In this document: positions 1-64,000 of the stretch, in pieces
Numbering within the stretch: position 1 is the stretch's first letter
How the letters are laid out: each line of letters opens with the position of its first letter
Source of the DNA: Spirochaetota bacterium
GTDB lineage: Bacteria > Spirochaetota > UBA4802 > UBA5550
Assembly (NCBI GenBank): GCA_035403545.1
Contig: DAONFJ010000008.1
Span: 4,384 to 68,383, forward strand
Length of the DNA: 64,000 nucleotides
Reading direction: 5' to 3'
Program-made: the position numbers and the translations under genes
The notes under the pieces: generated by a model
The model's database searches: none
Told to the model about the DNA's origin: nothing
Seen by the model: only the letters and a program-made list of their open reading frames with translations

Positions 1-176
1 CCGGCAGCACATTACAGATCCGTTACGGAGTTGAAAACTATTTTGTCCCGCAGAAAGAGGGAAAAATTATTGAAGGAAGCCTGAAAGATGTTTCTGTTGA
101 AGTATCCATTTCGGAAAACGGAGAGAGCGCAATTTCCAGGCTTTTTATCGCAGATAAGGAGATAAAGTTTTACTGA
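1..176 (+). CDS. 3' end of a GDYXXLXY-domain protein (partial; not in the ORF track)
   Basis: The frame from nt 3 reads GSTLQIRYGVENYFVPQKEGKIIEGSLKDVSVEVSISENGESAISRLFIADKEIKFY, stop TGA 174-176. YG(I/V)ExYFVPxxEG is the typical C-terminal motif of this family. Confidence 0.65.
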   Translation, partial: GSTLQIRYGVENYFVPQKEGKIIEGSLKDVSVEVSISENGESAISRLFIADKEIKFY

Positions 177-189
177 GAGCATCAATTTG

Positions 190-340
190 TCTCCCGCATC
201 TTTTATGGGGGAGATGTCGCTCCTGCGACAGATGGGGAGGTAAAATTTATTATACAACCAGCATTTATAAATACCGAGAGATTACCACACTGCCTCCCCA
301 TCCGCCCGTTGAGCACCTTCCCCATTAAAGATGGGGAAGG
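190..340. repeat. Inverted pair of REP-like elements between convergent genes
   Basis: The reverse complement of 190-240 (CCTCCCCATCTGTCGCAGGAGCGACATCTCCCCCATAAAAGATGCGGGAGA) resembles 293-340 (CCTCCCCATCCGCCCGTTGAGCACCTTCCCCATTAAAGATGGGGAAGG). Each ends in a hairpin. Confidence 0.6.
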
Positions 341-358
341 AACAGGAAAGAAACACTT

Positions 359-1804
359 CTAGTATCTGTAATGATCCGGCTTGTACGGCCCGTTTACCGG
401 AACATCTATATATGCGGCCTGCTCCTTTGTGAGCTTGGTAAGTTTTACTCCAAGCTTTTCAAGATGGAGCCGTGCAACTTCCTCATCAAGTATTTTCGGC
501 AATGTAAAAACTTTGTTCTCATGCTTTTTACCTGCGAGTTCAATCTGTGCAAGTGTCTGATTTGTAAAGCTGTTGCTCATTACAAAGCTTGGATGTCCTG
601 TAGCGCATCCCAGGTTTACAAGCCTTCCTTCTGCAAGAACGATGATTGATCTGCCTGATTCAAGAGTCCACCTGTCGACCTGCGGTTTGATTGTAACTTT
701 TCTGCATTTTGTATTTGTCTCAAGATAATGCATTGCAATCTCACTGTCGAAGTGGCCTATGTTGCATACAATGGCGTTATCCTTCATCTTTTCCATATGT
801 GCGCCTGTTATAACGTCCTTGTTCCCTGTTGTAGTAACAAAAATATCACCAAGAGGCGCAGCCTTTTCCATAGTAGTAACCTCGTACCCTTCCATTGCAG
901 CCTGGAGAGCACAGATCGGGTCGATCTCTGTAATAAGAACTCTCGCACCAAACCATCTCATTGACTGTGCGGAGCCTTTTCCAACGTCACCGTATCCGGC
1001 AACAACTACGACTTTTCCCGCAACCATAATATCTGTAGCTCTCTTGATTCCGTCAGCAAGAGATTCACGGCAGCCGTAAAGATTATCAAACTTGGACTTC
1101 GTAACAGAATCATTAACGTTTATCGCAGGGAAAAGAAGCTCGCCGTTTTTTTCCATCTGGTAGAGCCGATGAACACCGGTAGTAGTCTCTTCAGATACTC
1201 CGCGTATCTTTTTAACATTCTCTGTCCATCTTGCCGGGTACTTTTTAACGCATGACTTAACACGGTCGAGGATTATCTGCATCTCTTTGTGTTCAGCTTT
1301 CTGATCAAGGAACTTAGCATCTTTCTCTGCCTTATGGCAGTAGTGAATAAAGAGAGTAGCGTCTCCACCGTCATCAACAAGCAGGTCAGGACCGCTCCCG
1401 TCAGGCCATGTTAAAGCCATTTCTGTACACCACCAGTACTCTTCGAGTGATTCGCCCTTCCATGCAAATACAGGAGTTTTTCCAACTTTAGCAATTGCTG
1501 CAGCGGCATGATCCTGTGTTGAAAATATATTGCATGAAGCCCATCTTACATCAGCGCCAAGTGACGAAAGGGTTTCAATCAGAACCGCGGTCTGTATGGT
1601 CATGTGGAGACTTCCCGCGATTTTAAGTCCTTTAAGCGGTTTGGTCTTTCCGTATTTTTCCCTTACAGACATAAGTCCGGGCATTTCGACCTCTGCCAGT
1701 TCTATCTCTTTTCTTCCCCACTCGGCCAGGCTTATGTCCGCAACTTTATATGACAGTTTTGGTGCAAGGTCCTTAAGCTCTTCATTTGACATTTTAATGC
1801 TCAT
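359..1804 (-). CDS. ahcY: Adenosylhomocysteinase (SAH hydrolase)
   Basis: Motifs [100 protein letters not shown]. Confidence 0.97.
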
Positions 1805-1843
1805 TTTTTTCTCCTTATAATTATCTGTCGCGGCTGACTTAAG

Positions 1844-1868
1844 TTCCCCTCCCGTCAGGAGAGGGGAA
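1844..1868. repeat. REP-like hairpin between sahR and ahcY
   Basis: TTCCCCTCCC-GTCA-GGAGAGGGGAA, the same style of hairpin as the elements at 190-340. Confidence 0.4.
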
Positions 1869-1888
1869 AGACATTCTGTCTGTCCCGA

Positions 1889-2806
1889 CTAAATTTTTTC
1901 CGAAACATATAACACTACATTTAAATCCTTTGCGGCAGTAAAAATTTTTGATTTCTTAAAAACGAATCCGTTTCCTTCAATCCACTTCTTCACAGTATCG
2001 GAAGAAAATCCAAGCCATCTGTGACCGTAATTGCTTCTAAGCGATTCGTCCCTGTGACTGTCAAGTTCCGCAATCACAAGCCGTCCCCCGCTCCTGACAA
2101 TTCTTGCCGCTTCCGCAAGAGCAACTGACGGGTCGTCAAGATAATGAAGCACCATGTTAATAACAGCACAATCCGTTTCCCCGTCCCTCACCGGCAGATG
2201 GGCAAGTTCACCGAGCCTCAGGTCAAAACCGTCTATGCCCAGGGACTTAAGGTACTTACCCGCTTCTTCGAGCATCCCGGATGAGCGGTCTACCCCGATT
2301 ATTTTTTCAGATTTTGACAGAAGCCGTTCAGCCAGTTCACCATTACCGCAGCCGAGATCAGCGGTGCATCTGCATTTTCCGATTGCTTTTACTATTTCTG
2401 AATTAAGGTCAAGCTCACCGAGTATTTCACGCCGTATCTTTTTCCAGTCAGAAGCAACTTTGTTGAAATATGCCTTCCCCTTTTCTCCGCGTTCTTTAAT
2501 ATACTTATCCAGGCGGAGAATATCCAGTGAAAAGGGTTCCTCGCTCTTCAGCCTTGTATCTATAAGCCTGATAAGTTCACCGGAGAAGTTCATGCCCTCC
2601 GCTTTGTAAAAAACCCACAGTCCGTCTTTTCTCGAAGATATAAGTGAGGAATCAGAAAGAATTTTAAGATGACGCGAAATTCTTGACTGCCCCATGCCGA
2701 GTATGGATACAATTTCATTGACATTCAGCTCCTTCTTAAAAAGAAGATTTACAATTCTAAGCCTTGTTTCGTCAGCAAGAGCTTTAAAATAATTTACTGT
2801 TTCCAT
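1889..2806 (-). CDS. sahR: ArsR-family HTH fused to a class I SAM-methyltransferase-like domain; SahR-type repressor
   Basis: N-terminal ArsR HTH (FKALADETRLRI...QSRISRHLKIL), C-terminal DLGCGNG SAM-binding motif, located directly upstream of ahcY as in SahR regulons. Confidence 0.8.
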   Translation of the reverse strand: METVNYFKALADETRLRIVNLLFKKELNVNEIVSILGMGQSRISRHLKILSDSSLISSRKDGLWVFYKAEGMNFSGELIRLIDTRLKSEEPFSLDILRLDKYIKERGEKGKAYFNKVASDWKKIRREILGELDLNSEIVKAIGKCRCTADLGCGNGELAERLLSKSEKIIGVDRSSGMLEEAGKYLKSLGIDGFDLRLGELAHLPVRDGETDCAVINMVLHYLDDPSVALAEAARIVRSGGRLVIAELDSHRDESLRSNYGHRWLGFSSDTVKKWIEGNGFVFKKSKIFTAAKDLNVVLYVSEKI

Positions 2807-2862
2807 AACTATATCAATATATCCTGATATAGTTATATAATAAGATAACCGCTATTCGTCAA
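2805..2862 (-). promoter_or_regulatory. sigma70 promoter plus SahR-type operator palindrome
   Basis: Palindrome ATAACTATATCA-N8-TGATATAGTTAT (2805-2836, 12-bp perfect arms) with core ATATCAATATATCCTGATAT. Minus-strand TTGACG (2862-2857)-17-TATATA (2839-2834). Confidence 0.75.
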
Positions 2863-3105
2863 GCTTTTTTAGAAAAAATCAGCAAATCTCCGGCTGTTAA
2901 AATCAATCTGCACACTCCGGGCGGGCGTAAAAAGATGGGATATGGCACAATTCACCGCACAACAAGGATATTACTAATTTGCTCATGTTCGGCGACATCT
3001 GCCGCCCCTGCTCATCATGAAAAAACACGTATTATGAGAAACCTCTGTTGACAGTTCAAACCCGATATGATACCTTAATGCAAAATTTTATATGAAGGTG
3101 AAAAT

Positions 3106-3768
3106 ATGAACTATCCTTTATCAATCTGGATTCTAATTGCATGCCTCATTCTGATTTTTATTATCCGGCAGATTTCTGTTGTTCTTAAAAAAAAATTTAT
3201 ACGGCTTATTACTACACCGCTCATTACCTACTTCATCTGCGGCATTGCTGCCGTAGGAATTTACAATTACGGCAGCGGAATTGAATGGATGATTCTCGCA
3301 GCACTTGGACTTTCTCTTATCGCTGATGCTGTACTTATGATCGAAAACAGGGACCTCTTCACTCACGGACTTATTTTTTTTCTCGGCACACATATTTTTT
3401 ATATTATTGTGTTTTCCGAATGGTACCGGTTTTTGTGGAGTGATATTCCTGCGGGAATTATTCTTCTGGGGCTGATGGCGTTTCTGGTATATAAATTTTA
3501 TAAAGCAGGAAACCTCGGTGCGATGATGTTTCCAGTTATAGGATATATCACTGCTCTTTCACTTGTTGTATTTTTTTCACTTAATGGCGCTTTTCAGAAT
3601 GGGGATACATCATCATATCTGATTGCATGCGGGGCAGTCCTTTTTTATATTTCTGATGCGATACTGGGCTGGACTCAATTTGTAAAATACTACAAATTAA
3701 CAACACTCTACGTATGGTTCTTCTACGCGCCCGGACAGTTTCTGATAGCTTTGTCGCTTTTATATTGA
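3106..3768 (+). CDS. YhhN-family membrane protein (lysoplasmalogenase-like)
   Basis: Multi-TM protein with ALGLSLIADAVL, GLIFFLGTHIFY, GAVLFYISDAILG and YAPGQFLIA motifs. Confidence 0.85.
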   Translation: MNYPLSIWILIACLILIFIIRQISVVLKKKFIRLITTPLITYFICGIAAVGIYNYGSGIEWMILAALGLSLIADAVLMIENRDLFTHGLIFFLGTHIFYIIVFSEWYRFLWSDIPAGIILLGLMAFLVYKFYKAGNLGAMMFPVIGYITALSLVVFFSLNGAFQNGDTSSYLIACGAVLFYISDAILGWTQFVKYYKLTTLYVWFFYAPGQFLIALSLLY

Positions 3769-3780
3769 TCTCTTTTTTAC

Positions 3781-3808
3781 AGCCGCTCCCTGAAATCGGG
3801 GGCGGCTT
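3781..3808 (+). terminator. Probable intrinsic terminator
   Basis: AGCCGCTCCC-TGAAATC-GGGGGCGGCT followed by TCAGTTT, just after the YhhN stop. Confidence 0.5.
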
Positions 3809-3921
3809 CAGTTTATAAAAAACCCGGGCTTTTACATGGTTTAATTTTTGTTGTTGCTCTTTCTTCCGAAGCAATGCATAAATAGACAGCATTACTATTT
3901 TTTAAATCCGCGAGGTAATTT

Positions 3922-4710
3922 ATGAATCTTAAAAAAATTCTTCTTTCAGCAGCCGGCATCATCCTCGTTTCAGCTGTTACAATCTTTTTCATGATAATCT
4001 TTCCCTTCATCGGGACTAAAAAAATCCAGGATAAGGGAGTATTTGCCGGGGGGAATATTATCAATGTAGTAGACGGCATGTCCCAGGTATTCATCATAGA
4101 TGGAGGAAACAGCGAGATCGGACTTGTTGATGCCGGTAATTCACCCGACGGCAAACCGGTCATCGAAGCACTTCGATCCAAGGGTTTTAAGTCCTCTGAT
4201 GTAAAAGCCATTTTCCTTACACACGGGCATTCTGACCATATTGCATCTGCAAAAATTTTCCCCCGGGCAAAGATCTACAGCCTGAAGGAAGAGGTTGAAA
4301 TTGCTGAAGGTTTAAAAAACAATCCATCTCCGGTCGGACGAATATTCTCTCCCAAACCTACAGGATTAAAAGTAACCAATATTCTGAAAGACGGCGAAAA
4401 AGTAAATCTTGGTTCATTAACAGTTGAAGCCTTTTCAATTCCAGGGCATACGGAAGGAAGCGCGGCTTATCTTATTAACGGTGTATTATTTCTCGGCGAC
4501 GCGGCGCTTTCTTCATCAGACGGGAAGATCAGACATGCAGTGTGGGCTTTCAGTTCAGACGTCAATCAGCAGAACAGGTCGCTTAAGTCACTGTCTGAAA
4601 GACTGACACCACGTAAAATCGGGATTAAAACTATTCTCTTTTCACATTCAGGTTATCTTGAGGGGATGCAGCCTCTCATCGATTTTGTATCACAATCGAA
4701 TATAAAATAA
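3922..4710 (+). CDS. Metallo-beta-lactamase-fold hydrolase with N-terminal membrane anchor
   Basis: THGHSDH, PGHTEGS, FLGDA and FSHSG metal-binding motifs; hydrophobic N-terminus. Confidence 0.85.
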   Translation: MNLKKILLSAAGIILVSAVTIFFMIIFPFIGTKKIQDKGVFAGGNIINVVDGMSQVFIIDGGNSEIGLVDAGNSPDGKPVIEALRSKGFKSSDVKAIFLTHGHSDHIASAKIFPRAKIYSLKEEVEIAEGLKNNPSPVGRIFSPKPTGLKVTNILKDGEKVNLGSLTVEAFSIPGHTEGSAAYLINGVLFLGDAALSSSDGKIRHAVWAFSSDVNQQNRSLKSLSERLTPRKIGIKTILFSHSGYLEGMQPLIDFVSQSNIK

Positions 4711-4751
4711 AGGTTTTTTACTGAATAAATTGATATTCACAATATTTGTAA

Positions 4752-4776
4752 CATGACGCTCCGGGTGAGCGTCATG
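4752..4776. terminator. Hairpin between convergent genes
   Basis: CATGACGCTC-CGGGT-GAGCGTCATG, a perfect 10-bp stem. Confidence 0.55.
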
Positions 4777-4786
4777 CAGCATACTC

Positions 4787-6379
4787 TTAAACCTCATTCA
4801 TTCCGCTTACGGCTTTTTCCGTATCAACCATGACATCGACTGCATTTTCATGAATCTCATGCGCAGTCCTTGCCATATCTTTAATCTCATTAACCATTTC
4901 ATTAAGTATTACAATCAGATCCTCGAGCGCCTGAGAGGTTGACTCAACCGCGACCTTCTGTTCATCCGTAGCTGTACCTATTTTTTTCGCCAGCATTATA
5001 TTATCATTCATCTGGCCGATTATAATCTTAATGTACTTCTCTTCAATGAATATGCTTTCCTGGAGAAGCTGAATCTTATGCGCACTCTGGCCCATGTGTG
5101 CTATCATTTCACGCATCATCTCTGCGGTTTTCTGAATTACGGAAACACCATCAACTGTGTTCTTTGAACTATCAGAGAGAACTTTATTTATTTCCTTTAT
5201 ACTCTCCTGTGTCTGAAACGCGAGCTTACCGATCTCGTCAGCAACTACCGCGAAACCCCTTCCTGCTTCACCGGCACGCGCAGCTTCAATCGATGCGTTG
5301 AGTGAAAGAAGATTTATTTTGTCAGCAATATCAACAATAAGATTAACCGTATCTCCTATACGCCCACTCTGCTCTTTAATCGCAAAAACGGTTTTTTCTA
5401 CTTCCATTAACTGGTCATTGGCAACAGTACTTTTATCTGAAACAGACTGAATATCCGCGTATGTCTCAGCGAGGTTCTGCTTGGTCTCAACCTGAATGTT
5501 TCTAAACTCATCCACGATAGATTCCATTTTAACATTCCCCTCTATCTGGATTATTGACTCGGAAGCGATCTGTTCTGCAGAACCTGCCAGCTCCTCCATT
5601 GTTGCTGACATTTCGGAAAAACTTGATGCCTGGGTTTCCATCTTAAGATTAAACCTGTTTATAAGTTCATGCTGGTTGTTTACTTTCTGAAAAAGAACAT
5701 TCATTTTCTCTTTGATTATTGCAGTCATTGACATCTGGGTATCGGCGTGCTTTTTAATCCTGTCTGTCTGCTCGAGTGATCTCTCTTCATACTTGATGAT
5801 ATCCGGAATATTTCTGTAGGTAATCACCATTATTAAGGCCATTGAAATGAGAACGAATACCTCCCGCAGTATAATAACTCCGGAAGTAACCGGCACGCCA
5901 TTAATACTGCTGTCCCAGTAAAATTCCGCGCCATTGATATATGCCAGATACAAAATACAGATCCAGCTTGCTATTGATGCAAAACTGAAAAATTTAAAAA
6001 GATTAGGCTGGTAAAAAAGATAAAGCATGATAACGTATAGTACCATCAGAGATGTACTGTTTGTTGACTGCACCGCAAAAGTCCATCCCTCTTTAAACGC
6101 ATAACTGAATTTTATAATAATCGGCCCTGATACACTGGTAAAACCGAGTATCCATGGTATTAAATTTGCTTTAAGCCCCCGGCTCTTCTTATAATAAATT
6201 ATAAAGGCCAATATCAGGTTAATGGAATTTATAAAACAAACAAGCAATATCGCTTTGAATCTTACTCCGGCAAGGGATTGGAAAAGAACTGCCAGAAAGA
6301 AAACAGCGGCAAATGCCAATAAATAATAAAATGCGCCTTTTTTTTCAAGATACTGTCTTGCTGTAAGTTTTACACTCAT
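4787..6379 (-). CDS. Methyl-accepting chemotaxis protein with multi-TM N-terminus (paralogue A)
   Basis: Hairpin tip [37 protein letters not shown]; several TM helices at the N-terminus. Confidence 0.92.
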
Positions 6380-6532
6380 AATCCCTCTTAATAATCCTTT
6401 CTCAATTAAATTATCGGACAGTCCGGACGGTTTCTTAAAGGTATTTTTAATTTAATATACACAATAAAAGAGATGGAATTTTCATCTGCACCACGATATT
6501 GATTCCATATAAGACACAGTAAATACACAAAA

Positions 6533-6558
6533 AACGCCCTGCCGTTTCCGGGGGCGTT
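6533..6558 (-). terminator. Intrinsic terminator after MCP paralogue B
   Basis: Minus strand reads AACGCCCCCGGAAACGGCAGGGCGTT followed by TTTT. Confidence 0.6.
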
Positions 6559-6597
6559 ATAATAAGCTTATCAGTGCCGGCAGTCTTAAGAAAAAAA

Positions 6598-8178
6598 TTA
6601 TCCGTTCACAGCTCTTTCCGTATCGACCATAACATCAACGGCACTTTCATGGATTTCAGTGGCGACACTTGCCATCTGCTTAATCTCATCAACCATTTCG
6701 TTGAGTATTACAATTAAATCTTCAAGAGCCAGGGAAGTGGACTCAACCGCCACCTTCTGCTCGTCTGTAGCTGTACCTATCTTTTTTGCCTGAGAGATAT
6801 TTTCGCCCATCTGCCCTATTATAATTTTGATGTACTTTTCTTCAATGAAGATGCTCTCCTGAAGAAGCTGAATCTTCTCCGCTCCCTGGCCCATATGTGC
6901 AATCATCTCACGCATCATTTCCGCAGTTTTCTGGATAACGACAACTCCATCAACCGTGTTTTTTGAGCTGTCCGAGAGAACTTTATTTATTTCTTTAATA
7001 CTTTCCTGTGTCTGAAACGCGAGCTTGCCGATCTCGTCAGCAACGACAGCAAAACCGCGTCCCGACTCGCCGGCACGTGCAGCTTCGATCGCGGCATTTA
7101 GTGAAAGCAGATTAATTTTATCAGCAATATCTATTATAAGATTTACAGTCTCTCCGATCCGTCCGCTCTGATCTTTAATCGCGAACACTGTTTTCTCAAC
7201 TTCCTTCAACTGTTCATTAGCAACAGTACTTTTATCTGAAACAGACTGAATATTAGTATATGTTTCAGCAAGATTCTGTTTTGTCTCGGACTGGATATTT
7301 TTAAACTCATCCACGATGGATTCCATTTTAATGTTACCATCGATCTGATATACAGACTCAGTCGCAATCTGCTCTGCCGAACCTGCAAGTTCTTCCATTG
7401 TAGCAGACATCTCGGAAAAACTTGCTGCCTGGGTTTCCATCTTAAGATTAAGCCTGTTTACAAGTTCATGCAGGCCGTCAACTTTACGAAATAGTAAATT
7501 CATCTTATCTTTAATCATTGCAGTCATTGATACCTGGGTATCAGCCTGCTTTTGTATTTTGTCTGTCTGATCCTGCACACGCTGTTCGTATTTTATTATT
7601 TCTGGGATGTTTATATATGTTATGATCAGTATAACTATCATAATTATAAACACATAAATTTCTCTCGCTATGATGATCCCTGAAATAATCGGTACTCCAT
7701 TATTATAACTGTTCCAATGGAACTCTCCGCCGTTTATATATGCCAGATAAAGGAATAAAAGCCAGTTACCCATTGCAACAATACTGTAAAACTTGAACAG
7801 GTTAGGCTGATAAAAAAGATAGAGCATGGCCGCAAATGCCACCATCACAAGTGTACAGTTACTTGATTGCGCCGCGAAAGTCCATCCGCTGTCAAAAACA
7901 TAATTATATTTTACTGCAATAGGAGCACATAGGCTGGTAAAACCGAGCACCCATGGAGTTATATTCGCTTTTACTCCCCTGCTCTTTTTATAAAAAACAA
8001 AATAAGAAAGACTCAGATTAAATGAATTTACAACTATACCGGGAAGAATATCTTTAAAATTGATATCTGCTAAAATCTGAAATGTAAATGAAAAGAAAAA
8101 AAGTATCGCATAAGTCAAAAAATAAATTAATGCGCCCCGCTTTTCCAGATGCTGTCGTGCTGTTAATTGTACCATCAT
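6598..8178 (-). CDS. Methyl-accepting chemotaxis protein with multi-TM N-terminus (paralogue B)
   Basis: [37 protein letters not shown]; collinear along its whole length with 4787-6379. Confidence 0.92.
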
Positions 8179-8364
8179 AAACCTTCACCTCCTTGAAGAT
8201 AGATTAAATTTCCAATCATACCTTAATTACTGATATGCTGTGAAATGAGGCTTTTTTTGTCAATTTACAATTTTAATATACATAAAGTAGAGGAATATCT
8301 AATTAAAAGCATTATAATATCATTTATTCACCTATGAAAATGTCTGCAAATCACAATAAAAATA

Positions 8365-8393
8365 TTGACACTAAAACTCTAATGTGACATAAT
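8365..8393 (+). promoter_or_regulatory. Near-consensus sigma70 promoter upstream of nrdJ
   Basis: TTGACA (8365-8370)-17-CATAAT (8388-8393), with an extended -10 TGn. Confidence 0.6.
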
Positions 8394-8725
8394 ATAAAAA
8401 ATGGAGAGATTTCCCCCTGATTCTGTATGATACTTTAAGTTTATCCGGAGGAGGCTCTTATTATAATAAGGGATATTTAATCCGCTTTAAATGTTAATCA
8501 GCTGATCAATCAGAAACGGCAGATTTTCATCTTCAGAATTTGCCGGAACTTCAGGCTCAGAAGTATTTTTATTCATAATTATATGGGTAGTTCTAAAAAT
8601 TTATTTATCTCGAAATGCATACAGATTGAAATCCGGAATTTATCGAAAAATTTAAAAATAATTGTATATTCAGAAACAACTTAAAATAGAAAATGACCAT
8701 ATATAATAACATAAAGGAAAAAATT

Positions 8726-11044
8726 ATGAACAGTAGAAACCAAAATCAGATAATAATAAATTCGGAGATCAAACCCGCTCTTTCAAAGAACTCAATTACT
8801 GTTCTTGAAAAAAGATATCTTGTACGCGACAGGAATGGAAACATTATCGAAACTCCCGAAGGATTATTCCGGAGAGTAGCAGGCTTTGTGGCAGCTGCGG
8901 ATGCATTCTATGGGGCGGAGGAAAATGAAGTAAATAAAACAGCTTCCAGATTTTATGAAATGATGGCAGAATTGAAATTTATGCCTAACAGCCCTACTCT
9001 TATGAATGCAGGGAGGCCGCTTGGCCAGCTTTCAGCATGTTTTGTCCTTCCTGTTGAGGATTCGATGGATGGAATTTTTGACTCTCTTAAAAATATGGCG
9101 CTGATTCATAAAAGCGGAGGAGGAACGGGTTTCTCCTTTTCGAAGCTGAGGCCTAAAAATGACATAGTAAGCAGCACAGCAGGAGTTTCAAGCGGCCCGG
9201 TTTCCTTTATGAATATTTTCAATTCCGCAACTGAAACAGTAAAACAGGGCGGAACACGCCGCGGAGCGAATATGGCAATTCTGAACATTGACCATCCCGA
9301 TATCATGGAATTTATTCAGTCTAAATCTGATCTCTCATCACTGACCAACTTCAATATATCCGTGGCCCTGACCGACAGCTTTATGCAGGCAGTAAAAAAC
9401 AACGAGGATTATGACCTTATAAATCCGCGAAGCGGAGAATCGTGCGGGAAACTTAACGCGAAAAAAGTTTACGACCTTATCACTGAAATGGCATGGAAAA
9501 ACGGAGAACCGGGAATAATTTTTATTGATAGAATAAACAAGTACAACCCGCTGAAAAAAGTAGGACTAATAGAAAGTACAAATCCATGCGGAGAACAGCC
9601 TCTCCTGCCGTACGAATCATGCAACCTTGGATCGATCAACTTAAATAAAGTACTGAGAACAAAAGGTAAAAAAACAGAAATAGATTTTGATTTACTTAAA
9701 GAAGTTACCCGTGACGCGGTGCATTTTCTTGACAACGTTATAGATATGAATTCATACCCGCTGAAAGAAATAGAGCTGAAAACGAAGGCTAACAGAAAAA
9801 TCGGTCTTGGAATTATGGGCTACGCGGATATGCTCATAAAACTCGGGATTCCCTATGACTCAGAAGAGGGAGTTGAGATAGCCGGACAGATAATGTCAAC
9901 GATACAGAGCGAATCCAAAATAAAGTCCCGGGAACTGGCCGAAACACGCGGCGCATTCCCGAACTTTAATCTCTCTGACTATGCGGAAAGAGGGGAAAAG
10001 CCGTTTCGCAACGCGACTACTACAACGATCGCTCCTACAGGTACAATAAGTATTCTTACGGATTCATCAAGCGGAATTGAGCCGCTTTTTGCGCTGGCAT
10101 ATGTAAGAAACGTAATGGATAACAATAAACTGATCGAGTCTAATCCCGCATTCGAGGAAGCTGTAAAATCTCTCGGGGATAAAATAGAATTCACAACTGT
10201 AATGGAAAAAATAGCTGACGAAGGATCGGCCCGTAACGTCAGCGAACTGCCTGACAGCATCAAAAATATTTTTGTAACAGCTCACGACATCTCGCCGGAA
10301 TGGCATATTAAAACACAGGCTGTATTCCAGAAATATATAGATAACGCGGTTTCCAAAACTGTAAACTTTTCTCACACAGCAACTGTTGAAGATATAAGAA
10401 AAGTGTACAACATGGCCTATGAACTTGAATGCAAAGGTGTTACAGTTTACCGGGACGGTTCAAGAGACAACCAGGTGCTGCAGATATCTAATCAGCCTCA
10501 GGAAAAATCAGAAGAAGCAACTTCAGAAATATTCAGAGCGGTTGCTCCGCGCCCCAGACATGAAGTTACATGGGGTGCCACAAGAAAAATGAATACAGGA
10601 TGCGGTTCGCTTTATGTTACCATCAATGAAGATGAACAGGGGATCTTTGAAGTATTCGCCGCGATGGGTAAAGGCGGCGGATGTGCCGCCAGCCAGACAG
10701 AGGCAATCGGAAGGCTCATATCTCTTGCCCTTAGAGCGGGAGTTGATAAGGAACAGATAATCAAACAGCTGAAAGGTGTGAGATGCCCTAACCAGTCATG
10801 GGAAAAAGGGGGACGGATATATTCATGTTCTGATGCGATAGCAAAAGCTATTGAAAGATACGCGGGTATTGATAACGCGAAGAGTGAAAATATATTTGCT
10901 GACACGGCAAAATATATAGCAGAAACAAACGGCAAAAGCAATGACAGTGTAGTTACAGGAGTATGCCCTGATTGCCACGGCCCGCTTGAGTTTGAATCAG
11001 GATGTTCCGTATGCAGAGGCTGCGGATTTTCAAGATGCGGCTGA
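8726..11044 (+). CDS. nrdJ: Class II (adenosylcobalamin-dependent) ribonucleotide reductase with C-terminal TSCPD/zinc-ribbon region; the ORF track start at 8693 is an alternative
   Basis: PNSPTLMNAG, QLSACFVL, TNPCGEQPL, CNLGSINL, TTIAPTGTIS, GVTVYRDGSR, terminal CPDC...CRGC. No class I tyrosyl tail. RBS AAAGGA precedes ATG 8726. Confidence 0.92.
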   Translation: MNSRNQNQIIINSEIKPALSKNSITVLEKRYLVRDRNGNIIETPEGLFRRVAGFVAAADAFYGAEENEVNKTASRFYEMMAELKFMPNSPTLMNAGRPLGQLSACFVLPVEDSMDGIFDSLKNMALIHKSGGGTGFSFSKLRPKNDIVSSTAGVSSGPVSFMNIFNSATETVKQGGTRRGANMAILNIDHPDIMEFIQSKSDLSSLTNFNISVALTDSFMQAVKNNEDYDLINPRSGESCGKLNAKKVYDLITEMAWKNGEPGIIFIDRINKYNPLKKVGLIESTNPCGEQPLLPYESCNLGSINLNKVLRTKGKKTEIDFDLLKEVTRDAVHFLDNVIDMNSYPLKEIELKTKANRKIGLGIMGYADMLIKLGIPYDSEEGVEIAGQIMSTIQSESKIKSRELAETRGAFPNFNLSDYAERGEKPFRNATTTTIAPTGTISILTDSSSGIEPLFALAYVRNVMDNNKLIESNPAFEEAVKSLGDKIEFTTVMEKIADEGSARNVSELPDSIKNIFVTAHDISPEWHIKTQAVFQKYIDNAVSKTVNFSHTATVEDIRKVYNMAYELECKGVTVYRDGSRDNQVLQISNQPQEKSEEATSEIFRAVAPRPRHEVTWGATRKMNTGCGSLYVTINEDEQGIFEVFAAMGKGGGCAASQTEAIGRLISLALRAGVDKEQIIKQLKGVRCPNQSWEKGGRIYSCSDAIAKAIERYAGIDNAKSENIFADTAKYIAETNGKSNDSVVTGVCPDCHGPLEFESGCSVCRGCGFSRCG

Positions 11045-11222
11045 TGGATGCAGCTTGTTAAATTTTAAAATTTTCAGGCTGCCGAACATATCAGATTACC
11101 GGCAATTTCTTTGAGAGAATCTGAGCATTTAAAACATCTTTCCGGGAAGACTCCTAATTACTTGAAGTGATATAATTCTTTAAATTCATTTAACAGAACA
11201 ATTCCCGGGAATCTTTGCCTTG

Positions 11223-11243
11223 CCCCTCCGCTCCGGGGTGCGG
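11223..11243. repeat. Degenerate copy of the CCCCGCACCCCGGAGGGG element
   Basis: Contains CTCCGGGGTGCGG, the reverse-complement core of the copies at 26138 and 28322. Confidence 0.5.
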
Positions 11244-11291
11244 TGCAGAGGTCTGACAAAAAAAAGTACTGCTTATAGATTGCCTGATTCT

Positions 11292-12083
11292 TCAGTTTAC
11301 TTTTATTACCTCAACCTTTTTCGGAAGCTTCTCCGTATTAAGCTTATTTATAGTTACTGCAGAATTCAGAAGAGGTTTTGAAAAACTGATGTTTATACTT
11401 GTATTTAAATCCGGAGCTACAATTCTGCAGTTTTTAAAGAAAATACTTTTATCTTTTTTAATCATGGATTTCAAATATATCTCAGCTTTATTTCTGCTTA
11501 ATTTATGTATAAACAGAATTTTTTCAGGAACATCATCCACAAAAAATATGTTTTCAAAATAATCATCATTCTGAATTATAAGGTAGTAACCTTTTTCCTT
11601 TTCATCATAAAGACATTTGTAGACTTCATAATTATCAATAAGAGGGATACCTCCTGTCAGCAGTGTATATAATAATTTATAATCAGTTTTAAATCCCACA
11701 TACCTGGAAAGATCGATTTTGTTTACGTCATCAGTGAGTAATTTTTTTTCCGCCGGATAATAAAAATACAATCTGTCCAGTTCCCTGTAAGCTTCAATTA
11801 CCGGGCTTTGAAAAACATAATCAAAAATTGCTACTTTGTAATAACCTTTTTTATCAAAAGCGACCTTACCTTCTACGCGGAATTTTTTCTCATCCGCAGA
11901 ACCGTCGGCAGTAAATGACGATGATATTGTGTCCGGAGATGAATGATTTATCTTCTGAATTGAGGAGAGAAAACTCATCGCTTTCAGATTTTCAGCCTTA
12001 CTCAACTCCGGCTTCTGCATGGAAGAACATCCGAAGATAAAAAGAATAAAAGAAGATAATACAATAATATGTTTATTTACCAT
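11292..12083 (-). CDS. Predicted lipoprotein (LolA/LolB-like or DUF4292-like fold possible)
   Basis: Lipobox FIFG-C after a hydrophobic signal peptide; overlaps the upstream TPR gene. The fold is a guess. Confidence 0.6.
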   Translation of the reverse strand: MVNKHIIVLSSFILFIFGCSSMQKPELSKAENLKAMSFLSSIQKINHSSPDTISSSFTADGSADEKKFRVEGKVAFDKKGYYKVAIFDYVFQSPVIEAYRELDRLYFYYPAEKKLLTDDVNKIDLSRYVGFKTDYKLLYTLLTGGIPLIDNYEVYKCLYDEKEKGYYLIIQNDDYFENIFFVDDVPEKILFIHKLSRNKAEIYLKSMIKKDKSIFFKNCRIVAPDLNTSINISFSKPLLNSAVTINKLNTEKLPKKVEVIKVN

Positions 12084-13959
12084 TTTTCTGTTCCCTGTAC
12101 ATTTTTAGTTTCTCGTCGATCGCTGCATCCTTCTCCAGCTTAACTGCTTTCTCCCAGTAGTATACCGCTTTGTTTTTGTTATCGATTTTTAAATATGTAT
12201 CACCAAGATGATCATACACTACGTAATCGGGAATGCCTGCCTCGTCAAGTTTCTCTTCGGCGAGAAGAAGATTTTTCAGTGCAGCGACATAGTCTCCTTT
12301 TCTGTAATATATCCATCCGAGCGAATCAAGATATGCCCCGTTATCGGGTTCAATTTCAAGGGCCTTCTGCACGAGGGTTAATCCTTCATCAATGTTGATA
12401 TTTTTGTCTGCATAAATATATCCGAGATAGTTATATGATCTTCCGCTGTTCTTATTATAGTTAATCGCAAGCTTCAGATTTTCTATAGATTTATTAATAT
12501 CACCAAGTTTTTCATACGCAACTGCGAGATAAAAATAATAGGTTTCTTCATCATTTTTGATTGATATTGCTCTTAGGATATTATCCCTTCCGGCGCTGTT
12601 TTTTCCTTCCCAGATCTGTACCAGCCCCCAGAAAAAATAAGCACCGGGATTTTCCGGATCTTTCTTTACAGCTTTTAAAAAATAATCATAGGCCCTGCCG
12701 TACTTACTCTGTGTTCCGTATATGTATCCGATATGAACAAGAACATTGCTCTCTTTGGAAATACTGTAGTATTTATTGTAATAGCTGATTGCCATTGAAT
12801 AATTTTTGTTCTCTTCGTGGGTTCTGGCTAAAAAATAGTATATGTCGCTGTTCTCATCGCCTTTCAGTCCCAGGGCTTTGTAAAAAAGTTTCTCCGCTGC
12901 ATCAAATACATTGTTTCTGAAACAGATTGTCCCGGCCGAGATAAGAGCTTTGTATGCATCTGCCTTATCTTCACCTTTAAACTTAATCCTTGCAGCTGCG
13001 ATATATGGAGCGATGAGATCCTCCCTGTATTTCAATACTGAATTTATTATTGTATCAGCTTTTGAATCCTCGCCGGCAAGCTCGTAATAAAGTCCCATGG
13101 CAACAAGGCCTTCGAATGTCCGTGATCTTTTAACTCTGGACAGATACTCCATAGCTTTCTCATTTTCATTTATGTAATACACGCTGCCGAGAATGTACTC
13201 CATGTTAACATCACCCGGAACTTTTTTCAGATAGATCATTGAGTATTTTTCAGCATCAGGAAGATTGTAATATCCGAAAGCTGAAAGAGCGAGCATGTAG
13301 ACTGTGTTCTGGTTCGAATCGTTTAAACCGTATGCTTTGATGAAATAGGGGAAAGCTTTTGAGTTTTCATTTTTAGAAAAATAAATATACCCGATATTAT
13401 AATACGAATTTTCAAGATAATAAGGGAGAACATCCCTGCTCTTTGATATAAAAATCTCTCTCTCAAAAAATGTAAGGGATTTGTCCGTATCATTAAGGTA
13501 TTTAAAATAATGAACTCCCAGAAGATATAACGCGTATGGATCATCCGGGTCCGCTGCGAGATACTTTTCAATTACAGCAGCCGCTTCCTTGTATTCCTTT
13601 CTGTCCATCATAATGCCGTAGAGCCTGTTGTATGGAGGAAAATACTTGCTGTCTTTTTCTATTGCAATCCCTGCAGACTTTTCAGAAGCTGCAATGTCGC
13701 CCTTTAAAAAATATATTTCGGAAAGCTGGTAATAAACTCTTCCCTCTTCATGACCTGAACCTTTAGCTTTTTCAAGCATCCCGATAGCCTTATCGAGATA
13801 ATTGTCCCTTTCTTCCGGTTTTTCACTCTGAAGTGCGAGATTCTTGTAGTAGAGAGCCTCACTGTATAATGTCAATCCATCCCCGCCGGATGCAGTATCA
13901 GCATAGAGATTTATATTGATACAAATAAGTAATAGTATAAGCCCGATAATTCTTTTCAT
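12073..13959 (-). CDS. Exported tetratricopeptide-repeat protein
   Basis: Signal peptide plus many TPR units, including YNYLGYIYADKNINIDEGLTLVQKALEIEPDNGAYLDSLGWIYY and VYDHLGD. Confidence 0.9.
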   Translation of the reverse strand: MKRIIGLILLLICININLYADTASGGDGLTLYSEALYYKNLALQSEKPEERDNYLDKAIGMLEKAKGSGHEEGRVYYQLSEIYFLKGDIAASEKSAGIAIEKDSKYFPPYNRLYGIMMDRKEYKEAAAVIEKYLAADPDDPYALYLLGVHYFKYLNDTDKSLTFFEREIFISKSRDVLPYYLENSYYNIGYIYFSKNENSKAFPYFIKAYGLNDSNQNTVYMLALSAFGYYNLPDAEKYSMIYLKKVPGDVNMEYILGSVYYINENEKAMEYLSRVKRSRTFEGLVAMGLYYELAGEDSKADTIINSVLKYREDLIAPYIAAARIKFKGEDKADAYKALISAGTICFRNNVFDAAEKLFYKALGLKGDENSDIYYFLARTHEENKNYSMAISYYNKYYSISKESNVLVHIGYIYGTQSKYGRAYDYFLKAVKKDPENPGAYFFWGLVQIWEGKNSAGRDNILRAISIKNDEETYYFYLAVAYEKLGDINKSIENLKLAINYNKNSGRSYNYLGYIYADKNINIDEGLTLVQKALEIEPDNGAYLDSLGWIYYRKGDYVAALKNLLLAEEKLDEAGIPDYVVYDHLGDTYLKIDNKNKAVYYWEKAVKLEKDAAIDEKLKMYREQKNGK

Positions 13960-14617
13960 TTAATATTTATGCCCCTTTAATAAAGCTCCGTACAGGATAA
14001 TCCTGTTTTTCAATCTGTCAAATAAATAAACTGTTCTTTTACTGATCTTTTCAACCGTTCAATCTTTAATAATCCGGTAATTCCGGGCAATTATTTTTAC
14101 ATTTGCTCACATCTCAGGTTGCAATATTGTATCTGCATCCACCCATTTCCCGGAGAGTGACTTGAAGATACTATACCGGAATAAATTAATCTAAAATATT
14201 TTTTTAGCAGCAAATTTTTTCAGATTCCATTAAATCATTTGCAGCCTTTCCCCGATGATTTATGCTGCACCTTAATTTCTGACCGGACTGAACCCCCAGG
14301 CTATCTGGTTCTTTCCATTGAAATTCAATATAATTGTAAAAACCCTATTAAAAGAAATATTATCGATAATCAACTCAAACCAGATATTTTTTTAGATCAG
14401 AATTGAAATAAAGTTTGTAATATTTGATTTTATTCATTAATATTATATCTAGATGATTCATGCATTGCCGTATAGGTTGAAAACCGGGAAAAAGGACGTT
14501 CCGGAATCGCCATTTTATATCAGCAAAAGCGGATTAAAAATCAGCTTATTATATTATGTTTATCCTCTATACAAATATGTTACATGATATCATCAATTAT
14601 AATACAACACAGCCATA

Positions 14618-16246
14618 ATGCGAATGAATTCAGTTTATAATAAAAATCTTAAAATTCTGGCACTTGACGATGATCCTGTGGCGAGAGAGTATATAAAGAT
14701 GACTCTCAAAGATCATGGCGATCTTTTTCTTGCAGGCAGCAGGCAGCAGTTTTTCCAGATACTGAATGATACCATACCTGATATTTTTCTTCTCGATGTA
14801 ACACTCCCCGACGGAAACGGAATAGATCTCTGCCGTGAGATGAAACAGAATTCAAATTTTAAAGATTCATTTTTTATAATACTTACTTCAAGAAATGACA
14901 GAGAGACTATTGAAAAAGCATATTCGTCCGGAGCTGACGAATATATACGGAAACCATTCATTCAGTATGAACTTGTTTCAAAAATACATATTATAAAGCA
15001 CATAATATCGGTTAGAAATAATCTCCAGAATGCCTACCAGACCCAGCTCGACCACAATATCCAGCTATATAAATTAAGTAATTTTGTTAAAAATGGAATT
15101 CTGGCGAAAGATAAAGAAGAAACCCTCAGAAATACGCAAATACTTCAATCGATGATAGAATTAACTTATATTGAAATTATTAAGGTGAGAGGCGGAATTC
15201 CGCTGAGCATATTACAAAAACAGATTGTAAAAAATACTCCCGTAATTTCATTTAAAGAGATAGAGAACGAACCCAATATTTTTAATAATATAGAACATGA
15301 AATTAAATTTTTCAAATCAAAAAAAAATGACCGCGAAATATATAATACTCTCTTCTCTGTAAAATTTAATAACACAATTTATGGCTATATCCTCATTCAG
15401 CGTCTTGACCCTTTCTCACAAAATGATAAGGAAATTATATCTCTCTATCTGGATTATACAAATCTTCTTAATGAAAGAATTTCATCTCAGGGTGAACTCT
15501 CGAGAAAAAATGAAGAGTATAGAAAAGAAATTGATATAATAAGAAGACTTGAAGTATCAAAACTTCCGGACTTTAAACTTGTCCATGGATTTGATACTGC
15601 TTTCACATTTATGCCTGCGCAGGAGCTGTCGGGAGATTTCTTCGACGGTTTCTTTCTTGATGATGATATCTACCAGATTATTCTTTGCGATGTTTCCGGC
15701 CACGGTATTGCGTCATCCTATGTGGGCAATCAGATCCGGACGATGTTCAGGGAAAAATCAGCTCCCGGGAAAAAACCATCCGAAATAGTTAAGGAGATAA
15801 ACTCACAACTGGCAGTTGACCTTAAGGAACTCCGCTACTACTGCACAGCTCAGGTTGTGCAGATATACTTCGATACGAACACAATACTCTTCCTTTCTGC
15901 CGGGCATCCGGAAGCCATAGTCAAGAAAAAAAAAGGCATGGAGATATCTCTGACAAAAAGCAGAAGCCCTGTTATAGGATTGTTTGAAGATGAAACATAT
16001 AATGATGAAATAATAAATATGGAAAAGGGGGATGTTCTCTTTCTGTACACCGACGGGCTTATTGAGGAACACTCGCCGGATTTTAATAACATGTTCGGAA
16101 TAAAAAACGTAATAGAAAGCATGAAGAAAACGGATGAAATGAACTCTGTAGAAATACTCCACCACTGCCTTGGCGACTTTTATGAATTTAACGGATATCG
16201 CCCTCAGAGTGATGATATTACACTTATATGTATAAAAAAAGATTAA
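14618..16246 (+). CDS. Response-regulator receiver fused to a PP2C/SpoIIE (RsbU-like) phosphatase
   Basis: REC (LALDDD...LLDVTLPDGNG...YIRKPF); PP2C motifs SGDFFD, CDVSGHG, YTDGLIE, DDIT. Confidence 0.9.
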   Translation: MRMNSVYNKNLKILALDDDPVAREYIKMTLKDHGDLFLAGSRQQFFQILNDTIPDIFLLDVTLPDGNGIDLCREMKQNSNFKDSFFIILTSRNDRETIEKAYSSGADEYIRKPFIQYELVSKIHIIKHIISVRNNLQNAYQTQLDHNIQLYKLSNFVKNGILAKDKEETLRNTQILQSMIELTYIEIIKVRGGIPLSILQKQIVKNTPVISFKEIENEPNIFNNIEHEIKFFKSKKNDREIYNTLFSVKFNNTIYGYILIQRLDPFSQNDKEIISLYLDYTNLLNERISSQGELSRKNEEYRKEIDIIRRLEVSKLPDFKLVHGFDTAFTFMPAQELSGDFFDGFFLDDDIYQIILCDVSGHGIASSYVGNQIRTMFREKSAPGKKPSEIVKEINSQLAVDLKELRYYCTAQVVQIYFDTNTILFLSAGHPEAIVKKKKGMEISLTKSRSPVIGLFEDETYNDEIINMEKGDVLFLYTDGLIEEHSPDFNNMFGIKNVIESMKKTDEMNSVEILHHCLGDFYEFNGYRPQSDDITLICIKKD

Positions 16247-17049
16247 CCATTTTTTTTGAAAGCTGTCAGCCTGAAATCCTCAATAATTTCTGATGCATAC
16301 TCCTTGATTTTAAAAACAGCTCCGTATCCTGTAAGGTCCTGGAAAATGTCGACTACTCTCTTCTTCCTCTCCTCTTCGATGAAAAGCTTCTGAAACGTAA
16401 CGGGATAATTCCATTCGTCCCTTCCTGAATCAATTATGCCGTCACAGAAATCTATAATATCGTGAAGCAGAAATGCGCTTTCCTTGAGATAATCGTTGCT
16501 GTCCTTTTCTATTTCTATATCCCGAATCCCCGACCTGTTCAGCAATAGGACATGATCCGCTATTCTCCGGGCATGAAGGCCGCCCCTCGGTTCAGCGAGA
16601 AACAACAGTCTGTCCTCAAGTGAATTGACACTGTTTTTAAGACGGCTGTCAGAGATCACAACCCTCAGTATCGGGAACAAATCTGTTGATAAAAAAGAAA
16701 GTGCGCCGTAAAGATGTGATATTTCAATGCCGCATCTGGAATGGAATAATATCTGCGGATATTTTTTTATCCTGGAGATATTTTCTTCGAGAATTTTATC
16801 AACCTCTTTGGTGAAGGTGTTCTCTTTCATCTTCTTTTTTGTTTCATAACGCTCTTTCAGTTTTTCGAAATTGGAAATTTCAGCAAGAATAAAACCTTCC
16901 ATATTCATTCTGCTCTTTATCGCCGCAGAAAGCCTTTCATCAAAAGCATTGAGATCGAACCATTTTGGACTATGCTTCAGTGAGTACTCTTTGTATCTCT
17001 CCCTGAGTTTTTTTATGAGCTCGTTTACTTCATCTCTGTTAAGAGGCAT
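16243..17049 (-). CDS. Hypothetical soluble protein
   Basis: 268-aa ORF with normal composition, convergent on and overlapping the PP2C stop. No recognised motif. Confidence 0.75.
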   Translation of the reverse strand: MPLNRDEVNELIKKLRERYKEYSLKHSPKWFDLNAFDERLSAAIKSRMNMEGFILAEISNFEKLKERYETKKKMKENTFTKEVDKILEENISRIKKYPQILFHSRCGIEISHLYGALSFLSTDLFPILRVVISDSRLKNSVNSLEDRLLFLAEPRGGLHARRIADHVLLLNRSGIRDIEIEKDSNDYLKESAFLLHDIIDFCDGIIDSGRDEWNYPVTFQKLFIEEERKKRVVDIFQDLTGYGAVFKIKEYASEIIEDFRLTAFKKNG

Positions 17050-17295
17050 CTGGTAACTCTCAATTTTTATTTTTTAAATGGTTATGATGATTTTTAATTT
17101 TGAGTTACTGATGCGGGATTGTCAAGAAGAATATGCCATTCGACAGCCTCAGGGACCGCCTAAGAGACTGCCCGTGTTACTTAAGCACCATATCTTAAAG
17201 GAAATGTTTTTTATTCCAACTTATCCCTCTCCATTACAGCTTACCTCTGCCTGTATTTTTATGGAGTGGAGAGGAGGCAGTGGACGGGGTTGAGC

Positions 17296-17943
17296 CTACC
17301 TGTTCTCACTTGCAGCGTACTGCACGGCTATCTTTGTCAGTTCCGAAGAATTGCCTATGGAGAGTTTTTCCCTGATTTTTCTTCTATGGCTCTCCATTGT
17401 GTTTACATTAATGTTAAGCCTTTTTGCTATTTCATTTCTTTTATAGCCTTTACCTATAAGCCGGAATATTTCAAGTTCTCTTCCGCTAAGGAGATATATA
17501 TCTATCTTTTCATTATCCTGCGAACCGTAAATATGTTTTGTTGCAATTTTATTGGATATTGAACTGCTGAGATAGATTTTATTGTCCATTACAGCTTCAA
17601 TTGCAGACACGATATTTTCAGCAGCTTCCGCTTTGGCGATATAGCCTTTCGCTCCGGCCTTTATGGATTTTTCGGCGTACAAAGTCCCGTCATCCATTGA
17701 CATTACCAGAATTCTTACATGGGGGAATCTCGCCTTTACTGCACCGACAAGTTCTATCCCATCAATATTTCCTTTTAGTTCTATGTCAACGATTACAAGA
17801 TCCGGTTCTGTTTCAGAAATTATTTTTATTGCGCTGTTAGCTTCTTCAGCTTCACCGCAAATTGTGTATCCGGCATTCTCTTCAAGAATGCTTTTAAGCC
17901 CTTTTCTTACTACCGGGTGATCATCAACAAGCACAATCTTCAT
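17296..17943 (-). CDS. NarL/FixJ-family response regulator (REC + LuxR HTH); start corrected from 18066
   Basis: MKIVLVDDHPVVRKG...VIVDIEL...LSGRELEIFRLIGKG...TMESHRRKIREKL. RBS GAGGAGG precedes ATG 17943. Confidence 0.92.
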   Translation of the reverse strand: MKIVLVDDHPVVRKGLKSILEENAGYTICGEAEEANSAIKIISETEPDLVIVDIELKGNIDGIELVGAVKARFPHVRILVMSMDDGTLYAEKSIKAGAKGYIAKAEAAENIVSAIEAVMDNKIYLSSSISNKIATKHIYGSQDNEKIDIYLLSGRELEIFRLIGKGYKRNEIAKRLNINVNTMESHRRKIREKLSIGNSSELTKIAVQYAASENR

Positions 17944-18195
17944 TTTATCCTCCTCACTCAGATCTGTTCTGCAGCGCTGAACCCTGTGCCCCGGTTCATT
18001 ATGTCGGTATATTTCCTGTTCTGCCTCTCCGGCTGGAGCATAGCGGAATGCCGGAATACCATGCACCTCATTTCATTTAAAGAGGTGATCCGGATATTTA
18101 ACTGCGCTGACAATACAAAACCTGAATGACAAATTTATTAATAACATACACTAAAACATGAAACAATACTATTCAAATTATACACTTTATGACAA

Positions 18196-18234
18196 TAACA
18201 CATTCGTGTAATAATTTTTAACATGAATGTGTTA
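18196..18234. promoter_or_regulatory. Two TAACAC-N4-GTGTTA-type inverted repeats upstream of the NarL-type gene
   Basis: TAACAC-ATTC-GTGTAA (18196-18211) and TAACAT-GAAT-GTGTTA (18219-18234). The same motif occurs at 32599-32660. Confidence 0.55.
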
Positions 18235-20023
18235 TCATTTGCAGGATTTTAACAGTAACTGTAAAACCGCAATCTTCATTGCTTTCCGCTGAAAATTCGC
18301 CGCCAATCAGATCTGTTCTGTATTTCATTATACTCAGCCCCATGCCCTGATCTTTTTTCCCGGGATCAATTCCCGCCCCGTCATCCCGGACTGAAAGATA
18401 AACTCCGGGAGATCTTTTTAATGTTATGTATATATTTTTCGCGCCGCTGTGCTTCACCGCGTTGTTTACAGCTTCCTGTGTTATGCGGTAAAGCTGGGAT
18501 GAAACAAAATCATCTCCTATATCAGTAACCCCGTAAGATTCAACTTCACAATTAATATTAAACATATCCCGTGTGCTTATGGCGAGCTGATCAAGCGCCA
18601 GGATAAGCGTATTATTCTGAATATTGACAAGCGGCAGTCCCCTGGTAATCTGCCTGCACACCTGTGTCGCTTCGCGGACCAGATCTGAAATTTCAGTTAT
18701 TCTGCCAATTGCGGCTGGAGCTGACCCGTTAAGCTGAGTTTTTACGGTCTTCAGCATAAAGCTCACTCCTGTAAGTATCTGCCCAAGGCTGTCGTGAAGT
18801 TCATGCCCGATCTTCTGACGCTCTCTTTCACTGATATCTATTACTTCGCGTTCGAGCTTCCGGAGTTCATCCCGTGCAATGAATAGTTCAATAATTTTAC
18901 TTATCCTTTCAGTTATGGTATCGAAAAAACTTTTATCCTTGCAATCGAATAATGCTTTGCCGCAGTCTTTATCCGTATTTGAATAACCGATTGTTATCTT
19001 ACCGGTTATATTCCCTTCGGCTACAAGCTCACGTTCCAGTACTGCATCAGGATTTTTAAAATTGGAAGAGACATATTCTTTCCCGCAATAGGAAATAACA
19101 GCAAATGAACGCTCGGGGTAACTTAAAGCTTCAGGGATAAGGAGAACGGTCCTGAAAAGTACATGATCAAGTGTTTCTGAACTATCCTCCATTATTCTGG
19201 ATATATTATACAGACAGTTTAGCTCTTTCAGGAGTTTCTCCTTTTCCAGAAGCAGGATTCTCATCTGTTCTTCAGTATTCTTGCGAAATGTAATGTCCGT
19301 AAGCAGGCCCTTAAATCCGCGGAACACTCCGCCCTCATACACCGGGCTGATTGATGACCTGAACCAGACGATATCACCGCTCATCTTCACCCATTTATAT
19401 TCTTCAAAAAACGACCCTCCCGCAACAGGCACTTCAAACTGTTCCTTTGCTTTTGGGATATCATCCTTTGTTATGAACTCGTGGAATGATCTGCCTATTA
19501 CATCTTCAGGTGCAAAATCGGTGTAGTGCTTAATGCGGGGGCTGATATAAGTCAGGATTCCCTTTTCATCGGTTGAAAAAATAATGTCACTGATATCCTC
19601 AACCAGGCTCCGATAATTCTCCTCGCTTTCGAGAGTTTTTTCGTGTGCTTCAAAAAGATCAAACACCATTTCAATTGATGAGAGAAGAACATATTCCCCT
19701 GTATTTTTTAGCGCATAGCCGTACCGTGTTATCTTTCTTACTTTCTCAACCATCTCGCGTTCAATATGCGCGGTAAGGAACAATACCGGAACATTTTTTC
19801 TGGATAAAATTTCCTGCGCGGCCTTGTTCCCGTCAATTTCTCCACCGAGGTCAATATCCATAAGAATAAGATCAATCTTGTTGTTAAGTGCAACATCAAT
19901 AGCTTTTTTACCGCTGCCTGCAGCCATAACAGTATATCCATTTCTCTCAAGCATTACTTTATTTGCAAGACAGGTAATGGCATCGTCTTCAACAATCAGT
20001 ATTATTTTTCTTTCTGGTTTCAC
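18218..20023 (-). CDS. REC-PAS-HisKA_3 histidine kinase (NarX/UhpB type), likely partner of the NarL-type regulator
   Basis: N-terminal REC, PAS, ERERQKIGHELHDSLGQ H-box, QEAVNNAVKHS and DDGAG ATPase motifs. Confidence 0.9.
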   Translation of the reverse strand: MKPERKIILIVEDDAITCLANKVMLERNGYTVMAAGSGKKAIDVALNNKIDLILMDIDLGGEIDGNKAAQEILSRKNVPVLFLTAHIEREMVEKVRKITRYGYALKNTGEYVLLSSIEMVFDLFEAHEKTLESEENYRSLVEDISDIIFSTDEKGILTYISPRIKHYTDFAPEDVIGRSFHEFITKDDIPKAKEQFEVPVAGGSFFEEYKWVKMSGDIVWFRSSISPVYEGGVFRGFKGLLTDITFRKNTEEQMRILLLEKEKLLKELNCLYNISRIMEDSSETLDHVLFRTVLLIPEALSYPERSFAVISYCGKEYVSSNFKNPDAVLERELVAEGNITGKITIGYSNTDKDCGKALFDCKDKSFFDTITERISKIIELFIARDELRKLEREVIDISERERQKIGHELHDSLGQILTGVSFMLKTVKTQLNGSAPAAIGRITEISDLVREATQVCRQITRGLPLVNIQNNTLILALDQLAISTRDMFNINCEVESYGVTDIGDDFVSSQLYRITQEAVNNAVKHSGAKNIYITLKRSPGVYLSVRDDGAGIDPGKKDQGMGLSIMKYRTDLIGGEFSAESNEDCGFTVTVKILQMITHSC

Positions 20024-22521
20024 GTCCGGCCCGCTGTTTTATCAATATTATTCCGTTCGGGATCAAGCCAGCTTTTAAGCAGTCCGTCAACTTCTTTAAT
20101 TTTTATCGGTTTAGCCATATAGTCATTCATCCCGGCTTTAATACACTTTTCTCTATCTCCTTCCATTGCGTGCGCCGTAAGAGCAATAATCAGAACATCC
20201 GGATTCAGGACTCCGGAAATTCCGCTTCTGATCTCAACAGTTGCCTGGAATCCATCCATAGACGGCATCTGGCAGTCCATAAAAACTGCACTATAGTTCT
20301 TCCGTTTAAGCGCTTCAATGCATTCAATTCCATTCGAAGCGATATCAGTTTCATATCCTAGCTTTCTCAGCATTGCATTGGCTACAAACTGGTTTGTTTT
20401 ATTGTCTTCAACAAGAAGTATAGATGCCGATTCCCGTTGCGCGTTATTATTTACCAGGCCCGGTTCATTGAGATGCCGCTGATATTTTTCAAGCTGCTTC
20501 TGCAGAATAATGGTGAACCAGAACAATGATCCTTTATTTTCACCGCTCACTACGCCGATTTCACCGCCCATTAGCTCAACTATCTTTTTTGATATCGCAA
20601 GCCCGAGGCCTGTACCGCCGTATTTTCTGGTTAATCCTCCGTCAATCTGTTTAAATGGAATAAAAAGATCTTTAATATGTTCCCCGGGAATTCCTGTTCC
20701 CGTATCGCTAATTTCAAATTTGAGTTTAACTGTGGTTTCATCTTCATCTGCAAGCCGAATGTTAACATCAATTCTACCTTTATCGGTAAATTTAATGGCA
20801 TTGTGCGATAAATTTGTTACGACCTGCCTGAGTCTGCCGGAATCTCCGCAGAGCGAACATGGTACTGCATCATCAATACTGAAATTAAATTCAAGATTTT
20901 TCTCTATAGCTTTAACAGCAAGCATTTCAACAATGTCGTACATGGCCGTCTGAAGGTTGAAGTTGTGACGGTCAAGTTCAAATTTCTGAGATTCTATTTT
21001 TGAAAGGTCAAGAATCTGGTTGATTATCGCAAGAAGATTATCACCGCTGATCCGCATAATCTCAATAAATTTTTTCTGTTCATCGTTAAGCGGAGTTTCA
21101 AGAAGCAGGCTTAATATTCCGATTATCCCGTTCATCGGAGTTCTGATTTCATGACTCATATTAGCCAGGAACTGGCTCTTTGCAATATTTGCCGCTTCAG
21201 CAGCTATAGCAAAATCGTGAGCCCGTTCAAGCGCAGCTTCAAGCTGTTGATTTGTCTCAATCAGTTCATTCTCTGCTACCTTTCTGGCGGTAATATCGAT
21301 AATAGAAACCATTCCTGAAGCTTTTCCGTTGTATATAACTGTATTTCCTTTCAGCGAAACCCATTTTTTAATACCATTTTTTGCTGTTATGGAAAATTCG
21401 TATGACATATTGTAATTTTCTGAAAGCTGCCGCATCAATGCCCTTTTCCTGACAACGGGCTGGTATTCAATATCTACAAAATCCCAGAAATTCATTTTAT
21501 AAAGCTCATCTTCCGAATAGCCGGATATTTCAACTCCTACAGGATTTGTATACACCCAATGATGTCCATGGTGAATCATAATTGCTACGGGTGACGATTC
21601 CGTGAGGGTACGGAATTTTTCCTCACTCTCGCAGAGAGAATTATTTGTAGAAATAAGTTCTTCATTTGCCGCTTCAAGCTGCTCCAGCGTCGCGTGAAGT
21701 TCTTCGTTTAATGCGGAAAGCTCAAGATTTTTTTTCTGCAGTTCATCTTCGGCATGTTTACGTTCTGTTATATCTTCGGCAATTCCGGCAAAACGGAAAA
21801 TTTTTCCATTCTGATCAAAAACAGGATGGCTTCTTGCCCTGATCCACCGTATATCTTTATCATCTCTTACTATACGGTACTCATACGCTGAAGGAAGACA
21901 GTCTGCCCTCATTTCACGATGAATTTTCAGAATCCTTTCCCTGTCATCAGGGTGAATGATTTCACTGAAAGACCAGGGATTGTCATAAAAACTCTTACAG
22001 GTGCGTCCCCAGATTTTTTCGTAAGCAGGGCTTATATATAACATTGCACCATTACTTATGTCTCGAAGCCAGAATAATTCATTTATACTTTCAGTAAGCT
22101 GGTGAAAATTTGCTTCGCTGGCTTCAATTTTTTTTCTGGACTGAAAAAGTTCAAGAGCCATTTCAATCGATGATATAAGAATATATTCTCCTGAGCCTTT
22201 TGTCACATAACCGTATCTTGTGATGGATTTTACCTGATCAACAATTTCTTTACCGGTATGAGAAGTAAGAAATATAACAGGAAGATCCCTTATCTCCAGA
22301 ATTCTGCGGGAAGCCTCTGCGCCATTCATTCCGGATCCAAGATTAAGATCTATCAGTACCAGGTCAATATCTGCATTGTCTTTTACAGCTTCCAGGGCCC
22401 GTTCTCCACTGGAAACAGCCTGGACTTCATATCCGTTCTTTCTCAGCATTGCTGATTCCGTCAGTGCAATAATTATCTCATCTTCAACAATCAGCAGCTT
22501 TTTATTTTTACTATTTACCAT
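20020..22521 (-). CDS. Hybrid kinase REC-PAS-coiled coil-PAS-HisKA-HATPase-REC
   Basis: FLANMSHEIRTPMNG, DTGTGI, GGTGLGLAI, C-terminal REC (FMDCQMPSMDG). Confidence 0.92.
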   Translation of the reverse strand: MVNSKNKKLLIVEDEIIIALTESAMLRKNGYEVQAVSSGERALEAVKDNADIDLVLIDLNLGSGMNGAEASRRILEIRDLPVIFLTSHTGKEIVDQVKSITRYGYVTKGSGEYILISSIEMALELFQSRKKIEASEANFHQLTESINELFWLRDISNGAMLYISPAYEKIWGRTCKSFYDNPWSFSEIIHPDDRERILKIHREMRADCLPSAYEYRIVRDDKDIRWIRARSHPVFDQNGKIFRFAGIAEDITERKHAEDELQKKNLELSALNEELHATLEQLEAANEELISTNNSLCESEEKFRTLTESSPVAIMIHHGHHWVYTNPVGVEISGYSEDELYKMNFWDFVDIEYQPVVRKRALMRQLSENYNMSYEFSITAKNGIKKWVSLKGNTVIYNGKASGMVSIIDITARKVAENELIETNQQLEAALERAHDFAIAAEAANIAKSQFLANMSHEIRTPMNGIIGILSLLLETPLNDEQKKFIEIMRISGDNLLAIINQILDLSKIESQKFELDRHNFNLQTAMYDIVEMLAVKAIEKNLEFNFSIDDAVPCSLCGDSGRLRQVVTNLSHNAIKFTDKGRIDVNIRLADEDETTVKLKFEISDTGTGIPGEHIKDLFIPFKQIDGGLTRKYGGTGLGLAISKKIVELMGGEIGVVSGENKGSLFWFTIILQKQLEKYQRHLNEPGLVNNNAQRESASILLVEDNKTNQFVANAMLRKLGYETDIASNGIECIEALKRKNYSAVFMDCQMPSMDGFQATVEIRSGISGVLNPDVLIIALTAHAMEGDREKCIKAGMNDYMAKPIKIKEVDGLLKSWLDPERNNIDKTAGRT

Positions 22522-22563
22522 TTTTTTTCCTGCCGCTGGCCCGGGGAGGACCTTCGCGGATTA

Positions 22564-24759
22564 CTATTCAAGTTCATGCGCATTTTTAATTAATTTCGGC
22601 ACGTCAAGTATATACGCAACTTCGCCGGTACCAAGGATAGTTGAACCGCTTAGCCATTGAAGCTTACTGAATATTTTACCCATAGGTTTGATTACTGTCT
22701 GAAACTCTCCGATGAGATCATCAACAACAAGTCCGATTTTTTTTCTTGAATATTCGACTACTACAACTTTCGGTTTTTCCGGCTCTTCGCCTGATTCTCT
22801 AAAGAATTCCCGCATCTTCATAAAAGGGAGAACTTCTCCTCGCAGATTAATATAATTTCCGCCTTCTTTAGAATCAAGTTCTTCTTTACGTATCTCAGTG
22901 CATTCCGTAACCATGTCAAGGGCGAGTACATAATATGAATCGGCAATCCTTACCATGAATCCGTCAATTATAGCCAGAGTCAGCGGGAGATGTATCCGTA
23001 CCGTTGTACCAAGCCCCTTTTCGCTTTCAAGAAAAACATTACCTCGGAGAGATTCAATATTTTTCTTTACAACATCCATTCCTACACCGCGTCCCGAGAT
23101 GTTCGACACTTCTTTCGCCGTGGAAAATCCCGGCTGAAAGATGAATTTATATAATTCATCATCCGTATATGCCTGATCCGGTTTAGCAAACCCCTGTTCT
23201 ACAGCCTTATTAAGAATACTTTCCCTGTTCAGGCCGTCGCCGTCATCGGATACTTCAATCACGATACTTCCGGTTTCATGATAAGCATTCAATGTGAGGA
23301 TACCTGCGGCCGGTTTACCGGCCTTCTCTCTCTCGGCCGGGGTACCGATTCCATGATCTACCGAGTTACGGATAAGATGTATTAATGGATCGGACAGTTT
23401 ATCTATAAGGGTCTTGTCGAGTTCTGTTTCACCGCCGATTATCTTCAGTTCAACACTCTTCCCTTTTTCCCTGCTGAGGTCACGGACTACTCTTTCAAAT
23501 CTGCTGAAAGTCTCACCGATAGGAACCATCCGTATCCCCATTGTACTGTCTCTTATCTCTTCTATGAGTTTTGACATATCAGTAACAGCTTTCGCTATTC
23601 CCAGCTTGTCGTCTGATTCGGAGATCTGTTTTACGTTTGAACCTGTTATTACAAGTTCACCGATAAGATTTATAAGATGATCAAGTTTCTCCGCATCTAT
23701 TCTTATGAGTTTACGGTCGCTCGCCTCTCTCTTCTTTACATTTTCCTGTTTGCTCAGGGCCGCATCCAGAATGTGTTTCTGTATCATCTTCTCTTCAACA
23801 AGTATCTTACCCACAAGAAGGTCTTCCGGCGGTTTCTTTTTTTCTGCGGAAAGTTCCGCCTGCAGCTCAAGAGCTATTTCGAGTTCAGTATCAGTCAATG
23901 ATCCTATCTCGCGAAGCATATCCCCGATCTTCATAGGTGTCTCGGGCAGTTCTTCTATAAGTTTAACATATTCTGCTATACTGGATTTCGGAGGGAGTAT
24001 CCTTATATTGCAATCGTTCATAACGAAATCAAAAACATCCTCAATCTCTTTCTTGTTTATGCTGCTTCTGAAATCCATTTCAAATCCGAGATAACAGAGA
24101 TCTGCTTTCATCTCACTGCCGTAAGGCATGTCTTCATAAACAGTTTTAATGTTCTGTATTTCACCTTTCTCGCCCAGATAACTGATAAATGAATATGGAT
24201 CAAGTCCGTCTTTAAAAACATTTCTTCCGAACCTCAGAGATATATGCCAGCAATCGTTGCATACCAGCATCTCATCCGGATCTGCGCATGATGATTCCAG
24301 TTCAATAACAGTCTCAAGTTCCTTCTCTTTTAACTTTTCGGTTTTTTCAGCATCCGGAATAAAATTATTCAGACGTTCTTTAAGTACTGCGAACAGGGAT
24401 TCGCTCTCATCGTCAAGCGGGAGTTCCTCTTTACTTTCATAATGGTCAAGGAGTATCTGTATAAAATCATGGCATTCAAGTAGAAGGCCGATTAATTCAG
24501 GGGTTATTATTACTGTTTTGTTTCGCGTGCACACAAGAAGATTTTCCAGGACATGCGCGAATTCGCCGATCCGTCCGAATCCGAACATCCCGGAATTTCC
24601 CTTAATTGTATGGGCAGTCCTGAAAATGGAGTTAATCGAATCTTCATTTGTACTCTCTTTTTCCAGCGCAAGAAGTGACATCTCCATTGAGTCAAGAAGT
24701 TCCCTGCTCTCGGTAAAATAGACATTTTTAAAATTCTTTTCGTTATTTATATCTGCCAT
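22564..24759 (-). CDS. cheA: Chemotaxis histidine kinase CheA
   Basis: P1 FRTAHTIKG, dimerisation LDHLINLIGELVI, HLIRNSVDHGI, GRGVGMDVVK, P5 LPLTLAII. Confidence 0.96.
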   Translation of the reverse strand: MADINNEKNFKNVYFTESRELLDSMEMSLLALEKESTNEDSINSIFRTAHTIKGNSGMFGFGRIGEFAHVLENLLVCTRNKTVIITPELIGLLLECHDFIQILLDHYESKEELPLDDESESLFAVLKERLNNFIPDAEKTEKLKEKELETVIELESSCADPDEMLVCNDCWHISLRFGRNVFKDGLDPYSFISYLGEKGEIQNIKTVYEDMPYGSEMKADLCYLGFEMDFRSSINKKEIEDVFDFVMNDCNIRILPPKSSIAEYVKLIEELPETPMKIGDMLREIGSLTDTELEIALELQAELSAEKKKPPEDLLVGKILVEEKMIQKHILDAALSKQENVKKREASDRKLIRIDAEKLDHLINLIGELVITGSNVKQISESDDKLGIAKAVTDMSKLIEEIRDSTMGIRMVPIGETFSRFERVVRDLSREKGKSVELKIIGGETELDKTLIDKLSDPLIHLIRNSVDHGIGTPAEREKAGKPAAGILTLNAYHETGSIVIEVSDDGDGLNRESILNKAVEQGFAKPDQAYTDDELYKFIFQPGFSTAKEVSNISGRGVGMDVVKKNIESLRGNVFLESEKGLGTTVRIHLPLTLAIIDGFMVRIADSYYVLALDMVTECTEIRKEELDSKEGGNYINLRGEVLPFMKMREFFRESGEEPEKPKVVVVEYSRKKIGLVVDDLIGEFQTVIKPMGKIFSKLQWLSGSTILGTGEVAYILDVPKLIKNAHELE

Positions 24760-24773
24760 GCCGCCCCTCCATG

Positions 24774-25067
24774 TTATATTTTCTCTTTATAAAAAGTGAA
24801 CATTTTATTTAACCTGCTGTTCATTTCAGTTACCCTGAAACTTTTATCATGCAGATCCGCTTCACGCTTTAGAAAGAGAAGGAGCTGAAATCCCGCAGTA
24901 TCAGCTTCATCTACATCAGCAAGATCCAGCGTCAATCCCGGGCAGAATTTAAGTTCATTCAGCAGAATATCTTTCAGTTTCACAGCGGAGTATACGGTCA
25001 TCTCTCCAGTTAATTTTAAATGAAGATCTTCATTATCTGTTTTTTTTCTGATTATCTTAAGTCTCAT
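24774..25067 (-). CDS. STAS-domain (anti-sigma-antagonist-like) protein
   Basis: LKLTGEMTVYSA...LDLADVDEADTAGFQLLL. STAS genes are typical of F7/F8-type che clusters. Confidence 0.88.
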   Translation of the reverse strand: MRLKIIRKKTDNEDLHLKLTGEMTVYSAVKLKDILLNELKFCPGLTLDLADVDEADTAGFQLLLFLKREADLHDKSFRVTEMNSRLNKMFTFYKEKI

Positions 25068-25094
25068 AGCACACCTTCTCTTTTATCATCCTGT

Positions 25095-25463
25095 CTATAC
25101 TGTAAAAAGTTTTTTTACAGCGTTAATAAGCTGCTCAGGCTGAAATGGTTTTATCATCCAGGCCCTGGCTCCAGCCTCTTTTCCCTCGTTTATCATATCG
25201 CCGCCTGCTTCGGTTGTCAGCATTATTACCGGTGTGTGTTTATAATTCCTGTCTTCTTTTATTTTTTTAAGCAGAGTAATTCCATCCATTTCAGGCATAT
25301 TGACGTCAGATATAAAAAGGCCTATGATGTGCTCTCTCATCAGATTAAGCGCATCCACACCGTTAGCTGCTTCAACCACTTCGTAGCCGGCACTCTTCAG
25401 CGTAAAAAGCAGGGACTGCCGTACCGCATTTGAATCATCAATAACCATTATTTTTTTTGACAT
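25095..25463 (-). CDS. cheY: CheY-like single-domain response regulator (start ATG 25463)
   Basis: MVIDDS...ISDVNMPEMDG...LTTE...MIKPF; adjacent to STAS-cheA. Confidence 0.88.
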   Translation of the reverse strand: MSKKIMVIDDSNAVRQSLLFTLKSAGYEVVEAANGVDALNLMREHIIGLFISDVNMPEMDGITLLKKIKEDRNYKHTPVIMLTTEAGGDMINEGKEAGARAWMIKPFQPEQLINAVKKLFTV

Positions 25464-25542
25464 TTTTTTCTCCCGGTTCAAATAGTATCTTTATTATTAA
25501 TATAACTTCTCAAAAAACGCGGATAATCATGCTCTCTGCGGG

Positions 25543-26088
25543 TCATTGGAAATTCCCATCAATATTAGATAATTCTTCTATGTTTAATATGTTCTGCACC
25601 CTGAGAAGTATAACAAACTGATCGTCAAGTTTTCCTATACCTTCGACAAAGTCAGGTCTTATTCTGCTTCCGATTTCAGGTACAGCTTCAATATTACTTT
25701 CATAAAGTTCTGTTACAGCTTTTACTGAATCGATGATAACACCAATTGGAGTCTTATGATTATCATCGTCAACCTCCACCACAACAATTGATGTAGTGGA
25801 GGTTACCTTGAATGATGTATTATAGAACCTGGAATGAAGATCGATAATCGGCACAACCTCGCCTCTCAGATTTATTACTCCTTTTAAAAATTCCGGGACC
25901 CGCGGTAATTTAAAAACCTGTTTATATTCAATTACTTCACGTATTTCACTCACCTGTATTCCGAAAAGATCTTTCCCGAGCAGAAAAGTCAGGTAGAGCA
26001 CCAAATCACCGTCTGCAGATACAGTCATTTCACTTTCCGGATCAATGTTTAAAACATAATCTTCATCGGTTCTAATTATTTCTTCCAT
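25543..26088 (-). CDS. cheW: CheW scaffold protein (alternative start 26103)
   Basis: YLTFLLGKDLFGI...GVINLRGEVVPIIDL...GVIIDSV. Confidence 0.93.
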   Translation of the reverse strand: MEEIIRTDEDYVLNIDPESEMTVSADGDLVLYLTFLLGKDLFGIQVSEIREVIEYKQVFKLPRVPEFLKGVINLRGEVVPIIDLHSRFYNTSFKVTSTTSIVVVEVDDDNHKTPIGVIIDSVKAVTELYESNIEAVPEIGSRIRPDFVEGIGKLDDQFVILLRVQNILNIEELSNIDGNFQ

Positions 26089-26137
26089 TGCTTCACCTTC
26101 CATTTACTTATACTTATCGTGCCCCGATTTCTACCGA

Positions 26138-26156
26138 CCCCGCACCCCGGAGGGGG
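26138..26156. repeat. GC-rich intergenic element at the cheB/cheW junction
   Basis: CCCCGCACCCCGGAGGGGG. Confidence 0.75.
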
Positions 26157-26235
26157 CAAAGATTAATTTCAACATCATACTTATACATCTTCTATAAAAT
26201 CTTATCTGCTTTTGCTCCATCCTCGGGTGTAGAGC

Positions 26236-27318
26236 CTAGTTTACACACTCCCGGAGTACAGCACCTGCAATTGCATTGAGTGGAAGAATCTTATCAACCG
26301 CTCCAAGTTTTATCGCTTCATTGGGCATTCCGAAAACTACACATGATTTTTCGTCCTGCGCTATATTATATGCTCCCGCCTGTTTCATCTCAAGCATCCC
26401 GCGCGCACCGTCATCACCCATACCGGTCATCATAACACCGACTGTATTAGCACCGGAAAACTGCGCAGCCGACCTGAAGAGCACGTCCACCGATGGACGG
26501 TGCCGTGAAACGAGCGGGCCATCTTTTACTTCAACATAATATCTTGCCCCGCTTCGTTTAATAAGAAGATGTTTATTGCCTGGAGCGATAAGGGCCCTGC
26601 CGCGGAGAATAGTATCATTGTCCTCCGCCTCTTTGACTTCTATATCACATAATCCGTTAAGGCGGGCTGCGAATGCTTTCGTAAAATTTTCAGGCATATG
26701 CTGGACAATTACAATTCCAGGGCAATCCCGGGGTATCGCTTCCAGAAATATTCTCAAGGCTTCGGTCCCGCCGGTTGAAGCTCCGACCGCTACTATTTTC
26801 TCTGTAGTGCGCAGCATCGCTTTGCCGGTCGGGCGCGGAATTACAGCATCGGCGCTTAACTTCGCGGATGGTTTAATCCTGTTTTTCATTGAAATGCTTA
26901 TTACTTTGACCTGTGCCGCTGCTTTTACTGTATCACATATTCTAATCTGCGATTCTTCAATAAACTGCTGGATACCAATTTTGGGTTTGGTAATAATATC
27001 AACAGCCCCGTACTCAAGCGCGCGGAGGGTAGTTTCAGCCCCGGCTTCAGTAAGACTCGAACACATAACTACAGGGAGAGGATGTTGAGTCATGATTTTC
27101 CGGAGAAAAGTTATTCCGTCCATGCGCGGCATCTCAACATCAAGTATAATTACATCGGGAAGTTCTTTCCTGATTTTCTCAGCGGCTATGAACGGATCTC
27201 CCGCCGTATCAAGTACTTCGATCGCGGGATCTGATTCAAGAATCTCTCTCATCACCTGGCGGACAACAGCTGAATCGTCAACCACAAGCACTTTGATTTT
27301 TTTCTGCATTAAATTCAC
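26236..27318 (-). CDS. cheB: Chemotaxis methylesterase CheB (REC + esterase)
   Basis: [14 protein letters not shown]; intact catalytic motifs GASTGG, QHMP, GMGDDG. Confidence 0.96.
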
Positions 27319-27382
27319 CCTGTTAAAACAAATGTTACCAAATTAAGACATCGTCTACCAACGCACACATCTCACTCCAGCT

Positions 27383-27401
27383 CCCTCCGGGGGTGCGGGG
27401 G
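27383..27401. repeat. GC-rich intergenic element at the cheR/cheB junction (opposite orientation)
   Basis: CCCTCCGGGGGTGCGGGGG, 3 nt beyond the cheR stop. Confidence 0.75.
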
Positions 27402-27404
27402 ATC

Positions 27405-28298
27405 TCACTCCTTCGGTTTCCTGTATACTGTCGGGCCCGCGGGGATAAAATCGCTATTAACACCATAAAGAGTTTCAGAACTCCCGATGAAAAGATATCC
27501 CCCGGGTACCAGATGTTTATAAAACTTTTTAAATAATTCCTTTTGTGTTTCCTTATCAAAATAAATAATAACATTGCGGCAGAATATAATATCCATATCC
27601 GTATCAACATTAAACTTAGTATCCATCAGGTTCAGCTGTTTAAAAGTCACTCTCTCCCTGAGCGGAGGAACGATTCTGAACAGTCCTTTCTTCTCGCCCG
27701 TTCCCCGCATAAGATATTTATGCCTCATTGAGACCGGGATCGGCTGTATTACGCTCTCCGGGTAAATTGCGTCATAACCGGTCTGCAGAACTTTTGGAGA
27801 GATGTCAGTGGCGAGGATTCTGTATTTACCATTATTTTTCATACCGGAAAAATATTCCGACATTACCATAGTAAGAGTATAAGCCTCCTCGCCGGTTGAA
27901 CATCCTGCACTCCATATATTAACCATTTTTCTCTCATTAAAATTTTCCAATGCGGCAAGATCCGGTAATACCTTTTTTACGAGAATATCAAAATGATCCG
28001 GCTCGCGGAAAAAGTCAGTTTTATTTGTTGTTACTGCATCAATCATTTTGCTGAACTCTTCTAATTTTCCCTTTTCGGTACAGAGAAAATCGTAGTATTC
28101 TTTGTACGATCTGAGCCCGAGAACTTTAAGACGCTTTGTCAGCCTTGAAATAAGCATAAGTTTTTTTGTCGGAGGCATTTTAATTCCCAGACGGTTATAG
28201 ATAAGTGTACTGAATAGTGAAAATTCACTGTCACTCATGTTCACAACACCGGTTCCGGAAATTGATGTCTCTTCGCTTATGTTTATTTTACCAGGCAT
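27405..28298 (-). CDS. cheR: Full-length chemotaxis methyltransferase CheR
   Basis: N-domain (GIKMPPTKKLMLISRL), TTNKTDFFRE, WSAGCSTGEEAY, ATDIS, FCRNVIIYF. Confidence 0.96.
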   Translation of the reverse strand: MPGKINISEETSISGTGVVNMSDSEFSLFSTLIYNRLGIKMPPTKKLMLISRLTKRLKVLGLRSYKEYYDFLCTEKGKLEEFSKMIDAVTTNKTDFFREPDHFDILVKKVLPDLAALENFNERKMVNIWSAGCSTGEEAYTLTMVMSEYFSGMKNNGKYRILATDISPKVLQTGYDAIYPESVIQPIPVSMRHKYLMRGTGEKKGLFRIVPPLRERVTFKQLNLMDTKFNVDTDMDIIFCRNVIIYFDKETQKELFKKFYKHLVPGGYLFIGSSETLYGVNSDFIPAGPTVYRKPKE

Positions 28299-28321
28299 CT
28301 GTTTATTCTACCTCCTTTTAG

Positions 28322-28342
28322 CCCCCGCACCCCCGGAGGGGG
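28322..28342. repeat. GC-rich intergenic element at the MCP/cheR junction
   Basis: CCCCCGCACCCCCGGAGGGGG, immediately upstream of the cheR RBS (AGGAGG on the minus strand). Confidence 0.75.
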
Positions 28343-28375
28343 CCGACAAGTGCTGATTGCAAAATTTTTTAGTGC

Positions 28376-30631
28376 CTAGTATCTCTCAAATCCGTCATCT
28401 GAACTCATATCCAGCATTACACCGCCTGCAGTTAATTCAGAAGGTTCTGTATTACCGAATTTTTTCTTCACAGCGGCAGGATCTGCAGTATGATAATCAT
28501 GCTTCAAAACAGGTTTTCTACTTTCATTGCGTACAGTACCTGATTTATGCGTAAAGCTCATGCTCCGCCCATCACCATTATTTTTAACTTTAAAGAATGA
28601 TGCTGACTGCTGGAGCTGTTCTGCCTGGCTTAGAAGCTCTTCTGTTGTTGATGCCATCTCTTCTGTCGCTGCGGCACTCTGCTGAATGCCTTTATCAAGC
28701 TGTTCAACTGCCTGGGTTACCTGTGCAATCCCGTTTGCCTGTTCAGAACTTGAAGCATTTATCTCCTGAACGAGCTCCGCTGTTTTCTGTATCTGCGGGA
28801 CAATTTCTTCTATCAGTTTACCGGCTCTCTCTGCGACTTCAACTGACTGCACTGAGAGATTGTTAATTTCTTTAGCCGCGTTACCGCTTCTCTCGGCAAG
28901 ATTTCTTACTTCACCGGCAACAACTGCAAATCCTTTACCATGATCTCCGGCACGGGCAGCTTCAATAGCGGCATTAAGCGCGAGCATATTTGTCTGTGCG
29001 GCGATATCTTCAATAACAGCAATTTTTTCCGCGATACTCTTCATCGCTTTTACGGTTTCTGCAACAGCAATTCCGCCCTCCTGCGCATCTTTAGAAGCTT
29101 TTATTGAAATCGCTGCAGTCTGTTTAGCGTTATCGGCATTCTGCACAACAGAGCTGTTCATCTCTTCCATTGAACTTGAAACCTGTTCAACGCTTGCTGA
29201 CTGTTCGTTCGCGCTCTGTGCCATCTCTTCCGCAGATGAACTCATCTCACCGCTTCCTGTAGCAACCTGATTCGCCGCTGACTGAACATCTACCGCAATT
29301 GTGGTAAGATCGGCTACCATCTTTTTGAGAGCCTGCATCAGTTTATCCTGGGAAGACCTCTCTTCAACTGTAACCATAAGATTACCGGTTGCAATCTCCT
29401 GGGCAACACCGGTAATTGCATTCATTGCTTCAATAAGCACATTGAGATTATTTTTAATTTCGTTAAAATCACCGTTGTAGTTATCTGTAATTTTAGGAGG
29501 AATATCACCTTTGGAAATTCTATCTACATACTCAGCTGCTACATTCAAAGGCCCTATCACGGCATCAAGCGTATCATTAACACCTCTGACAACAGCTGCA
29601 AAGTCACCCTGGTGTTTTGATGCATCAGCGCGCGTATCAAGCCTTCCCTCTACTGCGGCCTTTGAAAGCATGTTGGCATCAGCAACCAATCCGCTTACGG
29701 CATCTATAGCCTGGTTCAGATTATTTTTTATCTCATTGAAATCGCCATGGTAGGTATCTGTAATTTTAGCGGGAATATCACCTTTTGAAATTCTATCTAC
29801 ATATTCAGCGGCGACATTAAGAGGGCCTATAACCGCATCGAGTATGTTGTTCAAGCCTTCGCCGATAGTCCTGAATTCAAAATTAATTTCATTTGTATTG
29901 GCACGTGTATCCAGTCTGCCGTCAATGGCAGCCTGGGTAACGATTGCCACCTCTTTCATCATACCTTTTATTATTGCGGAGATATTGCGCATAATTATAA
30001 ATGTCAGTACTAAAGCAAAAGCGATAGCTATGACAATTAAGGTATACATAAGCACGGTTGCTGAATTAGCTAAAACCGTGTTTTCCTCAGATGTTTTTTT
30101 TGCTAATGCATTTTTTAGTTCAAACTGTCTATCTATACCCTCAATAATCACTCTCGCTGTAGTATTTCCTTCACCATATAAAAGTGCAGATGCTTCTGTT
30201 TTTTTATTCAGATTGATAAAATCAGTTATTTTTTTCTGCTGAACCTCATAATTTTTAAAAGCTTTGATCAGATCTGCATACTGTTTTCGCCCTTCATCTG
30301 TAAGGAGAGATTTTTCATATTCAGGAAGAAGCACTTTGATCCTATCATATAATTCTTCTGCCCGTTTAATAAAATTTATCGATTCTTCAGCCTTATCGGC
30401 AGTGATTGCATCCCTCAGGTTGACTCTTATTCTGTGAAAGTTCATACCGATCTCACCAAGTTGTCCTACAGGTATTGTCATACTTATGAAGAGCGCGGTA
30501 TCTGCGTCAGCAATTTTTCTGATGTTTACCGTGCCAATGATTCCAATAGCCCCGGTAATTACCGTTACAACTATAAATCCGACCAGCACCTTTATTCCAA
30601 GCTTCATATTCTTAAACATTTGGTCCTCCAT
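28376..30631 (-). CDS. Methyl-accepting chemotaxis protein: four-helix-type periplasmic domain, repeated HAMP units, C-terminal pentapeptide GFERY
   Basis: Two TMs; duplicated [24 protein letters not shown] unit; [34 protein letters not shown] tip. Confidence 0.94.
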
Positions 30632-30702
30632 AAACTGTTATATTGCATAAATTTTATTAGTTCCATTTTTACTAAACTCCGTTAGACCTCGAACCCTTTG
30701 CT

Positions 30703-30721
30703 CCCCCCGGGGATGCGGGGG
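30703..30721. repeat. GC-rich intergenic element at the MBL/MCP junction
   Basis: CCCCCCGGGGATGCGGGGG; a partial TCCGGGTGCGG follows at 30731-30741. Confidence 0.7.
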
Positions 30722-30760
30722 CCTGAGATTTCCGGGTGCGGCAAAGACCCGTTAAATACA

Positions 30761-31399
30761 CTAGTGATACTGTCCCGGGTTAAGCCCCATTCCTGCCCGG
30801 ATATTATCAAGCGACCGCCTCAGTGCCGTGCTGCATCCATCAAGCATCGGCTCGCCATGACCGAAGTATATTGCTTTAACTTCCCGCCTGCAGAGCCGTT
30901 CCATCGCTTTAATAAAATGTTCTTCATATGTGCTGTCTGTTGACCTTACTATCACCGGCGTATCACCGGAAAAAAGAACTCCATCCTCGGGACAGTACAA
31001 ACAAATTGAATCACTGCTGTGTCCCGGCGCATGGAGTACTTCAAAGTTCCTGTCGCCCATTCTTATAATTTCGCCGTCTTTAAGAATTCTGTCCACTCCC
31101 TCGAGTGATCTTGAATACGCGTATACTTTCGGATTAAAAACTGTCTTAACATTTCTAAGCATCGAGGTGTGGTCATAATGATTATGTGTAAGGACCACAT
31201 TCTCGACCGGTTTTTTCCCTGCACCGGTTGAAATTTCAAATACCTTCTCCAGAGCCGCAAGGTCCCGGCCCACATCAACCAGAGTGTTGACATCATCCAT
31301 AGAGTTCCACGTCCCTGTAACCAGGTATACATTTGAAGTATAGATCATGCTCTTCTCTGTAAGATTATATATCTTCACAATACAATCTCCGTTCATCAT
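30761..31399 (-). CDS. MBL-fold metallo-hydrolase embedded in the che operon
   Basis: THNHYDH, HAPGHSSDS, FSGDT and FGHG motifs; abuts or overlaps the short CheR stop. Confidence 0.9.
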   Translation of the reverse strand: MMNGDCIVKIYNLTEKSMIYTSNVYLVTGTWNSMDDVNTLVDVGRDLAALEKVFEISTGAGKKPVENVVLTHNHYDHTSMLRNVKTVFNPKVYAYSRSLEGVDRILKDGEIIRMGDRNFEVLHAPGHSSDSICLYCPEDGVLFSGDTPVIVRSTDSTYEEHFIKAMERLCRREVKAIYFGHGEPMLDGCSTALRRSLDNIRAGMGLNPGQYH

Positions 31400-32028
31400 C
31401 TCTTTGTCCCATCCGGGGGTGCGGAAGCTACCTTTCTGAATATCTGTGCATTGGGGACTACCTGCTCAAATAATCCCTCAAGTTCAACCGGCATCTTCTG
31501 CGTCTGCTCCGATACGAAGTAACCTCCATCAATAAGGTTTTCATGAAACATCCTTATTACCTTAACCCGCTCTTCATAAGTAAAATGAAGAAGAACGTTT
31601 TTACACATAACAAGGCCGAAGTCATGGTCCGCGGGTTTAAGGGAGAGAAGATCGTGCTTTGAAAATTTTATTGATTTTATCATCTCATCCGAAATTTTAT
31701 AATTATCTGTTCCGTCGACTTTCGTGAAGTATTTGTAGAAAATATCTTTGGGTATTCTTTCAAGCTGGTCACTGGGATACTCCCCGCTTTCAATTATTTT
31801 CCGGAAGAGGTTGCTGCCGTCGATATCCGTTGCAGAAATCTTTACGTTCCTGAATATCATATTCCCCATATTCTCCCGCAGAATAATTGCAAGAGAGTAA
31901 GGTTCGGGCCCCATGGCACATCCGGCATCCCAGACTTTTATGTGCCTTTTTGTCCGGAGTGTGGGAATTGCGTAATCGCGGATCATCTCCAGCGTCTGCA
32001 TGTCCCGGAAAAAATAAGTAAAAGCCAT
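31396..32028 (-). CDS. Short CheR-family methyltransferase lacking the N-terminal helical domain
   Basis: Begins at MAFTYFFRD (equivalent to TxFFRE); WDAGCAMGPEPYSLA, ATDID, KHDLL, CKNVLLHF. Confidence 0.9.
   Translation of the reverse strand: MAFTYFFRDMQTLEMIRDYAIPTLRTKRHIKVWDAGCAMGPEPYSLAIILRENMGNMIFRNVKISATDIDGSNLFRKIIESGEYPSDQLERIPKDIFYKYFTKVDGTDNYKISDEMIKSIKFSKHDLLSLKPADHDFGLVMCKNVLLHFTYEERVKVIRMFHENLIDGGYFVSEQTQKMPVELEGLFEQVVPNAQIFRKVASAPPDGTKR
31408..31424. repeat. Copy of the GC-rich element inside the last codons of short CheR
   Basis: CCCATCCGGGGGTGCGG; on the minus strand it lies within the codons for SAPPDG. Confidence 0.6.
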
Positions 32029-32038
32029 TCCAGATACC

Positions 32039-32548
32039 TTACTCCGCCTTGATTAATAACAATTCTTCATCAGAAAGCAGCCTGTCCACATCAAGAACGA
32101 TAACAAGCTTGTCCCCTATTTTGCCTATACCGAAAACAGAATCTTTTTCAACTTCCGACGCGAAGTGCGGAGTATGCTGAACATCATTCAGCGGCATGTT
32201 TACCACATCCGAAACTGAATCAACAATGATGCCGCAGACAACTTTTTTTACATCAATTATAATTATAACAGTATTCTGATCGTAGGTTTTCTCATCGATC
32301 TTAAACTTGATCCTCATATCAATAAGCGGAATAATTTTCCCTCTAAGGTCAATTACGCCTTTCATAAAAGGCATTGTGTCCGGGACTTTAGTAATTTTAG
32401 GAAGGTTCATGACCTCCCGGGCTCTTCTCACATCAATGCCGTATAATTCATCTTTTATCGAAAATGTCACATACTGCCTGCCGGAAATATTTTCCGTCTT
32501 TACTGTCTGCTTGTTCTGTTGGCTTATAGCTGGCATAGTATTTCTCAC
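32039..32548 (-). CDS. cheW: Second CheW (ATG 32536 is a likely start)
   Basis: QYVTFSIKDELYGI...KGVIDLRGKIIPLIDMR...GIIVDSV. Confidence 0.93.
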   Translation of the reverse strand: MRNTMPAISQQNKQTVKTENISGRQYVTFSIKDELYGIDVRRAREVMNLPKITKVPDTMPFMKGVIDLRGKIIPLIDMRIKFKIDEKTYDQNTVIIIIDVKKVVCGIIVDSVSDVVNMPLNDVQHTPHFASEVEKDSVFGIGKIGDKLVIVLDVDRLLSDEELLLIKAE

Positions 32549-32598
32549 ATATAGAATTGTTTGACTCTAACTTATAGCTCTTATGTCAAATTAGACAA

Positions 32599-32660
32599 TA
32601 ACACGAATGTGATTTATATTTGTCACGTTCGTGTTATTTTGACATAACACGAACGTGTTA
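32599..32660. promoter_or_regulatory. Three TAACAC-N4-GTGTTA-type inverted repeats upstream of the che operon
   Basis: TAACAC-GAAT-GTGATT (32599), TGTCAC-GTTC-GTGTTA (32621), TAACAC-GAAC-GTGTTA (32645). Confidence 0.65.
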
Positions 32661-32805
32661 TATGCAAATTTTACTATGAGTTCAAAATGGAAGGATTTAC
32701 ACAAATTTCAGCAGAAAAAAAATGAATCAGCGGACAAATTATATAACTTCATACTTTAGACTGGAAACCTGGCACCGGGCCTGATGAAGTTCAACGAGCA
32801 AGGTG

Positions 32806-34401
32806 TCACACTCCAAATTCAAGAATAAATTTTGTTCCTCCTGCGCGCTCAATCCTTATGCTACCGCCGATCTGTTCAGTGAGCATACTTACAAGATTAA
32901 GCCCGAAACCTGTTGATTTTTCAAAACTCACAGAATCAGGAATTCCGATTCCGTTATCCTGTACGACAACTCTTACTTTACTATCTTTCATCACAGCCGA
33001 AATATTTAAGATTCCGCTCTCTCTTCCGGTGAATGCATATTTCATCATGTTTGTAAGAAGTTCGTTCACTATTATTCCAAGTGGAGTGAGCACATTTACA
33101 TTTAATACAAAATCATCAATTTCAGTTACAATCTTTACAATATCCATGTTTGGAAAACTTCCGATAATTTCCGTTGTAAGAGACTGCAGATAATCTTTAA
33201 CGGATAATTCCCTGCAATTCTCTGTGGAATAAAGCCTGTCATAAAGCATAATCATGCTCTGCACCCGGCTTTCAGCATCCCGGAGGGAAGCTGCAACTGA
33301 CGGATTTTCCTCCGCGGACAACTGCAGAGTCAGGAGTCCCTTGATTGTATTCATATTATTTTTGATCCGGTGATGAACTTCCCTAAGGAGAAGTTCTTTT
33401 TCCATAAGAAGATTTTTTACTTTATCTTCGGTCTGCCTGCGTTCGGTAATATCGCGCCCGATACCAAGCACTCCTATTAATGTCCCGTTATCATCAAACA
33501 TTGGTGTTTTAATTGTTTCAAGAAGAACACGGCAGCCGCTATTCGCAAAAGTAATCCATTCTTCATTAATTGTGGGCTTTCCGGCCTCAATAGCCTTAAA
33601 GTCTTTTTCACGAAAAAAATCGCCAAGTTCGCGGCTTAAAAAATCATAATCTGTTTTCCCCACGATATCCGCTTCATCTGCTCCGAAAAAATTCTCGAAC
33701 ATTTTGTTGCAGGACATATAGATACCGTCCTTGTCTTTCAGCCAGATGAGGTCAGGAATACTCTGAAGGAGGGTACGCAATTCCCCCTCGCTGGCCCGCA
33801 ATGCTGCTTCATTATTCTGTAAAGCTTTAATATATCTCCCTCTGGATATATTGTCAGAAATTATTTTCCCGATAAGTACTGTAGCAAGGGGATACACAGT
33901 CATTACCGGTAAAACAATTTCTTTAAAAACAGCAAAAGCTACACCTTCCGGAAGAGATAAAGTCATCAGAATCATAACAATATGGACAAGAATTCCAAAA
34001 TACAGAAGATTAAAAGCGGATACTTCCACGTTGCGGCGTGTATATCTATAATAAAATAGAAGCCCGAGAGCTGAGGAGGATAAAATGACAAGAACCCCCA
34101 TTACAGAACCTATCCCTCCCTGATAAATTCTGCAGATTACCGTCATCACTACAGTAATTGCTACCGATACAGGCCCGAAAAACAGGCCGCATAAACTGAT
34201 CACAACAGAACGCCCGTCGAAAATAAGGCCAGGTCCCATATCCAGCGGGCGCAGCATCCCTATAACAGCAATACTGCCGAATAGAAACCCCTGTAAAACC
34301 GGTCCAATCCAGTTATTTTTCCATCGCTCACCTACAAATCCCGATATAACACTTAGAGCTGCAAGGAGTGCAAGATTATAAATAAGATCAATTATTATCA
34401 T
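32806..34401 (-). CDS. Membrane histidine kinase: 5TM (LytS-YhcK-like)-PAS-HisKA_2
   Basis: N-terminal TMs with GLIFDGRSVV; PAS; EVHHRIKNNM H-box; DNGIG. Confidence 0.9.
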   Translation of the reverse strand: MIIIDLIYNLALLAALSVISGFVGERWKNNWIGPVLQGFLFGSIAVIGMLRPLDMGPGLIFDGRSVVISLCGLFFGPVSVAITVVMTVICRIYQGGIGSVMGVLVILSSSALGLLFYYRYTRRNVEVSAFNLLYFGILVHIVMILMTLSLPEGVAFAVFKEIVLPVMTVYPLATVLIGKIISDNISRGRYIKALQNNEAALRASEGELRTLLQSIPDLIWLKDKDGIYMSCNKMFENFFGADEADIVGKTDYDFLSRELGDFFREKDFKAIEAGKPTINEEWITFANSGCRVLLETIKTPMFDDNGTLIGVLGIGRDITERRQTEDKVKNLLMEKELLLREVHHRIKNNMNTIKGLLTLQLSAEENPSVAASLRDAESRVQSMIMLYDRLYSTENCRELSVKDYLQSLTTEIIGSFPNMDIVKIVTEIDDFVLNVNVLTPLGIIVNELLTNMMKYAFTGRESGILNISAVMKDSKVRVVVQDNGIGIPDSVSFEKSTGFGLNLVSMLTEQIGGSIRIERAGGTKFILEFGV

Positions 34402-34477
34402 AAAATATTCCTTCTACTGAATTCATGCTTTTATTGAAAAATATATCAGCCGCAAGCCCCAAGGACGGGGGAGAAAT

Positions 34478-36772
34478 TCACACATCGAATTCAATAATAA
34501 ACTTCGTTCCGTTCATGCGTTCAATCCGGACACTTCCGCCAATCTGCTGTGTAAGCATGCTGATAAGGCTTAGCCCAAAACCAGTTGAGTGTTCAATATC
34601 AACCGTTTCAGGAATGCCGTTCCCGTCGTCCGCAATACTTATAACAACATGGTTATCATTCATTGATGCGAAAACAGCTATCAATCCCCTGTCCCTTCCG
34701 GTAAAGGCATACTTCATTGCATTGGTTATAATTTCGTTTACTATTATTCCAAGTGGAAATAAAGTTTTTGCATCAACATTGAAATCCTGAATATGTTTCT
34801 CTATTTTCACCTGCTCAATCATAATAAAATTTGCGGATATTTCATCTATAAGCGAGGGGAGATATTCTTTTAACGATAAATCCCTGAAGTCATCAGAACG
34901 GTACAGTTTATCGTAGAGTACAAGCATGCTCTGCACCCGGCTTTGGGCATCTTCAAGCGCAGCAATGGCAGAAGAGTCCTTCATCGTTTCAGCCTGGAGT
35001 GTAAGGAGGCTGTTTATAGTGTACATATTGTTTTTGATACGGTGATGCACCTCTTTAAGAAGAAGTTCTTTCTCTTCGAGAAGGTTTTTTATTTTTTCTT
35101 CATCGCACTTCCGCTCGGTAATGTCATTAAACACAGTCAGCATTGCCGGTTTACCTGAATATGTAAACGGTATTGCCGTAACGCTGACTGTTATACTATT
35201 CCCATCAAGGGTTTTAAAAATTTCCTCGACAGGTTCACCTCTCAGCTGCTTAGAGACTCCATTATTTATTCTCTTTGACACCAGCTCGAGGTAATCGGGA
35301 TGAACAAAATCCATTACATTGAATCCGATCAGCTGACCGGGATATTCAGCATGAATTATTTTATGCGCCGCCTCATTCGCATAAACAATTTTTCCATCCG
35401 AATGTATTACAACACCATCCGGAAGTATGCGGGCCAGGTTTCTATACCTCTCTTCACTCTCACACAAGGCATCTTCAATTTTTCTGCGTTCAGTAACATC
35501 TATACCGACACCCATTAAATACAATTTGCCTTCAGCCTCAAACCTTACTCCGGTCAGAAGAAACGGGATGAGGGCGCCGTCTTTACCCCTGAGGAGCGAT
35601 TCCATCGTTGCATACCCTTTATCCATTACCTGTTTTACAGCGCCGGCAACCGCATCTTTCGCTTCAGGTATATGCCAGTCGAACAGGCTGCGGTCTTTTA
35701 TCTCGGACGGATCGAAACCGAGAATTGTCTCATGATTTTTATTCCATCGTTTTAACTGCAGCCCGGGGTAAGAGTAGAGGTAAAAAATACCGGGGAGGCT
35801 GTCGATCAGGCTGTTCGTAAAAAACTGTTCATCCCTTACAGCCTGTTCCTTACTCTGCAGATCCCGGTTAGCAGCGGTAAGTTCTTCATTCATCGCTTCA
35901 AACTCTTCATTGGCCGCTTCCAGCTCTTCCATGGCTGCAATGAGTTCCCCGTTAAGCGCGCTCAGTTCCTCATTCTTGGTATTTATCTTCCGCTCAAATT
36001 CTTTCCGTTCAGAGATATCTCTGGTAATTGACAGGATATGCGGTTCATTTTTCAGTTTTATAATACGGGCCGACATTAAGGCAGTTTTCGTCGAACCGTC
36101 CTTGCAGCGGAATAAAGATTCAAGATTTTCCACCGACCCGCTTTCTGTAAGTCCTTTTATAAGTTTTACCCTGTCCTCCGGCCTGGACCAGATATCTATC
36201 TCTGATGACAGAACACCTATAACATCATCTCTTGTATAGCCCGTCAGTTTTGTAAAACCATCGTTTATGTCTACATACATCCCGTCCATGCCGTTTATAT
36301 TTACTGCATCAGGGCTTGTCATAAATGCAGCGCGGTATTTCTCTTCACTCTCTTTCATTGCCAGCATGGTGTTTTCAATATTCCTGTTAGCTTCAAATAG
36401 TTCAAATGCCATCTCAATGGAAGAGTTCAGTACAAAATCTCCCGAGCTCTTAATGACATATCCATAACGGGTTATACCTTTTACCTTCTCTACCATTTCC
36501 CTTTCGGAATGTGAAGTTTGAAAAACTATGGGTATATTTCTAACTGTGAGAATCCGGCGGGCAGCCTCTGTTCCATCCATACCTTCCCCAAGATCAATAT
36601 CCATAAGGGCCAGGTTTATTGAGTTGTCAGAAACAGCGAGTTTAACAGCTTTCTCTCCGGAATTTACAGATATTACATCATATCCGAATTTCTTTAATGC
36701 CCTGGCTGTGATAATAGAAATTATAGCCTCATCTTCAACAAGAAGTATAGTTTTAGTAATGTCGTTATTCAT
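34478..36772 (-). CDS. Soluble kinase REC-PAS-coiled coil-PAS-PAS-HisKA_2
   Basis: N-terminal REC, EE-rich heptads, EVHHRIKNNM, DDGNG. Confidence 0.9.
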   Translation of the reverse strand: MNNDITKTILLVEDEAIISIITARALKKFGYDVISVNSGEKAVKLAVSDNSINLALMDIDLGEGMDGTEAARRILTVRNIPIVFQTSHSEREMVEKVKGITRYGYVIKSSGDFVLNSSIEMAFELFEANRNIENTMLAMKESEEKYRAAFMTSPDAVNINGMDGMYVDINDGFTKLTGYTRDDVIGVLSSEIDIWSRPEDRVKLIKGLTESGSVENLESLFRCKDGSTKTALMSARIIKLKNEPHILSITRDISERKEFERKINTKNEELSALNGELIAAMEELEAANEEFEAMNEELTAANRDLQSKEQAVRDEQFFTNSLIDSLPGIFYLYSYPGLQLKRWNKNHETILGFDPSEIKDRSLFDWHIPEAKDAVAGAVKQVMDKGYATMESLLRGKDGALIPFLLTGVRFEAEGKLYLMGVGIDVTERRKIEDALCESEERYRNLARILPDGVVIHSDGKIVYANEAAHKIIHAEYPGQLIGFNVMDFVHPDYLELVSKRINNGVSKQLRGEPVEEIFKTLDGNSITVSVTAIPFTYSGKPAMLTVFNDITERKCDEEKIKNLLEEKELLLKEVHHRIKNNMYTINSLLTLQAETMKDSSAIAALEDAQSRVQSMLVLYDKLYRSDDFRDLSLKEYLPSLIDEISANFIMIEQVKIEKHIQDFNVDAKTLFPLGIIVNEIITNAMKYAFTGRDRGLIAVFASMNDNHVVISIADDGNGIPETVDIEHSTGFGLSLISMLTQQIGGSVRIERMNGTKFIIEFDV

Positions 36773-37051
36773 TAATTGGAATCCATTCAGAAATTGATTT
36801 TATACATGTAAGAATATAATAAATTTTAATTAGATTAGCAAATAAAAACGTTTCGGGGCGGTCCCTGAATTCTTCAAAACACTGTACCCCCAGGCTGCCG
36901 GGCATGGACAGTGTACATAATTTTGCGGAAATAAAATGATTCAGGTAAATCAATGACCGGAAACTTAAAAATTATTGTAGACTCAATTATTGTCAGATAT
37001 ACTTATTGTATTATAACTGAATTTTAAGTATTTTAAATTCAGGCAAAAAAA

Positions 37052-37606
37052 ATGAAACCAGCAGTAAACATACATATAGGGGATTACTACTCCAGCAGAA
37101 CACCTGTTATTATTACGACAATACTCGGACCATGCGCGGCTGTTTGTCTCTTTGACTCAGAAAATAAAATAGGGGGGATGAACCATATACTCCTCCCCGG
37201 AGACAGCCCTGCAGAAATTGATTCAGGCGATTCCAGATACGCAATAAATGCCATGGAACTTCTTATAAACCAGATGATGAAACTGGGTGCAAACAGGTAC
37301 AAACTGACCGCAAAAGTTTTTGGCGGAGCATCAATACTCTCCACAATTTCTTCTGAATTCGGCATGGGGATGAGAAACATTGAATTTGTTGTGGATTTTC
37401 TGTTAACTGAAAAAATCCCGATCACCAATTATAATTTCGGGGGAGTAGACTCCAGAAGAATTTATTACCACACCGACACAAATGTTGTATTATTAAAAAG
37501 AATTAAATCAAGAGAAGTAATTAGAGAATTCGTCAATGCCCGGCAAAAGCGCCATGATGTTGAAAAAAAAATACAAAAAGCTTCCTCTATCGTATTCTTC
37601 GACTGA
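37052..37606 (+). CDS. cheD: Chemoreceptor glutamine deamidase CheD
   Basis: TILGPCAAVCL (catalytic Cys), GGMNHILLP, AKVFGGA, GMRNIEF, RRIYY. Confidence 0.92.
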   Translation: MKPAVNIHIGDYYSSRTPVIITTILGPCAAVCLFDSENKIGGMNHILLPGDSPAEIDSGDSRYAINAMELLINQMMKLGANRYKLTAKVFGGASILSTISSEFGMGMRNIEFVVDFLLTEKIPITNYNFGGVDSRRIYYHTDTNVVLLKRIKSREVIREFVNARQKRHDVEKKIQKASSIVFFD

Positions 37607-37725
37607 TGCTGCTGTTAATTACTAAAAAAGCAGACTTGCCATAGTAATACAGAAAAATCCGCGTTTTCTTAAATTCAGAAATTACCGCAAATGGGCTCTA
37701 TATGTTTAATAACATAAAGAATGCC

Positions 37726-40700
37726 TCACTCCTCCGGTGTAAATATAATATCTACTGCAGTTCCGTTATCTTTTTTAATTTTAAGCACTCCCCCGATCTG
37801 CTCCGCCAGGGCAGAAACCAGATTCAGTCCGAAACCGCCGGACATTGAAGATACAACGTCATCAGATACCCCCACTCCGTCATCTTTGATAGAAATACTT
37901 ACTTCATCATTAACCTTAGTAACAGTAATTACAATTTCCCCTTCTCTCCCCTGAGGAAAGGCATATTTGAAAGCATTGGTAATAAGCTCATTTATAATAA
38001 TTCCGAGAGGGAAAAGTATCTTGGTATCAAGCACAAAATCCGAAATATCCTTCCTGATCTTTACCAGCCCATGATTCTCAAAAATAACGAAAATCTCATC
38101 TATAAATTTTTCAAGATACTCTTTCACGGACATTCTGCGGTAATCTTCCGATCTGTAAAGTTTGTCATACATAATCATCATGCTCTGAACACGGTTCCGT
38201 GCGTCGTTAAGTGCTGTTACCGCAGCATTATTGTTTATTGATGACGCCTGGAGCATAAGAAGCCCGGAAATTGTATTCATGTTATTCTTTATTCTGTGAT
38301 GCACCTCGCTAAGAAGCATCTCCTTCTCCTTAAGAAGGGAATTTATCTTTTCAAAAGACTCTCTGCTCTCAGTAACATCCCGGTTGATTCCCCTTCTCCC
38401 TGCAAAAATTCCATCCTTATCATAAACTGCACGGCACGCATGATTGATCCACTTTACACTTCCGTCTTTCCTTGTTATTCTGAATTCAATTTCATTTGCC
38501 TGTGGAATCTCCTCAACTTCACTCCAGCTAAGACATGGACTTTCCGAATCCTCCTTAAAAACAATTCTGCCGAGCAGGAGCGGATCATTCATAAATTCAG
38601 TATTTGTATAACCTGTAATTCTTTCACATGCGGGTGAACAGTAAATCATTCTGCCATCAGTACCGACCCAGAACTCCCAGTCGTAAGTATAATCAGCCAC
38701 CGTTCTGTACTTTTCGAAACTGGCTTCGAGTTCCTTTCTTATCATTTTTTCTGAGAGAGCAATTGCTATATTGTCAGCAAGGTGCTCAATCAGATTTATA
38801 AGTTCCCCGGTAAACATCCCTGTTCTTTTATCATTCAGCTGTATCAGTCCGAAAGTATTATCACCTGTTCTGAGAGGTATAAGAGCTACGGATTCATAGC
38901 CCATACCGTTACATCTGTTCCTTGTATGCGCACGCCTGTCTTCATCTGTTGTCGTTCTCAGCAGATCTGTAGTGCAGTTTGACCAGAAGCTTCCATGTTC
39001 CGTGAAGAATGGTTTCGAAGGATCAAACCTTGCACTTATAATATTTCCGCACATGCACTCAACAACAGGATTACCTATATCGTCCCTGAGGAGCTGCCCC
39101 TTAATATCATAAGCGCAGAGTGAATTTTCCAGTTTTATAAATTCAGATGGAAAACCTTCAGCTTCAAGATACGGATAATCTTCGCCGTCCTTCATGCGTA
39201 TACCGGCAGCTTCACATCCGGACCATTTTTTCAGAAAAGTTATAACCATCTTCATAAGATCATGCAGATCACCGCTTGAATTAATTATACGCAGAAGATC
39301 CATTATTGCATTCTTCTCATGAGCAGCAGTTTCGCGCTCAGTTATATCCCTGCTGATTCCAAGCAGAGATGTAATTTTACCGTTTTTATATATAGGAGTT
39401 TTTAAAGTATCAAAATAACGGATCTCCCCTCTTATACAGGCTGTTTCATTTTCAACAACAACCTTTTCGCCTGAAAGCGCCCGAAAATCATCCGATTCAA
39501 AACCTCGGATTCCTTTTTTAATATTTCCCTTAACAAACTCTTCACCCCAGCCGCATTCAATATCGGTCTTCCCTATAAGGTTTTCCGGCCTGCTGTTTAA
39601 TCCCGATGCATAAACTTCGTTGCACATGACAAGTCTGAGACCGGTATCTTTAACGTAAATATAATCCGGAGATGAATTGATTATATTAAGCAGCATCTTC
39701 CGGCTCTCCTTCAGAGATGTCTCAGCTATTTTACGTTCGGTAATATCCGAGATAATGCTGTCATACTCGATGAGATTGTTATCATTGTCATAATGCGGCA
39801 CTGGCGTATTTCTCACCCATGAAACAGACCCGTCGCGGCATATAATCCTGTGTTCAACAGGATTAAAAATTGCCTTATTGATAATATCCGACGCGAACAG
39901 AATTACACGCCCTCTGTCATCTGGATATATTACCTTATACCATAGTTCGGGGTCAGATGTAAAATCTTCCGGAGTGTATCCGGTAATTGCCTCGCATCCC
40001 GGTCCATGGACAGTCTTCACCGGATTTTTTTTGTCTATATAAACTGTGTACACATAACCCACTACTGAATCAAAGAGGCGATTATATCTCTCATCCCTCT
40101 CCTTTAGAAGCTCTTCCGCTTTTTTACGGTCTGTAATATCCTCTAATATCGTCGCGAAAAAACCCTTCATAGTAGAATACGCTGTGACCTTAAACCACTT
40201 GTTCAGTCCGCGCGAATAGTTTTCAACAGAAATCTGCACGCCTGTAAACGCCACCCGGCCGTATTCCGGGATCCGGTAAGGTTCAATATCCGGCATAATC
40301 TCGGAAACTTTCCGCCCTGTTATAGCAGCAGCCTTTAAACCGGTATACTGTTCAAAAGCAGGATTAACCTCAAGAAAAATGTAATCAACGGGATTTCCCC
40401 GTTCATCAGCAACAATCTCATGCAGAGCGAATCCGTTTTTCATTCCTTCAAACAGCTCTTTGTATTTCTTATCTTTTTTTAACAGCTGTTTCTCGGTGAT
40501 TTTTTTTCCGGTAATATCCCTTGCTCCAAGAACTGATCCTGTACGGATTCCGGCCTCATCATAAATATTCCGTCCGGTAGCTTCGAACCACCGGTACGAA
40601 CCATCCTTTTTCCTTTGCCTGAATTCGACGTAACCTTCACCGGCAGAACAAATGCGCAGGATACCTTTAATATCTTCGTCCCTGGTTGACGGATGGGCAA

Positions 40701-41901
40701 GTTCCGGGGCCCATGTCCCGACGAGTTCCTCCGGCCTGTACCCCAGGACTCTTTCATATGAGGGCGATACATATTTGAAAAAACCTTCAGAATCAATACG
40801 CGCCACAAGATCGACCATGTAATCCGTAACATCACTAAGCCTCTCCTCGCTCTCCCTGTGAAGAGAGGAATAACGGTCGCGTTCCGACAATGTCCTGGCG
40901 AGTTTAATATTGCTGTAGCTCAGTCTGGAAATGATATTTGCAAGTTTTATATTGAAGGTCATTGCTGTGAAGATCGTATCCCGGCCACACCTTGGGACAC
41001 GGTTCAGGGCGTCGATATACTCCTCCTCATCAAAACCGTACCTGTGCGCCTGCGAACGGAACAAATCGTAATCTATAACATCGTCATCAAAAAAAAACTG
41101 CCCCACAAAAAGGTTACCAACATGTTTTCCGCCTACTTCAATCGGTGTTGCCATATCCCGCATGTTATTTTTGCATTTATACAGCTTATAAGTTCCGTCT
41201 GCTGTCCCGTTTGAAAGGACAGTATCGCTCTCTACGCAATTACGGCATGTGTCCGGATTTATCCGGTGAAATTTTGTACATATATCCTGCCAGCCGGATG
41301 TGACAAGAACTTTACCGTTAATGTCAACTATCGAAATAGTGATGGCAGTCAGAGAATAAAAATCATCCATGATAGACTGAAGCATCCGTATATCCACTAT
41401 ATCCGCGAGTTCAAGCAATCCTGTATCCCCGTCGGGGGAAAGAATGCTGTCAAGTTTGGATTTTACCATCTCCTCGCTCTTTCGAAGAACATCCGCCGAT
41501 TTTTTTAATTTTTCATGAGACGCGAAAAGTTCAAACGCCATCTCTATTGAAGAGAGCAGGACAAAATCACCTGAATTTTTTATGACATACCCGTAGCGGG
41601 TAATCTCTCTTACCATTTCCACAATTTTCTGTTCCGAGTGAGAGGTAAGAAAAACAATAGGAAGGTTCTTCTCCTGAAGAATCTGGCGTGCCGTTTCAGG
41701 GCCGTTTATACCGGGGCCTAAATCTATATCCATGAGAATAAGATCAATCGAAGTATCAGCCATAGCAGCTTCAACAGCATTTCTGCCGTTGTTCACCGTT
41801 ATAACATCATATCCGCTTCTTCTCAGCATTCTGGCTGTTACCAAGGCGATAACAGCCTCATCCTCCACAAGAAGAAGTTTTTTACTCCTTTCGATTTCCA
41901 T
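37726..41901 (-). CDS. Soluble kinase REC-PocR-multi-PAS-GAF-PAS-HisKA_2
   Basis: PocR-like GWQDICTKFHR...CKNNMRDMATPI; several PAS/PAC units; EVHHRIKNNM. Confidence 0.9.
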   Translation of the reverse strand: MEIERSKKLLLVEDEAVIALVTARMLRRSGYDVITVNNGRNAVEAAMADTSIDLILMDIDLGPGINGPETARQILQEKNLPIVFLTSHSEQKIVEMVREITRYGYVIKNSGDFVLLSSIEMAFELFASHEKLKKSADVLRKSEEMVKSKLDSILSPDGDTGLLELADIVDIRMLQSIMDDFYSLTAITISIVDINGKVLVTSGWQDICTKFHRINPDTCRNCVESDTVLSNGTADGTYKLYKCKNNMRDMATPIEVGGKHVGNLFVGQFFFDDDVIDYDLFRSQAHRYGFDEEEYIDALNRVPRCGRDTIFTAMTFNIKLANIISRLSYSNIKLARTLSERDRYSSLHRESEERLSDVTDYMVDLVARIDSEGFFKYVSPSYERVLGYRPEELVGTWAPELAHPSTRDEDIKGILRICSAGEGYVEFRQRKKDGSYRWFEATGRNIYDEAGIRTGSVLGARDITGKKITEKQLLKKDKKYKELFEGMKNGFALHEIVADERGNPVDYIFLEVNPAFEQYTGLKAAAITGRKVSEIMPDIEPYRIPEYGRVAFTGVQISVENYSRGLNKWFKVTAYSTMKGFFATILEDITDRKKAEELLKERDERYNRLFDSVVGYVYTVYIDKKNPVKTVHGPGCEAITGYTPEDFTSDPELWYKVIYPDDRGRVILFASDIINKAIFNPVEHRIICRDGSVSWVRNTPVPHYDNDNNLIEYDSIISDITERKIAETSLKESRKMLLNIINSSPDYIYVKDTGLRLVMCNEVYASGLNSRPENLIGKTDIECGWGEEFVKGNIKKGIRGFESDDFRALSGEKVVVENETACIRGEIRYFDTLKTPIYKNGKITSLLGISRDITERETAAHEKNAIMDLLRIINSSGDLHDLMKMVITFLKKWSGCEAAGIRMKDGEDYPYLEAEGFPSEFIKLENSLCAYDIKGQLLRDDIGNPVVECMCGNIISARFDPSKPFFTEHGSFWSNCTTDLLRTTTDEDRRAHTRNRCNGMGYESVALIPLRTGDNTFGLIQLNDKRTGMFTGELINLIEHLADNIAIALSEKMIRKELEASFEKYRTVADYTYDWEFWVGTDGRMIYCSPACERITGYTNTEFMNDPLLLGRIVFKEDSESPCLSWSEVEEIPQANEIEFRITRKDGSVKWINHACRAVYDKDGIFAGRRGINRDVTESRESFEKINSLLKEKEMLLSEVHHRIKNNMNTISGLLMLQASSINNNAAVTALNDARNRVQSMMIMYDKLYRSEDYRRMSVKEYLEKFIDEIFVIFENHGLVKIRKDISDFVLDTKILFPLGIIINELITNAFKYAFPQGREGEIVITVTKVNDEVSISIKDDGVGVSDDVVSSMSGGFGLNLVSALAEQIGGVLKIKKDNGTAVDIIFTPEE

Positions 41902-41998
41902 CTCTCGTTACTCCGGGAATAAATCTGGAAGTATGCGCTAAAGAATTAATCTAAGCAAAAATCGGTATTTAGTCAAACTTTAAATTAAAAACATATCA

Positions 41999-42030
41999 CC
42001 GCAGTGACAAGCAGCGGCCCGTCACTGCGG
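41999..42030 (-). terminator. Hairpin directly after the stop of the 1377-aa kinase
   Basis: CCGCAGTGAC...GTCACTGCGG, 10-bp stem; T-rich tract downstream on the minus strand. Confidence 0.5.
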
Positions 42031-42031
42031 G

Positions 42032-45000
42032 TTATAATTCACTTTTAATATCTACAAGCCACTTTCTGATCATGTCATCAATATCCCTGCGCTTAACCGG
42101 TTTGGAAAGGTAATCATTCATCCCCGCTTCAACGCATTTTTCCCTGTCTCCTTCCATAGCATGAGCAGTAAGCGCAATTATTGTCACATCAGGATTAAGC
42201 ACTCCGGAGTCACCACTCCTGATATATTTTGCCGCTTCATATCCATCCATATCAGGCATCTGGCAGTCCATCAGCACCAGGTGATAATCATTTTTTTTCA
42301 ATGCTTCAATACAATCATATCCGTTAACGGCATAATCTGATTTATATCCGAGTTTGCTTAAAATTGCAGTTGCTACATGGCGGTTTGTTTCATTATCCTC
42401 AACCAGAAGTATCCGTATTGAATTACGGTTAAAATCCGCTTCAGCTACACGCGCGGTTCTTCGTTTTCTTTTTACAGTTTCCTTCTGCTTTTCAACCGGC
42501 ACTGTAAAATAGAATACCGATCCGATTCCCGGAGTACTCTCAAGCTCAATACTACCGCCCATAATTTCGGAAAGTTTTTTTGAAATTGCAAGGCCAAGGC
42601 CGGTTCCGCCGTACCTCCGCGTCATGGCGCTGTCAACCTGGGTAAATGGCATAAAGAGTTCCTTTATCTTCTCTTCATGAATACCGATGCCGGTATCCTG
42701 AATCTTAAACAGAAGAACCGCTTCGGAATCTGATTCATTCACAATAGAAATGCGGATTGAAACACTTCCCTGCTCGGTAAACTTAACCGCGTTATGGGTA
42801 AGATTTGTAACAATCTGCCTTAGACGGCCGGAGTCACCTTTCAGTAAAAGAGGTACATCCGCGCCGATCTCTGCTGAAAGTTTAATACTTTTTCTTTCTG
42901 CTTTAAGTGAAAGCAATTCAATAATACCATCAATAATATTTTTCAGGTTAAAATCATAGCTTTCAAGCTGAAATTTTTCAGATTCAATTTTTGACAGATC
43001 AAGAATTTCATTAATTATAGTTAGAAGGGTATCACTGCTCGAGCCTGCAATTTCAGCATATTTTCTCTGCATCGGTTCAAGCTCCGTATCAAGAAGAAGG
43101 CTCAGCATTCCGATCACACCATTTATCGGAGTCCTGATCTCATGGCTCATATTCGCAAGAAACTGGCTTTTTGCCATATTGGCAGACTCGGCCTGAAGCG
43201 CAAGTGAATTGGCCCTCTTTACCGAGTCTTCAAGCTGCCTGATAGTTTTGACCAATTCCTCTTCCGCTCTTTTGCGTGCGGTTATTTCCATCACTGAAAC
43301 AATTCCTGCGGGCTCTCCCTTGTACTGGATGGAACCCCCTTTTAGTGATACCCATTTTTCACTGCCCTGCTTTGATATAATTTTAAATTCATACGGCAGT
43401 GGAAAATTCTTTGAGGCCTGGCGCAACTCGGCTCTTTCCCGGACAATAGCCCTGGATTCAGGCACAACGAAATCCCAGTAATTCATCCGATATAACTCAT
43501 CTCTGGTATAACCGAATATTTCTTCACCCGAATGATTAGTGTATACCCAGCGGTTTCCCTGGTGTATCATAATTGCGGCAGGTGATGATTCTGTAAGATT
43601 TCTGAAAATCGATTCGCTCTCATGGAGTTTGTCTTCAAGAATTTTTCTTTCCGTAATATCATGTATAATAGAAAAAAGCACTTTCTTGGTTTTGATTGCA
43701 ATACCGGCGGAAAATACCTCTACCGTATGGATGTCGCCGTTTGAAAGCTTGTGGGGAAAAATAAAGTGATTCTTTTTATTGGTAAATACCAGGTTGAGGT
43801 CATTTTTAATCTGTTCGGGGGTAAGCATATTAATTTCTGTTATCTTCATACTTATCAGTTCGTCACGCGTGTAGCCGTAGAAATCAACTGCTGAATTATT
43901 GACATCAACGATCATCCCGTCAGCAGGATCTATGAGCATCATGACTGCGTTATGCTCATAGAACATTTTCCTGAAACGCTCTTCGCTCTCGCGGAGCACC
44001 TCCTCGGCCTCCTTCCGGTCAGTTATATCCAGGAGATGCACTACAGTAAAAACTTTTTTATGCGCATCCGCATAAATTGAAATTCTCACTTCACAAATTT
44101 TCTGGGCTCCATCCTTTCGTATAATAGCCAGCTCATAACCTGATACTACATCATCACCTTTCTGGCGGGAGTAGTATCTTTCTGTTACAGCTTCCCTCTC
44201 TTCTTTATTTATAAATTCATAAAACTTACGGCCGGTCATCTCTCCTGAACTATAACCGAATACTTCACATACTCCTTCATTGACAAATGAAATGACCGAT
44301 TTGTTATCGATAATCATTATTCCGCCGTGAGTATTTTCAACAATAGACCTGTAGCGCTCCTCGCTCGATATCAATGCGACATTAGTAGTGATCAGCTCTT
44401 CATTTGCAGTCTCCAGCTCTTCAAGTGTAGATTGAAACTCCTCATTTATACTTTCAAGTTCGCAGTTATACTGTTTCATGTCATCTTCAAACAGTTTTCT
44501 CTCTGTAATATCGAGCGCAGTGAATGTGACACCCTTCGCAGGATCATTGATGTTAACAGGAGTTGAACTTAAAATTATGTTAATATTTCTTCCGTCTTTA
44601 CACTGCCACACTGTTTCAACAGTACCGGTTCCCTTCTCCACTATCTGATTATATCTTGCCTCTTCGTCATACTCATAGAGTTCATCTGATGGATAAAACT
44701 TTCTTGAGCTTTGATTTAAAATTTCCTCTTTTGAATAACCTGTCATTTTGCATAAAGTATCATTCGCTTCAAGTATCACCCGGTTTCTAACAAGGCCTAT
44801 GCCGACAGGCGCTGCCCTGAAAATACTTTTTATAGCATCATCTTTTTCAATGAGAATATTTTCTGATCTTATCTGCTCGTTATACAGTACAGCAATAGAA
44901 AGCTGATCAGCCATCTGGCACGCAAAAGTTATTTCATCCGGCATCCATTTATGGGTTTTATCCACGTGCCCGAAAGATAAAATTCCGGCATTCCGGCCTG

Positions 45001-46165
45001 CTATCCTCACAGCAGGCATAAGCATTGAAGTTATATTCAGCGGATTAAAATAATTTTCAATATATACGTTACTTTCGGGATCATCAAAAAAATCTTCATT
45101 AGTTATATATCTTGATGAAGAAAAAGCTTTAAAATTCTTTTCATAAACAGCTCTTACAATTACCTGCCCGGATGAATGCTTTCCCGCGGATAATTCATAC
45201 AGATCAACACACCTGAGGTTATCACCAGTCTCATCGAAAAGCCAGATACCGACTCTCGCCGCCCCTGATGCTTCAGCAGCTTTTTCTGTTATTACCGGAG
45301 CAAGCTGCGGGATGTTCCCTGAAACAAGAAAATGCGAAGCGGATACTTCAGATATAGCATTCTGCTGCAGTTCATACCGGTCAAGCGCCCGGTTCATTAT
45401 ATCTTCAGCATTTTTTCGGTTTGTAATATCTGAAATTATTCCCGTAGCACCGTGGAATACACCATCTCTTATGTCCGGATTGATATTAACCCTGACCCAT
45501 ATGACTCTCCCCGAAGATGTGACAGCGCGGAAATCAGTCAACCCGACATCAATACCGTTTTTTATATCAGTAAAAACATTTACTGCATTTTCACGATCAT
45601 CATTATATGCGAACTCAATAAAATTTTTACTCTTAACGTCATCCTGTTTGTATCCTGCCACTTTTTCGACTGCAGGGCTTACATACAAAACCTCACCATT
45701 ACTGTTAATTTCAAAAATAATATCTTTTACATTTTCAACAAGGGCCTGATATCTCTTTTCTCTTTCAGCGATTATATTATTCGCACGCTGAAGTTCGAGT
45801 GCCATTTCAATGGAAGAGAGAAGGACAAAATCCCCCGAGTTTTTTAAAACATACCCGTATCTTGTAATTGACCTGACATTCTCAACTATATCTTTTTCAG
45901 AATGTGATGTTAAAAAAATAACCGGGATGTCTCTATCCGCGAGAATTATTCTGGCAGTTTCCGTTCCGTCGATACCATCGCCAAGATTAATATCAGTAAG
46001 AACCAGGTCAATATCATGGTTACTGCTTACAAGCTGTACGGCTTCCTCACCTGTTGAGGCGGCAATAACATCGTAACCGTTTCTTTTGAGCATGGCACAC
46101 TGGGCAAGAGAGGTGATCATTTCATCTTCAACGAGGAGTAACTTTTTCTTTTTGTCATCAGTCAT
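42032..46165 (-). CDS. Hybrid kinase REC-PAS-GAF-PAS-coiled coil-PAS-PAS-PAS-HisKA-HATPase-REC
   Basis: FLANMSHEIRTPING, DTGIG, GGTGLGLAI, terminal REC LMDCQMPDMDG. Confidence 0.92.
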   Translation of the reverse strand: MTDDKKKKLLLVEDEMITSLAQCAMLKRNGYDVIAASTGEEAVQLVSSNHDIDLVLTDINLGDGIDGTETARIILADRDIPVIFLTSHSEKDIVENVRSITRYGYVLKNSGDFVLLSSIEMALELQRANNIIAEREKRYQALVENVKDIIFEINSNGEVLYVSPAVEKVAGYKQDDVKSKNFIEFAYNDDRENAVNVFTDIKNGIDVGLTDFRAVTSSGRVIWVRVNINPDIRDGVFHGATGIISDITNRKNAEDIMNRALDRYELQQNAISEVSASHFLVSGNIPQLAPVITEKAAEASGAARVGIWLFDETGDNLRCVDLYELSAGKHSSGQVIVRAVYEKNFKAFSSSRYITNEDFFDDPESNVYIENYFNPLNITSMLMPAVRIAGRNAGILSFGHVDKTHKWMPDEITFACQMADQLSIAVLYNEQIRSENILIEKDDAIKSIFRAAPVGIGLVRNRVILEANDTLCKMTGYSKEEILNQSSRKFYPSDELYEYDEEARYNQIVEKGTGTVETVWQCKDGRNINIILSSTPVNINDPAKGVTFTALDITERKLFEDDMKQYNCELESINEEFQSTLEELETANEELITTNVALISSEERYRSIVENTHGGIMIIDNKSVISFVNEGVCEVFGYSSGEMTGRKFYEFINKEEREAVTERYYSRQKGDDVVSGYELAIIRKDGAQKICEVRISIYADAHKKVFTVVHLLDITDRKEAEEVLRESEERFRKMFYEHNAVMMLIDPADGMIVDVNNSAVDFYGYTRDELISMKITEINMLTPEQIKNDLNLVFTNKKNHFIFPHKLSNGDIHTVEVFSAGIAIKTKKVLFSIIHDITERKILEDKLHESESIFRNLTESSPAAIMIHQGNRWVYTNHSGEEIFGYTRDELYRMNYWDFVVPESRAIVRERAELRQASKNFPLPYEFKIISKQGSEKWVSLKGGSIQYKGEPAGIVSVMEITARKRAEEELVKTIRQLEDSVKRANSLALQAESANMAKSQFLANMSHEIRTPINGVIGMLSLLLDTELEPMQRKYAEIAGSSSDTLLTIINEILDLSKIESEKFQLESYDFNLKNIIDGIIELLSLKAERKSIKLSAEIGADVPLLLKGDSGRLRQIVTNLTHNAVKFTEQGSVSIRISIVNESDSEAVLLFKIQDTGIGIHEEKIKELFMPFTQVDSAMTRRYGGTGLGLAISKKLSEIMGGSIELESTPGIGSVFYFTVPVEKQKETVKRKRRTARVAEADFNRNSIRILLVEDNETNRHVATAILSKLGYKSDYAVNGYDCIEALKKNDYHLVLMDCQMPDMDGYEAAKYIRSGDSGVLNPDVTIIALTAHAMEGDREKCVEAGMNDYLSKPVKRRDIDDMIRKWLVDIKSEL

Positions 46166-46385
46166 CGATTAACCTTACAGTAGATAAATTCAACTCTGAC
46201 ACGGGCAGAATACTATAAGCTGATATCCAGGAGTGGACTTTCCTGAGAAATTCTGCAGTGCTTACTTCCTGATACGAAACCGGAATTATACAAAAATGTT
46301 GCAAATATGAGCGCACTTTAATTTTATAAAAAAAGAATATTTAAATTTGGAATTTTTAATTAAATATTCATAATTTAATATTCAG

Positions 46386-46413
46386 AATATACGAGTGAGC
46401 GCTCATTTGTCAA
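46386..46413 (-). promoter_or_regulatory. sigma70 promoter with a palindromic operator in its spacer
   Basis: Minus strand TTGACA-AATGAGCGCTCACTCG-TATATT; palindrome TGAGCGCTCA at 46396-46405; related TGAGCGCACT at 46308-46317. Confidence 0.55.
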
Positions 46414-46829
46414 TACTAAAACAGTTGGAGAATAAAATCCGGTTTTGAATACTGAATTAAATCAGCAACATGAACCTGATACCTCTACTATTATTATATG
46501 TAACCGGCGACAAAGCAGCCTCCTCTAAAATTTAGAGATCGCCCGGCTTAAGAAAACTACCGTAGACAATTAATTATGCGGGAATTAATAAACAGAAAAC
46601 TGGCTCAAAAATTTAATAAATTATACCATTCATATTCTTTCAAAGAAATACTGAAATTTTTATTTAACATATATTTTTAAAACAACCCGAATTACATAAT
46701 CGTTTATTTTGCACTAAAATATATGTTAAGGAACAGCATTGAAAATAAATTACTGATTATATTATTAATGGTATAAAGCGTGCATTACTAAAGATTAGAT
46801 GTTAATGATTGAAACTGAGAGGATATAGA

Positions 46830-47156
46830 ATGAGAATAAACATTGATGACGCAGCAAGAGAGTACATTCTGAAGAAAGGGGGAAATGTCAGAATCCTTAT
46901 ACAATCCTGCCATTCGGGCGGAGGCTGAGGCCCTGCACGGCAGGTAACAAGCCGTATCCCTGCAGTCTGCATGGGTAAACCAGTTGGAGCAATAGAAAAA
47001 TTATACGCAGAACATGAATGTGATGGAATTTCCGTATGGATTGATACGACCATCAACGATAAATGCGCGGAGGAAATAAGTATCGGTTACAAAAAAATCC
47101 TCTTTTTCGGGGAGCTCACTTTAAAAGGAATTTCTACTCAGGTTTGTGTCAGATAA
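46830..47156 (+). CDS. Probable small selenoprotein (HesB-like / CC-Se-motif type), 108 aa, Sec at codon 33 (TGA 46926-46928)
   Basis: RBS GAGAGGA and ATG 46830 give MRINIDDAAREYILKKGGNVRILIQSCHSGGG-TGA-GPARQVTSRIPAVC, in frame with the ORF-track fragment MGKPVGAIEK...VCVR. A stem-loop follows the TGA. Confidence 0.75.
46931..46975 (+). other. Candidate bacterial SECIS stem-loop
   Basis: Pairings CCC/GGG, TGCA/TGCA and GCAGG/CCTGC, or alternatively ACGGC-AGGTAACAA-GCCGT, beginning 3 nt after the in-frame TGA. Confidence 0.5.
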
Positions 47157-47261
47157 TCAGGTGAATATTTATATATCACACTTGTTAATCAGTCTTGACA
47201 CAATCAATGAGCAGAATATATTTTATCATCAGAAGGCACATCGTCACCAGGCAGGTCTTGA

Positions 47262-49367
47262 ATGAGGGTAAGGGATTTTCTCGTAAGCAGCAGAATTCAT
47301 TTTTTCAATCCGAAGGATACTATTAAAGAGGCATCATCGGTTTTCCACGACCTTAAAATTGATGCCTCACCTGTAGTGGATAAGGATGGAGCGCTTATAG
47401 GGCTCTTTACAAAATCGCATGTTTTCAAAGCGATTAAAAACGGTATGAGCATGGAAACTCCGCTGGACGAGCTTATGACAAAAAATGTTATAGCAGGACA
47501 CCCGGATGATGACGTTGAAGACAGGTTTTATTTCAAACATGGTTACCTTCCCGTTGTCGAAAACGGGATGGCGGTCGGAATAGTAGCAATACCGGACTTC
47601 GTGAGAACATTTCACGACTGGTATAAAATGACCCGCAACATTACTGACGCAATTATAAATTCATCGCGAAATCTCATCATAGCAATTGATACAGATGAAA
47701 GGATTACCCTGGTAAATAAATCAGCCGCCGAAACATTCGGCAGAGATGTTAATGAACTTTCAGGTTTAAAAATACATGAACTGCTCCCTATAGTAGAACT
47801 CGGAGCTGTTATGAAAAGCGGCGAGGTTCCTCCTGTAATAAAGGTTACCCTGAATGAAAGGGCATATATAAACAGGAGCTATCCCATCTGGTTCGAGGGA
47901 AAAATTATCGGTGCAGTGGCGGTCTTTCAGGACATACAGGATCTGGCGAATATTGTACTTGAACTCGGATCAGCCAGGGAATTGAACCGCGATCTTCAGG
48001 CAATAATTGAATCATCGTCTGACGGGATTTTTGTATGTGACGGCAATGCGAATGTTTTAAGAATAAACAAGGCATATCAGGAGATTACCGGACTTGATAC
48101 ATCCGGATTTTACGGCCGCAACATGAGAGACCTTGTGGCTGACGGCACATTTTCCCAGTCAACTACACTGCTGGTGCTTGAAAGAAATGAACCGGTAAAC
48201 CTGGTACAGAAGACAAGTACAGGGAAGTCTCTCCTTGCTTCAGGCGTGCCGGTGTATGATGAAAACGGAAAAATTTTCAGGGTAGTTTCCAGTGTCAGGG
48301 ATATTACCGAGCTGTACAACCTGGAGAACAAGCTGCAGGACACTGAAAAAATGACCGAGGAGTTCAGAAAAGAGCTTAACTATCTCAGAATAAGGGATGT
48401 TAAAAACATTGAAGGTATGATAATAAGCTCGGAAAAAATGAACAATATTGTAGATACAGCAATCCGCCTGGCAAAAGTTGACTCAACAATAATGGTAACC
48501 GGTGAATCAGGAACCGGAAAGGATCTTGTAGCCGGAATAATTCACAAATACAGTACAAGATCCGAAAAACCATTCATTAAAGTAAACTGCGGGGCAATCC
48601 CTCCTAACCTTATAGAATCTGAACTTTTCGGTTATGAAGAGGGTGCTTTTACCGGCGCCAAGAAAGGGGGCAAACCGGGATATTTTGAAATGGCAGACAA
48701 AGGCAGCCTGTTTCTCGATGAAATAGGAGAGCTTCCTTACGATCTGCAGGCAAAACTCCTCAGGGTACTTCAGCACAAAGAGCTTAACCGGGTTGGCGGG
48801 CAGAAGTTCAGAAGCATTGATGTAAGGATTATTGCCGCGACAAACAGGGACCTCCTGGATATGGTCAAAGAGAAAAAATTCCGTGAAGATCTGTACTACA
48901 GGCTTAATGTTGTTCCTCTGTTTATACCGCCCCTAAGGGAGAGACGGGAGGATATTCAGTTCCTTACTTCATTTTTTCTCAAGATATTTAATGACAGTTT
49001 TAGTATGAAGAAAAGGCTCTCACCGGACCTCGTGGATAAATTCGAAGAGTATTCCTGGCCGGGAAATATAAGGGAACTGAGAAACCTTGTGGAAAGGCTT
49101 GTCGTTATGTGCCCTGATGATATTATAACTATAAAGGATCTCCCCTCAACTATATGCTCAGAGCTTAAATGCCAGGAACCCGATAAAGGCATAGTGGTGA
49201 ATACTTTAATGCCGGTAATTGAAGCTCTTGAAATTGTCGAGAAGCAGCTTATAGAAAAAGCATATCAGCAGTATTCAACAACAAGACAAATGGCGCAGCA
49301 TCTGAAGATCAGTGCATCTTCAATCGTTAGAAAAGCGGCCAAATACGGAATAACTAAACGTCATTGA
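47262..49367 (+). CDS. sigma54-dependent enhancer-binding protein CBS-CBS-PAS-PAS-AAA-HTH
   Basis: GESGTGKD Walker A, ESELFGYEEGAFTGA, FLDEIGEL, REDLYYRLNV, WPGNIRELRN, C-terminal HTH. Confidence 0.95.
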   Translation: MRVRDFLVSSRIHFFNPKDTIKEASSVFHDLKIDASPVVDKDGALIGLFTKSHVFKAIKNGMSMETPLDELMTKNVIAGHPDDDVEDRFYFKHGYLPVVENGMAVGIVAIPDFVRTFHDWYKMTRNITDAIINSSRNLIIAIDTDERITLVNKSAAETFGRDVNELSGLKIHELLPIVELGAVMKSGEVPPVIKVTLNERAYINRSYPIWFEGKIIGAVAVFQDIQDLANIVLELGSARELNRDLQAIIESSSDGIFVCDGNANVLRINKAYQEITGLDTSGFYGRNMRDLVADGTFSQSTTLLVLERNEPVNLVQKTSTGKSLLASGVPVYDENGKIFRVVSSVRDITELYNLENKLQDTEKMTEEFRKELNYLRIRDVKNIEGMIISSEKMNNIVDTAIRLAKVDSTIMVTGESGTGKDLVAGIIHKYSTRSEKPFIKVNCGAIPPNLIESELFGYEEGAFTGAKKGGKPGYFEMADKGSLFLDEIGELPYDLQAKLLRVLQHKELNRVGGQKFRSIDVRIIAATNRDLLDMVKEKKFREDLYYRLNVVPLFIPPLRERREDIQFLTSFFLKIFNDSFSMKKRLSPDLVDKFEEYSWPGNIRELRNLVERLVVMCPDDIITIKDLPSTICSELKCQEPDKGIVVNTLMPVIEALEIVEKQLIEKAYQQYSTTRQMAQHLKISASSIVRKAAKYGITKRH

Positions 49368-49482
49368 TTATTTTATAATAGTAAAACATTGCTTAAATGC
49401 AGATCCATACTGCGGGGTCAGAGCCCGGATCTGTAAATTCTGATGTTTACCCCTATAAAAGTTAAAAATTAACCTCTTTTTC

Positions 49483-49538
49483 TGTTTCAATATTGAAACA
49501 CTGTTTCAATATTGAAATTCTGTTTCAATATTGAAACA
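49483..49538. promoter_or_regulatory. Three tandem 18-bp palindromes with a 19-bp period: candidate upstream activator sequences
   Basis: TGTTTCAATATTGAAACA at 49483 and 49521 (perfect); TGTTTCAATATTGAAATT at 49502. Confidence 0.75.
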
Positions 49539-49720
49539 GAAACAAAAAAAACTAGCCACATTCTGATTAACTGTTTTACTATTCGGGAAGAAACCTCAAT
49601 TAAACCGCAAAGAATTATTTTTAATGCTGATAAGCAGCAATTTCAAATCAAACTGATACTAAACAAAACAGATTGATCAATCAATACAGATATGCTGATT
49701 CTTTTAGTATTATAACCTCC

Positions 49721-49738
49721 TGTTTCATAACTGAAACA
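49721..49738. promoter_or_regulatory. Fourth TGTTTCA-N4-TGAAACA site
   Basis: TGTTTCA-TAAC-TGAAACA. Confidence 0.7.
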
Positions 49739-50022
49739 AAACCCATCTCCTCTTAACCCGGAAAAAATGAAAATCCTGTAATAATTTTTTTTAATCTTAA
49801 AAAAAATCAATCCGTAAACGTTTCTTTATTCAGCATTTATAATATTATTAACTCTTTATACGGCAATAATGAATATTAAAACTATTTTTTAGCGCTATTA
49901 AGCCTTTTACAATAAACAAATCTTAAATTCTGCCCATTTTTTAATAAAAAAAATTGGAACACAGAGATTAATTCAGTAGTTTCCAGATACTGAATTTTTT
50001 TACTTCATAAACAACAAACAAC

Positions 50023-50037
50023 TGGCACGCAACTTGC
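50023..50037 (+). promoter_or_regulatory. sigma54 (-24/-12) promoter of the abfD operon
   Basis: TGGCACG-CAAC-TTGC matches the consensus, 57 nt before the abfD ATG and downstream of a GAFTGA activator gene. Confidence 0.9.
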
Positions 50038-50094
50038 GTTATAGAGATGTATGCAACTTTAAAAATTTGATTAAAAAATTCGGAGGAATTATAA

Positions 50095-51537
50095 ATGAAA
50101 ACAGGAAAAGAATACGAAGATAGTTTGAGAAAGCTTAAACTCAAAGTTTATCTCTTTGGAAAAAAAGTTGAGAATGTCGTTGATGACCCGATCATCCGCC
50201 CTTCCATGAATGCCGTTAAACTGACTTATGAGCTGGCACAACTGCCGGAATATGAGGATTTGCTTACAGCAACCTCTCACATATCAGGCAAGAAGATAAA
50301 CAGATTTACCAATATTCACCAGAGTGCTGCTGACCTTGTAAAGAAAACAAAGATGGAAAGGCTTCTCGGATCTCAGACTGGATGTTGCTTTCAGAGATGT
50401 GTCGGCATGGACGCAATGAACGCTTTATCAATTACAACTTTCAATATTGATAAAAAATATGGAACTGAATACAACAAACGTTTTCTGAAATATCTTTCTT
50501 TTGTTCAGGAAGAAGACCTTGTATGCGACGGAGCAATGACAGACCCTAAAGGTGACAGGAACCTCGCGCCAAACCAGCAGGCAGACCCTGATATGTTCCT
50601 CCATGTTGTAGAAGAAAAAGCTGACGGTATAGTTGTAACCGGAGCTAAAGCTCACCAGACCGGAGCTGTAAACTCACATGAAATTATTGTAATGCCGACA
50701 CAGGCTATGAAAGAGGAAGACAAGGACTACGCTATTTCATTCGCGCTTCCATCAGACGCAGAAGGCATAACCTACATATACGGCCGTCAGTCATGTGATA
50801 CACGTAAGCTTGAGAAGGGAACAATCGACAGAGGAAACCAGATTTTCGGCGGACATGAAGCTCTTGTTGTTTTCGATAAAGTTTTTGTACCATGGGACAG
50901 AGTCTTCATGTACAAAGAGTACGATTTCGCGGGAGAACTTGTTGAAAACTTCGCATCATATCACAGACAGAGCTATGCCTGTAAAGTAGGAGTCGGCGAC
51001 GTACTTATCGGCGCGACACAGGTTGCGGCAAATTATAACGGCGCAGAGAAAGCGTCTCATGTTAAAGACAAAATTATTGAAATGAACCATCTGAATGAAA
51101 CACTCTTCTGCGGATCACTTGCATGCGCGGGCGAGGGAAGCAAACAGCCTTCAGGCACATATCTTGTAAACATACTCCTTGCCAATGTATGCAAGCAGAA
51201 CGTAACCAGATATCCATATGAGATAGCAAGACTTGCACAGGATATCGCCGGCGGACTCATGGTAACCATGCCGTCTGAAGATGACCTGAATTCACCTGAA
51301 ATAGGACAGTATGTTAAAAAGTATTTCAGAGGAAGAGCAGACGTGACAACTGAAAACAGAATGAGAATACTCAGGCTTATTGAAAATATCACACTTGGTT
51401 CTGCAGCAGTTGGTTACCTTACAGAGTCTATGCACGGTGCAGGATCACCGCAGGCGCAGAGAATTATGATCGCACGCCAGGTGAACATGGCCGAGAAGAT
51501 GAAAACAGCAAAAAAATTAAGCGGAATTGTTGAGTAA
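50095..51537 (+). CDS. abfD: 4-hydroxybutyryl-CoA dehydratase / vinylacetyl-CoA delta-isomerase
   Basis: CFQRCVGMDA, DGAMTDPKGDR, GAKAHQTG, YHRQSYACK (Fe-S Cys/His ligands), ESMHGAGSPQAQR. Confidence 0.93.
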   Translation: MKTGKEYEDSLRKLKLKVYLFGKKVENVVDDPIIRPSMNAVKLTYELAQLPEYEDLLTATSHISGKKINRFTNIHQSAADLVKKTKMERLLGSQTGCCFQRCVGMDAMNALSITTFNIDKKYGTEYNKRFLKYLSFVQEEDLVCDGAMTDPKGDRNLAPNQQADPDMFLHVVEEKADGIVVTGAKAHQTGAVNSHEIIVMPTQAMKEEDKDYAISFALPSDAEGITYIYGRQSCDTRKLEKGTIDRGNQIFGGHEALVVFDKVFVPWDRVFMYKEYDFAGELVENFASYHRQSYACKVGVGDVLIGATQVAANYNGAEKASHVKDKIIEMNHLNETLFCGSLACAGEGSKQPSGTYLVNILLANVCKQNVTRYPYEIARLAQDIAGGLMVTMPSEDDLNSPEIGQYVKKYFRGRADVTTENRMRILRLIENITLGSAAVGYLTESMHGAGSPQAQRIMIARQVNMAEKMKTAKKLSGIVE

Positions 51538-51544
51538 AGAATCA

Positions 51545-51811
51545 TTGAAGATAGGCATTAAATTCTGCGGAGGCTGCAACCCGTTATTTGACAGGATTGC
51601 AGCCTCGCGAAGAATCAAAGATGAGTTAAGGGAGAAAGCGGAATTTGTTTCTTATGATGATCCGGAAGCTGATATTATACTGGTTTTCATGGGATGCAGC
51701 GCGGCATGCGCTGAAATAAGCGGATTCAGCATGGAAAAAGCAAAAATTATTAACAGTGATTCAGATGCCGATTCTTTCATAATTGAAGTAAAAGGGACTG
51801 CGGGACGGTAA
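51545..51811 (+). CDS. Small four-cysteine protein (KFCGGCNP...MGCSAAC); TTG 51545 likely, 51527 alternative
   Basis: Lies between abfD and cat2; CGGC and GCxxAC motifs. Confidence 0.8.
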   Translation: MKIGIKFCGGCNPLFDRIAASRRIKDELREKAEFVSYDDPEADIILVFMGCSAACAEISGFSMEKAKIINSDSDADSFIIEVKGTAGR

Positions 51812-51852
51812 AATTTAATAAGCACCCGGGTCCGGGATACAGGAGGAAGTTA

Positions 51853-53154
51853 ATGGACTGGAAAGATATTTATAAAAGCAGAGTAGTTACAGCAGATGAA
51901 GCTGTTAAAAAGATAAAGTCAGGGGATAGAGTTGTATTCGGCCATGCTGCGGGAGAACCTAAGGCGCTGGTTGATGCAATGGTAAGAAACGCCTCCTCAT
52001 ATAAAAATGTTGAGATCGTACACATGGTTGCCATGGGAAAAGGGGAATACTGCAATCCGGAATATGCCGGGAATTTTACACACAATGCCCTGTTCGCAGG
52101 CGGGCCCACAAGAAAAGCGATACATGAAGGGCGTGCATTATTTACACCATGTCATTTCAGCAAAATACCTTCATTATTCACGGAGAAGATTCTTCCTGTA
52201 GATGTAATGCTGATGATGCTTTCTCAGCCGGATGAACATGGATACTGTTCTTACGGTGTCTCTGTCGACTATACAAAACCTGCGGCTGAAAGCGCAAAAC
52301 TTGTAATAGCTGAAGTCACACCCCATATGCCGAGAACATTCGGGGAATCCGTTATACATATATCTGAAATCGACTGCATAGTTGAAACTGATTCAAAACC
52401 GGCAGTGCTCAACTCTCCGGAACTTTCAGCTAATGATGAAAAAATCGGCCGCAATATAGCTGAACTTATCAGGGACGGCGACTGCCTGCAGCTCGGTATC
52501 GGAGCGGTACCTGATGCCATCCTTAATTTTCTTACAGACAAGAAGGATCTCGGTATACACAGCGAAATGATTTCTGACGGAGTTGTCAACCTGGTGGAAA
52601 AAGGGATAATCAACTGTTCAAAGAAAAATTTTCACCATGGAAGGATAGTTGTAACATTTCTTATGGGAACAGAAAAGCTTTATAAATTCGTAAACAATAA
52701 TCCGTTAGTCGAAATGTTTCCTGTGAATTACGTAAACAATCCGGCGATAGTTGCGAGGAATGACAATATGGTTTCAGTGAATTCCGCACTTCAGGTCGAT
52801 TTTACCGGACAGGTTGTTTCAGATACTATCGGCTACAAACAGTACAGCGGTACAGGCGGACAGCTTGACTTCGTAAGAGGAGCCGCATGGTCAAACGGCG
52901 GAAGATCAATCCTGGCATTCAGTTCAACTGCGTCAGGAGGAAAACTTTCCCGGATAGTACCTCATATAGATGAAGGTGCTTCAGTGACAACTCCCAGGAC
53001 TGATACCCATTATATAGTTACAGAATACGGTATTGCCGACCTGAGGGGAAAATCCGTGGTAGAACGCGGTAAAGCATTAATAAAGATAGCTCATCCCGAT
53101 TTCAGGGAAGAGCTGGCAAAGAGTTTCTTTGAAATTTACAGGAAGGCCATATAG
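51853..53154 (+). CDS. cat2: 4-hydroxybutyrate CoA-transferase (acetyl-CoA hydrolase/transferase family I)
   Basis: LQLGIGAVPDA, GIHSEMISDG, SGTGGQLDFVRGA, VTEYGIADLRG; next to abfD. Confidence 0.85.
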   Translation: MDWKDIYKSRVVTADEAVKKIKSGDRVVFGHAAGEPKALVDAMVRNASSYKNVEIVHMVAMGKGEYCNPEYAGNFTHNALFAGGPTRKAIHEGRALFTPCHFSKIPSLFTEKILPVDVMLMMLSQPDEHGYCSYGVSVDYTKPAAESAKLVIAEVTPHMPRTFGESVIHISEIDCIVETDSKPAVLNSPELSANDEKIGRNIAELIRDGDCLQLGIGAVPDAILNFLTDKKDLGIHSEMISDGVVNLVEKGIINCSKKNFHHGRIVVTFLMGTEKLYKFVNNNPLVEMFPVNYVNNPAIVARNDNMVSVNSALQVDFTGQVVSDTIGYKQYSGTGGQLDFVRGAAWSNGGRSILAFSSTASGGKLSRIVPHIDEGASVTTPRTDTHYIVTEYGIADLRGKSVVERGKALIKIAHPDFREELAKSFFEIYRKAI

Positions 53155-53300
53155 CTATTCACATGCTGGCGGTTAATATATATTCCCGCCGCGCGGAGCG
53201 CGGCTGGAACCATTACTGACTGTAAAGCAGGGCTTACTGTAAAAAAAATTGCAAGTTTTAAAAGTTTAATAATATATTATATTAATAAAAGGAGTATAGT

Positions 53301-54749
53301 ATGGGAATCAGAAGAATCAGGGAGTACGGCAAAATTCAGCCAGGCATCCCAATGGGTCCATTAACACTCAGGCTTCCATTTATTCACTACAGGTTTGAGA
53401 TTGCAGATTACCTGCAGGGCCTTCTTATGTGTACTGTATGTCTCTCCATTATACCGATTCTAACCGGTAAACTGGGGATGTCATTCGAAGTCGCACTTGC
53501 GATCGTTATACTTAACGGTACACTGTATCTGGCTCATGTAACATTCGGCGATCCGGTAGTCCCCGGATGGGTTACACCTGCTATTCCGCTTCTTGTTGCC
53601 TATTGCGAAACTTTCGCACCAGGTGCAGAGCGGATGCAGGCTCTTATTGCTTTTCAGTTGATGTTTGGTATTTTCTGTGTACTCCTTGGAGTTACAGGAG
53701 TAGCCAAAAAATTTATCGGGCTCATACCGAACGCAGTGCAGTCAGCTGTTCTTCTCGGCGCAGGTTTTGCCGCGATAATTATGATTTTTACACCAGGAAA
53801 AGGACTTAAAAGTTTCGACGCAAATCCATGGACAATTACAATATGTGTCGGTTTAGCGTTTTATCTTCTCTTTTCTGAAAGCTTTAAAATTTTCAAGAAA
53901 AAGCACAAATGGGCATATTACCTTGGAAATCTCGGTATGATGCCGGCTCTTCTTCTTGCAATATTCGTCGGCCCGCTCGTTGGTGAACTTTCATGGCCGG
54001 ATTATGCAGGAGTTACAATATTTTCAAGACCTGACTTTACTACTCTATGGCGTGATTTCACAATACTTGGAAACATACCATTTCCGAGCGTTAAAATGTT
54101 TTTAAGTTCCATTCCGATGGTATTAAGCGCATACATAGTAATATTTGGTGACGTTCTCCAGACTCAGGCACTCCTTGAAGATGCGCAGAAATACAGACCT
54201 GATGAAGATGTTGACTATAATCCGAACAGATCACACATCATTTTCGGTGGAAGAAATATTTTCATGAGTATATTCGGTCCTGACGTTTCTATGTGCGGCC
54301 CTCTATGGGCGGCAATGCAGGTTGTTGTATCTGACCGTTACAAAAACGGCCCTGCTGCAATGGAATCTATCAACTCAGGTGCAGGTTCCTTCAGATGGGG
54401 AACATGGACAGGATATTTCATTGCCCCTATTGTTGCATCAGTTAAACCTATACTCGGAGTAGGGCTTGCTTCTACAATGATGATTCAGGGTTATGTAAGC
54501 GTACGTGTCGGTGTAATGAAATCCAGAGGCTTCAATGACCTTGGGATAGCAGGTGTTGCCGGCGCGATCCTTGCAACAAGAGGAGCAGCATGGGGACTTG
54601 CAGCAGCAATTCTACTTGTAGTTATGCAGTATGCGGGAAGTAAGTGGAAAATGTCTTATACACCTGAAGAAGCTGTATTTCCTCTTGATTCACCTGAAGT
54701 AATTGCAAAAATAGTTGAAGAACATATGAATGCTAATACTCAAAGATAA
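53301..54749 (+). CDS. Polytopic membrane protein, probable permease (DUF3360/NCS2-like)
   Basis: More than ten hydrophobic segments; LPFIHYRFE motif near the N-terminus; RBS AAGGAG. The family is assigned from memory of the motif. Confidence 0.7.
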   Translation: MGIRRIREYGKIQPGIPMGPLTLRLPFIHYRFEIADYLQGLLMCTVCLSIIPILTGKLGMSFEVALAIVILNGTLYLAHVTFGDPVVPGWVTPAIPLLVAYCETFAPGAERMQALIAFQLMFGIFCVLLGVTGVAKKFIGLIPNAVQSAVLLGAGFAAIIMIFTPGKGLKSFDANPWTITICVGLAFYLLFSESFKIFKKKHKWAYYLGNLGMMPALLLAIFVGPLVGELSWPDYAGVTIFSRPDFTTLWRDFTILGNIPFPSVKMFLSSIPMVLSAYIVIFGDVLQTQALLEDAQKYRPDEDVDYNPNRSHIIFGGRNIFMSIFGPDVSMCGPLWAAMQVVVSDRYKNGPAAMESINSGAGSFRWGTWTGYFIAPIVASVKPILGVGLASTMMIQGYVSVRVGVMKSRGFNDLGIAGVAGAILATRGAAWGLAAAILLVVMQYAGSKWKMSYTPEEAVFPLDSPEVIAKIVEEHMNANTQR

Positions 54750-54847
54750 CACCCTTACCAGATGAACTGTCTCCCGTGCAGGTACCATTCTAATAAGTAC
54801 CTGCATGGAGAGATTTAAAAGTTACTAAAAAAACAAGGGGCAATAAA

Positions 54848-55567
54848 ATGGCATACGTTGAAGGGCATCCGAAGGACAAACTTGAAAAAACATTATTCGG
54901 CCAGATGGGATTTACACTGATTTCCGGTATTGCATTAATAGGCATAATGCTGTTTTTTTCTGATGACATTAAAGCCGATCTTTCAGCTGTGCTTACTATT
55001 GTTCTTGTTATTTCAGGCATCATGGGTCTGGTTCTCTACAAATTAAATCCTCTTGGATGGAAGAAGATTTTCAACAGGAAAGAGTTTGATATTTTAATGG
55101 AGCAGGAAATTAAAATAATTGATAAGCTCAAAGAACTTGATGATTCCTATTTTGTTCTTAACGATTTCAGCTTTGAACTATTTCATGTTGAGCATCTTGT
55201 TGTTTCAAAAAATGGTGTTTTTATTATAGGTAAAGTAAGAGAAAAGGGCAAGCTGAGTATTACTGGCAATACCCTCTTTGCCGGAGATAAAAGCCTTGAA
55301 ACTCTCACAGGCACATTGTGGAGGCTTTCACACCTGGTCAATCTGATTACAAAAAAAGGATTCAACGGTGACGAAATTATGCCCAGACCAGTCATTGTAC
55401 TGCCTGATGAATCCAAAGCTTCAATTAAAGAATTTAACGGAATAAGAATAGCAGGCATTGAAGAACTGAACGATGTTATTAAAGGAAAACTCAGGTTTGA
55501 CATAGACCAGGATCTTGCTGAAGGTTTCGCATTCTTCATAAAAGAAAGATATGTGATAAAAAAATAA
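54848..55567 (+). CDS. Membrane-anchored NERD-domain protein
   Basis: Two TMs, then LKELDDSYFVLNDF...VEHLVVSKNGVFII. The usual D of D-H-(L/V)-V is E here. Confidence 0.7.
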   Translation: MAYVEGHPKDKLEKTLFGQMGFTLISGIALIGIMLFFSDDIKADLSAVLTIVLVISGIMGLVLYKLNPLGWKKIFNRKEFDILMEQEIKIIDKLKELDDSYFVLNDFSFELFHVEHLVVSKNGVFIIGKVREKGKLSITGNTLFAGDKSLETLTGTLWRLSHLVNLITKKGFNGDEIMPRPVIVLPDESKASIKEFNGIRIAGIEELNDVIKGKLRFDIDQDLAEGFAFFIKERYVIKK

Positions 55568-55602
55568 ACTTATTCAATTTAACAATGATAAAATCCTCCT
55601 GC

Positions 55603-55643
55603 TGTGTGGTTCCCATCAGGCGCAAACCGGCGGGAGCCGCACA
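55603..55643. terminator. Hairpin after the NERD gene (terminator-like, no U tract)
   Basis: TGTGTGGTTCCC...GGGAGCCGCACA stem with two G-U pairs. Confidence 0.35.
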
Positions 55644-55717
55644 ACAAAATAAAACTGCTTTAATATAAAATCTCAAATGGAAATTCATCAAAAAATACTG
55701 ATTCAGGAGTACAAAAG

Positions 55718-56098
55718 ATGAGGGAAAAAAAATTAAACTTTAGAGAACTTCCTAAACGCATAAGGTCCGGCTTATCGCTTGTAATATTTGCGTGGATCTT
55801 TTTTTTAGTTTCCCACTCGGCATATACAGGGCAGGTCTCATTGGTTCATATTACAATGGGAATGTTAATATGTTTTGCAGTATTATCCCTTAAAAACTGG
55901 GGACGCATTTTAACAGTTGTATATGATACGTTCATGGCTGTAATGATTGGAGTTGAGTTAAACTACCTTGTTCAGACGGGTGTATTCACATCATTAATGC
56001 CTTTCATCATTAAAGGCGGAAGTATTCTGCTTTTTGTAATTTCATCAGCATGTTTCCTTACTCCCGAAGCCAGAGATTTTTACAGGGGAATAAAGTAA
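55718..56098 (+). CDS. Small membrane protein (about four TMs)
   Basis: Hydrophobic 126-aa ORF with RBS AGGAG, ending PEARDFY. Confidence 0.75.
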   Translation: MREKKLNFRELPKRIRSGLSLVIFAWIFFLVSHSAYTGQVSLVHITMGMLICFAVLSLKNWGRILTVVYDTFMAVMIGVELNYLVQTGVFTSLMPFIIKGGSILLFVISSACFLTPEARDFYRGIK

Positions 56099-56451
56099 AT
56101 AATTTAGTATTTTTTAATTTTATTTAACACTCTTTCGGAATATTGAGTATATTGTTACATAATAAAATTTATTCTTATTACGCGTAAGCTGATAACAGGT
56201 AAATTTTCGGATGAAGCAGGATGATATTTTCTAAAAGCTTCTCCGGTAAAAATGAATTAGCTTATGATTCAAAAAAGTATGCTGTCTCCGTAAGGGATAA
56301 AATTGTCTGGCTGTATTGCTGCAGATATTAATTCTGTTTTGTTGAGTAAGTTTTAATGGAGCAGATTGTTTCACTTGTTCGCGATAGCCATGAACTAGTC
56401 ATTTCGGGAACCGCTAGGTATACAATTAATAATTTATACAGGAGTGAACAA

Positions 56452-58482
56452 ATGAAAGGGAACAAATCGATAAAAATAAAACTTATAACAAAACTCCTCC
56501 CGCTGGTAATACTTGGTATCGCCTTTGTTACGTTCATAGCATACAGATACACCAGCAGCTTTATTAAAGACGAGTACAGCAATCAGGTGCTAAAGACAAT
56601 CGTCGAATCATCAACGAATATAAATACATGGCTGAAAGGACGGCTTCTTGAAGTCGAAAGTATTGCCAGCACGCCGGCTGCAAAGAATATAAATAGAGAT
56701 TTTGCGTCTGCGGACAAGATGAATATAGACAGGTTTCTTTATCTTACAAAAAAATATCCCGAAGAATTTGCCGATATTTATGCCGCAAATTCAAATTATG
56801 AATATCATACAGTTAAGAATACTAACGGGGTTATCTCCATGTTTAAGGGAAGCCTCAAAGGGAGAGATTATTACGAGTCTATAATGTCGGGCGGGCCTGC
56901 ACAAATCACTCCTCCACTGATATCCAGAACAACCGGGCTCCCGACTGTTTTTATGGTTGCACCAATACTTGACGGCAATGGCAAACCCCAGGGTTTAGTC
57001 GGAGCCGGAATTCTTCTTAACTATGTCCAGGACGTGGTCAACAAACTCAAACTCGGAAACAGCGGTTACGGCGTGTGCCTTGCAAAAGACGGCCAGTATA
57101 TAGTATACCCGGACAAAACCAAAATTCTGAAAGAGAGCATTCTGCAGTCACAGGATGAGAACATGAAAGCTCTGGGGGAAAAAGTCCTTTCATCTGAATC
57201 CGGAATTCATAAATACACTTTTCAGGGAGTAAAAAAAATTGCATTTTCATCCCGTGTCGCGGTAAACGGCTGGCATATTGCGATAGTCGTTGATGAAAGT
57301 GAATTTTTTTCGCCTGTTACATCCATGCTTATACCTATCACGCTGATATCTTTTTTTATTGCACTGCTTATCGGTGTAATGATAATTTATCTCTCTACGA
57401 CAATTCTTGCCCCAATCAATGATATAGCAGAATTTGCAGACAAACTCTCTGCCGGAGACCTCACAGCAAGAATAGATGAAAAGCATACATTAAATGGAGA
57501 TGAAACAGGCTCACTGTCGGGAAAACTTAACCAGGCAAGTGAAAACCTGGGAAAAATGATTTCCGAGGTATTCAATTCAGCACAGCAGCTCTCCAATTCG
57601 GCAGAGCAGCTCGCAGAGACCAGTTCCAGAATGTCCGAATCCGCCCAGACCCAGGCCGCGGCCGTTGAAGAGGCATCGGCATCACTGGAGGAAATCTCCG
57701 GATCAATAGAAATGATCAACACCAATGCAGGAGAGCAGGCTAAGACTGCTGATGAAAGCTACCGGGCTATGGAAAAGCTTAAAACTGATAATGAAACTGT
57801 AACCGAATATGCGGGCAAAGCTCTTGAAGCTGCCAAAAATACTACCTACCAGGCAAGTACAGGGCAGACCCTTATGCAGAATACAATAGAAGGGATGAAC
57901 AGCATAAATGAAAGCACACAGAAAATTGCCGAGACGGTAAGCTTTATAAGCGACCTGTCTGACAAGGTTAACCTTCTTGCGTTAAACGCGTCGATAGAAG
58001 CTGCCAGGGCCGGTGACCACGGAAAAGGTTTCGCGGTAGTTGCAGAGGAGATATCAAAACTTGCAGACCAGACTGCATCGAGTACCAAAATTATCACGGA
58101 ATTTGTCAACGTCGGGCTTAAGGAAGTCGCCAGGGGAAGAGAATTCGTCGACGCCACGGGTGAAGCATTAAAAAGCATCATCGGCTATATAGCCCAGACC
58201 GAGGATATAGTCAGCCGGATTACAGGTTCTGCCGAGGGACAGGCTATTTCAACCAGAGAGGTGCTTGAACATACTAAAAAAGTTACAGAAATGTCTGAAA
58301 GTATTTCTGTATCGACTAACGAACAGATGATGACAAACCAGGAGATGGCTAAAACCGTTGAACAGATTAATCAGATTACACAGGCCACTGCAGCCGCGGC
58401 TGAAGAAATCGCCGCCAGTGCCGGAGAGATAAGTTCACGCGCGGAGACATTGAGAAATTATATGGAATTATTTAAAGTCTGA
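56452..58482 (+). CDS. Methyl-accepting chemotaxis protein with dCache periplasmic domain and HAMP; start corrected from 56356
   Basis: RBS AGGAG before ATG 56452; RDYY...[11 protein letters not shown] (Cache); GDETGSL (HAMP); [33 protein letters not shown]. Confidence 0.93.
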
Positions 58483-58523
58483 AAGCCTCTAACCGGCGTA
58501 ATATAATCAAACCTCCAACATTT

Positions 58524-58557
58524 AACAGCGCCCCGGGAAGATTTCCGGGGCGCTGTT
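58524..58557. terminator. Strong hairpin between convergent genes
   Basis: AACAGCGCCCCGG-GAAGATTT-CCGGGGCGCTGTT, 13-bp stem. Confidence 0.7.
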
Positions 58558-58693
58558 GCTTTCCCGGACTGTATCTTTTTTCAGTCTTATGCTTCTATAA
58601 GTTTATTAAACCTTGTATTACAAGTGCAGTTATAAAAATTAATAATAAATCAGGGATAAGAATAAGCTGTTTAATTAGTAGAAGTATATAGAG

Positions 58694-58981
58694 TTAATAT
58701 TTATATACTTCTACTAATTCACTGACTTCAATAACACCGGGGCCAAAACCAGGCTTCTCTTTTTTCTTAATCAGTTTCGCTTTAATCTTTACTCTTGTCC
58801 CCTGATATTTTTCTCGCAGTTCCTTTGATAAAGGTCCATCTACTTTGTATAGTTCACCATTCTCTGTAGTGAATGCAGTATATGTATGAGGCTCATTCCC
58901 TTTTACAGAAATCACTCCCGTCATCTCCCCCATGCACGATACCAATACAACAAATGCCAGTAGCGGTATTATTCTTTTCAT
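58694..58981 (-). CDS. Small lipoprotein
   Basis: Lipobox LVS-C; starts 2 nt after the M30 peptidase stop. Confidence 0.75.
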   Translation of the reverse strand: MKRIIPLLAFVVLVSCMGEMTGVISVKGNEPHTYTAFTTENGELYKVDGPLSKELREKYQGTRVKIKAKLIKKKEKPGFGPGVIEVSELVEVYKY

Positions 58982-58983
58982 AA

Positions 58984-60795
58984 TTATTTGACTACCACAG
59001 TTAGTTTTACTCCATCCTTCATACGGAATGTTCTTTTTTTAATTCCGCTTCCAGTCGGCTCTTTAACATATATGTTCGATCCCCGGTTCATTGTACCCAG
59101 ATAATAACTATTAAGGCCCGTGGCGGAATAACACCAGGGTTCATATAGCCATGAACTTGTATCATATTGGTATTTATAATTAAACATACTTATTGAGCCA
59201 AGATTATATATAATTGAATTTATAGTGCTGGTCATATAGGAATTGCCATTATTATATTTATATCTGCCCGCTCCTATGCTCCCCGAAAGAACGACAGCAG
59301 CGCCCCAGTTTCTCATAAGATCACCCATTGTAACATCAGGATCACTCCCGTTATTCGCATTAACTGCTTCAACTACATCCCGGTAATCGCCATATACACT
59401 CTTTCCGGAAACGCCCTGAACAATATCTCTAAACAACAGAGCCCCGCTATAATTTCTGGCAAGGTATGCACCAAAAGCATAAGATACCGAGTAGCTTATA
59501 ATAGCGTCATTTCCTGAAAGCCATGCTGTAAGCGGGGCATCATCCCAATAATTAAATAACGGAAGCCTGCCATCTGTATTATTAGTTGAGCCCGTACCAG
59601 GTGTCCCGTAAGCAACACCTCTCGGACCATTAACCTGCAGTTTATCGGCAACAAGATCTTCTGTTACCAGAGAGCACATTTCATTTACCCATGTATCTGT
59701 ATCGGCTACAGCATGTGATACATTTTTCTGATAAAAATGTATCATATGCTGAAATTCATGAGCAAGTGTGGAGATTATCTCTGCAGGCATAGGATCTGTA
59801 ATAGCCCAGGTCCCGGGTGTTGTTGCGAACATAACCGCATCCATATAAAACATTATCTTCTCATTAGAGTAGGATACTTCTGAAGATTTAAAATTATCCT
59901 TTGACCAGAAGAATCCAAGAACACCACCGGTTGTACTATTATCATTATCAATATCATAAAGGAGAATGTGTATATTATTATCTGTAGTGGCAGGAGAAAT
60001 TAAATCTGTATAAGTATGTGTTCCCCACTCCGCGCCATAAATATTTGTCACCCAGTCATAGACATCATTCCCTGTGCCTGAAGCAAGAAATTTCGCCGCC
60101 ATGGTGTTTACCATCGTAGTATCAACTTTGTTAGTCTTTGTACCTCCGGTAATCCAGCAATTATCGGCTACCCATATGTTCAATGTTTTCGTGCCATCAG
60201 TGACAACCGCCCGGCATGTAGCCTGGATTGTATCCGACGTCGATGTATTCATAAAAGTATTAGTACTGGTATTTGCCGTGTAAGCTCTTAAAGGATCTTT
60301 TGCATTGTTATCTATTGTATATGATCTTCTCCTCTCAAAGCCATTTCCAAGACCTGTATGCTTCCATGGATTACTGTTAAATTCAGTTATTTCCGGTTTA
60401 CCTCTCTGAAGAGACTTGCTTAATGTTCCAGATGGTGTGCTTTCTGAAAATAAAGGTTTATCGATTGGAAAATCCTCATCATTCTGATCGATAAAATCTG
60501 CCAGATACGAGGGAGAGGTTGTATCTGCTGAAAGATTTGTATTTGTAAATATATAGTATACAGTCCCGGTATTATATCCCAGATCTATACTATAAGTGAT
60601 TTCTGTATCTCCTGAAGTCTCGACCTTGAATACTTTATCTACTCCGACATATGTATCAGACTTAGTAACCTTAGTATAAGAGGGAGTATCATCACCGCCC
60701 CCACCGCCGCCACAGGCAGTAATAGTGAAAAGCGGCAAAATAATACCGGATATCAATGCTGCACTAAAATAATTTTTAACATTTTTGAATCTCAT
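58984..60795 (-). CDS. Lipoprotein zinc metallopeptidase, M30 (hyicolysin-like)
   Basis: Lipobox ITA-C; GVLGFFWSKD; STLAHEFQHMIHF; WVNEMCS; SYSVSYAFGAYL. Confidence 0.85.
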   Translation of the reverse strand: MRFKNVKNYFSAALISGIILPLFTITACGGGGGGDDTPSYTKVTKSDTYVGVDKVFKVETSGDTEITYSIDLGYNTGTVYYIFTNTNLSADTTSPSYLADFIDQNDEDFPIDKPLFSESTPSGTLSKSLQRGKPEITEFNSNPWKHTGLGNGFERRRSYTIDNNAKDPLRAYTANTSTNTFMNTSTSDTIQATCRAVVTDGTKTLNIWVADNCWITGGTKTNKVDTTMVNTMAAKFLASGTGNDVYDWVTNIYGAEWGTHTYTDLISPATTDNNIHILLYDIDNDNSTTGGVLGFFWSKDNFKSSEVSYSNEKIMFYMDAVMFATTPGTWAITDPMPAEIISTLAHEFQHMIHFYQKNVSHAVADTDTWVNEMCSLVTEDLVADKLQVNGPRGVAYGTPGTGSTNNTDGRLPLFNYWDDAPLTAWLSGNDAIISYSVSYAFGAYLARNYSGALLFRDIVQGVSGKSVYGDYRDVVEAVNANNGSDPDVTMGDLMRNWGAAVVLSGSIGAGRYKYNNGNSYMTSTINSIIYNLGSISMFNYKYQYDTSSWLYEPWCYSATGLNSYYLGTMNRGSNIYVKEPTGSGIKKRTFRMKDGVKLTVVVK

Positions 60796-60946
60796 TACTA
60801 ACTCCTAATAAATTTGCATTAAGAGCGCCATATTCATTTATTATTTTTATATTTTATTCCAAATAACTAAGGCGGCTATCCACCGTCAACATTTTTTGAA
60901 CATTGTGACTAAAATAAAGTATATCAGATTATAATATCTTTTCTTC

Positions 60947-61059
60947 GATACTTTGTAACGGCACAAAGTATCCAAAAGCCGCCATGCCGGTATCCTGATT
61001 TTTTCTATCAGGTTTTATACCGGCATTACCGGAAAATTGGCGTTCCTTAATCGGAACGC
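60947..61059. other. Three consecutive hairpins in an intergenic region
   Basis: GATACTTTGT/ACAAAGTATC (60947-60972); ATGCCGGTAT-CCTGAT/ATCAGG-ATACCGGCAT (60984-61026); GCGTTCC/GGAACGC (61040-61059). Confidence 0.5.
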
Positions 61060-61083
61060 TTCTGTCTAGTTTTGCCTTGTTAG

Positions 61084-61203
61084 TGGCAGCGTAAAGAACT
61101 TGCGGAGATTATTAAAAAAGATTTAACCATCGACGAAATCGCGAAGAAACTCCGCACCAGCCCGGAGACCGTCCGACGGTACATTCAGAAATACGGACTT
61201 TAA
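61084..61203 (+). pseudogene. Startless relic encoding a C-terminal helix-turn-helix
   Basis: WQRKELAEIIKKDLTIDEIAKKLRTSPETVRRYIQKYGL-stop, preceded in frame by TAG 61081. Confidence 0.55.
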
Positions 61204-61206
61204 CCA
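61174..61206 (+). repeat. 33-bp direct repeat, left copy
   Basis: CGACGGTACATTCAGAAATACGGACTTTAACCA; 4 mismatches to 61943-61975. Confidence 0.8.
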
Positions 61207-61248
61207 ACCTTATATTCATTGTTTAAAATTTAATCTTTACTTGACTGA

Positions 61249-61268
61249 ATATCTCATTTTTGAGATAT
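61249..61268. promoter_or_regulatory. TA operator palindrome next to a -35 box
   Basis: ATATCTCA-TTTT-TGAGATAT directly after TTGACT (61241-61246). Confidence 0.65.
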
Positions 61269-61611
61269 ATAAAATACCAAGTAGAATTAACAGAAGAAGC
61301 AGACGAATTCCTTGAATCTTTGCCTCATAAAATGGAAGCGAAGGCCAGAAGAGCTATTGATTTATTAAAAGAATTTGGTTATTTACTTTCGGAACCTCAT
61401 TCAAAGAAATTAAACTCCGTGGGAGATCTGCATGAATTGAGAGCAAAGTTAGGAACTGATACTTGCAGGTTGTTTTATTTTTTCTGGAAAGAAAAAATAT
61501 ATAATAACTTCTGGTTATATGAAAAAAGATAATAAAACAGATGTTAATCAAATCGATAAAGCAGTTAGAATAATGAAAGAATTTAAGGAGCAGGAAGATG
61601 AAAAAAATTAA
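61260..61611 (+). pseudogene. Frameshifted RelE/HigB (Gp49-like) toxin
   Basis: Frame 1 reads ...EPHSKKL...HELRAK...RLFYFFWKEKIY. The family-typical tail IITSGYMKKDNKTDVNQIDKAVRIMKEF continues in the +1 frame from 61501 to TAA 61609-61611. Confidence 0.8.
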
Positions 61612-61903
61612 AACAACAAATTCAGATATATTACTTAAAGAGCGGTTAAAGGATAAAGAATTTAAGAAAGAGTATGATGCTCTTGAAGAGGAATTCCTAA
61701 TCGCTAAAGAAATTATAAAAATGAGAATAGCAGCGAATATGACTCAAAAAGAATTAGCTGAAAAAGCGGGAACGTCTCAATCTGCGATTGCCAGAATTGA
61801 GTCTGGTAGTTACGAAAACTTATCTCTTGCATCTCTGCGTAAAATTGGAAAAGTTTTCGGAGCAAAGCCGGAAATCCATTTTAAAAAAGTTAAGGTGAGT
61901 TAA
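61598..61903 (+). CDS. XRE/HigA-type HTH antitoxin
   Basis: MTQKELAEKAGTSQSAIARIESG; follows the toxin (toxin-first order). Confidence 0.9.
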   Translation: MKKIKTTNSDILLKERLKDKEFKKEYDALEEEFLIAKEIIKMRIAANMTQKELAEKAGTSQSAIARIESGSYENLSLASLRKIGKVFGAKPEIHFKKVKVS

Positions 61904-61972
61904 ATGATTACGGAAAAGGAAATCGAAACTATAAATACCCCGCGACGATACATTCAGAAATACGAACATTAA
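61904..61972 (+). pseudogene. 22-codon chimeric relic MITEKEIETINTPRRYIQKYEH
   Basis: ATG immediately after the antitoxin stop; its 3' half is the right direct repeat. Confidence 0.4.
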
Positions 61973-61975
61973 ACA
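61943..61975 (+). repeat. 33-bp direct repeat, right copy
   Basis: CGACGATACATTCAGAAATACGAACATTAAACA. Confidence 0.8.
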
Positions 61976-62174
61976 CCATGAAGACGGGATATAAATGGAA
62001 ACATAAATTATTAATACTTGAAAAATTCTATATTATAATTATAATGTAATATAGAGAGTTACTTAATCAGTCTGAAAAAATGCAGGCCGACGACAGCGGG
62101 CCATTAAAATCATTCTTGACGCCATGATCGCCAAGCGGAAAATTAAGTATATCATTTCAACAGGGGTTATGTAA

Positions 62175-62372
62175 ATGCAAGTATCAGTTACCAAAGACGA
62201 GCTTTATATTATGATTAAAAAAGCGGTGAAGGACGTCATTCACGAGGAAAAAATAGACTTGTTCCTTAAAAAGACTTCTAGTGTTTCGCCTGAAGAAATG
62301 ACTGACATCGTCAAACTTTACGGGAAACCGAAAAAACGCAAAGCCGTTCGCAGGGTTACGCTGGATATATGA
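62175..62372 (+). CDS. Putative antitoxin (65 aa)
   Basis: Small ORF with an ATGA overlap onto the downstream RelE toxin. Confidence 0.7.
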   Translation: MQVSVTKDELYIMIKKAVKDVIHEEKIDLFLKKTSSVSPEEMTDIVKLYGKPKKRKAVRRVTLDI

Positions 62373-62638
62373 GCTGGTCTATAGAGTATTCTAAAGACTC
62401 CCAGAAATTTCTTGATAAACACCAGGACATCGAAGAGATACTAATCAATGAAATCAAAAAATTTCTCCTGAAACTCAAAGGAGAAAAAGTCAGTATCAAC
62501 CTTAAAAAGCTTCAAGGAGTCTGGGAAGGCTACCATCGAATCCGTAAAGGGAAAATTCGTATCATCTTTTACCTTGATTATCCAGACTGCGTCGTGTATA
62601 TCGACACAATCGACTTCAGAGGAGACGTCTACAAATAA
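62369..62638 (+). CDS. RelE/ParE-family toxin
   Basis: WSIEYSKDSQKFL...KKLQGVWEGYHRIRKGKIRIIF...IDFRGDVYK. Confidence 0.88.
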   Translation: MSWSIEYSKDSQKFLDKHQDIEEILINEIKKFLLKLKGEKVSINLKKLQGVWEGYHRIRKGKIRIIFYLDYPDCVVYIDTIDFRGDVYK

Positions 62639-62712
62639 CCCCACCCATCAGCGGTAAAAAACGCCAACTCACTGACCGCATAAATTTGAAGTAAGCACAA
62701 ACTCATCTCTAC

Positions 62713-62799
62713 ATCGCATAATTACCGCAATACGGGCTCCTGAACGTTCGCCGCAAATTTGCCTCCGGCAAACTTCGTATAGCTACGCAATTATTCGAT
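62713..62799 (-). mobile_element. attC-like imperfect palindrome (non-canonical AAT/ATT ends)
   Basis: Minus strand ATCGAATAAT-TGCGTA-GCTATACG...CGTATTGC-GGTA-ATTATGCGAT, 87 bp, 11 nt after the stop of 62811-63311; internal hairpin TTTGCC-GGA-GGCAAA. Confidence 0.4.
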
Positions 62800-62810
62800 A
62801 TGGAGTACTT

Positions 62811-63311
62811 TTATACTGTACTAGAACTTTTAAATATTGAATTTATTCTTGGTTGTATAATCCAGACACCGACAGGAAATAACCAAAGTAAAATTATTTC
62901 TTTTTTATAATCGTTAAATTTAACGTTTCGTTTTAATTCCACAGTTGCTAATGCGTTTGCAATAATTATTATCATAACAAAAAATATGGCTAACGCTAAA
63001 TAATTATAAAAATCAAAAAATATTTTATAGTTATTATTAATAATAACTTTATAATCTTTTAAAATATAGTTCAAAAAATAGTTACTTAAACCAATAATAG
63101 ACAGAAAACTTATTATTAACTTATTACGAGTTGCATTCAATTTAATCTCATCAAAAAGTAAAAAACCTGTCACCACTAGCCAGAGCATAAAACCAACAAC
63201 AAATATAAACGTTCTATATATAAAACCAAACTCTAATAAACCCATTATTGTCGGAAGAATAAATAACAAAAGAAACAATTGCCAGTGCTTCATTTTTAAA
63301 ATAAATTTCAT
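62811..63311 (-). CDS. AT-rich membrane protein (possible immunity or cassette gene)
   Basis: About four TMs; MKHWQLFLLL start and GVWIIQPRIN end; very low GC. Confidence 0.75.
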   Translation of the reverse strand: MKFILKMKHWQLFLLLFILPTIMGLLEFGFIYRTFIFVVGFMLWLVVTGFLLFDEIKLNATRNKLIISFLSIIGLSNYFLNYILKDYKVIINNNYKIFFDFYNYLALAIFFVMIIIIANALATVELKRNVKFNDYKKEIILLWLFPVGVWIIQPRINSIFKSSSTV

Positions 63312-63331
63312 TTAATAACTTCACCTAATTT

Positions 63332-64000
63332 TTATTTTGTAATTTCGTATATACCTGAATCGTTAAGTCTATCACCACTTTTAATTAAAAACTTTTCTTC
63401 CGTTTTTTTATTTTCAAAATTCCATATATTAGTTTCTTTTTGTTGAGTTGAATTTCTACCGACGTCACCCTTACCTAGAGATACACCAACACCGCCTGTA
63501 TACCATGATGCACCGGATTCTTCTGAAGTACCACTTTTTGAAAATTTAATAATACATGAAACATCCACAGCTGATTTATATTTAAAAAATGTTTCTTTAG
63601 CATCATTAAAATCTAAAAAATCACCCCCAAAACCAACATATCCCTGAGGCCCACCTGTAATAGACGCCCCAAGACCTTCTGATGTACCTTTATATGGTAT
63701 AATTTCGTCTGTTATGATATGGGTAAAACGACCAGAATTTTCATTTAATATATCTTTATGTTCAGTTATTTCAACATAACCATTTGCTTCACTAATACCG
63801 AATATCGGTGTTTTTATTCCGTAATCAGTTTCTACGCCAGCAATTGTGTAACCCTTTTCAACTTTTAAAAAAGACAAATCAATCTTGTCATTAAGATGTA
63901 TTTTATCTAAATTCTCAATGTCTGGATTAGCATTTTTTATATCCTCTAATGTTACATCCATATTATATTGCTGATTAATTTTATCTCTAATATTTTTAAG
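63332..64000 (-). CDS. C-terminal part of a LysM-containing protein with a glycine-rich tail (partial; frame open to the window end)
   Basis: The frame stays open upstream of ATG 63961 (LKNIRDKINQQYN). VTLEDIKNANPDIENLDKIHLNDKIDL resembles the second half of a LysM domain. Confidence 0.65.
   Translation of the reverse strand, partial: LKNIRDKINQQYNMDVTLEDIKNANPDIENLDKIHLNDKIDLSFLKVEKGYTIAGVETDYGIKTPIFGISEANGYVEITEHKDILNENSGRFTHIITDEIIPYKGTSEGLGASITGGPQGYVGFGGDFLDFNDAKETFFKYKSAVDVSCIIKFSKSGTSEESGASWYTGGVGVSLGKGDVGRNSTQQKETNIWNFENKKTEEKFLIKSGDRLNDSGIYEITK

Follow-up and report, generated by a model that had tools for sequence, protein, structure and literature searches.

Two described systems come close to the one presented here. 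In Rhodospirillum centenum, CheA3 of the Che3 system controls the kinase CheS3 by phosphorylating its receiver REC1 (He et al. 2013, PMC3868531). In the Che3 system of M. xanthus, which acts together with CrdS and CrdA, CheA3 destabilises CrdA-P (Willett and Kirby 2011, PMC3147164). Among the chemosensory classes, receptors of the 34H type have been assigned to F8 (PMC11253619), and the function of F8 and of ancestral F7 is still unclear in the literature (PMC7184735, PMC11253619). Che1 of S. oneidensis, an example of the latter, has been tied to the control of RpoS via the CrsR/CrsA-RpoS switch (PMC9855816).

Here, we describe a chemosensory (che) cluster of an uncultured Spirochaetota bacterium, located in a window of 64,000 nucleotides, by which we mean the whole stretch of DNA that was analysed. 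The genome is a 3.7-Mb draft, 79.6% complete, and carries five CheA genes in all. An earlier note on this DNA had proposed that the chemosensory system is wired to gene expression through five kinases sharing one receiver (REC) as input module. This merged two things: the che operon with the kinases K2 and K1 and the regulator gene narL, and a separate island of kinases, K3 to K6.

The che operon, the genes that follow cheA and the operators

The operon spans 14.4 kb, from cheW2 to K1. In the direction of transcription, the features of the operon and of narL are:

32593..32660, minus strand: che operon promoter region with three TAACAC-N4-GTGTTA palindromes, 22-24 bp apart (32645-32660, 32621-32636, 32599-32614)
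32039..32536, minus strand: cheW2, first gene of the operon (Pfam CheW, 3.7e-34)
31396..32028, minus strand: short cheR, SAM-binding domain only, without CheR_N (Pfam CheR, 2.9e-41)
30761..31399, minus strand: metallo-beta-lactamase-fold (MBL) protein, overlapping the short cheR by 4 nt (Pfam Lactamase_B, 3e-19)
28376..30631, minus strand: chemoreceptor (mcp) with 4HB sensor, poly-HAMP, 34H signalling domain and C-terminal pentapeptide GFERY (Pfam)
27405..28298, minus strand: full-length cheR (Pfam CheR and CheR_N)
26236..27318, minus strand: cheB, receiver and methylesterase (Pfam)
25543..26103, minus strand: cheW1 (Pfam CheW, 2.3e-32)
25095..25463, minus strand: cheY, single-domain receiver (translation)
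24774..25067, minus strand: STAS-domain protein of 97 aa, anti-sigma-factor-antagonist type, between cheY and cheA (Pfam STAS_2, 3.9e-12)
22564..24759, minus strand: cheA, with Hpt, dimerisation, HATPase and CheW-like domains and no receiver (Pfam)
20020..22521, minus strand: K2, hybrid kinase with N-terminal receiver, two PAS, HisKA-HATPase and C-terminal receiver (Pfam)
18218..20023, minus strand: K1, with N-terminal receiver, PAS and HisKA_3-HATPase (Pfam HisKA_3, 3.9e-11)
18166..18234, minus strand: narL promoter region with two palindromes, 23 bp apart (18219-18234, overlapping the K1 stop, and 18196-18211)
17296..17943, minus strand: narL, NarL/GerE-type response regulator (Pfam Response_reg and GerE; GerE 7.3e-12)

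Two starts differ from the automatic calls: cheW2 begins at ATG 32536, backed by a paralogue (the call had GTG 32548), and narL at ATG 17943 behind GAGGAGG, the called GTG 18066 being unlikely. The gap between cheA and K2 is 42 nt, the end of K2 overlaps K1 by 4 nt, and the terminator scan brought up no prominent site within the operon. Scans for sigma-70 promoters and terminators gave counts not above those of shuffles; we used only the K5 terminator and the -35/-10 pairs next to operators. The STAS gene in the gap between cheY and cheA, the palindromic operator arrays and a further kinase without receiver (K6) were absent from the earlier note.

The chemosensory core is encoded together (Pfam MCPsignal for the MCP, Hpt/H-kinase_dim/HATPase_c/CheW for CheA, and two CheW genes), and the adaptation enzymes CheR, CheB and CheD all have matches in the window (Pfam CheR, CheB_methylest, CheD). 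The short cheR is kept in all orthologous clusters. The MBL protein has a weak similarity to ODP (23.1 bits for a Pfam cut-off of 27.2, against 29.8 bits for its paralogue in the C24 che cluster), and a PDB sequence search with the window copy returned only glyoxalase II-like hydrolases and no ODP structure. The receptor is of the 34H type, with symmetric 7-residue deletions in both arms relative to E. coli Tsr (36H). This receptor and the STAS gene that separates cheY from cheA make the system look F8-like. Outside Spirochaetota, CheA has its best matches (45-47%) in F8/ancestral F7-like clusters. The earlier note was right that flagellar, CheZ, CheX and CheC domains occur in no sizeable ORF of the window (Pfam); FlhA (contig C48) and CheX (C175) are encoded elsewhere in the same genome. 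The operon looks like it encodes an F8-like chemosensory pathway and not the main motility system.

The gene order cheA, K2, K1, narL had been read correctly, and its conservation indicates that the link is real. Orthologues of K1 (49-77% identity, with the alpha1 signature EDDxxTxLxxKxMLE and YGYALK) were found in 13 genomes of 4 genera. At 11 of the 12 orthologous loci, spread over the four genera, cheA or cheA-K2 lies directly upstream of K1 and narL downstream; the exception is G075, where K1-narL has no cheA before it. K2 orthologues directly follow cheA in G121, G124, G122 and G112, and in G087 and G114 cheA is the sole other kinase in the K1 operon. The adjacency of the HisKA_3 kinase and the REC-GerE regulator is itself conserved. 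Kinases with an N-terminal receiver (N-REC) are thus placed inside the che cluster, directly after cheA, across four genera.

The palindromes occupy the two intergenic regions that bracket the che operon. At the che promoter, the proximal one abuts a -35-like TTGTCT (32598-32593), with a -10-like TATAAG 16 nt further; at narL, they abut the -35 TTGTCA (18195-18190), which an 18-nt spacer separates from the -10 TAGTAT. The three-site array next to a weak -35 recurs in the orthologous clusters of G121, G124, G122, G112 and G114, which keep both layouts, the 22-24 bp spacing and the contact with the -35; the two-site narL layout recurs in G121 as well as in G025, a member of another family. Across three families, the arrays track narL and the che promoter. 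In the three genomes searched, perfect copies of TAACAC-N4-GTGTTA occur only at the che cluster, and copies with one mismatch elsewhere are at control level. For this reason the sole evident transcriptional target is the cluster itself. In the genome studied here the arrays are likewise found only at the che cluster, although with 79.6% completeness further sites could be missed. The HTH motif NT(M/I)ESHRRxIR is common only to regulators of operator-bearing clusters: the paralogous C24 cluster has a different HTH, and our search for an equivalent operator there found none that was convincing. This co-variation makes NarL the candidate binder of the palindromes.

The claim that che is wired to gene expression therefore holds in part. 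The operon is tied physically and evolutionarily to a kinase/transcription-factor pair with a cluster-specific operator, but a wider regulon is not visible, the evident targets being the che operon and narL only. Since the likely binding sites of the NarL-type regulator sit at the cluster's own promoters, the cluster has the look of a signalling module that regulates itself, not of a controller of swimming.

A proposed autoregulated circuit with a possible input from CheA

We read the observed gene content, synteny, operator distribution and receiver family size as an autoregulated F8-like circuit of che, K2, K1 and NarL with an input from CheA-P, plus the separate island K3-K6, and we give this proposal as a whole a probability of roughly 0.55. 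K1 would be the cognate kinase/phosphatase of NarL, as suggested by the pairing rule of these families and by the conserved adjacency. We infer that NarL-P binds the arrays next to the weak -35 boxes and activates both the che operon and narL, so that the circuit would set how abundant its chemosensory array is. In addition, CheA-P would most likely phosphorylate the receiver at the N terminus of K1 and, in loci that have it, that of K2, which is plausible by analogy with CheA3 and REC1 of CheS3. Phosphorylation would lead the receivers to dimerise via their alpha4-beta5-alpha5 output face, on which N-REC conservation is concentrated; dimerisation would shift the alpha5-linker helix, which runs on to the PAS domain and kinase core, and the kinase-versus-phosphatase output would change. 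By the same R. centenum analogy, array activity may feed back on array expression. Several observations speak against this proposal. The alpha1 motif SxxVRQ, common to CheY and CheB of the operon, is missing from the N-RECs; the C24 paralogue keeps cheA, a hybrid kinase and NarL and works without any N-REC; and in G075 no cheA precedes K1-narL.

A second reading is control in one direction only, in which K1 senses through its PAS domain, drives NarL and switches the che operon on, and the N-RECs receive their phosphate not from CheA but from other kinases, such as K2 or HisKA_2 kinases. The locus would then be a dedicated two-component switch for the expression of an accessory array, and nothing would flow from receptors to transcription. 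The confinement of the operator to the che and narL promoters fits such a switch. HisKA_3-NarL pairs devoid of N-REC are found directly upstream of related che clusters, i.e. in the C24 paralogue, on contig C10 and in the proteobacterial loci L018, L026, L029, L030, L032, L059 and L083 (L086 has a REC-HisKA_3). The N-REC family occurs largely irrespective of this CheA type, and hybrid-kinase relays could use a stand-alone Hpt protein. The latter (C57) and Hpt-containing kinases encoded in the genome rule out the P1 domain of CheA as sole Hpt for the hybrid kinases K2 and K5. Yet, a pure switch has against it that K1 strictly closes the cheA operon in four genera, and that cheA is the only other kinase there in G087 and G114. 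The receiver, moreover, goes with the position: wherever a HisKA_3 kinase follows cheA in the loci inspected, it has an N-REC of the same family, and the HisKA_3 kinases encoded ahead of che clusters (on C24, on C10 and in most proteobacterial loci) have no receiver, with two exceptions, G025 and L086, whose receivers are weak or generic. Finally, in the tree of the receivers of this genome, the N-REC clade (support 0.999), from which the receiver of the operon's CheY is excluded, includes two stand-alone receivers encoded after MCP-CheW pairs, and these are the nearest N-REC paralogues in the genome. We thus regard one-way control as possible, though rather unlikely.

The receiver family and the kinase island

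The circuit with CheA-P as input concerns K1 and K2. The other three of the five N-REC kinases of the window belong to the island, in which cheD is embedded:

32806..34401, minus strand: K6, with 5TM-LytS, PAS and HisKA_2 and no receiver (Pfam)
34478..36772, minus strand: K3, with N-REC, PAS and HisKA_2 (Pfam)
37052..37606, plus strand: cheD, on the strand opposite to the che operon (Pfam CheD, 1.3e-24)
37726..41901, minus strand: K4, with N-REC, PocR, multiple PAS, GAF and HisKA_2 (Pfam)
42032..46165, minus strand: K5, with N-REC, PAS/GAF/PAS, HisKA-HATPase and C-terminal receiver (Pfam)

The five kinases of the earlier note exist at the coordinates it gave: K1 to K5 are ORFs of the minus strand, each with an N-terminal Response_reg domain followed by PAS or other sensor domains and a kinase core (Pfam), and all five carry the motif LxVEDx...DLxLxDIxLG...FLT(S/A)H...ITRYGYxxKxxG(D/E)(F/Y)(V/I)LxSSIEM. 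They share a subtype, but the description "near-identical" was overstated: pairwise identities are 45-60% over 135 residues. The five do not vary at E13, D14, D58, T86, Y105 and K108, and the acidic pocket, D58, T86, Y105 and K108 are retained by all N-RECs in an alignment of 148 family members. The region ITRYGYxxK...SSIEMAFELF, present in the five, is part of the subtype. The same subtype is found in PDB 3h5i (also 6oec), which scores 131 bits against a profile of the five window receivers and includes the motif region YGYVxK...L..EMA. This entry is a receiver alone, from a protein named REC/sensory-box/GGDEF by the depositors, and its record is silent on the phosphodonor; the output of that protein is a diguanylate cyclase, whereas the N-REC proteins of the window are kinases.

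The draft genome encodes 12 kinases with this subtype, and finding five of them in 29 kb, when about 0.1 are expected, shows that their clustering exceeds chance. It is tempting to think that all five are fed by one or more common donors, CheA-P or HisKA_2 kinases, and that the array gates a battery of kinases and transcription at large. Other loci point the same way. N-REC kinases crowd the orthologous che cluster in G124 (10 of 20, within ~80 kb), G121 (6/16) and G087 (5/11), and an N-REC-HisKA_2 kinase resembling K4 adjoins cheD and the che cluster in G087, G112 and G114, i.e. in two genera besides that of the window (PocR was detected in G087 and G112, not at the G114 locus). One N-REC-HisKA_2 gene of G121 has an operator pair in front of it. 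N-REC kinases number 7.3 on average in genomes with this CheA type, against 2.5 in those without, in a raw comparison that ignores kinship and genome size.

This reading nevertheless seems unlikely to us. The kinase-docking helix alpha1 differs among K1-K5 and is conserved inside each orthologue group. In the receiver tree the five N-RECs are interleaved with six from elsewhere in the genome and are not mutual closest relatives, which also rules out local tandem duplication as their source. The family has 3,785 clusters at 50% identity (E<=1e-30) and is present in 95 of the 122 genomes of the class; 18 genomes lack this CheA type and yet have four or more N-REC kinases, so other phosphodonors must exist. 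Because the family is very large and alpha1 varies between orthologue groups, a common receiver type is no evidence of a common phosphodonor, and the step from one module to one input fails: the subtype is a family trait in thousands of proteins. K3, K4, K5 and K6 are, in addition, separate transcription units; no operator site was found upstream of any of them, the sole loose match being the stem of the K5 terminator, a strong hairpin directly 3' of this monocistronic gene (42030-41999; 14 pairs, 9 GC). In the congeneric G122 the K5-K4-K3-K6 block is 1.47 Mb away from the che cluster, with the K3 orthologue in a separate kinase block. K3-K6 is a lineage-specific island of REC-PAS-HisKA_2/HisKA kinases, whose adjacency to che is frequent and not universal, and the receivers of K3-K5 may depend on this CheA or on other donors.

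One might speculate further that the N-REC subtype is a dedicated acceptor for CheA-type kinases, such that one array gates a battery of PAS sensor kinases. We find this doubtful, but if it were true, an accessory array with methylation memory would gate five kinases here and up to ten in a congener, the MCP-CheW-REC triplets at other places in the genome would be the same connector in stand-alone form, and chemoreceptor arrays would have a general coupling to two-component networks. Very unlikely, finally, is a scheme in which the N-RECs are side inputs and CheA itself phosphorylates or dephosphorylates NarL beside K1, or STAS and PP2C form a sigma-factor partner switch: it has in its favour the CrdA-P precedent (PMC3147164), the link of S. 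oneidensis Che1 to the CrsR/CrsA-RpoS switch (PMC9855816), the STAS gene being kept at its cheY/cheA position in 32 loci across phyla, proteobacterial ones included, and a REC-PP2C gene 1 kb beyond narL, but the latter adjacency is kept only within the genus, so that we rejected REC-PP2C as a conserved part of the module, and Pfam matches revealed no anti-sigma kinase in the window and no sigma-factor gene in the cluster.

Comparison with described systems

The circuit of che, K2, K1 and NarL resembles Che3 of R. centenum in that a che-like cluster contains a second kinase made of N-terminal receiver, PAS and kinase core, and the mechanism known there is the one proposed for K1/K2. The differences are several. 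CheA3 has a C-terminal receiver and the CheA described here has none, although CheA-REC fusion is a trait of examples like CheA3 and not a formal criterion of the ACF class. The partner of CheS3 is the single-domain CheY3, here it is the DNA-binding NarL. Che3 is an ACF-type system of an alphaproteobacterium, whereas the present system comes from Spirochaetota, has a 34H receptor and looks F8-like, and the description of Che3 includes no operator-based autoregulation. With Che3 of M. xanthus the likeness is in the logic: a DNA-binding response regulator, and through it transcription, is under the joint control of a chemosensory system and a classical kinase. Yet, CrdA is of the NtrC type and CrdS of the NtrB type, in place of a NarL/GerE-type regulator and a HisKA_3 kinase; the M. 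xanthus system has no CheY, which the window cluster has; and its link is from CheA3 to the regulator, not to a receiver of the kinase.

F8 (P. syringae cluster II) and ancestral F7 (V. cholerae, P. aeruginosa, S. oneidensis Che1) share with our cluster the 34H receptor with CheR-tethering pentapeptide, the poly-HAMP receptor, the order cheY-STAS-cheA and cheD. The descriptions of them that we consulted include no kinases with N-terminal receiver or NarL in the operon and no operator arrays at the che promoter. Autoregulated HisKA_3/NarL systems also have the kinase next to the REC-GerE regulator and a 6-N4-6 palindrome before the regulator's own gene. B. subtilis ComA also binds a 6-N4-6 palindrome. 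In contrast to these systems, the kinase here has an N-terminal receiver and ends a che operon, and the only other evident target is that operon.

Overall, this is a known type of system in an altered form, and the N-REC itself is already a common and widespread domain family. The locus offers a compact and conserved wiring diagram, from receptor array and CheA to a receiver-gated HisKA_3 kinase, NarL and a 16-bp operator on the promoter of the array. If confirmed, it would be an example of an array regulating its own abundance and a third biochemically distinct route from Che systems to transcription, after those of CrdA in M. xanthus and CheS3 in R. centenum.

Gene content and probable class of the che cluster

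The window's genome is a 3.7-Mb draft in 188 contigs (79.6% complete), with uncultured Spirochaetota as nearest relatives in public data; the window is C8:4384-68383. From 46165 down to 17296 nearly all genes lie on the minus strand.

Features in the direction of transcription (K1-K5, kinases with an N-terminal receiver, N-REC; K6, a neighbouring kinase)
42032-46165 (-): K5, REC-PAS/GAF-HisKA-HATPase-REC
37726-41901 (-): K4, REC-PocR-PAS-GAF-HisKA_2
between K4 and K3 (+): cheD
34478-36772 (-): K3, REC-PAS-HisKA_2
32806-34401 (-): K6, 5TM-LytS-PAS-HisKA_2, without REC
after K6, before the short cheR (-): cheW2
30761-32028 (-): short cheR without N-domain and MBL-fold protein gene, overlapping by 4 nt
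between the MBL-fold gene and cheR (-): chemoreceptor, 4HB/poly-HAMP
3' of the chemoreceptor (-): cheR, cheB, cheW1 and cheY, in that order
24774-25067 (-): STAS gene (97-aa product), between cheY and cheA
between the STAS gene and K2 (-): cheA
20020-22521 (-): K2, REC-PAS-HisKA-HATPase-REC, next after cheA
18218-20023 (-): K1, REC-PAS-HisKA_3, between K2 and narL
17296-17943 (-): narL, NarL/GerE regulator, last of the series

The short cheR and its MBL-fold partner, which has weak similarity to the ODP family, are kept together in all orthologous and paralogous clusters. The STAS gene was missing from the earlier note's list. Behind narL come a gene whose 268-aa product matches no Pfam family (16243-17049, minus strand) and, convergent to it, the gene of a SpoIIE-type REC-PP2C phosphatase (14618-16246, plus strand); the two span 14618-17049 and with narL form a trio kept only inside the genus. 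Three more chemoreceptor genes of the window stand apart from the finding, at 4787-8178 (minus strand) and 56356-58482 (plus strand): two tandem paralogues of ~530 aa and one dCache receptor. Within the window, no genes for flagellar proteins, CheZ, CheX or CheC were found. The genome encodes FlhA and CheX elsewhere and carries five CheA genes in total, so this cluster belongs to a flagellated organism with several chemosensory systems.

The receptor has exactly seven residues fewer on each arm than E. coli Tsr (36H), which makes it a 34H receptor, and systems with 34H receptors are assigned to F8 (PMC11253619). Its C-terminus, GFERY (28376-28390), fits the CheR-tethering pentapeptide x-[HFYW]-x2-[HFYW] of Aer2-like and F8 receptors (PMC7184735). 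The STAS gene keeps its place between cheY and cheA in 32 homologous loci from different phyla, proteobacterial ones included, and the top CheA matches beyond Spirochaetota lie in beta- and gammaproteobacterial cheY-STAS-cheA-mcp-cheW-cheR-cheD-cheB clusters. We thus regard the system as probably F8-like, a placement by receptor class and gene order.

N-terminal receivers and the kinase island

The earlier note had described five kinases starting with a near-identical receiver. Its motif is present in all five, with complete phospho-acceptor and switch residues, but the receivers are only 45-60% identical. A profile built from them finds 12 N-REC kinases in the genome, 5 of which lie inside this 29-kb stretch. 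When all 106 receivers of the genome were placed in one tree, the full-length N-RECs of 11 kinases grouped with two stand-alone receivers in a single clade (support 0.999), a check that did not include the twelfth kinase, whose N-REC is split. This kinase, an N-REC-HisKA_2 protein on another contig (C36; L009:1215-4139), has its receiver in two frames (69-aa and 905-aa ORFs), which may reflect a frameshift or an assembly error. Local duplication was rejected as the origin of the five window N-RECs, since the tree interleaves them with the six from elsewhere. Each stand-alone receiver follows an MCP-CheW pair, in triplets without CheA (L010:3839-9179 on C10; L011:5504-8187 on C102), and ahead of the C10 triplet stand genes for a PAS-HisKA_3 kinase and a NarL regulator.

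This receiver subtype is not special to the locus. It occurs in 95 of the 122 genomes of the class, and the profile matches 3,785 cluster representatives at E<=1e-30. Among the best 150 of these the receiver starts at most about 35 residues from the N-terminus, in proteins of 156-1,799 aa; 50 sampled proteins contain PAS (45), HisKA_2 (25) or HisKA (10). One structure is on record, PDB 3h5i, from a REC-PAS-GGDEF protein. Across 148 members the conserved columns cluster in the active site and alpha4-beta5-alpha5 (E..VE.V..ITRYGYVIKNSGDFVL.SSIEMAFELF), and the alpha1 helix, the principal kinase-docking surface in two-component specificity work, varies most. Signatures in alpha1 are specific to each orthologue group, e.g. 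EDDxxTxLxxKxMLE with YGYALK in K1 across four genera. We read the conserved part as a probable common output mechanism, i.e. phospho-dependent dimerisation transmitted to the alpha5-linker helix, and not as a sign of shared input.

A strong hairpin terminator (41999-42030, minus strand; 14 pairs, 9 GC) directly behind the K5 stop makes K5 its own transcription unit; K4, cheD and K3-K6 are separate units. N-REC kinases crowd round the che cluster in three relatives (10 of 20 in G124, 6 of 16 in G121, 5 of 11 in G087), and an N-REC-HisKA_2 kinase adjoins cheD and the che operon in G087, G112 and G114, with a PocR domain detected in G087 and G112. In the congener G124, ten N-REC kinase genes occupy ~80 kb (C18:6000-86500), the last by the che cluster, an arrangement suggestive of a kinase island. 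Genomes with this CheA type average 7.3 N-REC kinases, against 2.5 in those without (p = 3.5e-6, uncorrected for phylogeny). Yet, the K5-K4-K3...K6 block is intact 1.47 Mb away from the che cluster in the congener G122, 18 genomes have at least four N-REC kinases without this CheA type, and six have this CheA and no such kinase. Island and che system may thus be functionally tied, but the data do not demand it.

Linkage of cheA to narL and the predicted operator arrays

That cheA is followed by a hybrid kinase, a HisKA_3 kinase and a NarL-type factor, as first noticed from the sequence, holds. K1 has orthologues in 13 genomes of four genera (49-77% identity); 11 of 12 such loci have cheA or cheA-K2 ahead and narL behind, and the complete order from cheW2 to narL is conserved at orthologous loci. 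The tie of cheA to transcription genes is real. A paralogous cluster of the same genome (C24:15800-31400; L001, L002), with a CheA 79% identical to that of the window, agrees with the window's cluster in gene order, cheA, hybrid kinase and NarL included. Its hybrid kinase has no N-REC, its HisKA_3 kinase, also without REC, lies upstream of the cluster, and the TAACAC operator is absent. HisKA_3-NarL pairs also directly adjoin related cheY-STAS-cheA clusters in several MAGs of beta- and gammaproteobacteria (L018, L026, L029, L030, L032, L059, L083, L086). Such pairs point to a broader link, so far undescribed, between this che class and NarL-type systems.

Three TAACAC-N4-GTGTTA palindromes spaced by 22-24 bp lie upstream of cheW2 within 32593-32660, and two more, spaced by 23 bp, between the K1 stop and narL within 18166-18234. 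In G121, G124, G122, G112 and G114, all the examined orthologous clusters with a detectable array, a weak -35-like hexamer (TTGTCT, TTGCCG, TTGTCA) directly adjoins the proximal site, and a -10-like box comes 16-18 nt after it. G087 has one degenerate site only, upstream of the che operon; the narL arrangement of two sites is seen again in G025, from another family, and single sites precede narL beside other REC-HisKA_3 kinases. Among three genomes, perfect copies occur at this cluster only, and the number of one-mismatch copies elsewhere equals the control count. The window's genome, a 79.6% complete draft, has arrays at this cluster alone, and no sites were found ahead of K3, K4, K5 or K6. 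NarL proteins of operator-bearing clusters have in common an HTH stretch, NT(M/I)ESHRRxIR, missing from those of the operator-free C24 and C10 clusters. From site distribution and shared HTH stretch we infer that NarL binds these sites, and their position suggests activation by NarL of both the che operon and narL itself. In relatives, a pair of such sites precedes an N-REC-HisKA_2 kinase gene (L125:5723-5761, G121) and another lies between divergent HisKA_2 and N-REC genes (L128:18465-18480, G112). Unlike here, the regulon in other genomes may include such kinases.

Proposed chemosensory input and transcriptional output

The best-supported reading, with a probability of about 0.7-0.75, is a self-regulating accessory chemosensory module in which K1 and NarL would control the che and narL promoters. 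CheA-P would also phosphorylate the N-terminal receivers of K1 and K2, much as CheA3 acts on REC1 of CheS3 (PMC3868531); by this analogy, such input has roughly an even chance. For self-regulation and CheA-P input together the balance is slightly favourable. One might instead suppose that K1/NarL control of che expression runs one way, with no input from CheA; this would accommodate the operator arrays, has against it the conserved position of K1 as last gene of the cheA operon, and seems unlikely. More doubtful is the earlier proposal of five receivers under one common input: the link of cheA to transcription genes behind it stands, but a receiver family this widespread is no evidence of shared input, and its variable, group-specific alpha1 speaks against it. 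That CheA acts directly on NarL (PMC3147164), or that STAS/PP2C is the true output, as the tie of S. oneidensis Che1 to the RpoS partner switch (PMC9855816) might suggest, is least probable of all.

Since the components are soluble or easily truncated, the self-regulating module can be tested in vitro and in E. coli. It is a variation on a known theme, the Che pathway linked to transcription by an embedded two-component system, for which precedents exist; what is added here is a defined, if predicted, operator and an autoregulatory twist.

Follow-up and report, generated by a model that had tools for sequence, protein, structure and literature searches.

A probable methyl-accepting coiled-coil module in free histidine kinases beside a chemotaxis operon of a Spirochaetota bacterium

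Organization of the locus

The window analysed here, a stretch of 64,000 nucleotides from a Spirochaetota genome, carries a chemotaxis operon with histidine kinase genes on either side of it, three of which (P0001, P0002 and P0003) encode the heptad segments that are the subject of this study. The features are as follows, with the basis of each assignment in brackets.

17296-18066: NarL/GerE-type response regulator, after the REC-PAS-HisKA_3 kinase (Pfam, NCBIfam)
18218..20023, minus strand: coil-free REC-PAS-HisKA_3 kinase with translational coupling to P0001 (Pfam, NCBIfam)
20020..22521, minus strand: P0001, hybrid histidine kinase, REC-PAS-(MAC coil)-PAS-HisKA-HATPase-REC, 833 aa (translation, Pfam, ORFs)
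22564..32548, minus strand: the whole chemotaxis operon (Pfam, ORFs, NCBIfam), with the ten members below
22564-24759, minus strand: cheA (Pfam, ORFs)
24774-25067, minus strand: STAS
25095-25481, minus strand: cheY-like
25543-26103, minus strand: first cheW
26236-27318, minus strand: cheB
27405-28298, minus strand: cheR, full length
28376-30631, minus strand: mcp
30761-31399, minus strand: MBL-fold hydrolase
31396-32028, minus strand: short cheR, without the CheR_N domain
32039-32548, minus strand: second cheW
32806..34401, minus strand: coil-free 5TM-LYT/PAS/HisKA_2 kinase, located between the operon and P0002 (Pfam, coil profile)
34478..36772, minus strand: P0002, kinase, REC-PAS-(MAC coil)-PAS-PAS-HisKA_2-HATPase, 764 aa (translation, Pfam)
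37052..37606, plus strand: cheD, homolog of the chemoreceptor glutamine deamidase (PF03975, 87.8 bits)
37726..41901, minus strand: P0004, kinase, REC-PocR-PAS-GAF-HisKA_2, without the coil (translation, Pfam)
42032..46165, minus strand: P0003, hybrid kinase, REC-PAS-GAF-PAS-(MAC coil)-PAS x3-HisKA-HATPase-REC, 1377 aa (translation, Pfam)

P0001 starts 42 bp downstream of cheA, a place kept by its ortholog in a same-genus genome, and its stop overlaps by 4 bp the start of the adjoining kinase gene, whose order with the NarL/GerE-type regulator is also found at a second locus (L001). In all three proteins sensor and kinase lie in one chain (PAS or GAF domains together with HisKA or HisKA_2 and HATPase_c, by Pfam), with an N-terminal receiver and with PAS domains flanking the coil on both sides. 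P0004, on which the coil profile gives no match, serves as an internal negative of the same array. The cheD gene is the only one on the plus strand within the array, and its best score against the NCBIfam CheD models, 157 bits, falls below the equivalog cut-off. The same-genus genomes keep the che operon, the coil-kinase array and cheD together, with the place of cheD in the array preserved in G006 and in G002; in the latter, a CheB-CheR-coil gene that closes the array lies next to cheD in divergent orientation. A prior sequence-only reading of this DNA had described the coil kinases as interleaved with a full CheA system, and the gene order bears this out: they lie within and beside a locus encoding CheA, two CheW, CheB, a full and a short CheR, and CheD.

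The heptad segments

The three peptides, all encoded on the minus strand, occur exactly as quoted in that reading: LSALNEELHATLEQLEAANEELIST in P0001 (21646-21720; core heptads NEELHAT-LEQLEAA-NEELIST), LIAAMEELEAANEEFEAMNEELTAA in P0002 (35870-35944; core NGELIAA-MEELEAA-NEEFEAM-NEELTAA) and ESINEEFQSTLEELETANEELITT in P0003 (44384-44455; core NEEFQST-LEELETA-NEELITT). The EE or EQ pairs, spaced seven residues apart, precede x-x-[AST][AST] or A-M, also as claimed, with 3-5 in-phase heptads per protein. SALNEELHAT in P0001 does match the full receptor consensus, [ASTG]2-x2-[EQ]2-x2-[ASTG]2, and is the sole segment to do so (P0002 and P0003 contain no such match), such that of about 9 heptads only one satisfies the strict ten-residue form. 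Its C-terminal half, [EQ][EQ]xx[AST][AST], is found at exact seven-residue spacing three, two and three times in P0001, P0002 and P0003 respectively. The chemoreceptor encoded in the operon has four full consensus matches, and its own heptads are resembled by those of the kinases (NEELIST/NEELHAT).

A scan of the 5,824 six-frame ORFs of the genome for three consecutive xE[EQ][LFIMV]xxx heptads gave matches in seven, where residue-shuffled ORFs gave 0.03 on average, and a chance origin of the pattern is excluded. Two of the seven are chemoreceptors, in which the match is the true methylation helix, and five are kinases of the same build, namely the three in the window and two found elsewhere by the scan:

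C4:6950-9796: further coil kinase of the same build, with two copies of the pattern
C76:3476-6646: further coil kinase of the same build

Over 2,320 heptads, in figures inflated by the procedure by which heptads were selected, position a is Asn in 66%, b is Glu in 73%, c is Glu in 86% and d is Leu in 93%, so that the exposed Glu at c comes close to the core Leu at d and exceeds the core Asn at a. Gln is rare at the pair positions (3-5%) and there is accordingly no strong signature of deamidation. Pfam detects no MCPsignal domain (PF00015) in P0001-P0003, a profile search of the PDB with the coil matched only unrelated coiled coils, and no curated Pfam or NCBIfam model covering the coil was found.

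An AlphaFold2 model of P0001 residues 130-430 predicts a single uninterrupted helix of 57 aa between two PAS domains:

21598..21768, minus strand: predicted helix, P0001 residues 252-308, residues 123-179 of the modelled fragment (AlphaFold2)

The pLDDT is 89-94 over fragment residues 121-160 and drops to 85 and 69 at the C-terminal end. The coil would be expected to pack as a parallel dimer.

Distribution of the coil and its tie to CheR

A coil profile built solely from six segments of this genome retrieves the coiled coil found in many phyla C-terminal to fused CheB-CheR domains, including the fusion proteins of close relatives that are classed as MAC1 (methyl-accepting coiled-coil proteins with CheB and CheR in the same chain). 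A scan with the motif only, covering 185,579 species genomes, found 51 loci, and in 35 of them, from many phyla, the coil follows CheR within one ORF, mostly as CheB-CheR; in 4 further loci cheR is immediately upstream. Where a coil locus had no cheR in its flanks, CheR was present in all ten such genomes that could be reached through other loci. When 1.84 billion proteins were searched exhaustively with the profile, 10,903 matched; among the best 150, leaving aside the 4,802-aa top match, 44 proteins are long (500 aa or more), with CheR in 22, CheB in 10 and PAS_10 in 21. A word-indexed homolog search with the coil alone returned only close orthologs.

The Bacteroidota allow a direct comparison. 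Of 301 genomes, 76 have both coil and CheR, 6 the coil only, 66 CheR only and 153 neither (odds ratio 29, p = 3e-24). The six exceptions consist of four short or stop-ridden frames and two fusions cut by contig ends. CheR is present in only 47% of these genomes, yet free coil kinases are found only where it is present. This comparative result, a module found essentially only in CheR-bearing genomes and also detached from the CheB and CheR enzymes in many lineages, may matter beyond the window.

Among 61 close relatives, 58 have CheR, and co-occurrence there is for that reason uninformative. The coil is expanded in this Spirochaetota lineage, with up to 19 profile matches per genome, and a MAC1 fusion is present in 17 of the 61 genomes searched, including 4 of the 7 other same-genus genomes. 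Relatives with the fusion have more coil matches (mean 11.2 vs 5.2, p = 7e-4), a correlation confounded by the tendency of coil count to track genome size (rho 0.73).

Candidate methylation enzymes

None of the seven CheR proteins of this assembly, which is 79.6% complete, falls in the clade of coil-linked CheRs, and the assembly has no CheB-CheR fusion. The full-length CheR of the operon groups with the other full-length CheRs of the genome, outside that clade, as does the short CheR in lying outside it, on a very long branch. The sequence-only reading had proposed examining the co-occurrence of the heptads with a short CheR; the short form proves dispensable, for 13 relatives with at least nine coil matches lack it, and 7 of these (9-19 matches) also have no MAC1 or CheB-CheR fusion. 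We therefore reject the short CheR as a dedicated, required writer, given its divergent branch and its absence from coil-rich relatives. A CheR-CheD "orphan" pair on contig C48 is rejected as a partner as well because it sits in a flhF-flhG-fliA flagellar cluster, and cheD is rejected as a general neighbour of MAC genes outside the genus, since in other phyla it adjoins MAC1 in 1 of the 51 loci. That a MAC1 gene has been cut away by the end of the contig carrying the window is unlikely, as the array ends in unrelated genes and the MAC1 gene of G002 adjoins cheD; the 20% of the genome missing from the assembly could still contain such a gene.

Relation to known systems

Wuichet and Zhulin are said to have predicted, in 2010, that MAC proteins are kinases whose adaptation by methylation needs no chemoreceptor, and direct adaptation of kinases by methylation, as proposed for the present locus, is this already published hypothesis. 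The further contrast with "CheA-less systems" drawn by the sequence-only reading was overstated, for about 80% of MAC species carry other chemotaxis systems (bioRxiv 10.1101/2022.05.07.491037). As of 2022 methylation had been demonstrated for no MAC protein (bioRxiv 10.1101/2022.05.07.491037), and our literature search found no later experiments on MAC proteins or CheB-CheR fusions.

The definitions of MAC1 and MAC2 used here are those of two secondary sources (bioRxiv 10.1101/2022.05.07.491037; PMC6943060). MAC1 proteins (CheB-CheR-PAS_10-coiled coil-PAS-kinase) have the same heptad module, NEELxS/T-T/A, as P0001-P0003, and in both, PAS and often kinase domains come after the coil. P0001-P0003 differ in having an N-terminal receiver and no CheB, CheR or PAS_10 (Pfam finds neither a CheB_methylest nor a CheR domain in them, which places them outside MAC1), and in a coil of 3-5 rather than about 6-9 heptads that lies between ordinary PAS domains. 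MAC2 denotes MAC proteins "associated with" separate CheB and CheR (bioRxiv 10.1101/2022.05.07.491037; MiST3, PMC6943060); the window resembles it in that the methylation enzymes are encoded separately and nearby, whereas here the adjoining CheR and CheB are encoded within a complete CheA-MCP operon, a comparison made with MAC2 as secondarily described.

Like the methylation helices of chemoreceptors (PF00015), the segments carry Glu-Glu or Glu-Gln pairs at seven-residue spacing followed by x-x-small-small. The receptor helices form an antiparallel hairpin in a four-helix bundle, whereas the P0001 coil is predicted to be a single helix, and the segments lack MCPsignal, have Asn at a and usually do not satisfy the upstream half of the consensus. 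Ordinary PAS-PAS and PAS-kinase linkers, the S-helix included, are like the MAC coil helical and in phase with the PAS caps, and both presumably pass signal through a coiled coil. The ordinary linker coils span about 20-25 residues, and we know of none with conserved exposed Glu pairs, an Asn ladder or a linkage to CheR.

On this evidence the segments of P0001-P0003 are very probably the MAC-type module, and the three proteins are new members of an already known but uncharacterised class, "free" in that no CheB-CheR is fused to them. As they carry the coil that is elsewhere fused to chemotaxis methylation enzymes, they may well be tuned by methylation.

A model for the free coil kinases and its alternatives

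We lean, by a little, towards a model in which the coil of these free kinases is methylated in trans and kinase output is thereby reset. The heptad form N-E-E-L-x-[STA]-[TAS] would place Asn at a, Leu at d and an exposed Glu-Glu pair at b and c of a helix of ~57 residues, which as a parallel two-stranded coiled coil in the dimer would carry the PAS signal to the kinase core. CheR-type methyltransferases, CheB-type esterases and possibly CheD would act in trans on the exposed pairs; up to two charges per heptad and chain would be neutralised, and the altered stability of the coil would reset kinase output, so that the two-component kinase itself adapts. Methylation, the enzyme responsible and the effect on the kinase are each plausible, and on whether the coils of P0001-P0003 themselves are actually methylated our judgement is evenly divided.

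That the coil is a structural or dynamic linker only, an Asn zipper fixing PAS register and length that came by descent or shuffling from CheB-CheR fusions and is no longer, or never was, a methylation substrate, is a possibility we take seriously, short of thinking it probable. The modelled helix is continuous and in phase with the ordinary PAS-PAS linker, the strict consensus is mostly unsatisfied, and the coils are shorter than those of the fusions. The assembly also has no CheR of the coil-linked type, many relatives are rich in coils while having neither MAC1 nor a short CheR, and half of the best-ranked long matches worldwide have no CheR in the same protein. A purely structural coil would, on the other hand, seldom conserve its exposed b and c positions, yet c is Glu in most of the heptads counted, a share raised by selection bias; nor would it account for the restriction of free coil kinases to CheR-bearing genomes, the Bacteroidota included, or for their conserved proximity to the che operon, to cheD and, in G002, to the MAC1 gene. 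A different role, in which the coil is a shared interface through which the kinases form pairs or clusters among themselves or with MAC1, or dock CheR or CheB, into one signalling assembly, with any methylation falling on the MAC1 partner, seems improbable to us. The module gives up to 19 matches per genome and its near-identical heptads would permit heterodimers, MAC1 occurs in several same-genus and other relatives, and a rare CheW class co-occurs with MAC1, for which arrays have been suggested (bioRxiv 10.1101/2022.05.07.491037); the coil is enclosed by PAS domains belonging to its own chain, however, an arrangement that favours in-register homodimers, and many genomes have coils and no MAC1.

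Within the trans-methylation model, a wider version, in which the canonical full-length CheR, CheB and CheD of a flagellar-type CheA operon also methylate, demethylate and deamidate the coils of the whole REC-PAS kinase family (6-19 matches per genome in this Spirochaetota lineage), strikes us as rather unlikely. If it held, many two-component pathways would draw memory and adaptation from a single chemotaxis adaptation system, and the N-terminal receivers of the kinases would be a possible second link to CheA. Modification of P0001-P0003 by the canonical che enzymes would in itself extend chemotaxis-style adaptation to ordinary two-component signalling, and the locus is a compact test case for it, with three coil substrates of different lengths, the candidate enzymes (full CheR, short CheR, CheB and CheD) within 25 kb, the coil-free kinases of the array as negative controls and the local MCP as a positive one.

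Coil segments and their host kinases

The three heptad peptides quoted in the sequence-only reading are real, and were found on the minus strand inside three histidine kinases, P0001, P0002 and P0003:

20020-22521, minus: P0001 gene, 833 aa, hybrid HisKA kinase with C-terminal receiver (Pfam)
21646-21720, minus: P0001 coil heptads, peptide located in translation
34478-36772, minus: P0002 gene, 764 aa, HisKA_2 core (Pfam)
35870-35944, minus: P0002 coil heptads, peptide located in translation
42032-46165, minus: P0003 gene, 1377 aa, hybrid HisKA kinase with C-terminal receiver (Pfam)
44384-44455, minus: P0003 coil heptads, peptide located in translation

All three kinases carry an N-terminal receiver domain, and the heptads always lie in an unannotated gap flanked by two PAS domains (Pfam). 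The segment is absent from P0004, the fourth large kinase of the array (37726-41901), and from the two smaller array kinases (18218-20023 and 32806-34401).

The heptad reads N-E-E-L-x-[STA]-[TAS]: position a holds Asn, positions b and c the Glu pair and position d Leu. Counted over 2,320 heptads in 215 proteins, N stands at a in 66%, E at b in 73%, E at c in 86% and L at d in 93%, percentages inflated by the selection of the heptads counted, while e is Q/E, f is S/T/A and g is T/A/S. AlphaFold2 (residues 130-430) models the P0001 coil as a single unbroken 57-residue helix joining two PAS folds (residues 252-308; window 21598-21768), with pLDDT of ~89-94 across most of its length and, unlike receptor methylation helices, no receptor-like hairpin. 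We infer that two copies of the coil would pair in parallel in the kinase dimer, forming a two-stranded coiled coil whose Glu pairs face solvent. SALNEELHAT of P0001 does match the receptor consensus [ASTG]2-x2-[EQ]2-x2-[ASTG]2 in full, as had been claimed, and is the only full 10-residue match among the three segments; the C-terminal half-consensus [EQ][EQ]xx[AST][AST] occurs 3, 2 and 3 times in P0001, P0002 and P0003, at exact heptad spacing. Four full matches occur in the neighbouring MCP, and the 24 ORFs genome-wide with at least two are all chemoreceptors.

Chance occurrence was assessed on every six-frame ORF of at least 100 aa in the assembly (3.7 Mb), a set of 5,824 ORFs and 1.44 million residues. 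A run of three successive xE[EQ][LFIMV]xxx heptads occurs in only 7 of these, against a mean of 0.03 and a maximum of 1 among residue-shuffled ORFs. Besides P0001-P0003 the seven comprise two chemoreceptors, in both of which the match is the true C-terminal methylation helix, and two further REC-PAS coil kinases:

C4:6950-9796: REC-PAS coil kinase, two pattern copies
C76:3476-6646: REC-PAS coil kinase, three-heptad pattern match

Since all seven are REC-PAS kinases or chemoreceptors, the pattern singles out these two protein types and no other in this genome.

Identity of the module

A profile alignment of six coil segments from the genome itself (A1) was put to three independent uses. A motif scan of one genome per species (185,579 species) yielded 51 confirmed coil loci in Pseudomonadota, Actinomycetota, Bacteroidota, Chloroflexota, Cyanobacteriota, Myxococcota, Gemmatimonadota, Acidobacteriota and Spirochaetota, plus a methanogen. 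In 35 of the 51 the coil shares an ORF with a CheR domain, 150-250 residues C-terminal of it; most of these are CheB-CheR fusions, and the Actinomycetota arrangement is CheR-coil with cheB adjacent. A cheR gene lies directly upstream of the coil gene in 4 further loci, and none was found in the flanks of 12. The CheR-fused coils, which read NEELQSTNEELETANEELQSTNEEL and the like, are the same module, although at about 6-9 heptads they are longer than the segments of our genome. HMMER, run exhaustively against 1.84 billion representative proteins, gave 10,903 matches with E no higher than 0.001. Among the 44 proteins of at least 500 aa in the best 150 of these, the 4,802-aa top match excluded, CheR occurs in 22, CheR_N in 18 and CheB in 10, alongside PAS_10 (21), HATPase_c (17) and receiver (11) domains. 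The excluded protein, P0010 of the representative library, has 42 separate coil-like stretches and scores 168 bits. In profile searches of the domain libraries and of solved structures, no Pfam model, NCBIfam model or structure covers the coil.

The CheR-fused loci, the domain census and the lack of a curated model identify the module as the methyl-accepting coiled coil (MAC) reportedly described by Wuichet and Zhulin (2010). The MAC identity proposed earlier for the three segments is thus well supported, the six-segment profile retrieving CheB-CheR-fused coils, and P0001-P0003 are unfused members of the class whose enzymes are encoded separately. The missing model agrees with the MiST3 statement that, before MiST's own models, MAC proteins were without a profile HMM (PMC6943060). 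MAC1 proteins incorporate CheB/CheR domains and MAC2 proteins are associated with them, other chemotaxis systems are also present in about 80% of MAC species, and by 2022 experiments had yet to characterise any MAC protein (bioRxiv 10.1101/2022.05.07.491037).

Co-occurrence with CheR

The coil occurs in 53 of 61 close relatives of the same order, with a maximum of 19 matches in one genome; because 58 of the 61 have CheR, this sample is uninformative on CheR dependence. We therefore turned to 301 Bacteroidota genomes, chosen since only about half carry CheR (142 of 301; coil in 82). Here 76 genomes have both, 6 the coil only, 66 CheR only and 153 neither (odds ratio 29, Fisher p = 3e-24). Four of the six coil-only cases are matches in frames that are short or riddled with stops; each of the other two is a CheB-CheR-type protein whose ORF begins or ends at a contig edge, where the sequence, judged by eye, resembles the PAS_10-like part preceding fused coils. 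With such frames and contig-cut fusions accounting for all six, the sample holds no real coil-only exception.

Fusion of coil and CheR makes a large part of this association trivial. CheR is nevertheless present somewhere in every Bacteroidota genome with unfused coil kinases (among them G065, which has four, G097, G225, G249, G281 and G329), and also in 10 of 10 genomes whose coil locus had no cheR in its flanks (reached via other loci). CheR presence in all unfused-coil genomes supports a functional tie, in statistics that ignore phylogeny.

In G067, G097, G249, G281 and G329 (loci L027, L069 and L070) the unfused coil kinases are 830-960 aa long and the sole match to CheR is markedly weaker, with E near 1e-40. 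In G067 this weaker CheR is a stand-alone ORF of ~275 aa, as is the similar second CheR of G065. The weaker CheR lies neither within 3 kb of the coil kinase in G281 and G329 nor within 8 kb in G067. The arrangement may be a MAC2-like one with separate enzymes.

Gene neighbourhood

The che operon is transcribed in the order cheW, short cheR, MBL hydrolase, mcp, cheR, cheB, cheW, cheY, STAS, cheA, and upstream of it lie a 5TM kinase, P0002, a plus-strand cheD, P0004 and P0003:

26236-27318, minus: cheB of the operon
27405-28298, minus: full-length cheR of the operon
28376-30631, minus: mcp of the operon
31396-32028, minus: short CheR, 210 aa, SAM-binding domain only, without CheR_N
37052-37606, plus: cheD, upstream of the che operon, between P0002 and P0004

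The P0001 gene begins 42 bp downstream of cheA and its stop codon runs into the start of the following kinase gene, which makes co-transcription of P0001 with the operon most likely; the P0001 ortholog has the same position after cheA in a same-genus genome. That following gene, translationally coupled to P0001, encodes a REC-PAS-HisKA_3 kinase and is followed by a NarL/GerE-type response regulator (17296-20023, minus), thus giving a full two-component pair downstream of cheA, likewise in the same-genus locus L001. That locus also shares the STAS-domain protein (97 aa) and CheY-like receiver (128 aa) found between cheW and cheA (24774-25481, minus).

Two same-genus genomes show that the linkage is conserved. 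The complete genome G006 has the same operon, then five coil kinases, cheD and a P0004 ortholog, and in G002 a CheB-CheR-coil gene lies divergently beside cheD, after which come six coil kinases and then the operon. Within the genus the linkage of che operon, coil kinases and cheD (with MAC1 in G002) is thus conserved. Beyond the genus, cheD does not neighbour MAC1 (1 of 51 loci only).

Candidate methylation enzymes

The assembly (79.6% complete) encodes seven CheR, five CheB and five CheA genes. A CheR tree places the coil-linked CheRs in a single clade (36 rows, SH-aLRT 93) and the five full-length CheRs of the genome in a separate one (support 100); the genome's two short CheRs are extremely divergent, with a branch length of 4.2 substitutions per site. 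No CheB-CheR fusion was found in the 79.6%-complete assembly; 17 of 61 genomes searched have one, including 4 of 7 other same-genus genomes, and short CheR orthologs likewise occur in 17 of 61. Mean coil count is 11.2 with the fusion versus 5.2 without, and 10.7 with short CheR versus 5.4 without (p = 7e-4 for each), and it also tracks genome size (rho 0.73). Both the fusion and the short CheR are missing from seven genomes that hold 9-19 coil matches, so neither is required, and the short CheR is unsupported as the coil's partner; methylation of the free coils, if it occurs, must be within the reach of canonical CheRs.

Direct methylation of P0001-P0003, which is the existing MAC hypothesis, is plausible, if unproven. 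It is made plausible by the near-exclusive presence of the coil in CheR-bearing genomes, by the conserved, exposed Glu pairs and by the local clustering of the genes; against it stand the poor fit to the strict receptor consensus, the absence of a coil-type CheR from this assembly and the coil-rich relatives with canonical CheRs only.

The short CheR gene overlaps by 4 bp that of the MBL-fold hydrolase (pair at 30761-32028, minus), which has a weak ODP-family match; the pair has a second copy on contig C24 and is conserved in G002 and G006. In the same-genus genome G004 (L053, C40:5500-14500) the MAC1 gene carries an in-frame TAA that interrupts it between the two halves of CheR, which may reflect a pseudogene or an assembly error. 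An apparently orphan CheR-CheD pair without CheA or CheB (C48:15895-24373) was set aside, as it belongs to a flagellar flhF-flhG-fliA cluster, at whose end it lies; the cluster encodes flhF, an flhG-like ATPase, a fliA-type sigma factor and a FapA/DUF342-like protein (names read from translations).

Follow-up and report, generated by a model that had tools for sequence, protein, structure and literature searches.

A predicted CC/Se-motif selenoprotein encoded next to the 4-hydroxybutyryl-CoA dehydratase cluster of a spirochaete

Results

A gene with an in-frame UGA codon upstream of the abf cluster

The window, which is the whole 64,000-nucleotide stretch of DNA analysed here (contig DAONFJ010000008.1 of a Spirochaetota metagenome-assembled genome, MAG), carries the following features immediately upstream of the activator gene of an abf cluster.

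46817..46823, + strand: ribosome-binding site GAGAGGA, 6 nt 5' of the ATG at 46830 (from the sequence)
46830..47156, + strand: complete gene for a predicted 108-aa selenoprotein of the CC/Se motif family, with ATG at 46830 and TAA at 47154-47156 (translation, NF041239)
46926..46928, + strand: UGA codon 33, predicted to be read as selenocysteine (Sec) (same column in orthologues and Cys homologues)
46937..46955, + strand: hairpin 1, ACGGC, loop AGGUAACAA, GCCGU, with the loop starting 13 nt after the UGA (RNAalifold consensus)
46957..46976, + strand: hairpin 2, the best candidate for a SECIS element, CCCUGC(A), loop GUC, (U)GCA, bulged U, GGG (kept in orthologues)

Translation of 46830-47156 with TGA as Sec gave a product of 108 amino acids (MRINIDDAAREYILKKGGNVRILIQSCHSGGGUGPARQ...QVCVR), in which the single in-frame TGA falls at codon 33. 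A preliminary description, made from the letters of the window alone, had proposed a hidden selenoprotein of which the ORF track displays only the 3' fragment, and the reading frame was found to be as described: the ORF listing under table 11 contains only an ORF of 61 aa (46971-47156), which is the last 61 of the 108 amino acids, and one of 39 aa that stops at the TGA, and the in-frame ATG with its ribosome-binding site lies 141 nt upstream (46971 - 46830), as had been stated. The context C-H-S-G-G-G-[TGA]-G-P given for codon 33 is exact in the translation. A purine-rich stretch precedes the start codon in all orthologues of the gene, and a word-indexed protein search for the gene returned 61-aa truncated versions only.

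Conservation of the UGA codon and its Cys counterparts

The TGA occupies the same alignment column in 11/11 orthologues from two phyla (Spirochaetota and one Bacillota MAG), ten of which have 108 codons and one of which (L038) has 109. The pN/pS among the orthologues was 0.09-0.38 on the 5' side of the TGA and 0.17-0.54 on its 3' side, both sides being under purifying selection. In the family survey, the column of Sec33 was occupied by Cys in 72 cluster representatives and by 'W' in at least 20, with 39 fragments, and homologues aligning either Cys or Sec to codon 33, for which the preliminary description had proposed a search, were recovered. The Cys-form homologues are continuous proteins; in the Cys-form relative L023, GGC aligns with the GGU of the Sec form. 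Trp at this position had been named beforehand as the sign of a nonsense pseudogene, and many such homologues were indeed seen; however, all of those checked (3/3) proved to be TGA codons called Trp by the gene caller.

Hairpins downstream of the UGA codon

A stable stem-loop directly after the TGA had also been claimed. In a single-sequence fold, the region after the UGA was no better than shuffles (z = 0.29), but the comparison of orthologues revealed two conserved hairpins directly after the UGA, one of them with a compensated pair, and the claim is thus partly upheld. The hairpin CCUGC/GCAGG enclosed by GGCU/AGCC, which the single-sequence fold produces, differs from the conserved hairpin and was set aside. 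Over both conserved hairpins, 97% of cells were paired, compared with 31-44% in slid controls, and the energies ranged from -6.3 to -10.8 kcal/mol across all orthologues. Hairpin 1 was paired in 100% of cells; its stem is closed by an AU pair in 6 sequences and by a CG pair in 5, and the exchanges fall at third codon positions that are synonymous. The Arg codons in its stem are both CGG or CGU, in a genome in which 66% of Arg codons are AGA/AGG.

Hairpin 2 is kept in 11/11 orthologues, and the GU of its apical loop is invariant. Evaluated by the SECIS model criteria of PMC13188914, it has a stem of 7-8 bp, a loop of (A)GUC(U) and a spacing of 35-36 nt from the UGA, and its energy as a single hairpin was -7.3 kcal/mol in the window, a little weaker than the cut-off of -7.5, and -6.9 to -9.7 kcal/mol in the orthologues. 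Thus, the predicted hairpin 2 fits the bacterial SECIS model with a marginal energy, and it is likely to be the SelB-binding SECIS element, for which it is our candidate.

Selenocysteine machinery in the genome

The genome encodes selA (471 bits) and selB (334 bits) as adjacent genes, and selD (374.8 bits) with its own in-frame TGA, i.e., in a Sec-containing form. The selenocysteine system expected elsewhere in the genome was accordingly found, except for selC (tRNA-Sec), which was not detected in this assembly, 80% complete, by Rfam RF01852 or ARAGORN. This absence was judged to be uninformative because the MAG (79.6% complete, 23 tRNA genes) also has no tRNA genes for Ser, Cys, His, Ile and Asp. 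In the relatives carrying the selenoprotein gene, tRNA-Sec was detected in 7/7 cases at 70-73 bits, and selC is, by this comparison, probably missing only from the incomplete assembly. Elsewhere in the genome, TGA is a normal stop codon, terminating 27.5% of long ORFs. Taken together, the TGA shared by 11 orthologues, the Cys homologues, the SECIS-like hairpins and the purifying selection 5' of the TGA make it very probable that 46830-47156 is a genuine selenoprotein gene, as had been supposed.

Membership in the CC/Se motif family

The predicted protein matched NF041239 at 44.9 bits, compared with a cut-off of 40, with residues 1-100 aligned to model positions 1-90 of 91, and a genome-wide search with the same model recovered the locus at 41.6 bits with 1 TGA. 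PF28096 is precomputed on the fragment of the gene and on its relatives. The score above the cut-off indicates that the family is already catalogued, and PMC13188914 includes NF041239 / PF28096, the 'CC/Se motif family (seleno)protein', among the selenoprotein families. The main text of PMC2398784, cited as the source of the family, contains no mention of Moorella or HesB. Whereas the motif of the family is Cys-Cys or Sec-Cys, the dyad position after Sec33 in the window protein is Gly (U-G-P). Among orthologues of the same genus, L030-L032 have U-C-P and L018 has U-G like the window protein; other Sec forms carry Ser or Ala next to Sec (U-S or U-A) and a Cys at -3.

Predicted fold and remote homology to IscA/HesB proteins

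The AF2 model of the 108-aa protein had a pLDDT of 83.5, with the Sec-bearing loop as its least confident part (pLDDT about 58), and Sec33 is located in the beta2-beta3 loop of the predicted alpha/beta fold. In a Foldseek search, ranks 1-9 were all of the SufA/IscA/HesB type (2D2A, 1X0G, 1R94, 1S98, 2APN, 1NWB and 2P2E), with probabilities of 0.87-1.0, E values of 2e-4 to 2e-3 and moderate TM scores of 0.5-0.6, followed by a gap to the next E value of about 0.9. Furthermore, comparison by hhalign of the family profile with the HesB-like selenoprotein of the same genome (contig C126), which itself scores 57 bits on TIGR01911, below the cut-off of 66.35, gave an E value of 5e-5 and a probability of 67% over 89 columns, in an end-to-end alignment that places Sec on Sec. 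The Sec column of the HesB-like selenoprotein presumably corresponds to the first cluster-ligating cysteine, Cys35 of IscA.

By direct search, the window protein had no match to TIGR01911 or NF038090 at E <= 10 and scored 12.6 bits on PF01521, below the gathering threshold of 26.3, and searching PDB chains by sequence yielded no meaningful match. PF01521 was matched by 7/70 family members at E <= 0.01, the best at 6.2e-6. The relation to IscA/HesB was thus seen by the fold search and the profile-profile comparison only. No conserved C-terminal Cys-x-Cys was found in the family, in which only the loop position is kept, as Sec or Cys; Cys106 of the window protein is N or Y in L030-L032 of the same genus and is kept in L018. 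The likeness to HesB-like proteins suggested in the preliminary description can therefore be retained as remote homology (Foldseek ranks 1-9, hhalign), but not as membership in that family, and the structural model and profile comparison together suggest that the CC/Se protein probably has a fold of the HesB/IscA type and is homologous to it.

The abf cluster and its regulation

Downstream of the selenoprotein gene, the window contains the following features.

47195..47222, + strand: sigma-70-like promoter, TTGACA, 16 nt, TATATT, between the selenoprotein and activator genes (consensus scan, 11/12 positions)
47262..49367, + strand: sigma-54 enhancer-binding activator with CBS-PAS-AAA+-HTH architecture (Pfam)
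49483, 49502, 49521 and 49721, + strand: putative activator-binding palindromes TGTTTCA-N4-TGAAACA (pattern search)
50023-50038, + strand: sigma-54 promoter TGGCACGCAACTTGCG (pattern search)
50095-51537, + strand: abfD (Pfam HpaB_N/HpaB)
51527-51811, + strand: AF_0334-like small Cys protein (31% identical to a PF27236 protein that occupies this position in L136)
51853-53154, + strand: abfT, 4-hydroxybutyrate CoA-transferase (Pfam AcetylCoA_hydro)
53301-54749, + strand: 482-aa protein in common with Negativicutes abf clusters (52% identical to its counterpart in Pelorhabdus, L136)
56356-58482, + strand: dCache_1-HAMP chemoreceptor in common with Negativicutes abf clusters (36% identical to the L136 counterpart; Pfam)

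The activator is 47% identical to that of the Pelorhabdus abf operon. The predicted promoter at 47195..47222 suggests that the activator gene can be transcribed independently. The selenoprotein gene is located upstream of the activator gene, outside the sigma-54 transcription unit, and pattern searches of the window found neither a palindrome nor a sigma-54 promoter upstream of it.

Recurrence of the family at abfD loci

In the genus of the window, the order of selenoprotein gene, enhancer-binding activator gene and abfD is syntenic. Five further family members (L050, L135, L136, L137 and L138), which belong to two other subfamilies, are located in or beside abfD clusters, within 0-7 kb of abfD and in differing arrangements. 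The three abfD-linked subfamilies are mutually only 21-28% identical. Their genes adjoin abfD-abfT clusters or are contained in them, in several bacterial groups and in four gene arrangements in all, usually with NifU-like and AF_0334 genes present. abfD was present in 10/10 genomes with the Sec subfamily, and one relative with the Cys form is without abfD; abfD is common in this bacterial family (38/61 genomes), so the co-occurrence (P about 0.03 before phylogenetic correction) is weak evidence.

The link to abfD is not universal in the genomes compared. None of 80 nearby metagenomic abfD loci (AbfD 74-89% identical) carried a family member in a search that detected the positive controls, and some members of the CC/Se family occur in unrelated contexts. 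In other spirochaete genera, the orthologue is at an unrelated locus, between a Yippee-like gene and genes for a 300-aa protein and a NUDIX protein. In the genus of the window, the gene has left this ancestral locus and come to lie at the abf cluster; no decayed second copy was found at the ancestral locus on contig C15. The Fe-S or redox role linked to AbfD that had been suggested from gene position gains from this comparative context, in which five further members lie by abfD, and the comparison tilts slightly in favour of a functional tie between the CC/Se protein and AbfD.

Discussion

AbfD, 4-hydroxybutyryl-CoA dehydratase, is a radical [4Fe-4S]/FAD enzyme that is key in 4-aminobutyrate/4-hydroxybutyrate fermentation and also in archaeal CO2-fixation cycles, and it is notoriously oxygen-sensitive. 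We propose, with a probability of roughly 0.6, that the gene in the window encodes one 108-residue CC/Se-motif selenoprotein with the alpha/beta fold of A-type carriers, which would act as an enzyme-specific accessory of AbfD and handle its Fe-S cluster. Sec would be inserted at UGA codon 33 with hairpin 2 binding SelB, and the protein would hold and hand over, or re-insert, the oxygen-labile Fe-S cluster of AbfD via a selenolate/thiolate loop. The recurrent abfD neighbourhood of three divergent subfamilies, usually together with NifU-like and AF_0334 genes, is the reason why an AbfD accessory is proposed. At the loop position, members of the family carry a [Cys/Sec]-x(0-1)-Cys pair. The mechanism of cluster carriage or repair is itself put forward tentatively, and with the same reserve it may be that the CC/Se proteins are an AbfD-dedicated maturation/repair factor, i.e., a diverged carrier with the IscA/HesB fold that works with the NifU-like and AF_0334 proteins, with a selenolate replacing a cluster-binding thiolate in this spirochaete lineage.

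Another explanation, which we consider rather unlikely, is that the protein is a thiol/selenol oxidoreductase and not a cluster carrier, cycling between selenol/thiol and selenenylsulfide forms through the [Sec/Cys]-x(0-1)-Cys pair or, in the window protein, through Sec33 with Cys27 or Cys47, and thereby keeping the cluster ligands or the flavin of AbfD redox-active or protecting the enzyme after oxygen exposure. Redox-active residues typically show interchange of Sec and Cys at a single site, redox proteins are thought to make up most of the uncharacterised selenoproteins of bacteria (PMC13188914), and the adjacent second Cys is kept in most family members. The C-terminal CxC cluster ligands of the IscA type are absent, and a second carrier may be redundant because most abf operons already encode one of the NifU-like type. 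However, both the fold and the remote homology speak for the superfamily of Fe-S carriers and not for thioredoxin-like folds, and loss of the adjacent Cys in the window protein (U-G-P) means that a vicinal selenenylsulfide cannot form there.

Still less likely is a general-purpose small selenoprotein for metal, sulfur or selenium handling that is not specific for AbfD and whose present position is a by-product of rearrangement. The orthologues unlinked to abfD in other spirochaete genera and in the Bacillota MAG would be expected under this explanation, as would the 0/80 result for abfD loci, the presence of abfD in 38/61 genomes of this bacterial family, which makes the co-occurrence weak evidence, and the lack of a shared regulatory site in the window. 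Against it, the five further members from two other subfamilies, as divergent as 21-28% identity, recur at 0-7 kb from abfD, for which we estimate a chance adjacency of roughly 0.4% per genome, and the gene moved from its ancestral locus to the abf cluster in the genus of the window. Finally, that the TGA is a nonsense codon (a pseudogene or two small ORFs) or is recoded to Trp or Cys is very improbable: gene callers give only a 61-aa fragment, tRNA-Sec was not found in this assembly and W appears in some database homologues, but these readings are contradicted by the comparative data, with TGA in 11 orthologues of two phyla under purifying selection on both sides, TGA codons behind the 'W' forms tested, continuous Cys-form homologues, TGA in regular use as a stop codon and selA, selB and a Sec-containing selD in the genome.

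The complete gene puts right a systematic annotation error in the CC/Se family, whose members appear in public protein collections as fragments of 61 aa or 32 aa, or with Trp falsely called, and it extends the hosts of this orphan selenoprotein family by a spirochaete lineage. The family itself is catalogued; new here are its recurrent abfD neighbourhood and its predicted IscA/HesB homology, and the predicted fold and the repeated abfD adjacency provide the first concrete, testable functional lead for it. If the proposed role of the CC/Se protein in handling the AbfD cluster is true, Sec would serve as a ligand of an Fe-S cluster in a carrier protein and this orphan family would have its first function, and such a dedicated set of cluster-handling proteins would be important for the understanding of AbfD and for its expression in other hosts.

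Compared with the CC/Se family, in which Cys-form and Sec-form members coexist, the window protein scores above the curated cut-off, belongs to the same length class (about 90-115 aa) and has Sec in the Cys/Sec column of the family after GG; it differs in having U-G-P, not the usual U-C or C-C, with a Cys 6 residues upstream, and its host is a Spirochaetota MAG. It resembles the HesB-like selenoproteins (TIGR01911 / NF038090, UxGP), of which the same genome encodes a canonical member on contig C126, in being small, in its predicted IscA/HesB fold and in the location of Sec, which is preceded by glycines and falls in the loop that succeeds the second strand (GGGU-GP in the window protein and GFGU-GGP in the HesB-like form). 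In contrast to UxGP, its motif U-G-P is one residue shorter, the CC/Se family is without a conserved C-terminal Cys and the segment after Sec (SRQVTSRIPAV) is family-specific. IscA, SufA and ErpA (PF01521; PDB 1R94, 1S98, 1X0G and 2D2A) are the best and only convincing structural matches, with the same order of secondary-structure elements and with Sec/Cys apparently at the position of the first cluster ligand, whereas the CC/Se family has an extra adjacent Cys in place of C-terminal Cys-x-Cys ligands, and the sequence similarity is near the detection limit.

At the level of the operon, the closest comparison is with the sigma-54-controlled (XanR-type) abfD-nifU-hyp-ach operon described in Clostridium (PMC6615313). 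The window cluster is without nifU, and its CC/Se gene is outside the sigma-54 unit; the passage of PMC6615313 on the Clostridium operons does not mention a CC/Se-family gene. As in Clostridium, the window has an enhancer-binding activator, upstream palindromes and a sigma-54 promoter, as well as abfD, a gene for a small Cys protein and a CoA-transferase gene, and the CC/Se family member of C. homopropionicum adjoins the acp-caiC-luxEC operon of the Clostridium regulon.

A UGA-containing gene of the CC/Se family

The preliminary description had proposed a hidden selenoprotein, and its coordinates, the 141-nt offset of the start codon and the context CHSGGG[TGA]GP all proved exact against the window sequence and its translation. 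In the plain ORF listing the gene appears only as a tail of 61 aa (46971-47156) and a head of 39 aa ending at the TGA; translation of the sole in-frame TGA (46926-46928) as Sec gives a 108-aa product, MRINIDDAAREYILKKGGNVRILIQSCHSGGGUGPARQVTSRIPAVCMGKP...TQVCVR. The features, the hairpins being those of the consensus fold of 11 orthologues, are as follows.

46817-46823, + strand: ribosome-binding site GAGAGGA, read from the window sequence
46830-47156, + strand: selenoprotein gene (ATG at 46830, stop TAA at 47154-47156), translated with TGA as Sec
46937-46941 with 46951-46955, + strand: hairpin 1, with the 9-nt loop AGGUAACAA
46957-46963 with 46969-46976, + strand: hairpin 2

The protein exceeded the curated cut-off of NF041239, "CC/Se motif family (seleno)protein", over almost its full length (44.9 vs 40 bits). 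This selenoprotein family was already catalogued; the gene adds a new member from a spirochaete, and its novelty as an object is modest.

Whole-genome family searches detected one copy, containing one TGA, in the window's genome; 7 of 60 relatives also had copies, six of these containing one TGA and the seventh none. Further loci, in Spirochaetota MAGs and a single Bacillota MAG, came from a scan of named genomes. The orthologues, 11 in total, comprise 108 codons in ten cases and 109 at one relative's locus (L038), with a lowest amino-acid identity to the window protein of 34%, and each is preceded by a purine-rich ribosome-binding site. Their TGA always falls in one alignment column, which corresponds to codon 33 except in the Bacillota copy (codon 32). 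Purifying selection is at least as strong upstream of the TGA (pN/pS of 0.09-0.38 over 32 codons) as downstream (0.17-0.54). TGA is an ordinary stop in the window's genome, where it terminates 27.5% of long ORFs.

Among 1.8 billion representative proteins, searching with a profile yielded 159 family clusters, with Cys at the Sec column in 72 and "W" in at least 20; 39 clusters are fragments starting after the Sec column or ending at it, two of which are 32-aa heads. Many other public entries of the family are 55-70-aa tails or 32-aa heads. Trp in homologues at this position had been considered the mark of a nonsense pseudogene. "W" homologues do exist, but all three proteins traced to DNA (P0004, P0024 and P0039) match their database sequence only with TGA read as W, in each case where gene callers had translated TGA on short contigs. 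The forms checked are thus misread Sec codons, not Trp. Any "Cys, Sec or Trp?" test on database proteins would be misled by such entries and by fragments, and the warning that database "Trp" homologues are misread Sec codons is one value of this analysis.

Hairpins after the UGA and the Sec machinery

An alignment of 63 nt around the UGA from the 11 orthologues gave a consensus fold of two neighboring hairpins, both stable in each orthologue. Paired cells amounted to 97% overall vs 31-44% with slid partners, and the observed covariation score was reached by just 1 of 500 shuffles. The closing pair of hairpin 1, whose loop begins just 13 nt after the UGA, is A-U in 6 sequences and C-G in 5, with a mismatch in none, and both of its sides are synonymous third codon positions (UCA...CGU vs UCC...CGG); one inner G-C changes to G-U. 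Both Arg codons in this stem are always CGG or CGU, whereas AGA/AGG account for 66% of Arg genome-wide. Hairpin 2 contains a bulged pyrimidine, and its apical loop, in which GU is invariant, is located 35-36 nt downstream of the UGA. [quoted passage not shown] Hairpin 2 would be the SelB-binding element, and hairpin 1 could be an auxiliary or spacer structure. This two-hairpin candidate SECIS with covariation is a further addition to the preliminary description, in which a stable stem-loop had been noted: two conserved hairpins are present, but the single-sequence fold that was probably meant is statistically unremarkable. Restricted to the window (at 46929-46976) and one orthologue locus (L018) is a repeat of hairpin 2's 5' arm (CCCUGCA) in the codons next to the UGA (GGC CCU GCA), which permits an alternative long hairpin of about -18 kcal/mol starting 1-2 nt after the UGA; it has no conservation in the other orthologues.

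The Sec system expected elsewhere in the genome was found in part. selA and selB lie side by side on contig C111, and selD and a second selenoprotein lie on other contigs of the assembly.

Contig C89:2618-3721, + strand: selD, itself with a Sec codon (…TGAGUAAKIGPE…)
Contig C126:707-1021, - strand: second small selenoprotein, canonical HesB-like, with one in-frame TGA

A hairpin follows the selD UGA by about 12 nt. The C126 protein (MAIKVTDNAK...NGFGUGGPRMG...GGSTC), which standard gene calling would probably truncate too, matched TIGR01911 best (57 bits, below the cut-off of 66.35). However, tRNA-Sec was not found in this assembly, which is 79.6% complete, holds just 23 tRNA genes and also lacks those for Ser, Cys, His, Ile and Asp; it was detected at 70-73 bits in 7 of 7 relatives carrying the gene, three of them of the same genus. 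Taken together, the TGA kept in orthologues, the SECIS-like hairpins, and selA, selB and selD in the genome bear out the selenoprotein. SelB would bind hairpin 2 and bring Sec-tRNA to codon 33, and selenium limitation would stop translation after 32 residues.

Association with abf clusters

Downstream of the selenoprotein gene lie, in order, a sigma-70-like promoter, a CBS-PAS sigma-54 activator, palindromes with a sigma-54 promoter, abfD (4-hydroxybutyryl-CoA dehydratase), an AF_0334-like small Cys protein, abfT (4-hydroxybutyrate CoA-transferase), a 482-aa protein and a dCache chemoreceptor; the selenoprotein gene is not itself behind the sigma-54 promoter.

42032-46165, - strand: hybrid sensor kinase, 1377 aa, read from translation
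49483-49738, upstream of abfD: activator palindromes TGTTTCA-N4-TGAAACA, three exact copies and one with two mismatches
50023-50038, upstream of abfD: sigma-54 promoter TGGCACGCAACTTGCG, from a pattern search
51527-51811, + strand: small four-Cys protein between abfD and abfT, homologous to PF27236 (AF_0334)
53301-54749, + strand: 482-aa protein with no Pfam or NCBIfam match, a conserved abf-cluster member
56356-58482, + strand: dCache_1-HAMP-MCP chemoreceptor (also L136:8613-10637 and L050:4359-6341)

The kinase gene is divergent from the selenoprotein gene, 660 bp upstream of it, and its very large product has a receiver at either end, with several PAS domains, GAF and HisKA/HATPase between them. 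Outside this region, the 64-kb window has a single match to the palindrome at 0-2 mismatches, a 2-mismatch one at 39809. The 482-aa protein, which might be a transporter, is 52% identical to a 469-aa Pelorhabdus protein and has copies (72-85% identical) in five metagenomic abfD loci (L053, L054, L060, L061 and L064). The chemoreceptor, which may sense 4-hydroxybutyrate or a related acid, closes the cluster in the spirochaete and two Negativicutes-type loci and is 36% identical across phyla.

The order CCSe (the CC/Se family gene)-activator-abfD is conserved only inside the window's genus; other spirochaete genera have the orthologue flanked by a Yippee-like gene on one side and a 300-aa/NUDIX pair on the other. 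The window's genome retains this ancestral-type locus (Yippee-like, 300-aa and NUDIX genes; contig C15:15009-17338), with neither a selenoprotein gene nor a remnant in its 323-bp intergenic gap, which suggests that the gene relocated to the abf cluster within this genus. Such genus-level synteny alone would make the link to AbfD weak. Members of two other subfamilies, 21-28% identical to the window protein, are also located at abf clusters.

Gene orders at abf loci of other subfamilies
L050: abfD - nifU - AF_0334/abfT - 162 aa - CCSe - MCP
L135: activator - 470 aa - abfD - nifU - AF_0334 - abfT - 200 aa - CCSe - thiolase - hbd - crt
L136, Pelorhabdus rhamnosifermentans: activator - 469 aa - abfD - nifU - AF_0334 - abfT - CCSe - MCP
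L137, Clostridium homopropionicum: CCSe - acp - caiC - luxE - luxC - activator - abfD
L138: 478 aa - CCSe - nifU - abfD - AF_0334 - abfT - Fe-ADH

The Pelorhabdus and window clusters have seven homologous genes in common, and the L137 layout is that of the XanR regulon in PMC6615313. Across three subfamilies, four different placements of CCSe relative to abfD are seen. By our own estimate, chance adjacency is ~0.4% per lineage (roughly 16 neighbor genes per locus, genomes of ~4000 genes), and the adjacency seen in six of about eleven informative lineages thus greatly exceeds chance expectation. The presence of abfD in 10 of 10 Sec-subfamily genomes carries little weight, since abfD occurs in 38 of 61 relatives.

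Possible role of the CC/Se protein

AbfD requires an oxygen-labile [4Fe-4S] cluster and FAD. Because of this labile cluster, and because abf operons with a CC/Se gene usually also encode a NifU-like carrier and the Cys-rich AF_0334 protein, we propose that the CC/Se protein may be a dedicated Fe-S cluster delivery or repair factor for AbfD, to which we assign a tentative probability of about 0.3. The mature protein would hold a selenolate on a flexible loop where A-type carriers hold the cluster, with nearby thiolates in most relatives. Thiol/selenol redox protection, the main rival, is somewhat less probable. The abf-cluster members in two further subfamilies support the AbfD-linked Fe-S or redox role suggested in the preliminary description, whereas, among 80 metagenomic abfD loci spanning 877 kb, 0 contained a family member (controls detected). 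Several family members are in contexts unrelated to abfD, one Cys-form carrier genome lacks abfD, and the sigma-54 promoter of the window cluster does not precede the selenoprotein gene; the link is thus not universal, and a CC/Se protein without any specific link to AbfD is the next rival, which we consider unlikely in view of the recurrent adjacency. The AF_0334-like protein is a far more constant companion of AbfD, with relatives in 46 of the 80 metagenomic loci; L018, L135, L136 and L138 have PF27236 proteins at this position, and in L050 it is fused to AbfT.

Relation to HesB and A-type carriers

Pfam gave only a sub-threshold full-length alignment of the window protein to Fe-S_biosyn. 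The AlphaFold model from the 11 orthologues (pLDDT 83.5) was confident except for the Sec loop, and its top nine PDB matches, before a gap to noise, were all A-type Fe-S carriers or HesB-like (SufA 2D2A, IscA 1X0G/1R94/1S98, HI1723, AQ_1857 and 2P2E); the predicted fold is IscA/HesB-like. PF01521, the only recurrent Pfam family, was matched by 7 of 70 family members (best E 6e-6), and the UniRef name of one member is "FeS cluster biogenesis domain-containing protein". Furthermore, the 70-sequence family profile aligned with the C126 HesB-like selenoprotein over 89 columns (E 5e-5, probability 67%), setting Sec33 on its Sec. The earlier impression of a HesB-like protein is therefore right as remote homology, but the protein falls outside TIGR01911 and PF01521. 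The original observation as a whole stands, as does most, not all, of its interpretation. The function of the family becomes testable through its repeated association with abfD and its homology to IscA/HesB, in which Sec falls on the aligned ligand position. Whereas IscA and SufA have their own C-terminal Cys-x-Cys ligands, the CC/Se family lacks them; a [Cys/Sec]-x(0-1)-Cys dyad is present instead, the second Cys of which the window protein has lost (U-G-P).
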